Origin: Haliotis rufescens | Taxonomy: Eukaryota | Length of the DNA stretch: 64,000 nt | Reading direction: 5' to 3' | Assembly: GCF_023055435.1 (NCBI RefSeq) | Contig: NW_025964301.1 | Span: 1,054,001-1,118,000 of the forward strand | Shown: positions 1-64,000 of the stretch, one piece after another | Numbering within the stretch: position 1 is the first letter of the stretch | How the letters are laid out: every line of letters begins with the position of its first letter | The notes under the pieces: model-generated | Seen by the model: only the letters and a program-made list of their open reading frames with translations | Database searches by the model: none | What the model was told of the DNA's origin: nothing | Program-made: the position numbers and the translations under genes

Positions 1-1020
1 TGATTAGAAACATCAGAGGTTTTGGAAAGTATCTGTTGATGTTGACCGGATTTCGATTTCGTGATTCGTTATTTTGATTGGAGCAGGCAAAGACTTGTTA
101 GTTCAGCCAAAACATAACTCCATAATTCCAGCTTAGTTTGGCGAGGGTGAAACTGTGACTTTTATAGTGAGCTAACTCCCTTGCCTCGGGAAGAAGCATG
201 CAGGTAGAATGTGAGTGACAGCAACCCAATACCTAAATCTGTCTGTCTGGACAAGGAATTAGCAACCTTTGATTAGCCAGTGGGTACTGAAGGTTTGTAG
301 TGAATCTCATCCGAGTGTCTTCCAACATCAAATATATCAAGGCTAGTTGATAGGTTACAAGTATCTGAGACTTGCCAAGGTTAATTTTACCTCAAACAAC
401 AAGTCTAGATATATTTGTGCTTGGAAGACATGAGATTGAGACGGTATCATCCGAAATCTTTCTTCTGACATTTTCAGTTTGTAAATAGTAGTTATCAGTG
501 CCTTGAGTTTTCACCAGCTTCAGTGGCAGAGAGATTAATGTCTGATGTTATTTGAATGTGATGTCGTGCTAACCGATGACGCCACAATGGTCTGCAAAGG
601 ACTGTGATATGTCCCAGGAGATGTCACTTGATCTCACACAGGCCATATCTTCTGTGGAAGCTAAATGTTTTGGATGAAAAATCTTGGATTTTTAAAAAGC
701 CATTTGAAAATGATTCATCTTTGAGGTCTTTCGATACTGGTTTCTTTCTCTACCGGCATGAATCCCCAATAAGAAAACCTAAATTTTCTATGGTGTCCAG
801 ATCCATCGCTTTTGACTGATCGCTGTGTCTATCGGTAATGGACATTAGACTTACATGATGTCATCATAGGCAAGGATCACAATGTCATCTCAAGCATAAC
901 ATCATATAACAATTGAACTGATTGTTCATTCACGGGATTGAACCCTGGATCTTCCGCTCTCCGAGCAGATGCTCTACCAACTGGCCATGGAGGCGGTCCA
1001 ATCAACTTGTCATAGTCAGT

Positions 1021-1184
1021 GAGTGAGTGAGTATGGTTTTACGCCGCTTTTGGCAATATTCCAGCAATATCACGGCGGGGGACACCAGAAATGGGCTTCA
1101 CACATTGTACCCATGTCGGGAATCGAACCCGGGTCTTCAGCGTGACGAACGAACGCTTTAACCACTAGGCTACCCGACCGCCCC
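1021..1184 (-). mobile_element. SINE family A (~160 bp, tRNA-Asp-like head)
   Basis: A box TAGCCTAGTGGTTAA, B box GGTTCGATTCC, (ACTC)n tail; TAGTCAGT duplicated on both sides. Confidence 0.85.
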
Positions 1185-1684
1185 TAGTCAGTGAGTGAGT
1201 GAGTTGGGTTTAATGATGCAGTATTTCAGTTATATCATGGCATGGCAGCTTGTTGTGGGAGGAAAGCCAGAAGTGATGCAGGCCTCAAACGTTTACCGAG
1301 CTGGTGAAACCCACACGCACGGGTATAATTGTACAAACAAACCTGGAAACATAATCAAGGCAAACTAGGATTTTAAATATAATTTGTCATAAAAACCAGA
1401 ATAATCCCTACATTCTTACAATATACTGATCATTTCTTCCGGTCCAAAGTGTGACATATAAATTTCACTTCCGTGGAAGAATATTTACCGTCTTAACCAG
1501 CATTTTATTTCTGTCATCAATCTTCTTGCAAGACAAATATGGCAGTTGTAGCCAAGCTGTAAACAAGCCTTTCAACAAACAATATTTCAATAAAAATAGG
1601 AAACCAAAATATTTCACAGCTCACCATGAAAGGACAAGGTATGAAAAGGTCACCCTGTTTGGCCAACAGGATCTGCATTATTAA

Positions 1685-2031
1685 TACCATAATTGACGTA
1701 ATAAGTGCCCTGCTCTAATAAGCGCCCACGGCGATATTTGCTAATATATTGGCGAGTGAACCATCCCAATTTGCACCCCTTCCGATTGATCAATGTACAC
1801 AAGAAAAATTTATTCTCGTATAATACACACTCGTGTGTTATATGCATTCTTAATTATGGGCAATTAAATTCTGGAAAAAAAATATCTGTCACATATTACA
1901 TTTCAGTCTGTCAGCATAAACCACGAAATTTATCTTTCAACTCTGTTTTTTCCACCAAAATATTATTCAAATCAGAGCCCCCTATTTCTAACTTTGAGAG
2001 CGCCCTGGGCGCTTATTACGTTGATTATGGT
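1685..2031. mobile_element. MITE
   Basis: Terminal inverted repeats ACCATAATTGACGTAATAAGTGCCC / GGGCGCTTATTACGTTGATTATGGT. Confidence 0.7.
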
Positions 2032-5024
2032 TTGGGAAATTTTGGAAACCGTTATGAAATTCATCAGATGTGTTACAATGAATGAACATGAAACCGTTTC
2101 CTTGTCAACACATTCATGTTTGGATTCAAAACACAAAATGTGGTGAACATGGTGAAAGGGCTAAAAAATACAACAGCTGAATTTAGATTTTCTGGAAGAG
2201 TTTTTCTGATATTTGAACATGAGTAAGTTTTTAGCTCAGGCTTAATTTCTCTGTAGATGTTGTTAAAGGCATTATAAACTTATGGTTAAAAAATCATCTT
2301 GGGTAATTGACTTACTATGGTTATATTTTCTAAAATATTAAACTAATTGACACTTTCACTCATTTTATCCATATGTATGTACTTTATCATGTCAATGGAA
2401 CAGAAAACACACAGATTACAGAGATCGATAATCGTTAACTAAATATTGATCAATTATCGATAAATATCGGAGAAGTAACTTTAAGCAAATATGCAATAAA
2501 GTCAGAAAGAAATCAAAATACTTCATGCCACTGGTGATTGGTGACAGATTTATGCATGGATTACTTTGAGGACATCTAAGTTAATACAAATACAGTTGCT
2601 TTCCATCCTTGGCAAAGTCTGTTTCAGTAAAACTAAACTTTATGTCATCATAATTACTTATTATTTATTATTCATATCAATAATCATTAATAATTCATTA
2701 CATCGACGATGATTCCGATTATCAAACGTTTTAGCCAGCCCTAGTATCTGATGAATATCATATAAAAAGTATTGATTTCAAATTAAATTGATTTTATTGT
2801 TATCATTACAAACCACATAAACATGATAAAGGTCTTGTAGTCTTGACCAAGTTACTGACATTTTTCTACTCCAGCTGAAATTGCAACCATTCTAGTAAGA
2901 CCAAAATGCAATCTCCATTAAGCTTAAAACCTTTCACATTGATTGGATTGCATGGATCATTCTGACATTCATGTTTGTATGATACTTGTAGCACTGTAAA
3001 CCGATTCATGAAATGTAAGAATGATTACATTGTAATACTACAGAATTATTCCATGTTGAAAGCTGTAGCCGTGCATGTGGTCTCCATGGTTACATGAAAG
3101 CTAAACTGTTAGCATAATCCAAATGTGCCAATAGCTACTATCGCAATCGACCAATTCCATAAGGCTGTGATTGAAAACGACATTGAACCAACACAAGAAC
3201 AGAGCATTTGATACTTGACAGTGGTGGGTTTGGTTGAATATAATCTATTAAAGCAGTATTCAATAACACAACCACCTACGATATATTCAAAACCACCTAC
3301 GATATATTCAAAACATGTTCGATCCGTGAAGATCCGGGGTAGAATAGCTCTTCAGCAACCCATGCTTGCCGTAATAGGCGACTAACGGGACAGGGTGGTC
3401 AGGCTCGCTGACTTGGTTGATGCATGTCATCGTATCCCAATTGCATTGATTATTTACAGACCGCCGTCATATAGCTGGAATAATGCTGAGTGCGGCGTTA
3501 AACAACATGTTCAGTTGACAACCATATGATCATTACCAAAACATTTTTTACATATAGATATAATATACTAGATCTATATTTTTTTCAATCACAGATCTAT
3601 GTACTACTGGTATGTAACAAGATGATGAAATATATGAATTTGGATTTGATGAAGGAACAGCATATATATGCTAAAATCCTACATTCAAATGTTTGACATA
3701 TAATATTATAGTGCTTTTTTAATGATTCATAGGGCCATAAAATCTTTAACTTGAGGGCTAAATATTATAAGTCTTAAATGAAATTGCCGAAAATGATATA
3801 TTAAAAATAAATTATTATGAGTATTATAATATCCGAATTCCTATTTCAATGGAAATAAGCTCACAATCATCAAACTAATGGCTCCGATTTGACAGTTTCG
3901 ATTTAAAAGGAATTGATTTAAGATTTCCGTCATTGATCTGTAGGCATTATCGTATTCTAGTAAAAATGTGTTCCGACATTGGCAAGGGTGACTGGCGGAT
4001 GACACATCCACGTGTGTCATGTATACTGCTTCTCGACAGTAGTTATTCTTAGAGAACAGGCAGTTTTCTAAACCGCTCAGTGCAGTAAGTCAATATTTGA
4101 TCGTGCACTTCATCTTGCCGGCGAAGTTTGCTTGGTGTTCGAGAACATGCAACTGGTGCTGTCAAATATCACCAAGCTGTCCCGGGCCGACACGAGAATT
4201 CTCAGACTACAATCGGGTTATTCTTTACAATCAATGAAGCTTACCTGTCAAGAATAATCCAATTAACACGTTGATATCTGAATGTCACGCTGCCACTGAT
4301 GCATTCAGTTCCGGGTTGTCGTGGCTGTATACCTCAACAGTGACAGTGCTTGGTTCATTAATTTGCCGGGAATCTGACTCACAGAGACCACGTGACTTAA
4401 ACTAATCCTAGCATTGTATTTTCCTAGAAACTGCTGATATTTCTTTTTTATAAGGTACTCTGTTGTACAGTCAGACTGAAAAATCCACATCGCGATCACA
4501 TATTGAAAATTGATAATCCACCCCGCCTGCAACGAATTGAATAAATTGACGATAGAAACCATCTCTCTTGTATTGACCCTTGCTTAAAATTAAATTCGAC
4601 AAAGGTTTTATTGTGATCAACTACACGTAAAATGATGTAAATCAACACACCTTCGCTTTAACCCGACAGTACTATATGTAGAGATTCTACTAATATAGAG
4701 ATTATCTATTTTCTCAATCATTGGTATAGATAGTTTCCTTTTGTACATTTATGGGCGTTCCCACAAATAGTCTTTAGTTTTTTGGGGGAAATAACGGGTT
4801 TCACAGAAAAAAATGTCATTGAAATACAAACACATTCTTCGAAATTATTTAATCCTTTTAACAATGAATGTAAACTGGTGACATTAATGAGGTTCAACTT
4901 TAACCAGATCTTCGATCCATTCTTAAAATATATCCGTAACACAAACATCAATGACAAGTTCAAATCGGGTTGCTATTGATATCACCTCACTATTTCCTTA
5001 GTGTGGTTTGGATCCATTAATTAA

Positions 5025-5080
5025 ACACGCACACGCACACGCACACGCACACGCACACGCACACGCACACGCACGCACAC
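5025..5080. repeat. (CACGCA)n microsatellite
   Basis: Read directly from the sequence. Confidence 0.9.
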
Positions 5081-5555
5081 GGGCACATAATTCGCACGCT
5101 CACTAACAATCATACAGACGTACAACACACATATATATACGCACACACGCACATGATTTTTTAAAGGATCTTTGTCCCAAAATGAATATTTCCGATTTGT
5201 AAACATATTTTTGTATTTCCTCCAAATGTGAAGTAGATGGGGGTAAAAACACACAAAAATATTGATTTTTAAGATAAATTTGCAACAGATTATTAAGTAC
5301 TTTATAATTTATCTATAATTATAGCGACAGTTAATGTGTTGGGTTTTTTTTTAACATTTAACTTATTTCTGGTAGGCAGAATGTAAAAAGACACTGCTTT
5401 TCTTTTATGTTTTCACATTTCAATTATTCGAAAACCAAATTTTAAAAAAAAATCATCGGGCCAAACTAATTCCATTAATATTGGTTTTCATATTTTTGTA
5501 GATTCATTTAAAAGTTGTAAGTTATTTGTCTTAGGTCATTAACATTAACATTTTA

Positions 5556-5835
5556 GGGGGCACGGGTGGCCCAGTCGTCTAAGGCGCCGCGATTAGCTGT
5601 GCAGAGGTGCGTCCCTTGGGCACGCCAGAAACCTATGAATGTGGGTTCGAATCCCGGTTCACGCCGATTATGTTTCTAGGTTTGTCAGCACCATACCCGT
5701 GCTCGTGGGTTTCACCGAAGTGGTAAACGTCTGAGACCTGTATCACTTGGGGCTTTCCTCCCACATTAAGCTGACACGCCGTGATATGACTGGAATACTG
5801 TTAAAAGCGGCGTAAAACTCATTCACTCACACACT
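5556..5835 (+). mobile_element. SINE family B (~275 bp, tRNA-Leu/Ser-like head)
   Basis: GGTGGCCCAGTCGTCTAAGGCG...GGTTCGAATCCC, (ACTC)n tail; TSD CATTAACATTTTA. Confidence 0.85.
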
Positions 5836-6750
5836 CATTAACATTTTACGTCAAATCTGAATAGTACGCGGTGTCAATATCGAGACATCACTCTATACCG
5901 GAAGAGTCTTGTGTTTTTACAAGATTGAAATATGTCATTCATAAACTGGAGCTATGAGACGATTAATAAATCTTGCTGGGATCAATAAAACGGAGAGGTT
6001 TTCAAAGGAAACTTGTTGAAACATATGTGCATATAAACGTATTAGCAAAAGCATGGCTTTCGTATCGTTTCTCGCTAGGTTCAAATGTTTTCGGGAAAAT
6101 TTCCCGTTGAATCATTAGACCATGTAATTTGCTCTCAGGTACTATGGTCAGGAAAACAATCTTTTTTGTTGTTGGTTTTTGTTTCGACAGAGAACGCCGG
6201 TACGGATATGACACTAGTTGTTTTGAAGATACTTTTCCAGTGGGGCGAACTCATAGTTTTACCTGCAGGGGTAGCAAGTACCATTTAAAATTTAACAAGC
6301 CATTGTAACGGACATGTAGTTTTAGTGTTTAGTTTATTTCACTCTACAAATAATAGATTCATTGTATAATTTGAATATAAAGGCATTTGGATTTATCCAT
6401 ATCGACTTTAGTCGCACGACACTAGGTCAAAATCAGTTATTCTCAAAATGGACGTTCCTGTTCTAAAAATAATCCTTCTGTGACGTATGCCCGACGTAGG
6501 GTTTTCCCCTGAACGGTGTTAAATGAAAACGTATACCAGTTAAATTTTTTTTACGATTGCTTAATTTTTGTCTGCACGTATATAATTTATAACCTCTCTT
6601 CCATCATTAAGTGTAAAAGATCAGGCTAAATAGATATATAGAGCATAGCAGTCGACGTAAAGTTTCATTAAGCTTACAACCAGACGTAGTGTTTCTCCAA
6701 AGTGTCCTTGTAATACGCAGGGAGGAAATTCATTCATCACCGTATAGAAA

Positions 6751-7144
6751 ATGGCAGCCAAAGAGAAACATAAACAGAATGACAGCATGCTGTACGCAAT
6801 TATCAACAATATACCTCCAGATTACCATTCCAAAGACATCAGGAACTATTTTTCACAATTTATTGAAACACGTGGTTTTGATTGTTTTCATTTCCGTCAT
6901 CGGCCAGAAACACAAGCGAAGAAAGTTCCGGAAAAAGAGACTGACGATGAAGTGAAATCAGCGATCAGTCGTGCAGGTACCAGTGACCCGGTCCGGAGGG
7001 GCACAACTTGTTGTGTTGTCCGACTCAAAGCCGACAACTTAGTGACACTTCTCAAAATGTATCACAGAAAACATTGGCTGGACAGGAATGGCGATTCTAT
7101 CTCAAGTTATTGCCATATTACAAAGATTAAGCTTACAGAAGACG
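6751..7144 (+). CDS. GPATCH3: GPATCH3 coding exon 1
   Basis: ATG 6751; donor G|GTAAGT at 7145. Confidence 0.88.
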
Positions 7145-10100
7145 GTAAGTCGGTAGGCAAAATGAGAGTTTGGTTGTAGAGCTACCTGCTGACTAGTCAC
7201 AGCATTAGAGATGGTGAATCTTTTTTTATACCACATCCAGCAGTCCAGATATACCAAGGCAGCCAGTAAATACAGAGCTCCAGATAAGCTGCGTATCTGC
7301 GTGAAATACGCATCAGAAATGCAGAAATACACAGTAAAATATAATCGAAGCGTATCAAGTACGCAACGAACATTACAGATACGCTACAAAAATAAAACTT
7401 GTGCGTATCATCAAAATATTGTGAAGTAACCCTGCGTATTCGATTAGCAAATCAGCAACTTATTTTGAAATTATAAACGGGCATTCCGTCAACCTTGCCA
7501 AACTCCACGATGACAGTTACATCATGATCATTTGGCATCACACTTTCTTGTGGAAGTATCGCAGTATTTTTTAGTCCTATAAAGCTCTCGAACCCACACG
7601 ACACCAGTTTGCAGGGACTAGATGAATAGTGTTTTGAAATATTTAACTTAAATACCCACTTGTGTAAAAACTAGTGGGTAACAGAAATTAGAATACGCAG
7701 ATAGAATTACTGATACCCAATGATTTTAAAATGCATGGGTAAAATACCTACAACACCAAAAGCTTATCTGGAGCTCTGAAATATACAAGTTTATTTAAAC
7801 CAGTGGTTGAAGGCATGAGCAACGATCAACGTCTTCGGGGTACATTGAAACTCTCACACCCCATTCTATCCACCTTGTCCTCACTTGAGGATGTGTCACT
7901 TGCAAGGGCAGATCCAGCATTTTTAAAAGGAAGAGGACCCCCAGGACCCCCCTGCGTATCTGCGTATGACTTGGGTCCTATGGGTCCTGAGTAGGACCTG
8001 GCTTCCCACATGACAACCCGGACCCCTGGTTAATTACATGATATATTGTTTAATGACAATGATAATAAAACTCCATGATGCTTGAATATCTGTCTGACTA
8101 TGCACCCATTCCTTCTGACTTTTCTATATGTTTGAGTAAAGACAAAGCTTCAATCAACTTCAGTGTATGAATGATCAATAGTAGACAGTTTTTGCCAGGG
8201 TTCGAGTGAACCAATTTCCAATCGGACATTTTGTTCCCAACTCTTGAAATCTACAGTGAGTACCTGGGTAGGGTTGTGTAATAGGAGGTCGGGTACCGGG
8301 ATGGTAAATTTTGCCCTATAAGAGTGAGTGAGTGAGTGAGTGAGTATGGTTTTACGCCGCTTTTAGCAATATTCCAGCAATATCACAGCGGGGGACACCA
8401 GAAATGGGCTTCACACACTGTATCCATGTCGGGACTGGGCTACCCGACCGCCCCTGGCCCTATAAGAGGCACCCACACTTTGATTCATGCAAGTTTCAAA
8501 TTTCAAGATCAGGTACACAGCTAACACAAGGGCTTAGGGCTTGCCTGATGTGCTTAACGCACATATCGATCCATAATGCGATACTTGAGAGTCATGATGC
8601 AATATGAATAGAGATACTTAAGGCTTAAAAAAAATAAAGAATTGGTTCTCAGGCAATTACTTTGAAAGTTTTAGTTTTTTTATGTATTGGAGAAAACACG
8701 CTTACAAGGTTTTAGTAGACAGAGCATGCCCTGGGGAGAGGGAAAAACCAAGGGGGCGAAGCCCCCACGGTTTTTCCCTCTCCCCAGGGCATGCTCTGTT
8801 TACCAAAACCGAGGGAAAGTATTTTTCCATACTTATAAACTGTCTAAATTGATTAAATGTTATAACGAGCATCTATAAATGAGGCGCTTCATTATAGCGC
8901 TTCCTTGAAGACGTGATATCATAACTTGCACGTGAAATTCGCTGACTTGCCAGGCGTTCAAGAGCACTTGGATGTGTCAAAAACAAAACACAACTAAAAT
9001 ACTTACTTTTAAATGAAAGTGAAATCTTCGGTTTCTAAATGTTTGTGTTGCAATATTCCACTTCTTTTAAACTTTTCAAAACGAAAATTCGCAAATTTTA
9101 AAGGTGTTTTTTTTTGCTTTACAAGATTTTCGGCTTTAAACAATCCAACTGTTACATAGAGGTAGTTGTGACGTAACGGCTAGCAGTTACTGCACGTGCA
9201 AATTGTGCATCATTGATAAGCACTTGTTTAAAAGCATGTGTTTTGAAACCTCGCTGTCCTTTCACCAGAGACTCTGAAATGATGTCGCTTTTGAATGTCC
9301 ACGCGGAACTGTACACATGACATTCAGTTTTAATTGAATTAAAATTTTGAATTGCTACTTGTTGTCTTTTTTTCAGTAACTTGGTTAAACCTAGGATTTG
9401 AGGTTTTACATTCAAAGTAAAACCTCCCGAACGAAAATAAAACCTCATAATAGGTTTTACTTCAAAGGAAAACCTCACAATAGGTCTTAATGCCTATAGA
9501 AAGAACTCTCTTACTTAATAGAGATCCCAATGAATAGGTTTTTAAAGCTTGTTCAAACCAGTATATAACCAAATAAACAGTTGTGCACCATCAACTGGGA
9601 AAGGGCCTCCCTACATAGACAAGCATACAAACTCCTATTGCTGCCATGACCATAACACGAGATCCGCAGTAAAGCAGTGTGCATGTAAAGGGAAGTAACT
9701 GTGTGCTATATTGGATAACATATTTTTTAAGTATTAGGACTTTTTCTATCTTTTTTAAAATGGAAAAAAACCCGAAACATGCGTCAGACTTTATGATGAT
9801 GTGGGTGGTGCCTGGGAACTTATTTGCCCCGTTTTTGCATGTAATACTCCCTGTTCAATGTGATCCCAGTTATAACAAGAGGTTGTTGGCTTTAACCAGT
9901 TTGTGTTTAACTTGCATGACTGCTTAAGTCAGACTTTTTCAGATATTTTTAGGCGAAAAAAAAAAGTCTTGGTTCTCAGACTCCGCCCACATCATCAAAT
10001 GTCTGCCGCACGTTTCGTTTTTTGTTTCCATTTTAAAAAGAATATAAAAATGCTAATACTTAAAAACAATGCAATCCAATATAGCATGCAGTTACTTCCC

Positions 10101-13100
10101 TTTACATGCGCAGTGCTTTACAGCGCATCACGTGTTATGGTCATGGCGGCAATAGGAGTTTGGATGCTTATTTATACTTGCTTGTTTATTTGGTTACATA
10201 TTAGTTTGAACAAGCCGAAAAACCAAAAAACACCGCCTGCACTTTATTTTCAAGAGTCATTGCCTGAGAACCAATTTTTTTTATTTTGTTTTGCCTGATG
10301 TAATCAAATTTAGCATTTAATTTTATGATGGGTAGTACGATTTGAAGTTATGTTATTTTGCAAACCTTCAAAGCATCAAACTGAAAAATCTGCTACCTTC
10401 AATTCATTAACACACCGTATCTGCTCGGTTTCAGTTGACCAACAGAGAGAACAAGTATACAAAACTAGATCCGAAATAAAACTGACTCCCTCTGACAGCA
10501 GAGATTTCACATCCTCCGATCTCCTCAACTTGCCGGAGTTGCATCCTCCCGACATCATGCCACATGGAAACGTTGGCACACCCACAAAGGACTTTCTTGA
10601 CTTTATCAAAGAGTGTCGACTCCCTCCATCGGTGATAAAGAAACTCGGCCTTTCCTTCCCCAAAACCCGCACAAACCGGAAATATGGTAGTGTTCCTTAT
10701 GAGTACGCTGGACCTAGGTCTTATCGTAACCATGGTAACGAATATGATGAAGAGGAAGCTGATTGGACAGTTTACACGGGAGAGGGTCATGAACTTGTCA
10801 GTGTTGATGGGTCCATTGTAGGGAACATGGAAGAGTCCACTTTGGTACAGGATGGGGAGCAGAGGAAGGATGAAGAAAAGGAGTTGACGAGGAAGGAGAA
10901 GAAAGCGAGGAAGAAACAGGAGAGGAAGAAAACAAAGAAGTTGATGGATGAAAAGATAGAGGAGAAAATGATGATGCAGCATGAAGATTCAAATGAGGTG
11001 AGTTTAGAATCGTGTTATTGAAAATGTAAACCTGAAATTTTTAATTTTAGTCAGTCCAATTTGAATTCTTGTTTGCAAATGTTCTTTGTCAATATGTTAA
11101 TAGGGGACCATGGATAGCCCAGTCGTCTAAAGTGCCCCAATTCGATATACAGAGTTGTGTCCCTTGGGCATGGCAGAAAGCTGTGATTGTGGGTTCAAAT
11201 CCCGGATTTGCTATGATTATATTTCCTGGTTTGTCAGTGCCTTACCTGTGCTCGTGGGTCTCACCCAGTGGTAAACATCTGAGACTTGCATCGCTTTGGG
11301 TTTTCCTCCGACGTGCTGTGATGTAACTTGATTATTGTTCAATGCAGTGTAAAACTCAACTTATTCACCCATTCAGTATGTCGAGAGGTGGAAGGAAAAC
11401 TAGAAAATGCCAGAGTTGATCTAAGGTTATTTTCTTTAGGAAAGCATCTTAAAATTTAAACTTTACCATAAATGCCACAAAAATGATTTTTAAGAAAAGC
11501 ATATTCCCAAGTACAAAAAACAGACATGCATCTTCTTTCTCTTTCTTTTTAAACATGTAGGGTGCATTTGCAACAAGAAAGTATTGGGGCTGGGCCTCAA
11601 CTGTGTCAGAACACTGGTGCTGAAATACCAAGTACTAGATTCTATAAGTCCTATAGGGTGGTGAGAAGGTGCTGAGTAGTTCATGGTGCTTCATTTGAAG
11701 TTCATTCCTGGTGATCCTTGCTGTTAAAATGGTTGAATATTGTGAAAAAAAATGGTTATTGTCCTTATTGCCGAAACTTGAACATGTGTATGTTTCCAGG
11801 ACAACGATTCCTGCGAGGAGTGGGAGAGGCACGAAGCCGTCACAGACGACCCTGACAACCAGGAAAGACTAAAGGAGAGGCTGTTTGAGGAGGAGATTGA
11901 ACTTAAGTGGGAGAAGGGAGGCAGTGGGCTGGTGTTCTACACTGACGCCCAGTACTGGCAGGAGAAGGAAGGAGGTAGGTGGAGGGCGTAGTGTGGCAGT
12001 GGGCTGGTGTAGTGTGGCAGTGGGCTGGTGTAGTGTGGCATTGGGCTGGTGTAGTGTGGCATTGGGCTGGTGTAGTGTGGCAGTGGGCTGGTGTAGTGTG
12101 GCAGTGGGCTGGTGTAGTGTGGCATTGGGCTGGTGTAGTGTGGCATTGGGCTGGTGTAGTGTGGCAGTGGGCTGGTGTAGTGTGGCAGTGGGCTGGTGTA
12201 GTGTGGCAGTGGGCTGGTGTAGTGTGGCAGTGGGCTGGTGTTCTACACTGACGCCCAGTACTGGCAGGAGAAGGAGGGAGGTAGGTGGAGGGCGTAGTGT
12301 GGCACTGGGCTGGTGTAGTGTGGCAGTGGGCTGGTGTTCTACACTGACGCCCAGTACTGGCAGGAGAAGGAGGGAGGTAGGTGGAGGGCGTAGTGTGGCA
12401 GTGGGCTGGTGTAGTGTGGCATTGGGCTGGTGTAGTGTGGCAGTGGGCTGGTGTAGTGTGGCACTGGGCTGGTGTAGTGTGGCAGTGGGCTGGTGTTCTA
12501 CACTGACGCCCAGTACTGGCAGGAGAAGGAAGGAGGTAGGTGGAGGGCGTAGTGTGGCAGTGGGCTGGTGTAGTGTGGCAGTGGGCTGGTGTTCTACACT
12601 GACGCCCAGTACTGGCAGGAGAAGGAGGGAGGTAGGTGGAGGGTGTAGTGTGGCACTGGGCTGGTGTAGTGTGGCAGTGGGCTGGTGTAGTGTGGCAGTG
12701 GGCTGGTGTAGTGTGGCAGTGGGCTGGTGTAGTGTGGCAGTGGGCTGGTGTAGTGTGGCAGTGGGCAGGTGTAGCGTGGCAGTGGGCTGGTGTAGTGTGG
12801 CAGTTGGCTGGTGTAGTGTGGCAGTGGGCTGGTGTATTGTGGCAGTGGGCTGGTGTAGCGTGGCAGTGGGCTGGTGTAGCGTGGCAGTGGGCTGGTGTAG
12901 TGTGGCAGTGGGCTGGTGTAGCGTGGCAGTGGGCTGGTGTAGTGTGGCAGTGGGCTGGTGTAGTGTGGCAGTGGGCTGGTGTAGTGTGGCAGTGGGCTGG
13001 TGTAGTGTGGCAGTTGGCAGGTGTAGTGTGGCAGTGGGCAGGTGTAGTGTGGCAGTGGGCAGGTGTAGTGTGGCAGTGGGCAGGTGTAGTGTGGCAGTTG

Positions 13101-15571
13101 GCTGGTGTAGTGTGGCAGTTGGCAGGTGTAGTGTGGCAGTGGGCAGGTGTAGTGTGGCAGTGGGCTGGTGTAGTGTGGCAGTTGGCAGGTGTAGTGTGGC
13201 AGTGGGCAGGTGTAGTGTGGCAGTGGGCTGGTGTACTTTTTCTGTATTCAATATTTTATATCTAGATTAAAACTGTGTACAGTTCTGTTATAAAGTGTTT
13301 GCCGATGTTTGTGTACACTTTTCTTGTGTTATCTGAATGTCAAATGCAAGCCTTTCAAGTATGGGATACAAAATAAGAAACAAATATGAAGCAAACATGG
13401 TACAAATGATACAAATATGATGCAAAGATGATACAAATATGATACAATTACGATGCAAGAATGAAAGAAATATGAAAGAAATGATAAAAATATGAAACAA
13501 ATGTGAAACAAATATGTTACAAGTGTGATGCAAATATGAAACAAGTGTGATACAAATATGACACATGTTTCAGATTTTGATGAGCAGACAGCGGATGACC
13601 TGAATGTTGATATGAGTGGTTATTACGAGGATGGTGCTGGGGACGGTGACGCCAGGGACTACATCACCCTCCGTCAGGAACAGCGTCGACGCGAGGGCCT
13701 GGAAGAAACAGACAGGTTCTCTGTGGGCATTGGGAAGTTTGAGAAGCATACAAAGGGCATTGGACGGAAAGTGCTAGAACGCCAGGGCTGGCAGGAAGGT
13801 CAGGGGTTGGGGAACACCATCACCGGAATATCAGATGCCCTGGACAACGATGGTCAACACCCTCGGGACAAGAAGGGATTTGGGTTAGTGTGGCTGGTAC
13901 TGTCATCAGCCATTTCAGGACATGATGTGATATAGATTGCATTATTCAGATGATGTTGTTGGGATGACATATGACAGTTAGAGGGTGTAGGGGCGGCCCA
14001 GTCGTCTAAGGCGCCGCGATTCGCTGTGCAGAGTTGCGACCCTCGGGCTCACCAGACACCTATGATTGTGGGTTCGAAACCGGGTTTGCCCCGATTTTGT
14101 TCCTAGGTTTGTCAGCACCATACCCATGCTCGTGGGTTTCACCGAAGTTGTAAATGTCTGAGACCTGCATCACTTCGGGCTTTCTTCCCACATTAGGCTG
14201 ACACGCCTTGATATAACTGGAATGTTGAAAGCGGCGTTACTCACTCACTCACTAAACATGTTAGATGGACTGATTACAGTAGCACAGGTAACGTTTTCCT
14301 ACCGAGACAGGAACAGACAGTCATTTAGTTTACTGTTCCCAGTCATATTTTACTTGTCTTTATCAGATGTATATTGGAGAATTGAAAGCCTTCAGTTTGG
14401 GTTCAAATCCCAGCCCCAATTGCCATCATTGGTCTGTCTGTACCATGTCATAACTTACCTGAGAAGATCCGGGGTAGAATAGGTCTTCAGCAACCCATGC
14501 TTGCCGTAAAAGGCTACTATGCTTGTCGTAAAAGGCGACTAACGGAATCGGGTGGTCAGGCTCGCTGACTTTGTTGATGCATGTCATCGCATCCCAATTG
14601 CGCATATGGATGCTCATGATATCAATCATTGAATTGTCTGGTCCAGACTCGATTTTTTACAGACCGCCGTCATAAGCTGGAATATTGCTGACTGTAGCCT
14701 TAAACAACAAACAAACAAACAATTCTGAACTTGGAGTGTATATCGTAACAGGACTGAAATGTCAGTTATACCCAACATACCTAACAAAACGTCATGTTCA
14801 AGATTATTGCACTTATATAGCGACGTGCATGCATGTGTGTGTCTGTGTGTGTGGCTGCTTGTACTAGTCCGGGCTGATGCCGATCTATAGTGCTAGCGGG
14901 GCGGTCGGGTAGCCTAGTGGTTAAAGCGTTCGCTTGTCACGCCGAAGACACGGGTTCGATTCCCGACATGGCTACAATGTGTGAAGCCCATTTCTGGTGT
15001 CCCCCGCCGTGATATTGCTGGAATATTGCTAAAAGCGGCGTAAAACCATACTCACTCACTCACAAAAGTGCTAGCCCACTGAGATACCATGCTGCAGTTT
15101 AACATGAATTCCCCACTCAGACACAGTATACTGACTCTGAGTTGACCAGTCCTTGTTTTAGCCCCTTAATGCCGAGCTGCAGACAGGGTAACAACAAGTA
15201 CCATCTTTTAACGTCTTTTGGTATGACGCGGCCGGGGATCGAACGTCCAACCTTCCACTCTCCGGGCGGACGCTCTACCACTAGACCACGGAGGCTGTCT
15301 TGGCCAATGAGAGACCAAAGCAGCAAAACAGATATTGCCTGGAACCTCTTCATATTTTAACCACTGTTTTGTTTCGTTCAGGTACCATGGTGAGAAACTC
15401 ATTCGATTCGGAGCCCAGAACATTAAGAGGCAGTTCATTCGGACGGAGACTTTGATAACAACAAAATATGATGAGCCTGATGTTGTTGACCCACCAGAGA
15501 AGTTGTTGCGGAGGAAGGATCACTATGGGCTGAAACACCGGTCCCACAACGAAGATTCTTCATCACGTTGA
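6751..15571 (+). CDS. GPATCH3: G-patch domain-containing protein 3; 5 coding exons: 6751-7144, 10435-10997, 11800-11974, 13574-13883, 15382-15571 (1632 nt, 543 aa)
   Basis: GT-AG junctions with matching phases (1,0,1,2). Hallmark peptides FHFRHRPE, LPELHPPDIMPHGNVGTP, EEWERHEA, FEEEIELKWEKGGSGLVFYTDAQYW, DFDEQTADD and the G-patch GIGRKVLERQGWQEGQGLG...KKGFGYHGEKL. Confidence 0.93.
7273..7778. mobile_element. MITE in GPATCH3 intron 1
   Basis: Perfect 18-bp terminal inverted repeat CAGAGCTCCAGATAAGCT / AGCTTATCTGGAGCTCTG. Confidence 0.75.
8333..8456 (-). mobile_element. SINE A, internally deleted
   Basis: Family A ends; TSD CCCTATAAGAG. Confidence 0.8.
8620..10297. mobile_element. Non-autonomous foldback-type DNA element
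   Basis: ~50-bp terminal inverted repeats (AATTGGTTCTCAGGCAAT core); internal inverted arms ~9545-9790 vs ~9990-10220; hairpin 8720-8798. Confidence 0.65.
10435..10997 (+). CDS. GPATCH3: GPATCH3 coding exon 2
   Basis: Acceptor TTTCAG ending 10434; donor GAG|GTGAGT at 10998. Confidence 0.9.
11800..11974 (+). CDS. GPATCH3: GPATCH3 coding exon 3 (absent from the ORF track)
   Basis: TTCCAG|GAC...; encodes DNDSCEEWERHEA...KWEKGGSGLVFYTDAQYWQEKEG; donor G|GTAGGT at 11975. Confidence 0.92.
11975..13234 (+). repeat. G-rich 21-bp minisatellite (GTGTAGTGTGGCAGTGGGCTG) with four embedded copies of the GPATCH3 exon 3 3' end
   Basis: Read directly from the sequence. Confidence 0.95.
13380..13565. repeat. 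Degenerate ~11-bp tandem repeat (ATACAAATATG)
   Basis: Read directly from the sequence. Confidence 0.6.
13574..13883 (+). CDS. GPATCH3: GPATCH3 coding exon 4 (G-patch)
   Basis: TTTCAG|AT TTT GAT GAG; donor GG|GTTAGT at 13884. Confidence 0.92.
13983..14252 (+). mobile_element. SINE B (also 11103-11374)
   Basis: Family consensus. Confidence 0.8.
14460..14722 (+). mobile_element. SINE-like family C (other copies ~3323-3507, 29385-29560, 44402-44630, 55138-55375, 60985-61168)
   Basis: GAAGATCCGGGGTAGAAT...GGGTGGTCAGGCTCGCTGAC...CTGGAATATTGCTG...TAAACAACAAAC. Confidence 0.8.
14898..15066 (+). mobile_element. SINE A inserted into a SINE D
   Basis: Full-length copy; TSD AGTGCTAGC at 14889-14897 and 15067-15075. 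Confidence 0.88.
15382..15571 (+). CDS. GPATCH3: GPATCH3 last coding exon
   Basis: TTCAG|G TAC CAT GGT (YHGEKL); TGA at 15569-15571. Confidence 0.88.
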
Positions 15572-16989
15572 TGTAAATTTTATTCCATGAAATATTACCT
15601 GTTATATTTGTAATATGGATTTTATTTTCATAATAAATTTTGTATTTTGCTGTTTTATTGAGTCTTGTTTGTCAACTGATTTCTTTCTCTTACCTGGCCT
15701 GGAGGTGTTGGTGAAACATGTTGTTTTTGGCTTGCCTTACAGTATGCCATGTGAGATTCATCTTCCCTGGGCAAGAGCGTCCACTCGCCTTTTTTATCAA
15801 AGTCTTGTTTCCACCCTTGCCACATCAAGCCCACTTTCCTGTGCTAAATATGATTGGACTATCACAAAATCAACATCCAACTGGTACACCTTCGTATGAA
15901 AGTGATTTACGACTGCCTGTCTTTGTTGAAAGGAATATGTCTTGTTCGTTTGTTAAATCCCCTAACGGTTGCCTATGTTTTTGTGTCAGGGATGAAATCG
16001 CGGATATTTTCGTTATCTGATCGACAAGGTCTTCGCCTATGGTTTTTTGTGAAGCCATACAAGATAAGAACAGCGATCTTATTGGATATCGCATTTTCAT
16101 TACAAGGAGCGCACTCATGATCTACACAAGGTGGCGCCTGGGTCGAGCCAAGAGAGTGGCCTTGCTGTGGTAAGGGTAGAAACTAGGCCTTGATATAGGC
16201 AAGCGGACACAGGAAGATGAGTGAGTTTGTCCATCATCCGTCCTGTGTTTGTCATGTGTCATAGACATCTTCTCCTCGGAAAGCACTGGACCAATACAGT
16301 TTAAACCTACATGCTTGTTTCCACAGTGATGACACCAGAATCTTTTGAAAAGGTTCAGATTTGATTTCAATATGGCCACCTTGCCAGCCATATTGAAAAG
16401 CTACTTATGGCCACCCCACTGTCATTTGGCCAAAACTTAGTCATTTTTGTTGAAAATGGAATAAAATTTGATACATGTGCACAGTTAGTAGTGTGTTTAG
16501 TTTGACCCTGTTCTGACCATGCTCTTAAGTTCTCTCCAAGGCATTTTGGCTCTGTAAACTTCTCTGAAATTGGCCAGCTTCGGAAGTTTCTCATGAAGAC
16601 ATCAGATTTTGTTCAAATCATAAAATTTTAGTGTTAGTTTTCAGTCCTCAGTATGTATGCAGAAACTATTTGAATATCAATACCGAGAAACTTTTGTAGG
16701 TGTCTGTCTTTGTTGACATTTTAAATTGTTGACTACATATCCAGGTGAGCTACAGTGCGGGTGATACTATGTCACTGTTTCCTTCTGGTTGACATTGCGG
16801 TAAAAATGCCAGTTTTAATCTCTGTCATTCTGACTGGTTGTTGGATTGTGTTTGGAGGTTTCTGATATTTGTATACTGGCCTCTGCTCTTTATTTCCCCA
16901 TTCATCTGTGCTCAAAGAAGGGATGAAATCCAGGTTCCCTTTTTTTACCAACTTGATAATAAACCTGTAGCTCAACAAGAACAGTTCTT

Positions 16990-17800
16990 ACGACCTATCC
17001 TGACGCAATGTCATCGACAAGACCGTCAAGGTGTAGCCGAAATCACGTCCGTCAACCTCGGTTGTGTTAGAGGACTGTTGTTTTTACAGACGAGTCCAGA
17101 TTTAACATATCCCAAAGTGACGGACATCTACGTGTCTACATACGTCAAGGGGAGAGTTATGCTCAAGCCCGTATCATGGAGAGGAATCGCTTTGGGGGTG
17201 GTTCTGTGATGATTTGGGTGGGATAAGTGCACGTCAGAGAACCCCTTAGGTTTTGGCTACGGAGATCAGATTCTCGGACCAGTGGCAATGCCGTTTCTTC
17301 ATCGTCATGACCCAGGATTGACATTCTAACAGGATAGGATAGGGTTTCTAGGGGTCTTCTTCTTCTTAATTACTGGCTTGGCCTCCAAATTCACTTGATC
17401 TCTCCCCTATAGATCACTTTTGGGATGAAATGGTGCGACGTCTACGCCGTGTACCGAATCCGCCAGATAAAGTTCGTGATTTTGGAGCAGAGTTGAAGGA
17501 AATATCGAAAGCCATTCCATAAGTCCTCCATGCCCATTTGATAGACTCCTACTCGTCCACTATGCACTGCTGTTATCGCTCCCCCTTTGGGCATACCCGT
17601 TATTGAGTTTGTGACATTGCTGTTTCACCCCTGCCCCGCATTTGGACTCGTAAAGTCAATGTCATTGACTTTAAACATGCTGTTATGCTGTCGTCTGATG
17701 ATTCAATATCCACCTATTAAAGTTTACATGGAAACTTTTCATTGTTAGTATATTTTCAAATTTTGAAATAATTTTCACAATCCACAGTTTCTTTTTGTGG
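16990..17800 (+). pseudogene. Decayed Tc1/mariner transposase (DDE region)
   Basis: Frameshifted motifs ERNRFGGGSVMIW (~17180) and WPPNSLDLSPIDHFWD (~17375), matching Tc1 GGGSVMVWG and WP..SPDL.PIE..W. Confidence 0.75.
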
Positions 17801-18372
17801 CCATCTTCCAGAGGCAAGAGAGTTAACTGGCTATAAAAGTTCAGTTTCCACCCTTGCCGAACTAGGCTGGTATTATGGAGTTACATTTTGTCTGGACTAA
17901 CGAGTCTATGCATAGACTAATCAAAATCGCGCACCGAAATCAAAATCCGGTTCGTAAACTGTCGTGCAGATTTCAATCGATTGCAGGATTTGGAAAGCAT
18001 GTGCACCGCCAAGTCGTCAGCAGATATTTTCCAAATCCAGCCAATAGTGTGTTTGCTCCATACTCGACATATTTTTTCAATTTTTCTGACATACTTTTTA
18101 CTTACTTTTTTTTACCTAATCTCTCTCAGGTCTCACTTTTTTTTCCACAGGACCTCATTCTCGGTCTTCATCTTCATTTTTAGGGGGCACGGGTGGCCCA
18201 GTCGTCTAAGGCACACAAAAAACCTACTATTATTGTATTCAAACATGGTGGCAGACCCTCAAGACATCAAAGATGGTCCTTTGTACCACGTAAAACTGTT
18301 AGGTCCTGTAAATATCTGGGTCAAATGATAACTCCTTTGCTGATATTGACTACAGCTTCTAATACCCTCAAA

Positions 18373-18643
18373 GGGGCACGGGTTGCCCAGTCGTCTGAGG
18401 CGCCGCGATTCGCTGTGCAGAGTTGCGTCCCTTTGGCACGCCAGAAACCTATGCTTGTGGGTATGAATCCCGGTTCGCCCCGATTATGTTTCTAGGTTTG
18501 TCAGCACCATACCCGTGCTCGCTGGTTTCACCGAAGTGAGACCTGCATCACTTCTGGCTTTCCCCCCACATAAAGCTGACACGCCGTGACATTACTGGAA
18601 TACTGTTAAAAGCGTCGTTAAACCCAACTCACTCACTCACCCA
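18373..18643 (+). mobile_element. SINE B
   Basis: Family consensus with a short internal deletion. Confidence 0.85.
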
Positions 18644-19308
18644 CTCTTCATTTTTAGGACGTGCATGTTGTATAAAAAGTTTACCTCTTTAAGAATGCAT
18701 ATACAGTGCATATTGTCTACACATTTAAACACCTACCATCGACTTTAAGGGCAGGTCGATAAATGAATATGCTGCATAATTATGAAAGGAAATTATCATC
18801 GATAATAAATACTTGGTGATAGATCTACCAACCTACAGATCGCACACAAACTAGGCAAGAGAAAGATGTTGCACAGTCAAAGGTGACAAAGTGTTTCATT
18901 TCTTTAAACAAATCTGTTAATGATGAGGTCAGTACGAACGAGAATAACACCCCATTCTTGGTGCACTGATCTATTTCAACCTATTCTCCCCAGGGAGCTG
19001 AAAATGCAATTTGAATGCAAACTGCTCTGCCTTACGTTAATAATGTTATCCGCTTTTAGGCATACCCTTCAAGGTTACGTATCAAGGTCAGAATGCTCAC
19101 GCTATTGAACATACGCCCATGGTCTTTTATATATACTAGCCTACAAAAAACGGTACAATGTGTGAAGCCCATTTCTGGTGTCCCCCGCCGTGATATTGCT
19201 GGAATATTGCTAAAAGCGGCGTAAAACTATACTCACTCACTCACTCACTCACTCACTCACTCACTCACTCACTCACTACAAAAAACACATCCTGTGCGCG
19301 CACGCACG

Positions 19309-19346
<38 letters not shown>

Positions 19347-19904
19347 CACAAATTGTCATGGATTTTTCAGAACCATGCATTGAAGTCACATGTGCAAAAG
19401 CTTCAGTACTAGAAGGTTTAGTCGCCATTTGTTTTTTGTGACTTTAAAATTCATCGACAACACACGGAGTATTCAGTGGTGTTCGTGACACAGGTCGATT
19501 CCAGTTCAATGCATGTCTACAACAGATGTCGCAATTTCTCTCGGAACAAAACCTTGTCGGCGTTAGAGGCAACACGTTTTCAGCTGGCATTTTAAAACCC
19601 ACCCGGAAATCAATATCCCACCACATCAACACATTGCTCACTCACTGGCTGACCGGTCCGAGGTAAGTTGTCCTACATACCCCTGTAACACAGGATGCTT
19701 GACCAGGTGTATGGAATATATGCTTGAAGGAATGGCCCATCTAACTTCTATTCAATTCTCTATTGATGTTAGTCTTTACAGCCTATCAATATATGTTTAT
19801 GATATGAAACCTTCACATGCGCGTTGTGTTGCGTTATGTTCGGTGTCTAGCCTCAATATCCCCGATGTATTACGATGTTTATTCATTGTGATGACTTGAC
19901 AGGA

Positions 19905-20330
19905 GTATTCATTTTGTTGACGTGACATTGAACAGTTCATTATGTTGACGACGTGACAGCGGACTATTCATTATGTTGACTACGTGACAGTGGACTATTC
20001 ATTATGTTGACGTGACAGTGGACTATTCATTATGTTGACAACGTGACAGTAGACTATTCATTAGGTTGACGACGTGCCAGTAAATTATTCATTATGTTGA
20101 CGTGACAGTAGACTATTCATTATGTTGACGACGTGACAGTAGACTATTCATTATATTGACGACGTGACAGTGGACTATTCATTATGTTGACGTGACAGTG
20201 GACTATTCATTATGTCGACGACGTGACAGTGGACTATTCATTATGTTGACAACGTGACAGTGGACCATTCATTGCCATGGTAACGTCACAGTGGACTATG
20301 CATTGTCATGACGACTCGACTGGACTATTT
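19905..20330. repeat. ~28-31-bp minisatellite (GACGTGACAGTGGACTATTCATTATGTT)
   Basis: Read directly from the sequence. Confidence 0.9.
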
Positions 20331-21364
20331 CAGATGTTGGTGAAGCAACAGTGCACAATTGTTACGGTGTTATGTTTCCAAATTAAATCGCGAAGTTTAA
20401 CCCAGAAATCGGTACGCACTGAAATAAATAAACACAAGATCAATGAATAATCAATATTAGTGGCAACAGCAATACGTTACGGGACCTAGAATCAATGTAT
20501 GTGCACTCAGGAATGTTCAGAATATTGTCACTGATGAAAGTATTGAAAGAGGCCTGTCTCCGTTCTTGAATCAAGAATACTGTTGGAAGCTGACAGGAAT
20601 TCGGTCTTACCAAACATTGTGTCCAATCCGCACTTGATAAGAAACAAGTCGGGTCCAAACTCCTCGAATCACCCCTTGCTGCCCCTGTATAGCTACAGTC
20701 AGTCTATTAGAAACTGTCCCATCCAGAAACTTCTGGAACGTTCAAGCCTGTCATGTTCATAAACAGCGCAAAGGTAGATAACTCTAATTATAGTCCAAAA
20801 CCATTCTACCCGCTACTCATTCGTGACCAACTCGTGTTATTCCTGGACAAGCCGAATAGCCACTCGTGCTCCTCTCGTGGCCATTTTTGCGACCATCTTA
20901 GTGCAAACGGGCATACCTAAAACAATTGTCAACTCGTTGCGTAATGGTTCACACATTTTTCCCCTATATTATATATATTTCAGATGCAATTTATAGCACA
21001 TCGGGACGTGCGGAATTATACAGTATGAGTGAACACATTTAACTGTGTCTTGGGTATATTTTTAGATGCAAGACATATGTAAAATCAAAAATTATTTCTG
21101 AGGGATTTTGATACAAAGAACTTGAAATCATACGCGCATTCTGATTGGTTTGTCGTATTTTCGCACATAACATTCATCGATAGGGGGACGAGTCTTCTTG
21201 CAGGTTACGCACTCAAGTATGTACACAAGGTATAATAAATGCTTTGGGTGATTCAACATATGTCACACTTGACATACAAGATTAAAATACAGTTTAGCTT
21301 TGTGTTGATAACCGGGAGTTACTATACAATTACAATATACATAAGATATTTTTTGTCATCGTAG

Positions 21365-22108
21365 CTAGGAATCATTGTAGGTTCGCAGTCGTTTCCTCAA
21401 AGATTGGGACTTTTTCCCTTTTAAACTTGCTTTAGCATTTTCCTTCTGGGATTGTCTTTGTACATGTTTTGCAACTGCTCTTCCGCGGAGTATTAAAAAT
21501 AGGTCCACAATGTTCTCCAAGATAGAGGTTTTAATTTTGTCCTCAGAGGCAATAGGCTTGTCCCAGTAAAAACCAACTGTGATGTCTTGCATTATTGCCT
21601 CTTTCAGTGCCATCTTTGCAATTGCATCCCTGTTCAGACCCTTTAAACTAACTGCCAGTCTGCAAATTGTCTCTATTTTTCTGACAAGAAAGAAAAAGTT
21701 ATCCCCACAGACTTTCAAACCAACACGGTTCACTTTCACTGTCCACCTTTTTACCTTTGTGACAAAATCGGGAGACTTCTGGGTAGATGACGCACAGGGA
21801 TTTGTTAGAATAGATACAGAGGCGGTACCTTTCTTCATTGATTTTTTCTCCATTGCATAAATTAAATATCCTGATATGTAGAATAGGACTGAGTTGTCTT
21901 CGTCTGTAAAGGATTCTACAGATTTCTCCGTTTCCTTCTGTAGACTTGATGTGAAGTTCGTAATTGCACATCTGATTAGGTCATCAAGGAGACACTGAAT
22001 AAAAAAATGGACATGCATTTCCGTCTCGTTCGCAACTTGTAAAACTACAGATCGCAGCCTGGCACATAGATCAAAATTGGTCCCCATTGAATGAAATTTA
22101 CTCCACAT
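21365..22108 (-). mobile_element. Probable DNA-transposon-derived ORF fragment (247 aa)
   Basis: Intron-free ORF with YISGY and NRVGL motifs resembling the Y[IV]AGY / RGGL motifs in C-termini of P-element/THAP9-like proteins, plus a basic tail; no gene context. Confidence 0.4.
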
Positions 22109-22962
22109 GAGTTCCTTGTCCGTGAGAGGACATACAAACTTAACGTGCTTTTCATCTTATGGACATTTACAGTGCGAGCAGAGAGACCCCTCATCACCAA
22201 CATTTACCTTTACGTACGTTTTGAACACCAAATGTATTATTTCCACTTCTAAATTTTAACCAAACCTTTCTGTTATTGAGTACATTAAGTTTTTGGACAT
22301 TCTTGTTTCAGTGTTAAATAAAAGACAAATGATCGTTCGTCTGGTATATCTAGAGACGTGAATGCAAGTTTTGTTTAGCACAATCGAGGATACGTTGTTT
22401 CTGGACAAAGATACATGCTTCTTCAGTACCATCTCCCTGGGATATCCAAACATGTCCGGAGCCGTAACTAAACAACAAATTTCTAATATGAGATGAGAAT
22501 TTGTACCATTTCTATATTTTCGCTTTGAGTGTATTACCACAAGTCACTACCATACAACACTATCGGTACTATTTTTGTTTCAGTTTTGGAAAGGCATTAT
22601 TCATAGATATAAAAATGGTATTTATGCCTAAGCGTTTTGATGGTATACAGTGTTTTACTTGCCTGTTCTGCGAGGGTTATAGAGTGAGTGAGTGAGTTGG
22701 GTTTAACGCCGCTCTCAACAGTATACAACGAGTCTGACCACCCGATCCCATTAGTCACCTCTTACGACAAGCATGACTTGCTGAATACAAATTCTAAACC
22801 GGATCTTCACGGGGGATGGTGTTCTGAGCTCCTTGTCCGTGTATTGTGCGTCTAAGGACCAGTAACAGTCAATGGCGTTATCGGTATTTGATGTAAAAAA
22901 AACTGTATTCTTGTCAGCCATTTTACGAATAAACTGCCTGGAACCTTTTCAAAGAACATTGT

Positions 22963-23225
22963 AAGTGAGTTGGGTTTAACGCCGCTTTTAACAGTATTCC
23001 AGTTATATCACGGCGTGTCAGCTTCATGTGGGAGGAAAGCCTGAAGTGATGCAGGTCTCACTTCGGTGGAACCAACGAGCACGGGTATGGTACTGACAAA
23101 CCTAGAAACATAATCGGGATGAACCGGGATTCGAACCCACAATCATAGGTTTCTGGCGTGCCCAAGGGACGCAACTCTGCACAGCGAATCGCGACGCCTC
23201 AAACGAGTGGACCACCCGTGCCCCT
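22963..23225 (-). mobile_element. SINE B
   Basis: Family consensus with the same internal deletion as the 18373 copy. Confidence 0.85.
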
Positions 23226-23800
23226 TTGAGGGTATTAGAAGCTGTAGTCAATATCAGCAAAGGAGTTATCATTTGACCCAGATATTTACAGGAGCTAAAA
23301 GTCTTACGTGGTACATAGGACCATCTTTGATGTCTTGAGAGTCTGCCACCATGTTTGAATACAATAATAATAGTTTTTTGTGTGTATTATTTCCATTCCC
23401 CATATTTCACAGCATTTTGGCAAGAGATATAATCGTCTTTTTATTTTATAGTAGTGTCTGCTACCAGTATTATGTATTTTGATTCTTAACAACTAAAACA
23501 ACAGTCACAACAAGAACAACAGAACAACTTGATGAGGGAAGTTCTGAAGACGGTGCAACGAACGCCAACTAGTTTTTATTTTAAACATTTTCGGATTTTA
23601 TTGCGTTATAATGTTAGCTAAATGTATTTAATCCGTGAGTGTAGATTTTTATTTCACAGATAAATCCGTATCAATATTCCCACCGCTTTGACGTTTTTTA
23701 TTACCATTATAATGAAGATATTTCCTTTTTACTTTTAGGCAATATGGAAAAGCATGCGTTGCGCTTTTTCCCAAGCTCACCATGAAAACAAAACGACACA

Positions 23801-25333
23801 ATGAAGTCTAAAATAAAGTTTCTATTTGTCGTCATAACCGTCGCCTCTCTCGTAGTGACGGTCTTGACCCTGTACAGGTTCCACACACAGCTACGTCTCC
23901 TTACGCTTAAACTGTCAGGTCAGAACCCACCTCCTCCTCACATCGTTTTCATCGTTGCTGACGACCTCGGATGGAGTGACGTCAGCTGGCATAATCCAAA
24001 CATCATCACGCCGAATCTCGAGAAGCTTGCGAGAAGTGGACTGATCCTGAATTACTCGTATGTAGCTCCAAGGTGCTCGCCCACAAGAGCCTCGTTGCTA
24101 ACAGGGTACTACCCCCACAGAATAGGTCTCCAGTACCAAGTCATCAATTACGGGGACAGGTCACTCCCTCTGACGTTTGATCTTTTACCCCGTAGACTAA
24201 AAGACCTGGGTTATGCTACACACATGGTGGGCAAGTGGCACCTGGGATTGTGCAGCTGGAAACACACGCCCACGTATAGAGGGTTCGACTCCTTCTTTGG
24301 CTATTACAGCGGGAGAGAAGACTATTATACACATTGCATAGGTAACAAGTACGATCTGAACTTTAACACAGAGGTTTTCAATGACACAAAACAGCAGTAC
24401 TCAACCTTTCTCTTTCGTGATCGAGCTGTTGAAATAATCAAGGAACACGACCCTTCAGTGCCATTATTTCTGTATCTGCCATTCCAAGCTGTCCATGGAA
24501 CCCTCACGGTACCTCGTGAATACTCGAAGATGTATTCCCATCTACATCATGACAGAGCTACCTATAGTGGAATGGTAACAGCCATGGATGAAGCGATCGG
24601 CGACGTAGTTAATGCATTAGAACAACGGGGACTCTCAGACAACATGTTGTTGGTCTTCCTCAGTGATAATGGCGGGCGGCCAATAAAAGGGGGATATAAC
24701 TGGCCGCTACGCGGAATCAAGAATACATTATGGGAGGGAGGGACGAGGGCAGTGAACTTTGTCTACAGTAAAACCCTTCTGAAAGAGACAAGTTCTGTGA
24801 GCAATCATCTGATGAACGCAGCCGACTGGTTTCCAACCTTTCTGGCAGCTGCCGGAAGCAAAGACGTCGACCTTGACATGGATGGCGTAAACCAATGGGA
24901 CGTCATCAGCAAGGGAGGTAAGCCAGTAAGGTCTGAGCACGTGTATAACATTGAAGGAAGGGCTGCTATTCGTGTTGGGGAATACAAACTCATAAAGGGA
25001 GATCCTGGTTTCCAGTTAAGTGAACACCAGCCTGTATTTGATTTCATAGGTCGGGCTAGAAAGATGGCGAACGGCTGGATAGCCCCACAGGACATTGGGA
25101 TTCTCAAGACCAAGTTTGGAAAACCTATATCAAAGAAGTATGGTCTCTTTAATCTCCATAAAGATCCCCTGGAGGAACATGACATTTCAGAGGACTTCCC
25201 TGACATTGTTGAACAACTCATTGGGAGATTACATCACCACATGAATATATCTGTTCCGTTTGTTAAGAGTACACCAATGTCCGCAGAGTACAGCAAGTTG
25301 AAGGTAATGACTCCTGGATGGTGTGATAAATAG
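23801..25333 (+). CDS. Arylsulfatase B-like sulfatase (ARSB/I/J group), single coding exon, N-terminal hydrophobic signal/anchor
   Basis: 510-aa ORF with IVADDLG, the formylglycine motif CSPTRASLLTG, GKWHLG, LSDNGG and KNTLWEGG. Confidence 0.93.
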   Translation: MKSKIKFLFVVITVASLVVTVLTLYRFHTQLRLLTLKLSGQNPPPPHIVFIVADDLGWSDVSWHNPNIITPNLEKLARSGLILNYSYVAPRCSPTRASLLTGYYPHRIGLQYQVINYGDRSLPLTFDLLPRRLKDLGYATHMVGKWHLGLCSWKHTPTYRGFDSFFGYYSGREDYYTHCIGNKYDLNFNTEVFNDTKQQYSTFLFRDRAVEIIKEHDPSVPLFLYLPFQAVHGTLTVPREYSKMYSHLHHDRATYSGMVTAMDEAIGDVVNALEQRGLSDNMLLVFLSDNGGRPIKGGYNWPLRGIKNTLWEGGTRAVNFVYSKTLLKETSSVSNHLMNAADWFPTFLAAAGSKDVDLDMDGVNQWDVISKGGKPVRSEHVYNIEGRAAIRVGEYKLIKGDPGFQLSEHQPVFDFIGRARKMANGWIAPQDIGILKTKFGKPISKKYGLFNLHKDPLEEHDISEDFPDIVEQLIGRLHHHMNISVPFVKSTPMSAEYSKLKVMTPGWCDK

Positions 25334-25411
25334 CATAGTCCCTCCATCGTAGCATATGGTATAGTCCCTCCATCGTAGCATATGGTATAGTCCCTCCATC
25401 GTAGCATATGG
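25332..25411. repeat. 29-bp tandem repeat (~3 copies) immediately after the sulfatase stop codon
   Basis: ATAGTCCCTCCATCGTAGCATATGG repeated. Confidence 0.85.
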
Positions 25412-26066
25412 CATCGTGGATAAATCAAACTCCCTTTGATATACACATTGGCGAACATTTTTTAAATAGATATAGTTCAATTGATGCGGCCTATAATGAA
25501 ATGTTCAAACTTTCAGTCAAAGCACATCTTTATTATTAAAAAAACATTTTTCAGCTTTTTCCGGACATGGATTGCTTAATGTAAATTTAAAATTACATTT
25601 CTAGGTTTGAGGTTCAAATCACCACAACTACCTCTGATTGATCAATCACAATAAAAAAATCGAAATTTGTCGTGGAATAATTATGTAATACCAAAAGAAC
25701 AATATTGCTCATCATATTTTCTCTTAATCATATTTCATGTTAATCAGAATGGCCATACAAGGGCAAAGAAAGATGAGCAATTGACTCTTGTTTTAGTAAA
25801 GATTTCTAATGCTCATGAATGGGTTTTGTCGCGTTATATTTTATTAACTTACAAATGCAAGCAACGATATCTGAATATATAGAATGTACATGGACTATGG
25901 ATTTGGAAGACGTGATTACAAGACGAGTTCCAAATTAAAAACACACAAATGTTATTAAGTGGATATATTATTTATTTATGATGTATTTTTACCATGATGA
26001 TAGTCAACCTGTTTACAATCTCACTACCCACTGCCCCAGTGAAGACATACATGCCATGCATACGCG

Positions 26067-26235
26067 TGAGTGAGTGAGTGAGTGAGTGAGTTTGGTTTTT
26101 TAGCAATATTCCAGCAATATCACGGCGGGGGACACCAGAAATGGGCTTCACACATTGTACCCAAGTCGGGAATCGAACCCGGGTCTTCGGCGTAACGAGC
26201 GAACGCTTTAACCACTAGGCTACCCGACCGCACCC
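26067..26235 (-). mobile_element. SINE A
   Basis: Family consensus; CCATGCATA duplicated at the flanks. Confidence 0.85.
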
Positions 26236-27149
26236 CATGCATAAGCAATACTGGTGGTCAACTGTACACTCTCCGAAACGTTCTTATAAAGTATACTGCA
26301 ACAGTGCACCCTCTATCATGAAAGGGCGTGTCACCAGAGCCGTTGCAGACCGAATGGCAACGCCAACATTAATGTCCATGTTAGCATATGTTTGTATTGT
26401 CTTTAATACATAATATTCTGAAGTTTAATACACTACTGTCATAGCAAGACCCTATTATCAATATGAATACAGCAACGTATTCATGTTTTATGCCAATGTT
26501 GTAAGAACACAAATACTCCATCATGTAAAATGTGCAATTATGTTAAAACTGCTTTTGTTCAAAAGCAAAGAAATGTGTATTATATCTTATACTGTTTGCA
26601 CCTAGATTGTATTTCGTGTGTACAAAAAGGCCCGTGGCCTACAAGCACTGAAATAAAAAGTGAAGTGAAGTGAAGCATTGTCTTTGTATACATGACCCCA
26701 GAAGGTCCGCCTCGGAAGTAAAGGCTTCACGCAGTCTATTTTGCTCATTTCTCAAATGGTACAGATCATATAGACCACAGAGGGCCCTTATCATACGTTA
26801 CGATTAATATATTATGCTACATGTATACATAAAGACGAAACTCTTGTCTAAGTAAGCCACATAAAAAGCGAATATTGTTTTCCGCTAATATCCCATTGTT
26901 CCGATTTGCGAATCGAGTCTTCGAGGTAACAAGCTAACGTTTTAAGCACTGGGCTACCCCAGTGACCCTAAAAAAAGAAATAAGAGTGACGCATAAATTT
27001 GTTCCATGACAGGATAAGCGCTCACTACAGGTAATTGCGGCTGTTCAAATACTACACATATACAGACCAAAACACCAAACCAAATCCTTGGGCTACAAAA
27101 AGCATGGACTAAAGCCTACAGTAAACAGTACAAGGAAATCATAATCATA

Positions 27150-27327
27150 TACAGTAGACTACGGTTATAACGAACTCGAGGGGACCACTAATTGTAGTTC
27201 GTAATAACCGTAGTTCGTTATAAGCATACATACAGCATATATACAACAAATGGTCGGGAGTAAAAATAAGTTCGTTATATCCGTCAGTTCGTTATAAGCG
27301 TGTTTGTTATAACGTAGTTTACTGTAT
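27150..27327. mobile_element. Pogo/Tigger-like MITE
   Basis: TA-flanked CAGTAGACTACGGTTATAAC / GTTATAACGTAGTTTACTG; second copy at 53332-53509. Confidence 0.8.
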
Positions 27328-27459
27328 TTTTTCAAGCGCGACAAACGTTAAATAATCATTGTATAACTATGAACACAATTCTGATATAAATCGTCGGTTT
27401 TCAACCTTGCACAATGTCGGATCCACCAGGTTGTACACTAATCGTCAAAACAACCACGC

Positions 27460-27980
27460 AAAATGTATTATCATCAGTCGGACATCAAAAGGATATGTAC
27501 AAATGGCGCACACTGTCTGATCATCAGCGGTATATTATTTGTCAATATACAACCATGCACAGTGTAAAATCATCTGTCGGACATTAAAAAGATATATACA
27601 AATGGCGCACACTGTCTGATCATCAGCGGTATATTATTTGTCAATATGCAACCATGCACATTGTATAATTATCAGTCGGACATTAAAAAGATATATACAA
27701 ATGGCGCACACTGATCATCAGCGCTATATTATTTGTCAATACATACAGCCACACACAATGTATAATCATCAGTCGGACATTAAAAAGTTATATACAAATG
27801 GCGCACACTGTCTGATCGTCAGCGGTATATTATTTGTCAATATACAACAATGCACAATGTATAATCATCAGTCGGACATTAAAAAGTTATATACAAATGG
27901 CGCACACTGTCTGATCATCAGCGCTATATTATTTGTCAATATACAACCATGCACAATGTATAATCATCAGTCGGACATTA
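27460..27980. repeat. ~120-bp tandem repeat, ~4.5 copies
   Basis: ACAAATGGCGCACACTG...TTATTTGTCAATAT recurs. Confidence 0.85.
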
Positions 27981-28625
27981 TTTGTCTATGTACAATCAGT
28001 GCATACAGTGCTGTGGATACATGAAATAATTATTCAGCTAAAAATACTTTGTTATAGCATCACTTTGAGACATGGTTTATCGCATTCATAACATTCACAG
28101 CTCTAATTTACACTTCTAGATTGTTATATGCCCTGTATGAAAGTAAGACGGATTTGTTTGTGATTGTGTTCATTACTTATCTCAAGATTGATATCATGAC
28201 ACATAGAGATTACAGACAGACACAATGGGTTTTCATTGTCATGAATTAAGCCATGATGTCAGCTGCTCCTGGTCTAGATTCTCCTCAAGGTCAACTTCTG
28301 ATGACTTTCTTACCCGTTCGTCTTCGGGTCCTCTCGGTTTATTCCGCTACCTACAATATCACTACTCGACATCAATTTAGGAGTGAATTCAATGTAAGCC
28401 CGTAATACCAAATCCCGCTGCAGATGCAGATAGTCCGTTGTTATCACGACAGCCGTTTTTTAAACAGAATCAGAAATCGGACACTTTGATTCGAAGACAA
28501 AAGTAAACGGAAATAATTAGAACAGACATATAAGGTTCATGACGGCCAGTTTGTGTTCTACAGTTTTATAGTCACGTACACGAAACTAGATTCAACATGG
28601 ATTCCTGTCAGTGATCGTCGGGGTC

Positions 28626-29122
28626 CTATTGGCCCGAGTCGTGCTGAGTGACGCCAGAGAGGAATGGATTTTGATTGGAGGCCGACGACCAACGACCCGA
28701 TTGGAAGACACTGTCAGTCTCATCGCTGGTAAATGACACCTCAGACCCGAAGGTCGACATTGGACTCATCGGTGAACGAGGAGACGCCAGAATACAGTCC
28801 AGGTCACTTCTTCGTATGGGACGCACTTGTTGCCTTGCTGCTGCAACAACTTCCGCGATGTCGTTCCGCTTGAGTTCAGAAAATGCATCAGTTAGGTCAT
28901 CCATGAGCTTGTCGGTGTCCCTTTCAGTATTCCTCCGTCTCCACTCAGTGAGAAGCTCGAGTCCTGGGTTGGATCGAATCTTGTCAGCCCTGTCAAATAT
29001 GGTGGTGATAGCGTCTGTGGGAAAGTTGAGTTCGAGGCCAACATTTCGCCATTCTGAATACGGTAAGGTATCTGCCAAGGCTGCCAGGCTTTTATCCGTC
29101 AGAAGGGGATGCTTGGCAATAA
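28626..29122 (-). CDS. Paralogue A last exon (death domain)
   Basis: Acceptor TTGCAG; death-domain W..LG.EL and LL.EW pattern. Confidence 0.85.
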
Positions 29123-32100
29123 CTGCAATGACAAGACGCCTTTGTTACATATAGGTAGTCCTGCACCATGACCGTGGAATATATTTTTTTTATGAAAAAA
29201 TAATAATCTAGAAATGCATACAAAAGCAAGTCTAGCCAGCTCAAGCTAGCTCTATTCCACATATCAGCATAGAGAAAAAATAATAATTTAGAGTCAAGAA
29301 GGATATTGTGTAATATAAGATTTCAGAGACTAAATGTTAGTCTAACATATAGGGGATACACATGGTTAATTTTTAAGGTGCCAATGCTTATCGTGAGACG
29401 CGGGATCGGGTGGTCAGGCTCACAGATTGGTTGATTGCATGTCATCGTATCCCAATTGCATGGACATGACGTCAATCTCTGGGTTGTCTTGTCCAGACTC
29501 TATTATTTACAGACCGCCTTCAAATAACTGGAAAATTGTTAAGTGCGGCGTTAAACAACAAATACATAAACAAAACAAAAAACATTTAAATCATAGTTCG
29601 AGAAATGTTATGTTGTAAGAATGAGCACTTGCATAAATCCGTATTTTGATGTTGCTAATATTGAATCTATATTTCTTTAAGTGGCGTATGGCAGTTGGTA
29701 TGATAAAGAAGGTTGATAGTTATATGAATGTACAACTTCTTTATTACAACAAATGCGACGTTTCGGTGTAGATACTCGGTAATAACACGTCACTTGTTTA
29801 ATAACGTTGTTGGTATCCACATCGAAACGTCGCTTTCATTGTAATAAAGAAGTTGTATAATCATAGAACTATCTCCATTGTTAAATCTATGTTGTTATAT
29901 TTAGAATCCATGTTCATGAATAAATTCTAATATTCAAAAACAACTTGATACCAAAATACGTGTCTAATTATGTCAGTGTAAACGTGATGACAAGTCAAGA
30001 AAAGGCGACACCCCGTCACAATGTGAAACCGATATAGACAAAGTGTAATTTATTGTTATTGGCCTACCACTTATCCCTATCAAAGAAAAAGTAACTGTGT
30101 TTTATGATAATTGATTACACAAAGTGTAGATTGTATCCGGCCACTGAAATTCACCTTCTAAAGACAAAAAATAAAAAAGAACTGAACTGAATTTGTTCAA
30201 TAATACGTCCGACCCAAACAAATTTAAATCAAATTTATTTATTTTTTGAGTGAGTGAGTATGGTTTTACGCCGCTTTTAGCAATATTCCAGCAATATCAC
30301 GGCGGGGGACACCAGAAATGGGCTTCACACATTGTACCCATGTCGGGAATCGAACCCGGGTCTTCGGCGTGACGAGCGAACGCTTTAACCACTAAGCTAC
30401 CCGACCGCCCCGAAAATATTTTTGAGTTACAAAACATTTACCTAAGCTAATTGATTAGCAAAAATCATTGAATAAAAATGCATAGCCAAAGTGTGATAAG
30501 GTCAAGGAATATAATGCAATACCTGATGGTTTCCGTGGAATTGAAGCCTCGATCGAAGGTTCCTGGGTTTGGGAATATTTTCTCTCTCTGGAAGAAACTT
30601 CTGTACCCCGGTGGCCTATGGCACTCATAGAACGTTGGTTCTTCTTGGCGGGCCTTTGCCTCGTGGATGGCTTCTTGTTGGCGGCCTTCTTCCACTCCAG
30701 GGGAAAGTGAACCTTGTGATCATGCTGGCCCCAGTAGAACCGCAAGCTGCCATCCTCCCCCGTGGATGTGAAGGGGATGACCACTTTATTGGTTCTGGAC
30801 ATTTGGTTGAAATAAAAAGAATTTGTTGCAAATGCCTTGTCATGAAGCTTAATGCATCCACCCAGAGCTAGTTTGATTTTAGTTCTGTCCCTGAGTTCGA
30901 TGTCCCTTGATCTGCTGTGCTTGATCTCTGTCATGCCATCGTTGGTGTGTAGTTCGACAGCTCTGTCCACCTTGGTGAACTCCACGCAGTCAACTAGGAT
31001 GTAGTTGACCCTCAGATGTTGGTCATAGTCAAGGAAGGTGAGGAGAACACACAGATTCAGCTTCCCGATGGCGTGTTTGGCCGCTCTGACTATCTCTCTG
31101 ATAGGACTGTGAGGTTGGACGGCGACACAGCAATACCTGAAACATCAGAGACACGACGTTATATACAATCAAGGATCATGGGTTCCTGGCATGGTCAAGG
31201 GACGCAACTCTGCAAAATGAAATGTGGCGCTAGAGACATCTTGGCCACACCTGTCGTATGGGTCCATGCACCAGTGATTATGAGTTAATTGACCTTGACG
31301 CCTCTTTTAAAAATATTTCAGGGCGTTTATGGTGGTTGTGATGGGTATCGCTATGGTCATAGTCGATGCGATCCAGGATCCAGGCACGGCTGAGGGAGGC
31401 AACTCTGTTAAGGTAATCCTACTATTACAGGTTGAGGAATGAAAGAGGGACAGTGATTGGGAACATAACAATAACCAACAATGTCTAACTAGACAACCCT
31501 CGTACATGCTACTACGTTGGAATTATAAGCGAGCTACCATTCGATATTCCAGGGGGTAGGGGAAAGGCTTGGGGGCAAGGATTTTGTTTGAAGATTAGAT
31601 ACTTTTTCAGCTACAGGTGCAAAACCAGATACTTTGATAATTAAGACTATGCGACTGATTATAAAACACCTTGCAACAATGTATTTTTTGTGTCATTTCG
31701 TTTTTTCGACAGTCTGAAGCATAATTTTTTAAGAATTAGCGAGACAATTTATTTTTTCAATAAAATCCCCCTCCCATAACCCAACCCCAACCCCCAACCC
31801 ACCCACCACCCCTCACCCCCAACCCCAAACCCCGCCCCCACCGCCAATATCAAATAATGGTCTATCCCATAGTAAACATATACAGATACTATTTTATGTT
31901 GTTTGTAAAGTCAAACAAAACTTTTCAAAATACAAAATAAAATCGTAAAAACAGACATAAATCATATTCATAAGCAAGCTGTTTTAACAAATTTAAAGAG
32001 GCTAGACCTACCAAAGAAAAACTATTGTGTGTTTATAAAAATAGAAATGTGTATGTTTTTGTCTGTTTTGCACACACAATATCGAATACGATAAACATGA

Positions 32101-35100
32101 GTAGACGTTGCACTCTGAAACTATGCGCTGGATTGACATACCTGTCGATAATGTATTCAGAAAACTACGATATGCAATCCAGCTGTCGCGTACTCGTCGT
32201 TTGGTCAATACATTATCGACTCGTAGTCTGCCCAGTAATCTGAGTGTAATATAGACAAATAGCATACTCATTTCTATGTTTCTGATCACATGTTTTTCTT
32301 TGGTTTGCCTGATAGGTTAAGTTCTTTAATAGAAAGTTTGAATAAACAAAGCGATTGGAATAACGTTTCCCTTAAGAGCTATATAGCTTAATTTACAACC
32401 TTGAACAACCTTTCTTAAGGCTCTAATCACCTAACGCAATAAAATCGGTTTAACATTCTTTCCCCGACAAGCAGTTTCAAAGGAGATGTCACGCGAAAAT
32501 CCCAGGTGAGTTGGTCGTGGGTGCACCTGTTGAGTGGTATTTGCAACTGGGAACGGATAAGGATCAAGTCAAAACCATCGAGGTTGTTGACTTTTGTACA
32601 AACTAAGACGCGAGTCGCTACCCGCCGAAATGAAAGACATGATTTAACCCACCAGCAGTGGGAAGGTCATGCGTCGAATTAGCTGTTTGCCTTTCGAAGG
32701 AAGCGTTATCCACTTGGCGTTGGGTGGTTGGTAAGTGCTAATCCTCACATGGAAGGAATTGTGAGATAGTGAAATTTGTGTTGTCGACATAACATGGTGT
32801 CACAGAGGTATATTCATACAAATGTGTGTCATTCGAGCAAATTGTTTCGTTGTGACAAGTCAATGGGTTCAGTTTTTTGTGGGGATACCTCTGTGACATC
32901 ATGTATTGTCAAGAAGAAAAGAGTTTACTGGTACGCAATGCCTTCAGTGTGAGGTTTAGAAGTTCCCAATCAACCCTCGTGTAACAATAGTCTTCTTGCT
33001 GTCTGTCGAGTTTCAGTCCATCAAATTTTGTCCATGTTCCAAATGTCACAGACGCCTGGTTATTCATAGGCGGATCTAGAGGGGTCCACATGTAGTATGC
33101 TGTATGCAGTAAAGTGACTGAGAGAGGAGTTTGATATTTTGGGCCCCTCCCTTTTGAAAATGTTGGATCCGCCCTTGTTATTGTACTGCCAACTCACAGC
33201 GAAACAATGTGCTCATCTGACTCAAGTTTTTGTGGATATGCCTCAACGGCAACATGTGATGCCCACAATACACTATGGTGCATTCCCTTCTGTGGGAGCA
33301 TGAGAACCTATCAATCAACCCTCATACACTATTGAAGTATCGAATTAACTGTGACCACGGTGGGGCACTTTAGTAATACGTAAGAGAACTACCATTTCTG
33401 TCTTGTCATGTGATTGTAATAGTAATTGTAATGACACAAGGTGTTCGTGGAAAGGTGAGCGTATCCTGCCCAACGGTTGCACCCGTCACAAACACATGCA
33501 AAGTCAATTATTCACCTTAAAAAAACGTCACTGACAACAAATCGTCCGATGTTTCCTGGTGTCCTTTTTTAATGCATGCGATACTGTCGGTAAGTGTTCA
33601 TTAAGAGTGTAAAAATGAGGGTTTAGCGTGTTGAAAAGCTTGAATTATTAATGCATGTGTTGCTGTCGGTAAATGTCCACTAAGAGTGTAAAAATGAGGG
33701 TTTAGCGTGTTGAAAAGCTTGGATTGTTGATACTTGTGTTGCTGTTGGTAAACGTCCACTAAGGGTGTAAAAATGAGGGTTTAGCGTGTTGAAAAGCTTG
33801 AATTATTAATGCATGTGTTGCTGTCGGTAAATGTCCACTAAGAGTGTAAAAATGAGGGTTTAGCGTGTTGAAAAGCTTGGATTGTTGATACTTGTGTTGC
33901 TGTCGGTAAGTGTTCATTAAGAGTGTAAAAATGAGGGTTTAGCGTGTTGAAAAGCTTGGATTGTTGATACTTGTGTTGCTGTCGGTAAGTGTTCATTAAG
34001 AGTGTAAAAATGAGGGTTTAGCGTGTTGAAAAGCTTGGATTGTTGATACTTGTGTTGCTGTCGGTAAGTGTTCATTAAGAGTGTAAAAATGAGGGTTTAG
34101 CGTGTTGAAAAGCTTGAATTATTAATGCATGTGTTGCTGTCGGTAAATGTCCACTAAGAGTGTAAAAATGAGGGTTTAGCGTGTTGAAAAGCTTGGATTG
34201 TTGATACTTGTGTTGCTGTCGGTAAGTGTTCATTAAGAGTGTAAAAATGAGGGTTTAGCGTGTTGAAAAGCTTGAATTATTAATGCATGTGTTGCTGTCG
34301 GTAAATGTCCACTAAGAGTGTAAAAATGAGGGTTTAGCGTGTTGAAAAGCTTGGATTGTTGATACTTGTGTTGCTGTCGGTAAGTGTTCATTAAGAGTGT
34401 AAAAATGAGGGTTTAGCGTGTTGAAAAGCTTGAATTATTAATGCATGTGTTGCTGTCGGTAAATGTCCACTAAGAGTGTAAAAATGAGGGTTTAGCGTGT
34501 TGAAAAGCTTGGATTGTTGATACTTGTGTTGCTGTCGGTAAGTGTTCATTAAGAGTGTAAAAATGAGGGTTTAGCGTGTTGAAAAGCTTGAATTATTAAT
34601 GCATGTGTTGCTGTCGGTAAATGTCCACTAAGAGTGTAAAAATGAGGGTTTAGCGTGTTGAAAAGCTTGGATTGTTGATACTTGTGTTGCTGTCGGTAAG
34701 TGTTCATTAAGAGTGTAAAAATGAGGGTTTAGCGTGTTGAAAAGCTTGAATTATTAATGCATGTGTTGCTGTCGGTAAATGTCCACTAAGAGTGTAAAAA
34801 TGAGGGTTTAGCGTGTTGAAAAGCTTGGATTGTTGATACTTGTGTTGCTGTCGGTAAGTGTTCATTAAGAGTGTAAAAATGAGGGTTTAGCGTGTTGAAA
34901 AGCTTGAATTATTAATGCATGTGTTGCTGTCGGTAAATGTCCACTAAGAGTGTAAAAATGAGGGTTTAGCGTGTTGAAAAGCTTGGATTGTTGATACTTG
35001 TGTTGCTGTTGGTAAACGTCCACTAAGGGTGTAAAAATGAGGGTTTAGCGTGTTGAAAAGCTTGAATTATTAATGCATGTGTTGCTGTCGGTAAATGTCC

Positions 35101-38100
35101 ACTAAGAGTGTAAAAATGAGGGTTTAGCGTGTTGAAAAGCTTGGATGGTATGTATGACTGTAAAAAGATGAAGAGAGAGGGCAACCTAAGTTGGAAGAAC
35201 TTGTCCCCTATTCCCGTTCACTTCTCGTGAATAGGTATGGCTAAACCAAAGAAACAACAAGGTGAAGAATCGCGAAGGTAGCATCAACATAATGGATGCA
35301 TACATATTCGCATCAAAGAGTACCCGCTGAAACTTTTCACTGGGATCGTGTAGGAATTTCCTCCCTGTTTCATAGGGGATACGTTAACGACGGTAACGTC
35401 GTCTTCGTCTTCGTCATCATCGGCGTCGTCATTCTTTTTCCAGTGTAGAAACATGACCCTGCCATGCCCCTTCACAAAGTCGCCATCGAGAGGAAGGCGT
35501 ATGTTAGCCTCTGTGTGGAGCTTCATCGGTGGATGCACTGTGAGAATGTTGGTGAACCCAACTATACAGCGGAACTTTTCATTATCACGTTTGTATTCCT
35601 CAAACCGCTGCTGGTCGACGATGTCCGTCTGAAGAAAGATATTCATACGTTAATGTTGGTTTGTTGGTTGGTTGGTTGGTTTGTTGTTTAACGCCGCACT
35701 CAGCAATATTCCAGGTATATGTCGGCGGTCTGTAAATAATCAAGTCTGGACCAGACAATCCAGTGATTAATGTCATGAACATCGATCCACGCAATTGAGT
35801 TACGATGACATGCATCAACCAAGTCAGCGAGCCTGACCACCCGATCCCGTTAGTCGCCTTTTACGACAAGCATAGTCACCTTTTACGGCAAGCATGGGTT
35901 TGCTGAAGAACTATTCTACCCCGCAATCTTCACGGGTCTATACATTAATGACAAAATGGTGACCTTTGATTTTATTTCTTGACGCATAGAAAGTTTTGTT
36001 ATTCGGGCTACAACTATGTGTTATAAAAGTACGAACACCTGGTGTCATCACTGCGTTTCGGTGATCCATTCATATCATTTTCACCGCTATTTTGCCTATG
36101 TTCCCAATGGAACCTGTTTCTGCGGAACGAGGCTGATTATTCTGCCTGCCAACCATGTGTTACGGTGAGTGAAAACTCAATTCTATGCTGATATCCAGAA
36201 GCTTATTTACGTTGTGAACAATAATATTTGTACTTTTTGACCAGAAAAGAGAGAGTGAATTTATACGCCGCTTTTAGCAATATACCAATCATATTATTTC
36301 CTGCGTGTTGAACCAACATTTTAACACGTAGGCAACGTCACCAGGCCTGATATAGCCTGAGGATATATACAACTCGAAGAAGTAGAACACTCGATTGGAA
36401 TTGGGGGTTCCTTAACTTCTTTTTAGTAGTATATTCCGAAATATATTCTGTTCAATGACGTGGTTCAAAAATTCAAATATACTTGCAACAATTTTCAACT
36501 TCGTTTCCTTCTTCAAAGAATCTTCTGGGAAGTCAATGGCAATTCTCTCGTCCTTCTCAGAGACAAACTTGTGACCTTTCGGCCCCACTGTGGCATATTC
36601 CGGTTTTAACTCCGCCGTCACACAAAACACGTCCATCTCTGTCAGCTTGCCATATACACAGCCGCCTTCCTGCAGGAAGGAATCAAGGACTGTACACTAC
36701 CATGCATGTATATTTACTGGATATTATGTTTTACCATGGGTTCAGACTGTCAGAGTTATCTTGTCACTGATACAGGCTTATGAGGCAGGGTCCCTTTCCA
36801 CAGAGTGATCGTAACTCCTATACTTTAACATAGACTTACGACAGTTGTAGCTCTCATATTTTAACATAGACTTACGATAGTCGTAACTCCCATACTTTAA
36901 CATAGACTTACGGCAGTCGTAACTCCCATACTTTAACAATGACTTACGATAGTCGTAACTCCCATTCTTTAACATAGGCTTAAGACAGTCGTAACTCCCA
37001 TACTTTTAAATATACTTACGACAGTCATAACTCCGATACTTAAACGTAGACTTACTGACAGGTGTCAGTCCTATACTTAACGACCATCCTTTGGAAACTC
37101 GACTTCATAAAAAAAGAAAGAAAAGTATTCCCAAACGGAGACAAAAAACGGTTGCGGTAGAGTGGGGCCGCCATCTTGTTTTCCAAAACCTGTACATCTT
37201 TTCGTTCCTTATCTGCAACCCTTCATCAAAACTGATATCCCATGCATAACATGACGTTACTTAACATAACTTAACGTGATTAAGGAAGAGTTATGACATG
37301 AACTGCATGTCACCATGAGTGTGTTTTGAACTAGCTGTTCTATGGTTATAACCCAAGCCCGAAGAGCAGCTTTATACATCGGAATACAGTTTTATTGTTT
37401 AACGTCACACGTAGCAATATTCCAGCTGTATGACGGCAGTCTGTAAATAATCGAGTCTGGACCAGACAATCCAGTGATTGACATCATGAGCATCGATCTA
37501 AGCAACTGGGATACGATGACATGCATCAACCAAGTCAGCAAGTCTGACCACCCGATCCCGTTCGTCGTTTCTTACGACAAGCATGGTTCGTTGAAGACCA
37601 ATTCTAACCAGGGTATTCATGAGGCACATCGGAATACAATACATGTTTCAGGGTTAAGGAATTGCAAACCGGGGCATACAAACCTTGTATTCTGCCGGTT
37701 CCAGGTGCCATTGTCCGCCAATCTTCATACAGTACGTAAACGTGTACAACACTTGGGGTGGAATGGATCGTTCTGGCATCTCCAGGGGAACAATCAGCTC
37801 CCCATCTGGAGGCAGAGTCTGGAGACTCTGGACAACCCTGTACACATCGGACACCAACAGCTGATCCTGGTGGAGTCCAAGCTGATCCAAGCACTCGTCG
37901 CGTTCCGCGGAGTGGAGAACCTTCACGTCAACGTTAGGGTCCTTTCTTTGTGTTGGAAGACCGAGGATAGTTTTCAAACGTTCTTTGAACTGAGAGAACA
38001 AACCTTGCTTTTCCTGGGTCTGACCAATCAGGTCTAATTTCGTCACATCTCTGAGTATGAAATAACAGGCATTAAGCAACTGGTATAATACAGTGTCATG

Positions 38101-40857
38101 TTTGTGATGATGATGAAAGCAAGAAGTTGAAAATTAAGTTGAAGGAAAATGTGGAGTGTGATAAGCTAAGATCGTGACGCAAACAGAATATCTGGGGTAG
38201 ATTCAAATGCATGTTGCATGTTTCTGGAGTACTGCTTTGTGTTGTCAGGCGAAATAGACATATGGTTTTTTTTCAAAATTTGTGAGAGACGGGTGCTACC
38301 GGTAGAGCAGGGTATGACCCTTGTCGCGAATACCAGTGCCACTGATTTTCAGTGGCCCATTCAAATAATTTTCACCGCTATTTTGCCTGTTACGCCCATA
38401 TAGAATACTAAACGAGCTCCCGTGTAATACCAATTTTACGAAACGAGTGAATAGTTGTGGTATGTGACGAGCGAAAGCGAGTCAGATACCACAACTATTC
38501 ACGAGTTTCATAAAATTGGTTTTACACGGGAGCGAGTTTAGTATTTTATTTATTACTAGCCATTTATAACGTTTTCAGATTTATACTGTTGAGTGTGAAT
38601 AGGCTGACACCTACACGATCCACGGCATAATCCAATTGAGTTTAACACAATAATACTTCAAGCACGTCAAAAGTTGAAACGTATGAATTCAATACCATAC
38701 AACGGCCCACTTTTAGAATTCAGGAGTCCGTTCCACAAAATTAAATTAGCGTTAAGGTTATCGCAGCTCACATACTTTAACTTAGACTAACGACTGTCGT
38801 GCTACAGTACGATGGCCTTGTGGAACGGGGCCTTGCAGCTCAAAGTTTACAATGACGTCACAATACCGATGACGTAATTTGTGGAATTTTGTTGCAAGAT
38901 CCTTCGGCGAAACAATGCCATATGACGTCAGCCTAGCAACAAGGTTGCTGGGGTCATCGAGTGTGCATAAGCTCCTCTCAGTGATCTATCATCTCCACAC
39001 GCAATGTCGTTGGATAAGCCAAGGGATGTTGAGAGCTTTCAATATTTGTTCTAGAAACGTGTTCGGAGAGTACATCAGCACGCGTTTTGGTATTACACAA
39101 TGTGTAATACAGCTGTATGTTTATTAAACGCGTGATCTCTTCACGGGCAAGTAATAAAATGGGATCTGTTTCGTCAGATAATCGAGACTAGTTGTTGCTG
39201 GCGTTGACGTTTTATATTTCACCTGATACAAGACAGAACCTTGACCTTCACGTGTTACTGTAAGTTAATAACTGTGCATGAAGAAAATTGTGATTTCATA
39301 TTTTACTTTGGCTAAATCATCACGAACATTCCGTACTCAGGAGTACTGAAACATGTAAAAGTTGTATTGAAATCATACTGTTATGTTGAGGAATAATGTT
39401 GAAATACGACTCCAACTCATAATTTACGTATTCTTATTAGAGTCCAAGAAAATGCCAGAAAACGAGGCAAAAGTGTCGGTCATGCAACAGGGAAGATCGT
39501 ATTGCAAGGTATAAACCACAATGCTACATGAAGTTTTATGATGAATATGTATATTAATTTATCAATATAGGGTTACTCTAGGTACACACAGAACAGAGAA
39601 ACAAATCTTTCTGGTCTCCGTTTCACTTTCAAGCCCCGCTTCTGTTCCTTAGTCAAGATCTTAAACTAAGGGCAGGTCACTCTAACGTCCAGAGCTACGC
39701 TCAGATGGTGTCCCAGGTCCTTTTTCTTATTCTATACGTGCAAACGTTTGTTTACAGCATCGCCTGCAGAACACCGTGCATGTTATTGTAACCCTGTCCT
39801 ACGGTTATGATTGTCATTGAGAAGTGAAATATGATCTATATTGTGGTAAGTTCTATTATTAAGCAACATTTAGACGGATCAGCCAAATGGCAAACAAAAG
39901 ATCATAGAAATTAGTCTTCGTGGTTGTAGTTATAGTATTAACATGTAATTAAAAGGAAGCCATTGAGCAATGTCAAAACGCTGGAAGATTTAAATCAACT
40001 TTAGTGGATTTCTCTTACTGCACACGACACTCGTGTTCTCACTACAAGTTAGGACTTTTGTGTAGAAAATAGGGGTGACTAACGGTCTGGAAATCACTAT
40101 TGCGATAACTATTGATATTGAAAGAAACTATCGCGATAACTATTGATATTGCAAGCAACTATTGCGATAAATATCTATAGTTTTCGTGTATCATTTTAGA
40201 TGGAGTTTTAAGTTGAATTATACCTTGGAACTGAAGCTTCCTTTGAATGTGATAACCATAACAACAAATAAAAATTAAAGTTTGAGATATGACTGATTTG
40301 TTTTTTCTTTACCCTAATTATTTAAGAAAAAGAAACTTCCACATTACCATGTGTAAATTACTACCACGCATGATCAAAAGAAAAACAAATTTGAACAGCA
40401 TTGCATGTATTTTATTGATATGGTAAATACAATCGAAACTATCGATATTCCTAACTGAAATCGATACTATTGATAGGAACCTGATTTAACAATCGATTTA
40501 TTGACTTTAAGTGCTTAACAAAAACAGCAATATATCGATATTTCGATTGATCGTGACACCCCTAGTAGAAATATTCAACAACCTATAAATAGCACAGTAA
40601 TAAGAGCCTCGTTTTGGCCATAAGCAGCGTTTGGCATGATCATTCGATGACTACCTTTAAATGATAAACACCAACCAACAAAATCGGGGAAAATACAACA
40701 CTAAAGAAGCTAGGATACCACGGTGAGTACTAAACTTGTGTCCCAGATCAACCACCAGATATTTCTACGACAAGAACGAAGTGTGTGGATATAAGGTATC
40801 AAATGGTTTAAGGTATCAAATGAGTCAGAAAGAGGATACTTACTCGTCACTCGCCAT
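28626..40857 (-). CDS. ZU5-ZU5-UPA-Death domain protein, paralogue A (DTHD1/PIDD-C-like). Exons 40857-40844, 38050-37684, 36669-36487, 35628-35324, 31136-30523, 29122-28626 (1980 nt, 659 aa)
   Basis: All junctions are phase-consistent (one GC donor). ZU5-like VGPKGHKFVSEKDERIAIDFPEDSL resembles ankyrin ZU5-B IGPEGG...AVFPEGAL. C-terminal death-fold exon LTDKSLAALADTLPYSEWRNVGLELNF...LELLTEWRRR...LKRNDIAE. Confidence 0.8.
30248..30411 (-). mobile_element. SINE A
   Basis: Family consensus; TATTTTTTGAGT duplicated at the flanks. Confidence 0.85.
30523..31136 (-). CDS. Paralogue A UPA-like exon
   Basis: Homologous to 47309-47940 and 60242-60807 (SRSRDIEL, RTNKV). Confidence 0.85.
33572..35147. 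repeat. 79-bp satellite (~20 copies) with alternating variants, in paralogue A intron 4
   Basis: GAGTGTAAAAATGAGGGTTTAGCGTGTTGAAAAGCTTG recurs at 79-bp spacing (33605, 33684...). Confidence 0.95.
35324..35628 (-). CDS. Paralogue A ZU5-B exon
   Basis: GFTNILTVHP...IRLPLD...VMFLHW...VKSFS. Confidence 0.85.
35655..35938 (-). mobile_element. SINE-like family C (other minus copies ~37393-37620, 49528-49770, 54115-54390, 56880-57225)
   Basis: Family consensus. Confidence 0.8.
36487..36669 (-). CDS. Paralogue A ZU5-A/ZU5-B junction exon
   Basis: CTGCAG acceptor; GCAAGT donor. Confidence 0.8.
36808..37080. repeat. 36-bp minisatellite
   Basis: TCGTAACTCCCATACTTTAACATAGACTTACG recurs. Confidence 0.85.
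37684..38050 (-). CDS. Paralogue A ZU5-A exon
   Basis: LLVSDVYRV...LIVPLEMP; AAG|GTTTGT donor. Confidence 0.85.
38405..39158. mobile_element. Element with a long 5' hairpin (38405-38546), inserted into an older repeat
   Basis: ~140-bp imperfect palindrome; TTATTACTAGCC / GGCAAGTAATAA inverted pair. Confidence 0.55.
40070..40564. mobile_element. hAT-like MITE
   Basis: TAGGGGTG...CACCCCTA ends, ATCGATA-rich subterminal repeats, 8-bp TSD GTAGAAAA/GTAGAAAT. Confidence 0.7.
40844..40857 (-). CDS. Paralogue A first coding micro-exon (MASDE)
   Basis: ACCATGG Kozak context, GA|GTAAGT donor, phase 2 matches the next exon. Confidence 0.6.
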
Positions 40858-41271
40858 GGTTGATGTTTTCAGGTCTTGCGCCAGTATTTCGGCCCTAATA
40901 GATAGCAACCACCATGAGTCAAAAACTGTTCACAGCATAATAAGATGAAAATGCTTAGTTATTTCAGTTTTTAATTGGCCACTGCCACACTCCGCCTGCC
41001 TTACATATACACGCCAACAGGTCAATTTGAGCATTATTAAACGACCGTGATATGTCCTTGATTCCCACTAATGTTTATCGTATAATGGATAGTGTTATTG
41101 ATGTGATCAACCAACTTGGTGTCACGAACCGAAAAATATGCAAAGGAGGTCACCTAACAGGAACTTCTTTTAATCTCCATACATTGATTCGATGTCTACC
41201 TCCTCGACCACGTTCCCAGTAAGTTTAGATAGGTGAGTGAGTCGATATTTAACGTCACATCGGCAATATTT

Positions 41272-41405
41272 NNNNNNNNNNNNNNNNNNNNNNNNNNNNN
41301 NNNNNNNNNNNNNNNNNNNNNNNNNNNNNNNNNNNNNNNNNNNNNNNNNNNNNNNNNNNNNNNNNNNNNNNNNNNNNNNNNNNNNNNNNNNNNNNNNNNN
41401 NNNNN
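41272..41405. other. Assembly gap (134 N)
   Basis: N run. Confidence 1.
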
Positions 41406-41665
41406 ACGCCGCACTCTGCAATATTCCAGCTATATGACGGCGGTTTGTAAATGACCGTTGTATATGTATGTATCTGTGTATGCATGCATGAATCAATATT
41501 AATATTCAATAGGAGTTTTGTGTTTTAAAGTACAAAAATAATAAGTAGACGTGTTTGTATGCCCCAGTGAGTGTCCTGTCTACTGATAGAATACTTCTGA
41601 TGGGACGTAATTCTATTCTATCTCACTACATACTTTCTATGCAACATTTCTTAAATGTTAACGTG

Positions 41666-41943
41666 GAGGCACGGGTGGCCCAGTCGTCCAAGGCGCCGCG
41701 ATTCGCTGTGCAGAGTTGCGTCCCTTGGGCACGCCAGAAACCAATGATTGTGGGTTCGAATCCCGGTTCGACCCTATTATGTTTCTAGGTTTGTCAGCAC
41801 CATACCCCTGCTCGTGGGTTTCACCGAAGTGGTAAACGTCTGAGACCTGCATCACTTCGGGCTTTCCTCCCACATTAAGCTGACATGCCGTGATATAACT
41901 GGAATACTGTTAAAAGCGACGTTAAACCAAACTCACTCACTCA
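41666..41943 (+). mobile_element. SINE B
   Basis: Family consensus; TSD TGTTAACGT. Confidence 0.85.
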
Positions 41944-43340
41944 TTGTTAACGTAAAGGTAGAATTTAAGATATTTCTTCCAAAGGGAACAATGCACGCTT
42001 TGAAAATTTTCTCTAAATATACGAGAAAGTGAATAACTTATAAACTTAAAATTGACACGGAAAATCAAACAATGTTTCATTGTTCTACAGAAGTGGCATG
42101 TCATGTACCGTATGTAGTGGTAGGAGCTTTAGCCGGATAGCTAAAGCAATCGCAAGTTACAACAAAGCCCCGTTTCGATTCCCCACAAGGATGCAATGTT
42201 GGGTGCCTCTGTCCCCCACTGAAATACCCGGGATGCGGCTGGACAGTTGCTTAAAGGATGGTGAAGACAGAGGAAGAAATATATCCCTTTCAGGCTAACG
42301 ACATGTGCATTCAATCAGAAACTTCCTGGTCCGTTCGTCCATTAGTAATTTTTTAATCACATTTGAGAACGACAGACAGACAGATCATTTATTTAAGTCT
42401 CACCTCACAAGTACAGGGTAAAATATGCTATACAAAATACAATAAAAAGTGAGCCACCCTTTAAGGGTTACGAGAGACTATATATGAACTAAAAAAATAC
42501 ACAAAACATAAAACTATATACACATAAAAGGTTATCACTACAAAACTAAGAACATAGAAAATATACCATTGAAATATCATAAAATATACACAAAATACAA
42601 CCATTACCGATTACAATATAAAACTTGTTTCCGCTTCTGTATTAAAAGTTTGGCGGAATAAAAAACAACATCCAAAACAACAACATATTAGAAGTTGTCG
42701 ACATTTATGGCACTATAAGCGCATTTATATGTCTACCTATTAAAGTTTATGTTTAACGATTCACTTAATATAAAAGTATACCTAAAAACCCGGAGCAGTA
42801 AACAGTTGTACATACCTGACAAGTATCCAGATTGTAACGAGGCACTCTCTCCTCGCGTCGCCTCCACTGCAAACTTTATGTTTGTTCTTATCAAATACCT
42901 CTCAGAAGGTTTCATGTTGCGTACCTAGTAGCAACTTAGGCCGCACTATTTTACTTGCTTAACTGGTCCGCGACTGTACATTTTTCTGGAATAAAAATCG
43001 GAATTTGCTTTTGTTTTGTTTATCCCGCTGATGAGCTGATAGTATATTGCACATAAATATTAATTTTCCAAACAAGGGCGCACTGAAGTTGACATATATT
43101 AACATGGGAGTCAAAACAAAATTTCTTGTTCCTGCAAGGGGCATGCCACGCTCCCCTTTCCGCGAACACCTGATATCATTACTGTTTGATAGTAATTCAT
43201 AAACACATGCTCATGATATAGTTGGAATCTATTGGATATGTGTTTTCTAGCTTCTTCTTCTTCTTATCTTCTTCTTCTGCTTATTATTATTTTATTTATT
43301 TATTTTTTATATTTATTTTTTATTACTATTTGTATTATTA

Positions 43341-43374
<34 letters not shown>

Positions 43375-43969
43375 AGCAACAGCTGTGTTGCAGGCTCTCC
43401 TCCCAAATTAAACCATTTTTATTTTTAATACCAGCCAACATGCTGAGGAGGAGAAAACTATAAAAAAGTAAAGTGCTGTTTTCCCCACCTGGCCACAGGT
43501 ATTTTCCTGAAAAAAATATACGTAAAGCAACTAAAAAAAGAGTGGCCTTAGAGATATCCGAAATCAATAAACCTTATCGATTTCGGCATTCAAGATCGAT
43601 CCACGGTTCTAATAAATCATTATTTTACTGAAAGAGCAGACAGCTTCTGGCAAAATCCCGCAGCCTTTGAGATAAGGACCTCGTTTATGGCTTAAGTGCA
43701 GTTGTATTGTGTTAACAGGTTGTTACTCACTTGTAAAAAAACCAACTTCAGTTGTACGCAATATGTGTCAATCTTTTCGACATGCGTCTTAGATACGGTT
43801 ACACATTCTATAAAACTTTCTGAGAAGTTATGGTAGCTACTTATGGCACAGTAAAAACAAATTTAAATCCTTATTAAACTTCAATAAAATCGTTTCAACC
43901 CCGAAAGGGTCACTGTGCCACCATAAGGGTCGCTGTACCGCGTTACGATCCTAAAATCTTGCAGAATTG

Positions 43970-44244
43970 GGGCCAAGGGTGGCCCAGTCGTCTTAGGCAC
44001 CGCAATTCGCTGTGCAGAGTTGCGTCCCTTGGGCACGCCAGTATCCCAAGATTGTGGGTTCGAATCCCGGTTCGCCCTGATAAAGTTTCTAGGTTTGTCA
44101 GCACCATTCCCATGCTCGTGGGGCTCACCAAAGTGGTAAACGTCAGAGACCTGCATCACTTCGGGCTTTCCCCCAAAATAGCTGACAAGCATTGATATAA
44201 CTGGAATACTATTAAAAGCGGCGTTAAACCCAACTCACTCACTC
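43970..44244 (+). mobile_element. SINE B (others 45705-45964, 57893-58157, fragment ~59065-59177)
   Basis: Family consensus. Confidence 0.8.
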
Positions 44245-45244
44245 AAACAATGTTCTTTAAAAAGGTTCCAGGCAGTTTATTCGTACAATGGCTGACAAGA
44301 ATACAGTTTTATTTTTCATCAAATACCGATAACGCCATTGACTGTTCTTTGTCCTTAGATGCACACTACACGGACAAGGAGCTCAGAACACCATCCCCCA
44401 AGTGAAGATCCGGTTTAGAATTGGTATTCAGCAAGTCATGCTTGTCGTAAGAGGTGACTAATGGGATCGATCGGGTGGTCAGGCTCGTTGACTTGATTGG
44501 TGCATGTCATCGTATCCCGTTTGCATAGATCGATGCTCATGATGTCAATCACAAGATTGTCTGATTAAGATTCGATTATTAACAGACCGACGTTATATAG
44601 CTGGAATATTGCTGCGTGTAGCGTAAATCAACTTCCACGGGAGATGTGATTACAATGAAGTTTCATCACAATGATTTGCAGATCATTGTCACCCGTTACC
44701 ATGACATCAAAATCAAATGACATCATTAATTACTCTGCTGCTGAAGCTGGTCAGCTGTAGTATACTATACACTGGTTATTACTGTTTACAGACTGCAGAA
44801 GTTGGTGTTGATATATCTCATATCAAAAGACACACGGTAAGATTATCTAGGTATAGGACACGTGTGCTTGTTTATCAACGCCATGCCCAAGTACGTATGG
44901 GTAGAAAACAATGACGCTAAAAATAGTACGACAGTGTACTCGTTCAGGGACAATCGGAGCTAGAACATGAGCTTCAACATCTCCAAGCGATAAGTCACAG
45001 AAGCACTCAAAATATCACCATCGAGAATTCAGCAGTATTATTATCTAGTAGTTTTAATACACACTTTCAGCATTGAGTACGTATACCTTATTACTTTCCT
45101 GGGTATTATTTATCTAGGTCTAGTGGCACAAGGCAATTGCTACAACCGCGAAATAATATTGGTAGGGGTCGGGTGGGCAGGTAGGGCTGGGGTGGGGTGT
45201 GGTGGGTGGACGGAGGCGGGTGGGTGGTCCGGGCATGACCGGCA

Positions 45245-45639
45245 CTAATTGACATCAGGATAAATAAAATGTCCATCCCGAACCGTCGGAAGCCGCATCA
45301 CTGCTTTTTGCCGACCAGCACGTCCATTGAAGTCATTTCTCCGGATCTCGCGCCGCTCCCCCGCCGCCAGCCGCAACATCTCTGCCACGTCGTGGCGTCC
45401 GATCTCCTCCAGTGCAGCCACAAGGTCATTGATGAGGCTCTCAGATGTCCCGCGACTGATGCTCTTCCACTCCCTGAGGAGCTCAAACCTCGGGTCGGAC
45501 TTCCGTCGCTCCGCCTTCTCAAATATCGAACATATTTCATCAGTGGTGAAGTTCAGCTCTAACCCCATGCTTCTCCAGACTACCTGAGGAAGAGAATCGC
45601 TGAGCGCCGAGAGACTCTTGTCTGACAGAACCGGATGGA
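45245..45639 (-). CDS. Paralogue B last exon (death domain)
   Basis: ATTTCAG acceptor; homologous to A and C death exons. Confidence 0.85.
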
Positions 45640-48600
45640 CTGAAATGCATGTAGCGACAATATTACACTTTTCATACAGTATCTACAGGATAGAATAATT
45701 TGGAGGGGTACGGGTGACCCAGTCGTCTAGGGCGCTGTAATTCGCTATGTAGAGTTACGTCCCTTGGGCTCACCAGAAACCTATGATCATGGGTTCGATT
45801 CCTGGTTTGCCACGATTACTAGAATGTTTCAGGGATGTCAGCACCATACCCGTACTCGTGGGGTTCACCAAAGTAATAAACATCTGAGACCTGCGTCACC
45901 CAGGCTTCCCTCCCACATAACAGGAACACTGTTCAAAGTGGCGTTAAACCCAACTCACTCACTCCTACCTAGTTCAATAGTTCGTACAAGTCTGACATAT
46001 GTATATGTAACGTATGGAATACTGTAAGGGACATTCTCGCGATCTCGCGTTCTCGCGATCTCGACCTTTGGAAACGAGGTAAATATGCCCAAAACACGAG
46101 ATTGCGAGATCGCGAGAATGTCCCTTACAGTATTCCATAGTAACGACAATTATGTTGAAGTTCCTTGACATGACACCTGGCCCATGAGTACAATACAGTC
46201 AACGAACAGGCATCACTGCATATAAAAACTGGTTAAATTTTAAACGCGTGCATGCGTTGATCCATTCAAATCATTTTCACTGCTATTTCGCCTTTTCCAC
46301 CCAATGGAATCTATTTCAGTGGATAAATAATTGGGACTGATTATTCACCGGCGTTACGTTTGACATATTGATATTTAGCCTGCGAAGTTGTATATATTTA
46401 TCATTGTGGGTAACACATAGCTTAATAACACACAGAGACACACACGTTGAGATTTTCGGCACTAAAGATATTGCAGTCACGAAAACAGCTTAAGTGAGTC
46501 GGAGTTTACACCGCTTTCAGCAATATTCCTGCCATATTGCGACGGGAGAGTGGGAGGACACCAGACATTGGCTTCACACATTGTACCCATTGAGAATCGA
46601 ACCCGGCCTTTGGGCGTGGCGAACCAAGGCTTTATCATGTCCACGACTCATGCTCAAACATTGTCAGATGATGGTTACAGCATTCAAGGCCTCAGTAAAG
46701 TTTTCAAAATATGTTATGGTTGACTATGGAGGACATTTCTGAATTAATTTTTACGAATCAGTGACCAAAATAATGACCTATGCAATTCCCTAAGTTTGAC
46801 TTATAGGATATGGGACGGTGGGGGCGCTTAGTGGTTAAAGCGCTCGCACGTCACGCTGAAGACCCGGGTTCGATTCCCACATGGGCACAAAGTGTGAAGC
46901 CCATTTCTGTTGTCCGCAACATATTGCTGGAATATTGCTAAAAGCGGCGTAAAACCATACTCACTCCCTAACATATCGTCAGGTGAGCAAATGACTTGCC
47001 TTTGCATGTGTTTGTGATGGGTGCCACTGGTGGGACAGGATACGTTCACCTTTTCGCGAACACCTGATCTCATCACTGTTTGATAGTGATGCTTAAACAG
47101 ATTCTCGTGATACTGGGAATCGTTCAATCGGGTGTGCATTTAGCAAAGATTTCCTATGACAATGGAACGGACTTTGTCGCTTTATAAAAAAAAGATTCAA
47201 TTATGTGTTCATAATGCAGGCCCCGGTGGCAGAATCTAAATCATGTTGTGGTCAATGTGTTATACTGTGTATCGTACATCAATCAGCAGTGTTCGATCTA
47301 CTACACACCTAATCGATGATTCTGACTGCCAGTGACGTCACGTTGATGGAGGTCTAATGGTGATGTGGAGGAGACATTCTCCTCTGAAGACGCGCCATTG
47401 TTACCAACATTCCTGGAAGTTAATGTGCTGCTCCTACTTTGACTGGACTTTCTGTGTTGGGCCTTGCTTCTCGATGAGGAACCCAAGGTTTGTTTGTCCA
47501 AGAAAAAGAAGACCTGGTGATTCTCTCGTTCCCACGTATACCGCACAATGCTCATAGAACGTCCATTGGATTTGACCGGCATGGTTATTTTGTTTGTTCT
47601 AGCATAGCAGTCATATTTTAGAGAATTCACTTTCAGATTTTTATCTAAGTACGTCAAATTCCCTTCCAGGGAAACTTTAATTCGTGTTTTTCTCTTCAGT
47701 TGAATGTCCCTTGATCGACTCAGCTCTATCTCCCTCATACCATCTTGTTGATGCCTCTCTATAACGCTGTTAACTTTATAGAAGTCTACACAGTCCATCA
47801 ACAGTCGGTGCATCTTGTAATTTGTATCATAGCTGCTGAGGGTGAGAATATTGCACATGCTTCTCTTTCCAGAGATGAACTCAACTGACGTGGCGATGTC
47901 CTCGAGAGATGTCTTCTTGGGAACACACACGGGGGCGTACCTGGAATGTGTAGGATTTGATACACGTTGTTACAAATATGGGAACACAGTGGGTGAAATT
48001 GGTTTAACGCCGATAACGATTATTGCACAATAGCGACATGCGAGTACGTGTGTGTGGCTGTTTGTACTGGTCCGAACTGATGCCGGTAATACAGTGCTCG
48101 CCCATTGAGATACCATGCCGCAGTTTTAATATTAATACCCCACTCAGACACAGTGTACTGACTCAGAGGTGACAAGTCCGTGTTTTATTTCCTTAATGCC
48201 AACGCCATCTTTTAACGTCATTTGGTATGACGCGGTCGGGGTTCGAACCACCGACCTTCCGCTCTCCGGGCAGACGCTCCATCCTTTAGACCACTAGAAT
48301 TGATGCAGGTTTCAGACGTTTACCACTTTGGTGAAACCCAGGTATGGTACGGAAAACCATAGAATCACAATCAGAGCGACTTTCATGTTTAACACTGTAG
48401 TCATATTTATGTCCCATTCGTCACCACTCGCCCCTTTCCGTAACCTGCAACGCTATTCGGCTTGTCTCGGAATAACACGAGTTGGTCACGAATGATTTAT
48501 GCCCATTGAATGCGTTCGTGACCAACTCGTGTTATTCCGGGACAAGCCGAATAGCGACTCGTGCCCCTCACGCGGCCATTATTGCGACCGGGATCCGTCT

Positions 48601-50226
48601 TAGCGCAAACGGGCATACCTAAAACAATTGTTAACTCGTTGCGTAATGCTTCACATATATTTCCCCAGATATTATATATATTTCAGATGCAATTTAAAGC
48701 ACATCGGGACAGTATACAGTATGATTGAACACATTTAACTGTATCTTGGGTATATTTTAGATTCAAAATTTATGTAAAATCAAAAATTATTCCTGAGGGA
48801 TTCTTTGACGAAGAACTTGAAATCATACGCGCATTCTGATTGGTTTGTCGTATTTTCGCACATAACATTCATCGATAGGGGGACGAGTCTACTTGCAGGT
48901 TACGGAAAGGGGCGAGTGGTGACGAATGCATTGAATGCAGACACACGTATACTGACATACCAACATGGACATACATACGTACGAGCTGAAGGAAGTGACG
49001 TCTACACTGTATGAGTTCTTGGGTTCTTCCTTCGGGAGGTTACAGATCACCTCTGCCCCTCGATCTTCCTCAGATTCCTTCCAGTGAACAAACAACACTT
49101 CAGAGTTGTCTCCCTTTGCATGCAAGTCTAACGGGAGACACACTTTTGCGGGACGTTTCAGTTCCATTTCAGGTGTTACAGCAAGGATGTTTGTGAATCC
49201 CTGGATGCAGGTGAAACTGTCATTTAGTTTGAGATACCCTTCATACCGCTCCTTGTCTACCACCATGGACTGAAACCAGAATTATGCGTTTACTTTACTT
49301 TTGTTTGCTTGTTAACGCCGCACTCGCACACATTGAGAGGTTACGCTGGTAAGTTTTAGCCTCTTTAAGGATACATTCTTTTAACCAACAGTTGATCCTT
49401 GAAACCCAACGATCCCATTCTGGCTCCTTTCTGTCCCATGTAAATATTATCATTGGAAGCGCAGTTCAATGACACAAGATCTGTAAAACGCCCTGTAAAT
49501 ATGTTGTATTGTGTATTCAAACAAGTAATGTTTGTTTGTTTGTTTGTTTGTTGTTTAACGCCGCACTAAGCAATATTACAAGTATATGACGGCGGTCTGT
49601 AAATAATCGAGTCTAGACCAGGCAATCCAGTGACTGACATGAGCGTCGATCTAGGCAATTGGAATACGATGGCATGCATCAACCAAGTCAGCAAGTCTGA
49701 CCACCCGATCTCGTTAGTCGCCTCTTTCGACAAGCATTGGTTGCTGAAAATCAGTTGTAAACCGTATCCTAGCGGCCATAAACCTATATCAGTTGTATAT
49801 ACTAGTACCTATATAAGCTTGAGAATCCGGGTCTGTTTGTCCCCACAAGAGTCTGATTAAGATAAGCTAGTTACAATTGGGATATTGATGACATTTGTCT
49901 GAAAAAACCCACACTAATAGCAAAAATATTATTTTACCTCTATTACAAATGTACTGAATTTCATTTTAGCATTGTAAGACATGTGAAATTATAATGTATA
50001 AAAGTGAAACATCTGTATGTGGTCATCCTGTTTCACAAGTCCGGACCGCCTCTGTGATCGATCCCCGACCGTGTCATACCAATAGACGTTAAAATATGTT
50101 ACTTGTTGTTACCCTGTCTGGCTCTCGGCATTAAGTGGCTAAAACAGAGATTGGTCGGAGTCGGCTCGGAGTCAGTATACTGTGTCTGAGTGGGATATTC
50201 ATGTTAAACTGGTATCTCAGTGTGCT

Positions 50227-50295
<69 letters not shown>

Positions 50296-53200
50296 ATGCA
50301 CGTCACCTCTACGAAGCTGAAGCTGGCAGAAGAAACTGACGTAATATGTAAACTTAAATATAAGATCGAAGGTGAGCCCTCAGTTGTCGATTGTACACTG
50401 TGCCTGCTAAAAAGGGTACCCCAAGTCTTACCTCAAGAATATTAAATTTAGTTCGAAAAAGCGCATGTGCTTATAAACTGGTAGTGCTGGTAGTGCAACG
50501 GAATCCTAAAAAGTGTATGATCATACAGCGAGCATTTCTTTCAAGAAAAGGGAAAATGATACGTTTTTCATAGCGGCATTGTGTAAGCATGTTTTGTGGC
50601 GGGCGAATGAGTGGATAATAACCCGTTTTGTTTCTGAGGCGAGAAACACAAACAGATACTGATTCATAAAATTGACTGTTTAGTATAGATAGTTTTAATA
50701 TTCGGACTATTTGCATGGACGGTATTGTGTACACAAAGTATTGAACTGAAGGCTCGGAAATTAGATCTGTAATACATAGGTTTTTCATTTTACCTAGAAA
50801 ATATAACAACGACCTTCGTAGATTATTGGAAAATGATATGTCCATATATATACACATGCATAGAACTACCTTAAACTGGAAGTCTGTGTCTTTGTCCACT
50901 GCTCCCTCGGGGAAATATACAGTGATGCGCATATGTATACTAATGCATAGAACTACCTTAAACTGGAAATCTGTGTCTTTGTCCATTGCTCCCTCGGGGA
51001 AATATACAGTGATGCGCATACATAAACTAATGCATAGAACTACCTTAAACTGGAAGTCTCTGGTTTGTCCACTGCTCCCTCGGGGAAATATACAGTGATG
51101 CGCATACATAAACTAATGCATAGAACTACCTTAAACTGGAAGTCTGTGTCTTTGTCCACTGCTCCCTCGGGGAAATATACAGTGATGCGGCCGTCGGTCT
51201 GGGAGACAAACTTCCCTCCTTCAGGACCAATCCTCTTACTTTCCACAGAGGCAGCTCCAGATTGGGGGTTCTCAGCCACCACACCAAAAGCATCAATCTT
51301 CTTCACCTTACCGTGGATCTTTCCATCCACCTGAACATGAATCCATCGTTAGTGGCTACTATCTTCACGTACAGGTATACACAAAGGAAACCTTACCGTG
51401 GATCTTTCCCTCCACCTGAACATAGACCCATCGTTAGTGGCTACTATCTTCACGTACAGGTATAAACAAAGGAAACCTTACCGTGGATCTTTCCCTCCAC
51501 CTGAACATAGATCCATCGTGAGTGGCTACCATCTTCACGTACAGGTATACACAAAGGAATTGTTACCGTGGATCTTTCCCTCCACCTGAACATAGATCCA
51601 TCGTGAGTGGCTACCATCTTCACGTTCAGGTATACACAAAGGAAATGTTACCGTGGATCTTTCCATCCACCTGAACATAGATCCATCGTTAGTGGCTACC
51701 ATCTTCACGTACAGGTATACACAAAGGAATTGTTACCGTGGATCTTTCCCTCCACCTGAACATAGATCCATCGTGAGTGGCTACCATCTTCACGTACAGG
51801 TATACACAAAGGAAATGTTACCGTGGATCTTTCCATCCACCTGAACATAGATCCATCGTTAGTGGCTACCATCTTCACGTACAGGTATACACAAAGGAAT
51901 TGTTACCGTAGATCTTTCCCTCCACCTGAACATAGATCCATCGTGAGTGGCTACTATCTTCACGTACAGGTATACACAAAGGAAACCTTACCGTGGATCT
52001 TTCCCTCCACCTGAACATAGATCCATCGTGAGTGGCTACTATCTTTACGTACAGGTATACACAAAGGAAACGTTACCGTGGATCTTTCCATCCACCTGAA
52101 AATAGATCCATCGTGAGTGGCTACCATCTTCACGTACAGGTATACACAAAGGAATTGTTACCGTGGATCTTTCCCTCCACCTGAACCTAGATCCATCGTG
52201 AGTGGCTACTATCTTCTTATACAGCGACGTGCATGCACGTATAACTTCAAAGATGTACACATTATAAAAAGCAAAACAAACAGCGAAACAAATTCACAGT
52301 ACTTTTACCTTTGAGTATGGCGGTGGGCTAGCCTAGTGGTTAAAGCGTTCACTCGTCACGCCGAAGATGCGACCCGATTCCCGATCGGGTACAATGTGTG
52401 AAGCCTATTCCAGGTGTCCTCCGCCGTAATATTGCTGGAATATTGCCAACAGCAGCGTAAAACCATACTCACCCATTCACTTACTCACCTTTGAGTAAAT
52501 ATTTCTCCTGTCTGATCCCGAAAAATATTGTCGTAAAGAAAGAAATATTACATCCATTTGGGATAATGTATTTATTAAACTATACCTTAATATTTTCTCA
52601 TGATTTGTTTCAGATCATCAATAAGGCACCAGCACATATTGCTTCACACAAATGCCAACGTTCATTCAGTTGATTAATGTATCAATATACAGGTAGTACA
52701 TGTACATTACCCGAGGGCGGTGGGTAGCCTAGTGGTTAAAGCGCTCGATCGTAACGCCGAAGACCCGGGTTCGATTCCCGACATGGGTACAATGTGTGAA
52801 GCCCATTTCTGGTGTCCCCCGCCGAGATATTGCTGGAATGTTGCTAAAAGCGGCGTAAAACCCTACTCACTCGCTCATACATATATCACAAATATAACGT
52901 ATACCCACCACTCACATTACCCGATGCAAGGTAGCTACAGTAAAACCAGCGTTATATTAGAGGAAACAAATATATACTATTTTCTGACCACATACATGGT
53001 ACATGCAGACCATCAGTCATATGTGGCTTTAAGCCAATGACTCATATTCTACTTCAAACATCAACGCCAGAGAATAATCAGTATCAGTTACAGATTTCAT
53101 TAGGCGTAACATGCAACATAGTGATGATTATATGAATGGATCACTGAAAATCAGTGATGACACCAGGTGTTCGCGCAATGGGAAGGCATGAACTTCCCGA

Positions 53201-56200
53201 CCGATGGCACCCGCCACTCACAATTTACATAAACAATACGTGTTTATTTCTTGTTTAACGCCCCAACCATCAATACTCCTGTCATACGTAGGCAATCAAT
53301 CGAGTCTGGATCACTGGCTCGAGTTCAGACATACAGTAAAGTACGGTTAAAACGAACTCAAAGGGACTACTAATTTTAGTTCGTTATAACAGTAGTTCGT
53401 TATAAGCATATATACAGCATAATACAGCAAATAGTCTGGACCAAAAAAGTAAGTTCGTTATATCCGTCAGTTCGTTATAAGCGTGTTCGTTATAACCGTA
53501 GTTTACTGTAATTTCGGTGTGTTTACCGGAGCGTCAGTTGGTGTCTTGTGCCAACAGCCATCATATTTAAGCCACAACCAGAAGGAACAGCCTGTCCTGC
53601 ATCTCTCGGGTACGTCAACGGGGACGACAATATCAGCGTGGGGGTCGTCAACATCCTCGCTCCACCGCATCTTGTAGATCTTGGACACCAGCAACTGGTG
53701 CTCCCCGAGATTCATCTCCTGTACACGCATGCGCAAACTACGATCATTTATGTTGCGGATGGACAATTAATACGAAGTTTGTCTTAATCAGATGTTAATA
53801 AATATATTTAAGTGTATTGGTTGGCCCAAACTGTTTGAACACACTGTACAGACTTATGCCGCAGCTGATTAATGTTCAAACATTAGCAGCCCCAATTAGT
53901 GAGTTATTCGCCACAATCATAATACTTATGTCAGCACTATACCCATGCTCACTAGCTCGACAAAAAATGAATAAAAATAAAAATAATAAAAAATGAAAGA
54001 TGGTCAGGTATTTAGGTACAAATAAAATGCCGCGCAAAGAAAAAGTATACACCCATGTTCGATGGTGGCTAAAATGAAACAAACAACAAAAGGCTATTCG
54101 ATGGTGATGTTGGGTTGATTTGTTGTTTAACGCCGCACTCAGCAATATTCCAGCTATATGACGACGGTCTGTGAATAATCGAGTCTGGACAAGACAATCA
54201 AGTGATTAATTTCATGAGCATCGATCCACACAATTGGAATCGATGACATGCATCAACCAAGTCAGCGAGCCTGACCCCCCGATCCCGTTAGTCGCCTTTT
54301 ACGACAAGCAGAGTCACCTTTTACGGCAAGCAGAGTCACCTTTTACGACAAGCAGAGTCACCTTTTACGGCAAGCAGAGTCACCTTTTATGGATGGTGAT
54401 GTATTTGATACGGGTATGATACTTGTGTTTTAAGACCTGTTTTCAGACTTGTAACGTTTGTAATTTTGGGGTCACATCCAATTTTTAATCGCAGACTTTC
54501 TTTGCCCGGCAGTTAAGTTCGTTGTTGCACCATTTTGTTTTCTACAAACTAGTTTTTTGTTTGATAACACAACATTGCATAACCCTGTATAGCTGAATGT
54601 TGATATGATGTGCAAATCTAAAAGCTCATTTAGGTAAAATGCAAGTTGTCAGTCATTCGAATAACTTTCCTTACAAATTTTCAAAGGTTTCTTTAACTTT
54701 CAAATGGGCCAATATCAGTTGGCCCTAAAAACCTGTAAAATACTTCCTCCTATATTATACTACTCAAAAAATATTAAGGACCACCCGATTCCTTCATATT
54801 ACTGTAGTTAATCTGTTATGCCATGAGAAGATTGGTGGTTCTTGAACCTTTTTGAGTAGTATATAACTTAAGTAAAATGAGTGTTTGAGTATGTAAATAT
54901 TTGCCTGTCTGATGTCATCGTCAGTTTCTGATGGTGTGTCATCTCCTTCTGCAGCAAGATCAAAGGTCACATCGCTGGAACGACATAACAAATCATTTAT
55001 ACCAAAGGCGCGAAAAACCCATACCTGTTCAAATGAGAATTATGCAAATGAGTGAACAAATCATCTTAACACATAAATCGGATGCTATAATGGTTTAATA
55101 ACTAAATTCTCACGAGTCCGATTTACTAAGATTTACGCCCGTGGAGATGCGGGTTAGCATTGGTTTCAGCATCCGATGCTTGTCGTAATAGGCAACTAAC
55201 AGGATCCGGTAGTACGTCTCGCTGACTTGGTTTGATGCATGTGATCGTATCCCAATTGCGGGGATCGATGCCCATCGTATTAATCACTGGATTGTCTGGT
55301 CCAGACTCGATTATTTACAGACCGCCGCCATTGAGTTGGAATATTGCTGGGTGCGACGTTAAACAACAAACAAACTATGGTTTAGTTTTCAGATTCATAC
55401 TCCGATGTTAAATATATTTCACTATGCGCATTCTATAGATTCACATACAAAGTATATGTACATCATTCGTGGCGTATTAAATTACCTTACTCATGTTACC
55501 CATCCTAGCGAATCACGTGGGGTAGGAGACACATGCAAAACACCGAGGTGGGTGTACGTTATATTTGTGACATATGTATGAGTGAGTGAGTATGGGTTTA
55601 CGCCGCTTTTAGCAATATTCCAGCAATATCACGGCGGGGGACACCAGCAATGGACATGTGTATGAATTAAGACTAATATATCTTTATATATGTATGAATT
55701 AGGACTAACATGTCTTTATATATAAAACATAAACTGTATTTCAATGTTTAATATATAACGTCAACGGCAGAGAATAATCAGTGTCGACGATCTGCCGAAA
55801 CAGATCATATACGGCGTAAAATTCAAAACAGCTGTGAAACATTTTCCTTGATGCAATAGTATTTGAGTGAATGGATATATATGGGTGAATATTGGTCACG
55901 TACACATCAGCAATATTACAGCTAGTTGCGGCAAGGATCAACATTTTTACCTTACTAATCAAAATACAAATGAAAACGTGGTTATGACCAAGATCACTAA
56001 AATATCAGTTTCACTGTATGGAATTTCAACATCGTGGCTGCCATTATCTTCAGTATGACACTAGTGCGGTGTCCTTCATGTATCCTTTGAGGCAGTGGGG
56101 TAGCCTAGTGGATAACGCGTTCGTTGTCATACCGAAGGCTCGGGTTCTATTCCCCATTGGGTACGATGTGTAAAGCCCATTTCTGGTGTCCATTCCCTGA

Positions 56201-56547
56201 TTTTGATGGAATTTAGCTGAAGACGGCGTAAAACAACACTCACTCACTTTATGTACATCTTATATTTCTTATCCAGAAAATAGACAGTGGGTAGTATCAT
56301 CTCGTTTAGGAATAAGTAAGACACTGCTAACTTACGAACTAACTATAAATTACCACGCTTTTACTTCTACCAATTTTCAAAAGCACAGCCCCAACTTCAT
56401 ATCCCTAGTACATATTTACCATAAATGAAAAAAAATACTTTAATATATAACTAAACAACTCATAAGCAAATATATTGTAACATATATAATTTATCTATGT
56501 AGAAAAACCTACCTTGGATATCCGAGATTTGCGTCAGCGTCAGACAT
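45245..56547 (-). CDS. ZU5-ZU5-UPA-Death domain protein, paralogue B (divergent). Exons 56547-56513, 54974-54905, 53718-53527, 51330-51130, 49269-48983, 47940-47309, 45639-45245 (1812 nt, 603 aa)
   Basis: Same exon series and phases as A. IGPEGGKFVSQTDGRITVYFPEGAV is ZU5-like; death exon HPVLSDKSLSALSDSLPQVVWRSMGLELNF...FELLREW. The two 5' exons are less certain. Confidence 0.75.
46019..46131. mobile_element. Short palindromic MITE
   Basis: ATACTGTAAGGGACATTCTCGCGATCTCGC / GCGAGATCGCGAGAATGTCCCTTACAGTAT. Confidence 0.7.
47309..47940 (-). CDS. Paralogue B UPA-like exon
   Basis: TTCCAG acceptor, G|GTGTGT donor; SRSRDIQL, RTNKI. Confidence 0.85.
48415..48928. mobile_element. MITE plus adjacent inverted mini-derivative; a truncated second copy lies at ~20818-21210
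   Basis: CATTCGTCACCACTCGCCCCTTTCCGTAACCTGCA / TGCAGGTTACGGAAAGGGGCGAGTGGTGACGAATG; body matches 20818-21210. Confidence 0.7.
48983..49269 (-). CDS. Paralogue B ZU5-B exon
   Basis: GFTNILAVTP...VCLPLD...VLFVHW...VTSFS. Confidence 0.85.
50228..50292. repeat. (CA)n microsatellite
   Basis: Read directly from the sequence. Confidence 0.9.
50855..51190 (-). repeat. 86-87-bp tandem copies of the 3' end and donor of paralogue B exon 51130-51330
   Basis: TAGAACTACCTTAAACTGGA at 50861, 50948, 51035, 51121. Confidence 0.92.
51130..51330 (-). CDS. Paralogue B ZU5 junction exon, flanked by tandem copies of its own ends
   Basis: VDGKIHGKV...IGPEGGKF...DFQFK|GTAGTT. Confidence 0.82.
51307..52215 (-). 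repeat. 85-bp tandem array (11 units) copying the acceptor and 5' end of the same exon
   Basis: CCGTGGATCTTTCC every 85 bp from 51311 to 52161. Confidence 0.95.
52715..52876 (+). mobile_element. SINE A (other copies ~19152-19276, 46493-46625, 46813-46966, 52319-52480, 55580-55650, 56090-56247)
   Basis: Family consensus. Confidence 0.8.
53332..53509. mobile_element. Pogo/Tigger-like MITE, ~17 nt from a paralogue B donor site
   Basis: Homologous to 27150-27327. Confidence 0.8.
53527..53718 (-). CDS. Paralogue B ZU5-A exon
   Basis: EMNLGEHQLLVSKIY...IVVPVDVPER...DGCWH aligns with A QLGLHQDQLLVSDVY...IVPLEMPER...GGQWH. Confidence 0.7.
54905..54974 (-). CDS. Paralogue B probable exon 2
   Basis: TTCCAG|C GAT GTG ACC (DVTFDL vs DVTKLDL in A/C), phase 2; CAG|GCAAAT GC donor. 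Confidence 0.55.
56513..56547 (-). CDS. Paralogue B probable first coding exon (MSDADANLGYP)
   Basis: ATG...CCA AG|GTAGGT, phase 2. Confidence 0.5.
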
Positions 56548-57232
56548 ACTGCTTCCACATATGGGCGAAAGCAACAGACACGCTCTTTAAACCCAAGGCA
56601 TTCTTCACGCTGAATAGCCACCAACCATGGTGACACACCCGCCAGCGACAGTGTCAGGCCAACAACACCATACTTGTTTCCTTTGTATAATATCTATCTG
56701 ATCAAAGCGCCCCCTGTCTACGTTTTCTGACGTGTGTCCAATATTGGGAAATGCAAGTGTTCATTCGAACGCTATTCCTAGCGGGTTATATTTAATGTCG
56801 TGAGTGACCTTGTGTAGATAGCTGTCAACCAGGGTGTTTGGACAGGGTGTACAAATACCAATGATAGTTACAAGGCGCATGTTTTGTTTGTTTGTTGTTT
56901 ACCCCAGCTATATGACGGCGGTCTGTAAATAATCGAGTTTGGACCAGCCATTCTAGTGAATGACATAATGAGCATCGATCCACGCAATAGGGATACGATG
57001 ACAGGCATCAACCGAGTCAGCGAGCCTGCCCACCCGATCCCGTTAGTCGCCTCTTATGACAAGCATAGTCGCCTTTTACTACAAGCATAGTCACCTTTTA
57101 CGGCAAGCATAGTCGCATTTTACGACAAACATAGTCGCCTTTTACGACAAGCATAGTTACCTTTTACGGCAAGCATAGTCGCCTTTTACGGCAAGTGTGG
57201 GTTGCTGTAAACCTATTCTACCCCGGTTATTT

Positions 57233-57295
57233 GTGAGTGAGTGAGTGAGTGAGTGAGTGAGTGAGTGAGTGAGTGAGTGAGTGAGTGAGTGAGTG
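57233..57295. repeat. (GAGT)n microsatellite
   Basis: Read directly from the sequence. Confidence 0.9.
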
Positions 57296-58609
57296 CCTGC
57301 GACTAGTCGCAGATGCAATTATATGGTGTATATACAATGTTGGTGGAAAAATTCGCTGTTTCTCTCACCGAGTGCTTAGAATTGATGTTCACGAATTCAT
57401 TCTAATAACATTACATAATCAGTTAATGAGCGCCCTGATAACCACCATACAAATTCTACTGATTTAACCCAAGCTGTTATTGTGTGTTTTTAAATCTGAA
57501 ACGAAGTTCTCAAACTGAAACCCGTTTTGGACCAAACCACGCCAGTCATGGGTGGCATTCGACATAGAAAATAGTTCCTGCTTTGCAGACAAAAACGTAT
57601 ATAGACACTTTTATTCAAACTGAAAGAAACTGAAAATATATCTCACGTAACAAAAATCTCCCGTAATGGAATGCTATTTAATAATATATCTAACAAATTA
57701 CGAAGTACGACCGTGGCTAATGCTTACTACTGAAATCAGAAGCGACAACAATTTTTAATACAAGTGACAGCCCACTTCAAAGAAACATCAAACATCAAAG
57801 GAACAACAAATGCCATGAAGAACCCAACACTTCACATAATTGCCAATGATCAAGTAACAAGTATTTTAACCAACACCAAGGGGTTTGAAGATGACACGAG
57901 TGGCCCAGTCGTCTAAGGCGCCGCAATTCGCAGTACAGAGTTGCGGCCCTTGGGCACCCAAGAAACCTGTGGGTTCGAAACTCGGTTCCGAATATGTTTC
58001 TGAGTCTGTCAGCACCATACCCGCATTCGTGGGTTTCACCGAAGTGGTAAGCGTCTGAGACCTGCATCACTTCGGGCTTCCTCCCACATTAAGCTGGCAC
58101 GCCGCGATATAACTGGAATACTGTTAAAAGCAGCATTAAACCAAAAGTCAGTCACTCAAAGGATTTCTTCGTCATGATGGAGATTGGATTATTTACATAT
58201 TGTATCCCCATCCAAGTATAATTCTTCCCAAACACTACAAAATTAATAAAGCACAAGGTTTTTCTCTTTATATAATCTAAAATATACTCTTATATGTGGG
58301 TCAGTAAAACATAGTCATGGATAATGTGTCCTGATATGGAAAAAGTAGAAAAAAATATTGTTATAATTTAGCAGAAACGTGTATCATTGGGATTACTTTT
58401 TTTGTTTGTACATTTTCATAAATGAAGGTTTGAAGTTGTATTTATTGATGTTTTAACTGAATATTCTATATTTCAGTGGAAGTTAGAAGCTGTGATACCT
58501 ATGACGACAGGCTGACTGATTTCAGCTTGTTTATTCTTTCTGCGAGGTGCTGGTAAGGTGCTTGTACATGCATGTGTGCACCCGTACCAACACTTCTTCA
58601 CATAGCAGG

Positions 58610-58915
58610 TGCGGTGAAATGGGGTTTAACTTCGCGTTCAAGAATTTTGCAATGATATAGCGACGTGCATGCACGTGTGTGGCTGCTTGTACTAGTCCGG
58701 ACTGATGCCGATTTAAAGCGCTAGCCCACTGAGATACCATGCAGCAGTTTAACATGAATACCCCACTCAGACACAGTATACTGACTCCGAACCGGCCAGT
58801 ACTTGTTTTAGCCCCTTAATGCCGAGCGTCAGGCAGGGTAACAACAAGTACCATTTGGTAACGTCTTTTGGTATGACGCTCTCCGGGCGGACGCTCTAAC
58901 ACTAGAACACGGAGT
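58610..58915 (-). mobile_element. SINE family D (others ~14815-15295, 48030-48295, 50040-50340)
   Basis: Shared CCCACTGAGATACCATG...CCCCACTCAGACACAGTATACTGACTC...; tRNA-like head on the opposite strand. Confidence 0.75.
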
Positions 58916-58957
58916 TGATCTCTTAACAGAAATAATATAGAAGATGGAAGTAAGAAA

Positions 58958-58991
58958 CACTACTACTACTACTATCTACTACTACTACTTA

Positions 58992-59042
<51 letters not shown>

Positions 59043-59175
59043 ACAAGTCCTACCAATGCTACTGGGGGTACGGACCGTGCCGCAATTCGCTTGCAGAGTT
59101 GCGTCCCTTGGGCACGCCAGAAACCTATCATTGTGGGTTCGATTATGTTTCTAGGTTTGTCATCACCATACCCGA

Positions 59176-59228
<53 letters not shown>

Positions 59229-59267
59229 AACTACTACTACTACTACTACTTCTACTACTGCTACTAC
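58958..59267. repeat. Two (TAC)n tracts flanking a SINE B fragment
   Basis: Read directly from the sequence. Confidence 0.9.
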
Positions 59268-59430
59268 AAAGGTCGTTCGATCATACCAATACATGACAGT
59301 CTGAAATATGCAGAGTGCGTCCCGTCGCAAATAAGTGCGTTTACAAATCATGTTTAAAAATTTCTGTATCTTCACTCTTCAAAGTCTCGGACGAGCCTAC
59401 TGCTGTGCCGACGGAGCTAACAGGTTGACT

Positions 59431-59870
59431 CTAAGCAGAAGACAAAGAACTGCTGTCGCCCGATGTCTCATTGCTTGAAAAAAAAGGTCCAAAACTAAAG
59501 CTTGGTTCTGGACCAAATGGGGGAATTGAGGACGGAGATCCACAATCTAGGTCACTTCTTCGTATTGGACGCGAATGTTGTCGTGCTGAATTGAGAACGC
59601 CAACAATGTCGTTTCGCTTGAGTTCAGCAAATGCAGCTATGAGGTCGTTTATCAGTTCATCTGGATTCCGGAGTTTATTTCTCCTTCTCCATTCAGTAAG
59701 AAGCTCCAAGCCAGGGTTGGATTTCATTCTCTCTGCTTTATCAAATATGGAGGTAATAGCATCAATCGAAAAGTTGAGTTCAAGACCCACACTTCTCCAT
59801 TCTGAATGTGGTAATATGTCCCCAAACGCTGCAAGACTTTTGTCGGTTAGAATTGGATGCATCTCCGCGC
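59431..59870 (-). CDS. Paralogue C last exon (death domain)
   Basis: TTTGTAG acceptor; HPILTDKSLAAFGDILPHSEWRSVGLELNF. Confidence 0.85.
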
Positions 59871-62800
59871 CTACAAACATGGACATTGATTTAATGTGCA
59901 TAAAGTGTGCATTGCAAGATCAATGTAGTAATTCAGTGGTGAAACGACTTTATACTGCCAGGAAAACGAATACGATTGAAAATTGGATGTGCCCTAAAAA
60001 TTACAAACGTCACCAACGTTACTAGGCTGAAAACAGTCCCCGAAACATCAAACTGAGGTCCAAAACACAAATATGATACTCTTTTAAATACATCATCATC
60101 GAATAACTATTTTTATTTTATTTTAGCCACAATAAAACATGAGTGTTTACTTTCCCTTGCCTGGGGCTCTTTAACTTAGTTATTGAATATGTCAAAAGAA
60201 ATTTACTTTGAGCAGACATTAAGGAGAACATATGATACTACCTGGAGAATGTCCTGGGGTACCATGGAAGGTTAGAGATGTTGCTCCAGAAGGCTCGCAG
60301 GAATAGGACCTACTCATTTGTCGGGGTTTCACAGAGGATGATTTCCTAGCAACGCTTCTTTTTGATTCCAATGGAAAGTATACTTTGTGATCGTCATGAC
60401 CCCAGAAGTATCGAACGTTTCCATTTTTTCCTTTGGAAGTAAAGTGAATAATAACTTTGTTGGTTCTTGCCATTCGGTTGAAATAAAAAGCATTCGTTGT
60501 AAATGATTTGTCATGACGCTTAATGCCTCCACCCAGATGAACTTTAATCTTGGTTTTATCTTTGAGTTCGATGTCCCTTGATCTGCTGTGCTTGACTTCC
60601 GTCATGCCATCGGTTCTGTGAAGTTCGACAGCTCGGCCCACCTTGGTGAATTCAACGCAGTCAACTAGAAGGTAGTTGACACCCCGGTGTTGATCATAGT
60701 CAATGAAGGTGAGGAGGACACACAGATTCAGCTTCCCGATGGCGTGTTTGGCCGCTATGGATATCTCTTCAATCGGAATGTTTCTCTGTACAGCGACACA
60801 GGCATACCTAAGGCAAATGAAATACAAATCTTCATGATAATTTAGTCGTAAATACGTAAAGACAACTTTAACATATGATAAATTTTCGATTAGTGTGAAA
60901 CATCTCAACATGAGTACGACATCCCTATTTGATAAAGTAAAGCTTAGGGTTGACAAAAACAACAATATCTTTCAATAAATATGAACCCGTGACGATCCGG
61001 GTTAGAATTTGATTTCAGCATCCCGTGTTTGTCGTAAGAGGCAACTAACGGGATCGGATGGTGAGCTTGGTTGATGCATGTCATTTGCGGAGATCGATGC
61101 TCAAAAACTAAATTGTCTGGGCCAGAACGCCGTCATATGGCTTGAGTATTGTTGAGTGCGGCGTTTAACTACGAACAAAGAAACGGGATTTCAGAGTACC
61201 TGCTGAATGAGGTGACCGGGGCTATGTAGGTATTGGCACCTCCTGTAACAGCATTTACAACTGTCACATCCTCCCCAACATCTTCACCCTCATCCTCATC
61301 ATTGTTCCAGTGTAGAAACATAACATCGCAATCCCCCTTCTCAAACTCAGCATCCACAGGAAGGCGTATCTTAGCATCTGCGCGGAGCTCCACTGATGGG
61401 CTGACTGTGAGAATGTTAGTGAACCCAACAATGCAGCGGAACTCTTCATTCTTCTTCTTATATTCTTCAAACCGTTGTTGGTCGATGATGTCCGTCTGAA
61501 CAAAAGTGTTAGTTACATCATTAACACTATCAAATTCTTTGAGAGGCTTGATAGCGGTGTAAGAACCTGGACAGAAACGTCGATCCTATTTGCAATAAAG
61601 AAGTTGTTCATCACTGTATCTTATCCTTACTTATTAATACCATTAAGTACAATGCACCATACACTCTGTGGAACCTTTATATACCCGCTTAACCAAATAT
61701 CACTATGTAAATTTTCATTTTGAGAATTTACGTTTTTTTGTGATCCCTGCTATTGATATTATCTGATTTATCAATATAAAGTACAACTTTTCAATGAAGT
61801 ATCTTTCATTAAGTATTGCGTCAATATTGTGGACTCAATTTTCGTGGTTAAATTTGCTTATCGTCTTAACAGTCAGGTTTGTTAATGTAACGTTATGATG
61901 GAATGTTTGATCCAAAATACACTTGCCACAATTATCAGCATGGTTTCTTCTTCAACAGCATGTTCAGGAAAGTCAATGGCAATTCTCTCGTCCTTCTCAG
62001 AGACAAACTTGTGACCTTTCGGCCCCACTGTGGCATATTCCGGTTTTAACTCCGCCGTCACACAAAACACGTCCATCTCTGTCAGTTTGCCATATACACA
62101 GCCGCCTTCCTGCAAGTGCGAATACCATAATATATAATGTGTAGAAACACTTCTTTCCCTGATCACTGATATATCAAAGATTATACTGTCATCATGTTCA
62201 ACCGATAAGAACTAGATAAGCATGTCTAAAAGTTGGGGCGTCTTCACTTCTTCATTTGCGACAGTTCAGCAAATGTATCCGTAGTAATTCACATGAAAAC
62301 ATATAATACCACATTTATACATGGGGTCATGGGTGGCCCAGTCGTCTAAGGCGCCGCAATTCGCTGTGCAGAGTTGCGTCCCTTTGGCATGCCAGAAACC
62401 TATGATTGTGGGTTCGAATCCCGGTTCGCCCTGATTATGTTCCTAGGTTTGTCAGCACCATACCCATGCTCGTGGGTTTCACCGAAGTGGTAAACGTCTG
62501 AGACCTGCATCACTTCGGACTTTCCTCCAACATTAAGCTGACACGCCGTGACATAACTGAAATACTGTTAAAAGCGGCGTTAAAATATATCTCACTCACA
62601 TTCATATATTACCCATGAGGGTGAACAAAAGTATCACTGAGGAAATACTGTTGTTTCAAGCTTATTGTTTATTGTTTTAATTAATAGCTACGTGTTGCCA
62701 CATCAATATTAAGTCTCTTTTAATGTCCATTTGGAGATGACGTCATTCATTGTTTATAACGTCAGTTTTTATGTGTCATTCCAACAATAGGTTGGCATGG

Positions 62801-63549
62801 CCTTTGTCTCTTTATGTGATCTTAAACTGACATTTGTCTACATTATAGTACGGTAAAAAAAGACAATTGGTAACAGGGTACAGCATCGGGTATTATCGCA
62901 TTTTGGAATGATAGGTTATCTGTTCGCCATGAATAAAAGTCCCACGTTGAAAAGCATACAGCTATTCCGAAATTTATTGTAACATTTAAATTATAGTGAG
63001 CTCGCAATGCTTGTATTTGTCAAAGCGAATCCAATATTTTTCTTGAAAGATTTATTGAGACAAGCGTCTGTGTTTTGAGCAACCTGTTCAATGGTTTTAG
63101 CCAAGCTTTGAAGAAGGACTTCACACATCGGAATACAATACATGTTTCAGGGCTATAGAATTGCAAACCGGGGCATACAAACCTTGTATTCTGCCGGTTC
63201 CAGGTGCCATTGTCCGCCAACCTTCATACAGTACGTAAACGTGTATAACACCTGGGGTGGAATGGATCGTTCTGGCATCTCCAGGGGAACAATCAGCTCC
63301 CCATCTGGAGGCAGAGTCTGGAGACTCTGGACAACCCTGTACACATCGGACACCAACAGCTGATCCTGGTGGAGTCCCAGCTGATCCAAGCACTCGTCGC
63401 GTTCCGCGGAGTGGAGAACCTTCACGTCAACGTTAGGGTCCTTTCTTTGTGTTGGGAGACCGAGGATAGTTTTCAAGCGTTCTTTGAACTGAGAGAACAA
63501 ACCTTGCTTTTCCTCGGTCTTATCAATCAGGTCTAATTTCGTCACATCT
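59431..63549 (-). CDS. ZU5-ZU5-UPA-Death domain protein, paralogue C, 5'-incomplete. Exons 63549-63183, 62109-61927, 61495-61200, 60807-60242, 59870-59431
   Basis: Exon-by-exon homology to A, with identical 367-nt and 183-nt exons in length and consistent phases; first exon lies beyond the window. Confidence 0.82.
60242..60807 (-). CDS. Paralogue C UPA-like exon
   Basis: CCTTAG acceptor, G|GTAGTA donor. Confidence 0.85.
61200..61495 (-). CDS. Paralogue C ZU5-B exon
   Basis: TDIIDQQRFEEY...VTSFS. Confidence 0.85.
61927..62109 (-). CDS. Paralogue C ZU5 junction exon
   Basis: TTGCAG acceptor; GCAAGT donor. Confidence 0.8.
62323..62600 (+). mobile_element. SINE B
   Basis: Family consensus. 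Confidence 0.85.
63183..63549 (-). CDS. Paralogue C ZU5-A exon
   Basis: Near-identical to 37684-38050. Confidence 0.85.
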
Positions 63550-63579
63550 CTGAAAAATAAAGAGAATGCAAGACAGTAG

Positions 63580-64000
63580 TCAGTGTGCTCATGGTTGATT
63601 TTTGTGTGCATGGTTGATCTTTGTTGATAGTGACATGTGTGTTCATAGTTGATATTTGTTGATAGAGATATTTTGTGCTCATGGTTGATATTTGTGTTAA
63701 TGGTTGATATTTGTTAAGAGTGATATTTGTGTTCATGGTTGACATTTGTGTTCATGGTTGATATTTGTGCTCATGATTGATATTTGTTAATCGTGATATT
63801 TGTGTTCATGGTTGATATTTGTTGTTTTTTGTTTGTTTTTCGTTATATTTGTGTTCATGGTTGACATTTGTGTTCATGGTTGATATTTTATATTACTGAT
63901 ATTTGTGCTCATGGTTGATATCTGATAATAGTGATATTTGTGCTCATGGTTAATATTTGATACTAGTGATATTTCTGTTCATGGTTCATATTTGTTCTTA
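63580..64000. repeat. Degenerate tandem repeat (GTTCATGGTTGATATTTGT), runs off the window
   Basis: Read directly from the sequence. Confidence 0.85.

What the first reader, a model, noticed from the sequence alone, without database searches (positions are those of the whole stretch)
28626..63549. Tandem cluster of stand-alone ZU5-ZU5-UPA-Death domain genes
Seen: three same-strand paralogues with the same exon series and intron phases; A and B give open CDSs of 659 and 603 aa. Known: the ZU5-ZU5-UPA-DD module occurs in ankyrins, PIDD1 and DTHD1, and in PIDD1 and ankyrin it follows LRR or ankyrin repeats. Here A and B start only a short distance before ZU5-A, with no sensor repeats or transmembrane segment, so they resemble a genetically encoded PIDD-C fragment. 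Inference: a lineage-expanded family of cytosolic death-domain adaptors (PIDDosome or innate-immune signalling) diversifying by tandem duplication.
Basis: partly seen in the sequence, partly recalled or inferred. Interest (0 to 1): 0.8.

Follow-up and report, generated by a model that had tools for sequence, protein, structure and literature searches.

The report
Abalone ankyrin-like death-domain gene cluster
Three neighbouring red-abalone genes encode proteins built like the tail half of ankyrin (two ZU5 domains, a UPA domain, a death domain) with no sensor part; they are real, already annotated but unstudied, and may be self-cleaving cell-death or immune adaptors.

Summary
Three minus-strand paralogues lie at 28626-40857 (A), 45245-53737 (B) and 59431-63549 (C, first exon outside the window). 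Exon series and intron phases (2,0,0,2,1) match. RNA-like contigs from 4 runs in 3 studies confirm A's exon 2-3-4 splicing.

The N gap (41272-41405) lies in the B-A intergenic DNA, 414 nt upstream of A's ATG, and touches no coding exon.

The fold is ZU5-ZU5-UPA-Death. A family profile hits ankyrin-1 (E 4e-24), and the top Foldseek hit is the ankyrin-B ZU5-ZU5-UPA-DD crystal (E 1e-21). The N-terminal domain alone matches ZU5 domains at Z 7-8. There are no ANK repeats, LRRs or membrane segment.

The family is mollusc-restricted as far as named. The window's cluster (at least four genes) is an abalone-only clade.

An SFS motif (CARD8/NLRP1 type; HFS in paralogues) sits at the ZU5/UPA junction, so autoproteolysis is plausible. 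Function is untested.

The parts
40844..40857 (-). Gene A (LOC124137817) coding exon 1: ATG GCG AGT GAC GA | gtaagt; intron phase 2
   Evidence: Exact match to P0034 residues 1-5. Unique in the window. The E1-E2 joint itself was not seen in reads, because the contigs stop 30 nt beyond exon 2.
37684..38050 (-). Gene A exon 2: disordered N-terminus plus most of ZU5-N
   Evidence: P0034 residues 6-127 match exactly. Spliced contigs in 4 of 4 runs. The N-terminal domain model has pLDDT 89.6 and ZU5 top hits.
36487..36669 (-). Gene A exon 3: end of ZU5-N and start of ZU5-C, with a GC-AG intron behind it (gcaagt donor)
   Evidence: P0034 residues 128-188. Contigs join 37683|36668 in 4 of 4 runs and 36487|35628 in 3 of 4.
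35324..35628 (-). Gene A exon 4: rest of ZU5-C, ending in the S287-F288-S289 motif (35326-35334); intron phase 2
30523..31136 (-). Gene A exon 5: UPA domain plus disordered Ser/Lys/Arg-rich linker; intron phase 1
   Evidence: Profile match to ankyrin UPA. Fold match to the CARD8 UPA, Z 10.7.
28626..29122 (-). Gene A exon 6: Death domain (about 28788-29108), disordered tail and stop codon (28626-28628)
   Evidence: Pfam Death 27.2 bits against a cut-off of 22.6. Fold Z 11.2-11.4 to the FADD and ankyrin-G death domains.
41272..41405 (.). Assembly gap (134 N) in the B-A intergenic region, 414 nt upstream of A's ATG
   Evidence: Both flanks end in the same repeat segment. No coding exon is touched.
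53527..53737 (-). Gene B block homologous to exon 2 (shortened ZU5-N). It has an open frame, a weak acceptor, an in-frame ATG at 53730 and a CCG|gtaaac donor. It is not in the RefSeq CDS.
51130..51330 (-). Gene B block homologous to exon 3. It is not in the RefSeq CDS. Both its splice junctions are copied in tandem repeats.
   Evidence: Pfam ZU5 E 0.012, below the cut-off.
48983..49269 (-). Gene B (LOC124137865) exon 4. The RefSeq start codon is at 49266, and the SFS motif is at 48985-48993.
   Evidence: P0002 matches exactly.
47309..47940 (-). Gene B exon 5: UPA plus linker
   Evidence: P0002 matches exactly. Pfam UPA_2 E 0.017, below the cut-off.
45245..45639 (-). Gene B exon 6: Death domain and stop codon
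   Evidence: P0002 matches exactly. Pfam Death 30.8 bits.
63183..63549 (-). Gene C (LOC124137864) exon 2. Exon 1 lies outside the window, at window-equivalent position about 68458-68471.
   Evidence: P0029 residues 6-127 match exactly. Exon 1 is in L015.
61927..62109 (-). Gene C exon 3, with a GC donor (gcaagt)
61200..61495 (-). Gene C exon 4, with the SFS motif at 61202-61210
60242..60807 (-). Gene C exon 5: UPA plus linker
59431..59870 (-). Gene C exon 6: Death domain and stop codon
   Evidence: Pfam Death 29.8 bits.
51308..52216 (-). 85-bp tandem repeat, 10.7 copies, in B's intron upstream of exon 3. Each unit is acceptor + 19 nt + gtaagg donor.
50856..51189 (-). 87-bp tandem repeat, 3.9 copies, duplicating the 3' end and donor of B's exon 3

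Best explanation
The window holds three of at least four adjacent, same-strand paralogues of a mollusc family of soluble proteins. Each consists only of an ankyrin-type ZU5-ZU5-UPA-Death-domain module behind a short disordered N-terminus. A and C are intact, spliced and under purifying selection. B is divergent and probably compromised or shortened at its 5' end.

Shown: gene structures, domain folds, homology to the ankyrin ZZUD module, absence of ANK repeats, LRRs and membrane segments, the tandem expansion inside abalones, and gene conversion between A and C.

Inferred (my odds about 0.35-0.4): they work as cytosolic death-domain scaffolds. The ZU5-ZU5-UPA block holds the death domain in a closed state, as in ankyrin, UNC5b and PIDD1. 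The conserved S-F-S at the ZU5-C/UPA junction is an autoproteolytic site of the CARD8/NLRP1 (SF|S) or PIDD1 (HF|S) kind. Release of a UPA-DD fragment would then let the death domain oligomerise and recruit other death-domain proteins for caspase or NF-kB-type signalling.
For: Identity:
- P0034, P0002 and P0029 map exactly onto the window. The sources name them H. rufescens LOC124137817, LOC124137865 and LOC124137864.

Splicing:
- Contigs of X1, X2, X5 and X9 (3 studies) join A's exons 2-3 in 4 of 4 runs and exons 3-4 in 3 of 4.
- Unique intron bins have depth at or near 0, and exon bins 7-22.

Fold:
- The 16-sequence family profile hits ankyrin-1 at E 4.2e-24 over profile positions 160-602, and the ankyrin-B ZZUD chain 4d8o_A at 1.2e-19.
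- The AF2 model of A (pLDDT 68.7, ordered parts 70-94) has Foldseek top hit 4d8o at E 1.1e-21 over 563 columns.
- VIA-align gives Z 17.9 (371 aligned, rmsd 10.8) and 17.7 (374, 9.7) to ankyrin-B ZZU, and 16.8 (251, 5.7) to ankyrin-R ZU5A-ZU5B. It gives 11.8 (124, 2.6) for ZU5-C, 10.7 (117, 3.2) to the CARD8 UPA and 11.2-11.4 (88-92, 2.4) to death domains.
- The N-terminal domain alone has pLDDT 89.6. Only 7 of 48,161 chains reach Z >= 5. Six of them are ZU5 domains of ankyrin, CARD8 or NLRP1, the best at Z 7.7 with rmsd 2.9 over 98 of 107 residues.

Motif:
- x-F-[S/C/T] at the junction occurs in 13 of 16 aligned family members (SFS, HFS, GFS, NFC, KFT, AFS).
- The motif is SFS in A, B and C. 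A C124 paralogue has HFS.
- CARD8 and NLRP1 cleave at SF|S at the C-terminal end of the ZU5-like domain (PMC3210808, passages read).
- PIDD1 needs cleavage at S588 to make the active PIDD1-CC fragment (PMC7883297, passages read).

Selection and family:
- dN/dS for A vs C is 0.15-0.24.
- Only 27 proteins of 1.84 billion match the UPA-exon profile at E <= 0.001.
- 13 of the 18 I looked up carry a name, and all 13 are molluscs.
- A-D form a Haliotis-only clade with support 100/99.
Against: - No functional or expression-condition data were seen. The runs are coded and their kind (RNA) is a guess.
- A's E1-E2 joint and transcription start were not seen in reads. They rest on the RefSeq model and on splice consensus.
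- Ankyrins carry x-F-T at the aligned position (alignment), and I recall no report that they self-cleave. The motif may therefore be structural only.
- Pfam's ZU5, UPA and FIIND models do not reach their cut-offs on any exon or full-length member.
- The sequence profile of the N-terminal exon finds no ZU5 in the PDB. Its fold Z of 7-8 is in the range the tool calls middling. Foldseek on that domain gives no hit at E <= 0.001 (best 0.019, though 8 of the top 10 are ankyrin ZU5 entries).
- Whole-module superposition on 4d8o is poor (rmsd 9.7-16.6, TM 0.29-0.35), so the closed packing is not shown.
- No kB consensus lies upstream of A, C or D.
- B lacks a verified 5' half.
Confidence: 0.6

Rival explanations
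1. ANK-less 'small ankyrins'. The proteins keep the cytoskeletal job of the ankyrin spectrin-binding and regulatory half, binding spectrin or other ankyrin partners through ZU5-N and UPA. They have nothing to do with cell death or immunity.
For: Ankyrins are the closest relatives by sequence (E 4e-24) and by fold. The best match of the N-terminal domain is the spectrin-binding ZU5A of ankyrin-R. NCBI names the H. cracherodii orthologues 'ankyrin-1-like'.
Against: ZU5-N has no detectable sequence similarity to ankyrin ZU5-N, so conservation of the spectrin surface is not shown. Lineage-specific tandem expansion is unusual for a core cytoskeletal adaptor; that is my inference. The S-F-S/H-F-S motif is the kind found in self-cleaving signalling proteins.
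Confidence: 0.15
2. PIDD-like platform. The family replaces PIDD1 in molluscs. Its UPA-DD fragment assembles with CRADD/RAIDD to activate caspase-2.
For: A lophotrochozoan survey found CRADD in 13 molluscs but found no PIDD (PMC11463336, passages read). The domain order equals PIDD1 minus its LRRs (PMC7883297 figure legend). HFS or SFS sits at the position of PIDD1 S588.
Against: By sequence the death domain is nearer to ankyrin (E 1e-6), RIPK1 and FADD than to PIDD (E 1.4e-4). No interaction test was possible. Pfam ZU5 finds four other loci in this genome that I did not characterise, so a true PIDD may exist.
Confidence: 0.1
3. CARD8-like tripwire. The protein is constitutively self-cleaved. 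Pathogen proteases or N-terminal degradation remove ZU5-ZU5 and free the UPA-DD fragment.
For: SFS motif as in CARD8 and NLRP1 (PMC3210808). A short disordered N-terminus (pLDDT < 50 for residues 1-43). ZU5 and UPA fold matches to CARD8 and NLRP1, Z 10.7-11.1. UPA promotes filament formation in CARD8 and NLRP1 (PMC11874512, passage read).
Against: The disordered N-terminus is only about 43 residues. dN/dS is low and there is no sign of an arms race. There is an extra ZU5 domain, and the output domain is a death domain, not a CARD.
Confidence: 0.1
4. The exons belong to one long gene, or carry upstream ANK/LRR exons missed by annotation.
For: The contigs stop 30 nt upstream of A's exon 2, so the preceding exon was not placed. 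An assembly gap lies 414 nt upstream of A's ATG.
Against: Each copy ends with its own stop codon after a Death domain. RefSeq models for A, C and D start with a short Met exon of the same phase. Relatives of A and C in H. asinina and H. cracherodii begin the same way. The X9 contig of 2,674 nt fits a single-gene mRNA.
Confidence: 0.03

Closest known systems
Ankyrin-R/B/G ZU5-ZU5-UPA-DD (ZZUD) module (PDB 4d8o, 3ud1, 6m3q, 7tw3)
   Same: Same four domains in the same order. It is the best sequence match (E 4.2e-24 for ZU5C-UPA-DD) and the best fold match (Foldseek E 1.1e-21; Z 17-18).
   Different: There are no ANK repeats and no long regulatory tail. The whole protein is 621-659 aa. ZU5-N is similar in fold only. 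The junction motif is S-F-S, where ankyrins have x-F-T. The genes are tandemly expanded in abalone.
PIDD1 (LRR-ZU5-ZU5-UPA-DD)
   Same: Same C-terminal architecture. An [H/S]-F-S motif sits at the ZU5-C/UPA junction, where PIDD1 cleaves at S588 to give the active PIDD1-CC fragment (PMC7883297 passages).
   Different: There are no LRRs. I saw no HFS at the end of ZU5-N. By sequence only the death domain is weakly similar (E 1.4e-4). The proteins are not the PIDD-C fragment but PIDD1 minus its LRRs.
CARD8 / NLRP1 FIIND (ZU5-UPA) proteins
   Same: ZU5 and UPA folds (Z 10.7-11.1). The motif at the ZU5/UPA boundary is the same S-F-S (PMC3210808 passages). As in CARD8, a short disordered N-terminus comes first and there is no sensor domain.
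   Different: There are two ZU5 domains instead of one. The output is a Death domain, not a CARD. No Pfam FIIND match appears.
UNC5 receptors and UNC5CL
   Same: ZU5-UPA-DD cytoplasmic module (UNC5b 3g5b: Foldseek E 2.5e-10, Z 10.3). UNC5CL self-cleaves by the same mechanism as PIDD1 (PMC7883297 passage).
   Different: UNC5 proteins have a single ZU5 and are transmembrane receptors. Here no hydrophobic segment is found (maximum Kyte-Doolittle score 1.07-1.47).
DTHD1 (death domain-containing protein 1)
   Same: The language-model feature search lists DTHD1 clusters among the nearest (0.92-0.93), including a mollusc 'DTHD1-like' cluster at 0.91. This is a lead only.
   Different: No alignment was possible, because no DTHD1 sequence was at hand. 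No paper in the library holds both DTHD1 and ZU5.

Membership tests
Ankyrin-type ZU5-ZU5-UPA-DD module | First ZU5 domain (ZU5-N) | tested here: met
   Met by fold only. The domain model has pLDDT 89.6. In the search without Foldseek, 7 of 48,161 chains reach Z >= 5, and 6 of them are ZU5 domains (ankyrin-R ZU5A Z 7.7, rmsd 2.9, 98 aligned). The two-domain match to 3ud1 has Z 16.8. The sequence profile finds nothing. Foldseek's best is E 0.019.
Ankyrin-type ZU5-ZU5-UPA-DD module | Second ZU5 (ZU5-C) followed directly by UPA | tested here: met
   The family profile aligns with ankyrin-1 residues 1062-1494 at E 4.2e-24. Fold Z is 11.8 (rmsd 2.6) for ZU5-C and 10.7-11.0 for UPA. The Pfam ZU5 and UPA_2 models stay below their cut-offs (E 0.012, 0.017, 0.0043).
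Ankyrin-type ZU5-ZU5-UPA-DD module | C-terminal Death domain | tested here: met
   Pfam Death is above its cut-off in 3 of 3 last exons. Among the 10 full-length members scanned, 5 match at E <= 0.01 and 2 pass the cut-off. Fold Z is 11.2 to the ankyrin-G death domain at 27% identity.
Ankyrin-type ZU5-ZU5-UPA-DD module | Closed supramodule packing as in 4d8o | tested here: inconclusive
   The whole-model superposition has rmsd 9.7-16.6 and TM 0.29-0.35. pTM is 0.54.
Ankyrin (ANK1/2/3) proper | N-terminal ANK-repeat membrane-binding domain | tested here: not met
   No Ank family appears in Pfam scans of the 10 members scanned, including C's close homologue P0001. I did not scan P0034 (A) and P0029 (C) whole; exon by exon they show only Death. 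A's CDS starts 5 codons before exon 2.
PIDD1 | N-terminal leucine-rich repeats | tested here: not met
   No LRR family appears in the Pfam scans.
PIDD1 | H-F-S autoproteolysis motifs at the ends of the ZU5 domains | tested here: inconclusive
   At the ZU5-C/UPA junction the motif is SFS in A, B and C. It is HFS in P0005, P0009 and the C124 paralogue. I saw no such motif at the end of ZU5-N. Cleavage itself cannot be tested here.
FIIND proteins (CARD8/NLRP1) | ZU5-UPA with an S-F|S cleavage motif at the boundary | tested here: met
   The motif and its position (end of ZU5-C, entering the long strand at model residues 280-296) are present. Fold Z is 10.7-11.1. Only the motif is shown, not cleavage.
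FIIND proteins (CARD8/NLRP1) | C-terminal CARD; Pfam FIIND signature | tested here: not met
   The C-terminal domain is a Death domain. No FIIND or CARD hit appears.
UNC5 / UNC5CL | Membrane anchor and single ZU5 | tested here: not met
   The highest 19-residue Kyte-Doolittle mean is 0.76-1.47 in the six members tested. There are two ZU5 domains.
DTHD1 | Orthology or shared architecture with vertebrate DTHD1 | not tested
   There is only an Atlas feature similarity of 0.92-0.93. No DTHD1 sequence was available, and no paper holds both DTHD1 and ZU5.

The most novel reading that the evidence does not exclude
Molluscs are reported to have CRADD but to lack PIDD (PMC11463336, passages). They may use this ANK-less, LRR-less ZU5-ZU5-UPA-DD family as their self-cleaving death-domain platform. 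Constitutive cleavage at [S/H]-F|S would yield a UPA-DD fragment. That fragment would nucleate a CRADD-caspase-2 (PIDDosome-like) or other death-domain signalosome, with release controlled by the ZU5-ZU5 part in a CARD8-like way. The abalone tandem cluster would then be a set of such platforms with different partners.
Probability: 0.12. Interest if true: 0.8.

Novelty: new variant of a known kind. Interest (0 to 1): 0.45.

Why it matters
The ZU5-UPA-death-fold module is the part that switches PIDD1, CARD8 and NLRP1 on by self-cleavage. In those proteins it comes behind LRR or NACHT parts or a long disordered N-terminal segment; in ankyrin, which is not known to self-cleave, the same module follows ANK repeats. 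Here it is the whole protein, it keeps the SFS/HFS cleavage motif, and it has multiplied in tandem in abalones.

If these proteins self-cleave and signal through their death domains, they offer a minimal natural model of this switch. They would also be a candidate for the PIDD-like activator reported as undetected in lophotrochozoans, which can be tested directly.

If they merely bind spectrin, they are ordinary small ankyrin relatives. Either way the genes are already in RefSeq as uncharacterised proteins, so the gain is in interpretation, not discovery.

Tried and rejected
- Pfam exon by exon: only Death is significant. Profile and fold searches overturned that.
- Profile of the exon-2 translations of A, B, C and D against PDB sequences: only two chance-level hits (E 0.46 and 0.83) and no ZU5.
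- The search for homologous proteins with alignment A2: returned only 3 close Haliotis proteins. It did not help for distant kin.
- Search for B's first coding exon. blastn found no similarity between the exon-1 regions of A and C, only weak matches that I took for repeats. Regex candidates at 56300-56248 and 55172-55114 have nothing to support them.
- kB-site scan (GGGRNNYYCC, both orientations) upstream of the ATG of A (414 nt), C and D (1 kb each): 0 hits. The whole window has 1 hit.
- Pfam ZU5 over the whole genome: 5 matches at 4 loci, none on this contig. I did not characterise them, so whether abalone has a canonical PIDD stays open.
- "Diversifying selection" is rejected on whole-exon dN/dS of 0.15-0.24. 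Site-wise tests were not possible with so few sequences. B against A or C is saturated at synonymous sites.
- Supplementary table S7 of PMC11463336 (its CRADD list) could not be seen. It may show whether an abalone was among the 13 molluscs.
- 9 of the 27 representative hits (P0016, P0018-P0022, P0024-P0026) were not looked up for names.
- Rows left out of the tree: all hits shorter than 400 aa, and P0033.

Full report
WHAT IS THERE. The window is G000:C523:1054001-1118000. The names that sources give to exactly matching proteins say the genome is Haliotis rufescens, the red abalone. tblastn of each open-frame block against the window shows three paralogous series of five blocks, all on the minus strand. 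I call them A (28.6-38.1 kb), B (45.2-53.8 kb) and C (59.4-63.6 kb). Window exons were handled one at a time, and full-length work used database proteins returned by the tools.

GENE MODELS. A profile of the three UPA exons (alignment A1), scored against 1.84 billion representatives, gave only 27 proteins at E <= 0.001. These, and a follow-up search, led to three RefSeq proteins that map letter for letter onto the window:
- P0034 (LOC124137817, 659 aa) is A.
- P0002 (LOC124137865, 436 aa) is B.
- P0029 (LOC124137864, 621 aa) is C.

A has six coding exons: 40857-40844, 38050-37684, 36669-36487, 35628-35324, 31136-30523 and 29122-28629. C has the same five downstream exons in the window (63549-63183, 62109-61927, 61495-61200, 60807-60242, 59870-59434). 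Its first exon (MSNE + 2 bases, gtaagt donor) lies 4.9 kb beyond the window end (L015 4471-4458).

Intron phases are 2,0,0,2,1 in A and C. D, a fourth same-strand copy, shows phase 2 for its first intron. Intron 3 of A and C has a GC donor (gcaagt).

B'S 5' HALF. RefSeq starts the CDS of B at the ATG in exon 4 (49266). The H. cracherodii orthologue (438 aa) starts at the same place. B does keep open frames homologous to exons 2 and 3 (53737-53527 and 51330-51130). Their amino-acid divergence from A (dN 0.80 and 0.48) is comparable to that of B's annotated exons (0.55-0.72).

Against this, the exon-2 block is shortened by about 50 residues and has a weak acceptor. I found no credible first exon. 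Both junctions of the exon-3 block are multiplied in tandem. An 85-bp unit (10.7 copies, 51308-52216) consists of acceptor + 19 nt + gtaagg donor. An 87-bp unit (3.9 copies, 50856-51189) repeats the exon's 3' end and donor. Starting at the in-frame ATG 53730, the exon sums give 573 codons.

THE GAP. The only N run is 41272-41405. It lies in the B-A intergenic DNA, with 414 nt between it and A's ATG and about 3.8 kb between it and B's stop codon. No reading frame depends on it. Both flanks stop in the same segment of a SINE-like repeat, which is the usual reason for such a break. Continuity, and the true distance from A's promoter to the gap, are unknown.

TRANSCRIPT EVIDENCE. The look-up of sequencing runs listed no run on record as RNA that holds the stretch, only runs whose kind is guessed. 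I laid contigs of X1 and X2 (study P1), X5 (P2) and X9 (P3) on 35280-41271. Single contigs run 38050-37683 | 36668-36487 | 35628-35321 without a gap in X1, X2 and X9. X5 shows the first joint only. One- to three-base shifts at the joints are alignment ambiguity.

Unique intron bins have depth at or near 0 in all four runs, and exon bins 7-22, so these runs behave as RNA. This confirms exons 2-3-4 and the GC-AG intron. The contigs stop 30 letters beyond the 5' end of exon 2, so the E1-E2 joint and the transcription start were not seen. Depth of 2-4 in the bin holding exon 1 is only a hint. No tissue or treatment data were available.

DOMAINS. Pfam on single exons finds only the Death domain above its cut-off, in 3 of 3 last exons. 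ZU5 (E 0.012) and UPA_2 (E 0.017) are sub-threshold. A 16-sequence family profile (A2) matches ankyrin-1 at E 4.2e-24 over ZU5C-UPA-DD, and the ankyrin-B ZZUD crystal chain at 1.2e-19. UNC5b, CARD8 and NLRP1 are not hit at E <= 1, and of PIDD only the death domain is hit (1.4e-4).

The AF2 model of A has mean pLDDT 68.7. It is ordered in residues 45-255, 265-437 and 500-606, and disordered in 1-43, 438-496 and 606-659. Foldseek's top hit is 4d8o, the ankyrin-B ZU5-ZU5-UPA-DD tandem (E 1.1e-21, 563 columns). It is followed by other ankyrin ZU5 structures, UNC5b (2.5e-10), NLRP1 FIIND (1.5e-5) and CARD8 (9.2e-5).

VIA-align gives these scores:
- Z 17.9 and 17.7 to ankyrin-B ZZU.
- Z 16.8 to ankyrin-R ZU5A-ZU5B (251 aligned, rmsd 5.7).
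- Z 11.8 for ZU5-C (rmsd 2.6).
- Z 10.7-11.0 to the UPA domains of CARD8 and NLRP1.
- Z 11.2-11.4 to the FADD and ankyrin-G death domains.

The first ZU5 rested on the whole-protein model, so I folded residues 43-149 of P0034 alone (pLDDT 89.6, pTM 0.83). In the search that does not lean on Foldseek, 7 of 48,161 chains reach Z >= 5. Six of them are ZU5 domains of ankyrin-R, ankyrin-B, CARD8 and NLRP1 (best Z 7.7, rmsd 2.9, 98 of 107 aligned). The seventh is a GAIN domain. Foldseek alone gives no hit at E <= 0.001, but 8 of its top 10 are ankyrin ZU5 entries.

So the ZU5-ZU5-UPA-DD reading is supported. It is strong for ZU5C-UPA-DD and moderate, fold only, for ZU5-N. The packing of the four domains is not established (rmsd 9.7-16.6). 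No ANK, LRR, FIIND or CARD family appears in the Pfam scans, and no segment reaches membrane-span hydrophobicity.

THE JUNCTION MOTIF. Exon 4 ends in S-F-S in A (S287-F288-S289), B and C. This is the point where ZU5-C passes into the long strand that opens UPA (model strand 280-296). In alignment A2, 13 of 16 members have x-F-[S/C/T] there. The motif is HFS in an H. asinina paralogue and in Lottia, GFS, NFC, KFT or AFS in others, and absent in three bivalve proteins. The red-abalone paralogue on contig C124 also has HFS.

CARD8 and NLRP1 cleave themselves at a completely conserved SF|S at the C-terminal end of the ZU5-like domain. There the first Ser stands in for the His of the HFS of PIDD and Nup98 (PMC3210808, passages read). 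PIDD1 must cleave at S588 to make the active PIDD1-CC fragment, and Unc5CL uses the same mechanism (PMC7883297, passages read). Ankyrins carry x-F-T at the aligned place (alignment), so the motif alone does not prove cleavage.

FAMILY AND EVOLUTION. The UPA-exon profile finds 14 places in this genome: the three in the window, three more on the same contig, two on C124, five on C57 and one on C401. D (P0003, LOC124137884, 666 aa) lies at C523:1128667-1135061 on the same strand. A death-domain-like fragment lies just beyond it.

Of the 27 representative hits I looked up 18. Thirteen carry names, and all 13 are molluscs: four Haliotis species, Lottia, Mizuhopecten, Mya, Sinanodonta, Potamilus and Crassostrea/Magallana. 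NCBI calls the H. cracherodii orthologues 'ankyrin-1-like'. In a maximum-likelihood tree of 18 proteins, A-D with their orthologues form a Haliotis-only clade (100/99). D branches first, then B (82/86), then A plus C (100/100). A groups with an H. asinina protein (100/99), so the A/C split is older than that species split (long branches among the bivalve rows).

Per-exon comparison of A and C gives dN/dS of 0.15-0.24 throughout. dS, however, is 0.06 and 0.26 in exons 2 and 3, against 0.96-1.93 in exons 4-6. Nucleotide identity is 97.2% over exon 2 plus 60 nt of intron. That pattern is purifying selection with recent gene conversion at the 5' end, not diversification.

WHAT IT MOST LIKELY DOES. 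Shown: soluble proteins made only of an ankyrin-type ZZUD module, conserved and expressed. Inferred: a death-domain scaffold that the ZU5-UPA block keeps closed and that probably self-cleaves at F288|S289. The freed UPA-DD part would oligomerise and recruit death-domain partners. UPA promotes filament formation in CARD8 and NLRP1 (PMC11874512, passage read).

I give the mechanism about 0.35-0.4. The rivals are:
- A cytoskeletal 'small ankyrin' role (0.15).
- A PIDD-like partner of CRADD (0.10).
- A CARD8-like tripwire (0.10).
- A single long gene, or hidden repeat exons (0.03).
These readings overlap and need not add to one.

NOVELTY. The genes are in RefSeq as uncharacterised proteins, so nothing new was discovered at the level of annotation. 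Four library searches found no description of an ANK-less ZZUD family in molluscs:
- ZU5 / UPA / death domain / mollusc.
- DTHD1 + ZU5, 0 papers.
- death domain / abalone / Haliotis / expansion.
- Unc5CL / autoproteolytic / death domain.
These were listings plus passages of five papers, not whole texts.

The Atlas feature search lists DTHD1 clusters, an arthropod 'ankyrin-3-like' cluster of 712 aa with Death + UPA_2 + ZU5, and fish FIIND-Death proteins as nearest. These are leads only. Similar stand-alone proteins may therefore exist outside molluscs.

Earlier notes of this scan on the same genome describe other death-domain families, and none uses the words ZU5 or UPA. I file this as a new variant of a known kind, of moderate interest.

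Noticed in passing
window 37625-38054 vs 63124-63553; 36475-36674 vs 61915-62114: Gene conversion between A and C. Exon 2 plus 60 nt of intron is 97.2% identical (dS 0.06) and exon 3 is 93.5% identical (dS 0.26). Exons 4-6 have dS 0.96-1.93, and the introns are otherwise unalignable.
   Followed up: yes
window 51308-52216 and 50856-51189: Both splice junctions of B's exon-3 block are multiplied in tandem. An 85-bp unit (10.7 copies) carries acceptor + 19 nt + gtaagg donor. An 87-bp unit (3.9 copies) carries the exon's 3' end and donor. This probably explains why RefSeq starts B's CDS in exon 4.
   Followed up: partly
window 36481-36486 and 61921-61926 (minus strand): Conserved GC-AG intron (donor gcaagt) after exon 3 in A and C. 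For A it is confirmed by spliced contigs in 3 of 4 runs.
   Followed up: yes
window 41200-41560: The assembly gap is flanked on both sides by the same segment of a SINE-like repeat (AATATTGC.GA.TG...CGT). Copies of this repeat recur through the window and take enormous depth in the RNA-like runs (bins 35680-35879 and 37280-37679).
   Followed up: partly
window 33569-35146: A 79/158-bp tandem repeat (20 or 9.9 copies, 90-97% matches) inside A's 4.2-kb intron 4.
   Followed up: no
L016 667-7321 (C523:1128667-1135321), minus strand: Fourth paralogue D (LOC124137884, 666 aa), with the same exon plan and first-intron phase. Its junction motif is N-F-C instead of S-F-S.
   Followed up: partly
L016 9739-9894 and L017 99-260, minus strand: Two pieces of a death-domain-like sequence (46-52% identity to the death domains of A and C) just upstream of D. 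No UPA exon was detected near them. It may be another gene or a remnant.
   Followed up: no
L006 (G000:C124:13761612-13765058): A paralogue on another contig keeps a PIDD/Nup98-type H-F-S ('VKHFSGY') at the same exon end. A second UPA match lies 21 kb away on C124.
   Followed up: partly
L007, L010, L011 (G000:C57, 15.86-16.16 Mb): Five more UPA-like matches on C57. In L007 the UPA-like part is followed in one 500-codon open frame by a long low-complexity tail. This may be a different sub-family.
   Followed up: no
window 23801-25333 (+) and 11869-13270: An intronless 510-codon ORF that I take for a sulfatase from its sequence (from recall, not scanned).
   Followed up: no
window 63584-63996: A degenerate 19/35-bp tandem repeat fills the start of C's first intron, up to the window end.
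   Followed up: no

What the first reader, a model, noticed from the sequence alone, without database searches (positions are those of the whole stretch)
35324..35345. PIDD-type autoproteolysis position kept as [S]FS in all three paralogues
Seen: the end of ZU5-B reads VKSFSGY (A, ~35324), VTSFSSY (B, ~48983) and VTSFSRY (C, ~61200), conserved even in divergent B, with an intron just after it. Known: PIDD1 self-cleaves at HF|S motifs at the ends of its ZU5 domains, and the second site (VTHFSWY) releases the UPA-DD fragment. Here Phe-Ser is retained but His is replaced by Ser, and the first-site equivalent (TEMDVF / KKIDAF) lacks Ser. Inference: either a variant self-cleaving switch that releases UPA-DD, or a non-cleavable PIDD-like decoy.
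Basis: partly seen in the sequence, partly recalled or inferred. Interest (0 to 1): 0.7.

Follow-up and report, generated by a model that had tools for sequence, protein, structure and literature searches.

The report
NLRP1-type self-cutting site in abalone proteins
Three neighbouring abalone genes encode relatives of the cell-death scaffold PIDD that keep, at the cutting position, the Ser-Phe-Ser motif known from the immune sensors NLRP1 and CARD8 plus a likely helper histidine, so they likely cut themselves once and would then carry a releasable death-domain half.

Summary
The motif is real: three spliced minus-strand paralogues (abalone, ZU5-ZU5-UPA-death domain, no LRR) read VKSFSG|Y, VTSFSS|Y and VTSFSR|Y across a shared phase-2 intron. 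A structure model puts the Phe on the scissile residue of NLRP1 (F1212), and a profile alignment puts SFS on PIDD1 site 2. Site 1 is dead (HFS = EMD/KID). SF|S is not a damaged HFS but the published cleavage motif of NLRP1/CARD8, where the first Ser is dispensable and an upstream His is essential. All three paralogues keep a His on the matching upstream strand (FLHW/FVHW/FLHW); so do 105 of 120 vertebrate PIDD1, including 3 lamprey proteins that read EFS. The nearest gastropod relatives have HFS with Arg upstream, so the His likely moved. Best reading (0.62): single-site autoproteolysis of the NLRP1/CARD8 type. Against: no cleavage data, His register inferred, two paralogues keep FS with no His, and the co-variation is not significant once kinship is allowed for. 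Known chemistry in an unannotated mollusc family, from a phylum reported to lack PIDD.

The parts
35326..35334 (-). Gene A Ser-Phe-Ser (S287-F288-S289); predicted scissile bond F288|S289
   Evidence: model residue 143 = F288 is the last residue aligned to cleaved NLRP1 ZU5, F1212
35443..35445 (-). Gene A His250 (FLHW), inferred general base; 38 residues before the Phe, about 12 of them an acidic loop
   Evidence: aligns to PIDD1 LLHG; end of strand E245-252
36631..36639 (-). Gene A dead site 1 (E-M-D in place of HFS)
28626..40857 (-). Gene A, 659 aa, ZU5-ZU5-UPA-DD; coding exons 40857-40844, 38050-37684, 36669-36487 (GC donor), 35628-35324, 31136-30523, 29122-28626; equals P0001 (named H. rufescens LOC124137817)
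   Evidence: five exons on one spliced contig (X8)
31137..35323 (-). Phase-2 GT-AG intron just after Phe-Ser in gene A; same position in all 8 paralogues examined in this genome
48985..48993 (-). Gene B Ser-Phe-Ser
49084..49086 (-). Gene B upstream His (FVHW), 32 residues before the Phe
45245..53718 (-). Gene B, exons 53718-53527, 51330-51130, 49269-48983, 47940-47309, 45639-45245 in compatible phases; 5' end uncertain (candidate exon near 55024-54905); RefSeq holds it as two models (P0022 164 aa, P0005 436 aa)
51292..51300 (-). Gene B dead site 1 (K-I-D)
61202..61210 (-). Gene C Ser-Phe-Ser
61310..61312 (-). Gene C upstream His (FLHW), 35 residues before the Phe
59431..63549 (-). Gene C, exons 63549-63183, 62109-61927, 61495-61200, 60807-60242, 59870-59431; first coding exon lies beyond the window (L014:4471); P0208, 621 aa
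   Evidence: exon-only contigs in X5
62071..62079 (-). Gene C dead site 1 (E-M-D)

Best explanation
The three genes encode LRR-less ZU5-ZU5-UPA-death-domain proteins whose Ser-Phe-Ser sits at the ZU5 scissile position and likely works as a single NLRP1/CARD8-type self-cleavage site, in which the second Ser would attack the Phe-Ser bond with help from the upstream His. Shown: motif, splice, fold, position, dead site 1, conserved His. Inferred: the buried Phe strains the backbone; His250 (A numbering), in the place of NLRP1 H1186/CARD8 H270, activates Ser289; N-O acyl shift and hydrolysis give a 288-residue ZU5-ZU5 piece and a 371-residue UPA-DD piece, held together by the last ZU5 strand as in CARD8/NLRP1; loss of the N-piece would free UPA-DD to oligomerise. 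The general-base His likely moved from the -2 position to the neighbouring strand on the branch leading to this gene cluster.
For: (1) Position: with ZU5-B folded alone (mean pLDDT 84) the alignment to cleaved human NLRP1 ZU5 ends at model 143 (F288) = 1212 (6x6c_E, Z 6.9, rmsd 3.9, 117 aligned); rat NLRP1 7crv_C and the GAIN chains 6v55, 7qu8, 4dlq, 5kvm, 8hc0, 8vti also end at 143; end offsets give F968 (7crw_A), Nup98 863 and UNC5b L677 if ungapped. (2) hhalign to vertebrate PIDD1: 99.8%, E 5e-28; SFSG = HFSW of site 2 and FLHW = LLHG. (3) SF|S cleaves in CARD8/NLRP1; S295Q had no effect, S295A a small one; H270 is crucial (PMC3210808); rat H942 lies next to S969 and its mutation abolishes cleavage. 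His-to-Phe spacing there is 26; here 38/32/35 with an acidic loop, and 27-28 in loopless relatives. (4) 105 of 120 PIDD1 carry the upstream His, including all 3 lamprey proteins, which read EFS at site 2. (5) Among 38 cluster representatives the upstream His is in 10 of 16 with x-F-[S/T/C], 0 of 4 with HF[S/C] and 1 of 18 that lost the motif (Fisher 6e-4, uncorrected). (6) Tree: the cluster (100/99) is sister to GFS/Arg + HFS/Arg (99/93), with limpet HFS/Arg outside (96/85). (7) The fold does not need Phe-Ser: ankyrin reads V-S-A here (end offset) and UNC5b has Leu. (8) Paralogue D has F-C, the other nucleophile.
Against: No biochemical or proteomic data. The His250 = H1186 register rests on strand order and spacing; the tools gave only end residues. 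With kinship allowed for, the His/motif association is not significant (4-5 independent pairs, median p 0.25-0.5; almost never in the opposite direction). 6 of 16 x-F-[S/T/C] representatives, and paralogues F (DFS) and G (GFS) in this genome, have neither His, so Phe-Ser can persist without it. The acid of the NLRP1 triad (E1195; CARD8 E279) seems to be Asn or Cys in A-C by alignment A2 (register uncertain). PIDD1 itself is reported to need the -2 His (PMC9162469). The best structural matches are non-cleaving ankyrin ZU5-B (Z 16.8 against 8.4-8.6 for NLRP1/CARD8). The model shows one unbroken strand 280-296 with no kink by DSSP, which a prediction may not capture either way.
Confidence: 0.62

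Rival explanations
1. Non-cleaving scaffold or decoy: Phe-Ser and His-Trp are kept for packing, both sites are dead, and the protein acts whole like ankyrin or UNC5, or as a dominant-negative partner of cleavable paralogues such as the HFS copy.
For: Ankyrin is the best sequence and structure match in the PDB; UPA is ankyrin-like (33 bits against 2 or less for PIDD1); site 1 is dead; FS persists with no His in paralogues F and G; 18 of 38 representatives lost the motif; triad acid not evident.
Against: Known non-cleaving ZU5s do not keep Phe-Ser; the position varies among Ser, Cys and Thr, the nucleophile set; the upstream His appears on the branch that lost the -2 His.
Confidence: 0.28
2. Self-cleaving, but the upstream His is incidental: backbone strain from the buried Phe is enough, as the weak effect of the Nup98 His mutants suggests.
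For: Nup98 H862A/Q only slightly affected cleavage (as cited in PMC3210808); GFS, DFS and SFC relatives keep Phe plus nucleophile with no His.
Against: His is essential in NLRP1/CARD8; HW is one of only 5 invariant runs among A, B and C.
Confidence: 0.1

Closest known systems
NLRP1 / CARD8 FIIND (ZU5-UPA)
   Same: SF|S at the end of ZU5, same structural position (F288 = F1212); His on an upstream strand; one site only; UPA plus death-fold domain downstream.
   Different: Two ZU5 domains, death domain instead of CARD, no NACHT/LRR; 7-11% identity in structural alignments; no Pfam FIIND match; acidic loop after the His; triad Glu not evident.
PIDD1 (vertebrate)
   Same: ZU5-ZU5-UPA-DD order; profile match 99.8%; both ZU5 score higher to PIDD1 than to ankyrin (ZU5-B 43-62 against 22 bits); upstream His shared with 105 of 120 PIDD1.
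   Different: No LRR; site 1 dead (HFS in 120 of 120 PIDD1); site 2 SFS (HFS in 117 of 120, EFS in 3 lampreys); UPA closer to ankyrin; falls outside the PIDD1 clade; multi-copy.
Ankyrin ZU5-ZU5-UPA-DD tandem
   Same: Same four-domain order; best PDB match (4d8o Z 19.9 whole model, 16.8 ZU5-B; 14% identity); ankyrin-like UPA. Some orthologues are auto-named 'ankyrin-1-like'.
   Different: No ankyrin repeats; ankyrin lacks Phe-Ser and the upstream His at ZU5-B.
UNC5CL / GAIN / Nup98 autoproteolytic domains
   Same: Same fold superfamily and same scissile position; UNC5CL keeps activity (PMC10084454).
   Different: Nup98 and PIDD use HFS with the His at -2; the abalone proteins show no transmembrane helix or receptor part.

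Membership tests
FIIND-type autoproteolytic ZU5 (works like) | SF|S at the ZU5 scissile position | tested here: met
FIIND-type autoproteolytic ZU5 (works like) | Catalytic His about 26 residues upstream, adjacent to the Ser | tested here: inconclusive
   His present on the matching strand in A, B, C; distance and residue register not obtainable
FIIND-type autoproteolytic ZU5 (works like) | Acid of the triad (E1195/E279) | tested here: inconclusive
   Asn/Cys by alignment A2 in A-C, Glu/Asp in D and E; register uncertain
FIIND-type autoproteolytic ZU5 (works like) | Observed self-cleavage, lost on Ser-to-Ala | not testable with these tools
   needs expression or proteomics
NLRP1/CARD8 family (membership) | Pfam FIIND with C-terminal CARD | tested here: not met
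   Pfam gives Death only for P0001; C-terminal domain matches death domains
PIDD1 (membership) | N-terminal LRR | tested here: not met
   659 aa, ZU5-A begins near residue 60, no LRR in Pfam
PIDD1 (membership) | ZU5-ZU5-UPA-DD order | tested here: met
PIDD1 (membership) | HFS at site 1 | tested here: not met
   EMD/KID/EMD
PIDD1 (membership) | Groups with PIDD1 in a tree | tested here: not met
   mollusc family and PIDD1 lie on opposite sides of a 97/93 branch; unrooted, one ankyrin-free alignment, long branches
PIDD1 (membership) | Death domain binds RAIDD/CRADD | not testable with these tools
   needs a binding assay
Ankyrin (membership) | N-terminal ankyrin repeats | tested here: not met
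   none in Pfam scans of P0001, P0002, P0004, P0005

The most novel reading that the evidence does not exclude
This expanded mollusc family is the missing functional counterpart of PIDD: an LRR-less, single-cut platform that converged on NLRP1/CARD8 chemistry by relocating its catalytic His, and whose released UPA-DD nucleates CRADD/caspase-2, which molluscs have without a recognised PIDD. The abalone paralogues (HFS/Arg, SFS/His, NFC/His, GFS/Arg, DFS/Arg) would be a natural series showing how the two known catalytic layouts interconvert, with non-mammalian PIDD1 (both His) as the intermediate.
Probability: 0.17. Interest if true: 0.75.

Novelty: new variant of a known kind. Interest (0 to 1): 0.43.

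Why it matters
It links the two known ZU5 self-cleavage layouts (His at -2 in PIDD1/Nup98; His on the neighbouring strand in NLRP1/CARD8): abalone paralogues show each state, and most non-mammalian PIDD1 proteins sampled carry both histidines at site 2, with lampreys keeping only the upstream one. That is testable with a few point mutants. A recent survey found CRADD and caspase-2 but no PIDD in lophotrochozoans (PMC11463336); this unannotated ZU5-ZU5-UPA-DD family is a concrete candidate for that gap, or for a CARD8-like tripwire in mollusc immunity. If the proteins do not cleave, the finding is only a conserved core strand in an ankyrin/PIDD-like scaffold.

Tried and rejected
Pfam finds no ZU5, UPA or FIIND in A-C; a FIIND search of the own genome gave nothing, nor did its control, and Peptidase_S68 gave nothing over cut-off: neither shows absence. 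Sequence searches of the PDB with A1 and A2 reached ankyrins only, so no residue-level alignment to NLRP1/CARD8 was obtained. Flavivirus envelope hits in the whole-model Foldseek search (TM about 0.1, rmsd over 30) were rejected as noise. A complex prediction of A's death domain with a putative abalone CRADD death domain gave no verdict (score 0.01, alignment not used). phmmer of A's death domain hit only ankyrin-3 (E 0.019). No listed holder was on record as RNA; contigs cannot rank expression, and cover of gene B was thin. The earlier-findings index returned nothing in 3 look-ups. Papers not held: PMC3408201, PMC4258472 (Liao 2014, the ZU5/GAIN/Nup98 comparison most likely to discuss the two His positions) and PMC1782377; the FIIND alignment in the supplement of PMC3210808 could not be read. 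Rejected: 'His-to-Ser means inactive' (CARD8 data); 'true PIDD1 orthologue' and 'ankyrin' (membership rows); 'intron artefact'.

Full report
Observation. A six-frame scan finds V.SFS.Y exactly three times, all on the minus strand: 35340-35320, 48999-48979 and 61216-61196. Each is the end of an exon, with a GT donor two bases into the codon after Phe-Ser. Gene A is the 659-aa protein P0001, named Haliotis rufescens LOC124137817 by its source and 100% identical over the query exon. Spliced contigs confirm the joint for A in 3 of the 4 runs laid, one contig carrying five exons; C is covered by exon-only contigs in one run, B thinly. These runs are only guessed to be RNA.

Anatomy. The AlphaFold2 model (mean pLDDT 79, pTM 0.65) matches the ankyrin-B ZU5-ZU5-UPA-DD tandem best (Foldseek E 3e-21; Z 19.9, rmsd 9.7, 364 aligned), then UNC5b, NLRP1 and CARD8. 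Pfam sees only the death domain. There is no LRR and no ankyrin repeat. A profile of mollusc relatives aligns to vertebrate PIDD1 at 99.8% (E 5e-28): SFSG falls on HFSW of site 2, and site-1 HFS falls on E-M-D (K-I-D in B). By domain, ZU5-B scores 43-62 bits on six PIDD1 proteins against 22 on one ankyrin, whereas UPA scores 33 on the ankyrin and 2 or less on PIDD1. The family is related to both and a member of neither.

Position. ZU5-B folded alone (residues 146-300, pLDDT 84) aligns to the cleaved human NLRP1 ZU5 fragment over model 1-143 and chain 1093-1212 (Z 6.9, rmsd 3.9, 117 aligned). Model 143 is F288 and NLRP1 is cut before S1213. Rat NLRP1 (7crv_C) and six GAIN chains also stop at model 143, and end offsets give rat F968, Nup98 863 and UNC5b L677 if the last residues are ungapped. 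Only end residues are reported, and the best Z (16.8) is to non-cleaving ankyrin.

SF|S is the published cleavage motif of CARD8 and NLRP1. In CARD8, S297A abolishes cleavage, S295Q has no effect, S295A little, and H270 is crucial (PMC3210808; parts 1-3 of 5 read). Rat NLRP1 H942 lies next to S969 and is required (bioRxiv 2020.08.13.250241, passages); a triad E1195-H1186-S1213 is described (PMC9700037, passages); a review states that the -2 His is essential in PIDD1 and NUP98 but exchanged for Ser in NLRP1/CARD8 without effect (PMC9162469, passages). The His lies 26 residues before the Phe in all three. A, B and C carry FLHW, FVHW and FLHW, with the His 38, 32 and 35 residues before the Phe; the excess is an acidic, low-confidence loop, and loopless relatives have 27-28. 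HW and SFS are two of five invariant runs among A, B and C. That His250 is the H1186 equivalent is inferred from strand order and spacing, not from a residue-level alignment.

Comparative evidence. In the best 120 of 473 PIDD1 hits (birds, reptiles, amphibians, cartilaginous and lobe-finned fish, lampreys; no mammal listed), site 1 is HFS in 120 of 120. Site 2 is HFS in 117 and EFS in the 3 lamprey proteins; the column matching FLHW is His in 105, including all 3 lampreys, Arg in 11 and other in 4. The representative search gave 78 hits; 39 cover the ZU5-B core, and one was dropped for gaps at both positions, leaving 38. The upstream His is in 10 of 16 with x-F-[S/T/C], 0 of 4 with HF[S/C] and 1 of 18 that lost the motif (that one scored by eye). 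Fisher p is 6e-4 for kept against lost and 0.09 for xFS against HFS, ignoring kinship; with independent pairs on the tree none of three tests is significant (4-5 pairs, median p 0.25-0.5), though they almost never go the opposite way. In the tree the cluster A, B, C, D (100/99) is sister to abalone GFS/Arg and HFS/Arg proteins (99/93), with a limpet HFS/Arg protein outside (96/85), so loss of the -2 His and gain of the upstream His map most simply to one branch. In this genome I found eight paralogues with the same intron: A, B, C and E SFS/His, D NFC/His, F DFS/Arg, G GFS/Arg and H HFS/Arg (a lower bound). F and G show that Phe-Ser can persist with no His, which counts against reading activity from the motif alone. 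The triad acid appears as Asn or Cys in A-C (register uncertain).

Mechanism. Most likely (0.62) each protein cuts itself once at Phe|Ser by N-O acyl shift, using the upstream His. The pieces would stay associated through the last ZU5 strand, as CARD8's do, and removal of the ZU5-ZU5 piece would free UPA-DD. With site 1 dead there is no PIDD-C/PIDD-CC two-step. Rivals: a non-cleaving scaffold or decoy (0.28) and His-independent cleavage (0.10). Trigger and partner are unknown. A survey of lophotrochozoans found CRADD but no PIDD (PMC11463336, passages), and this genome holds a CARD exon 14 kb upstream of a death-domain exon whose best PDB match is CRADD (E 1e-7; the CARD itself matches APAF-1 best, weakly). 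A role upstream of CRADD is a hypothesis only.

Novelty. The chemistry and motif are known. I found no paper on this family or on the two-His state of PIDD1 in eight searches, but the library lacks most subscription papers, including Liao 2014 and Tinel 2007, and one supplement was unreadable. PMC3482391, PMC8195603, PMC10084454 and PMC11760013 were seen as passages only; the first notes a sponge expansion of ZU5 proteins. Verdict: real feature, new variant of a known kind, interest 0.43.

Noticed in passing
window 37684-38050 vs 63183-63549 and 36487-36669 vs 61927-62109: Genes A and C are 97.5% and 94.5% identical in the two 5' (ZU5-A) exons but only 72-79% in the ZU5-B, UPA and DD exons: looks like gene conversion or exon exchange of the 5' half.
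   Followed up: partly
window 50856-52216 and 55005-55030: Gene B's middle exon is flanked by tandem repeats that copy its acceptor (85 bp x 10.7) and its donor (87 bp x 3.9); RefSeq splits B into two models. One laid contig lacks one base at 55012 in the candidate first exon, which would open a frame from the ATG at 55022. B may be mis-assembled, polymorphic or decaying.
   Followed up: partly
window 36487 and 61927: The middle exon of A and C ends in a GC donor (GC-AG intron).
   Followed up: no
window about 59433: Gene C stops 30 codons earlier than its H. cracherodii orthologue; the rest of the old frame is still readable behind the stop. The death domain is intact.
   Followed up: partly
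P0079, P0087, P0088 (lamprey PIDD1): Lamprey PIDD1 has EFS at site 2 with the upstream His kept; most other non-mammalian PIDD1 sampled have both histidines.
   Followed up: yes
G000:C379:2740488-2763958 (L033, L062, L064): A putative CRADD (CARD and RAIDD-like DD exons, minus strand) lies beside a second CARD exon on the plus strand whose best PDB matches are RAIDD and CED-3. At least 91 CARD matches genome-wide.
   Followed up: partly
L008 (G000:C1:17590910-17594179) and L012 (G000:C2:46109178-46112450): UNC5-like ZU5 genes: L008 is an intronless TM-ZU5-UPA-DD frame of 664 codons with an intact HFS; L012 has HFT in the next exon.
   Followed up: no
L015:9721-9909 and L016:99-308: A degenerate death-domain remnant of the same family, with stops, lies just upstream of paralogue D.
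   Followed up: no
window 33569-35146: 79-bp x 20 (158-bp higher-order) tandem array inside the intron that follows the SFS of gene A.
   Followed up: no
window 21368-22156 (-): A 263-codon open frame with no Pfam match; possibly transposon-derived.
   Followed up: partly
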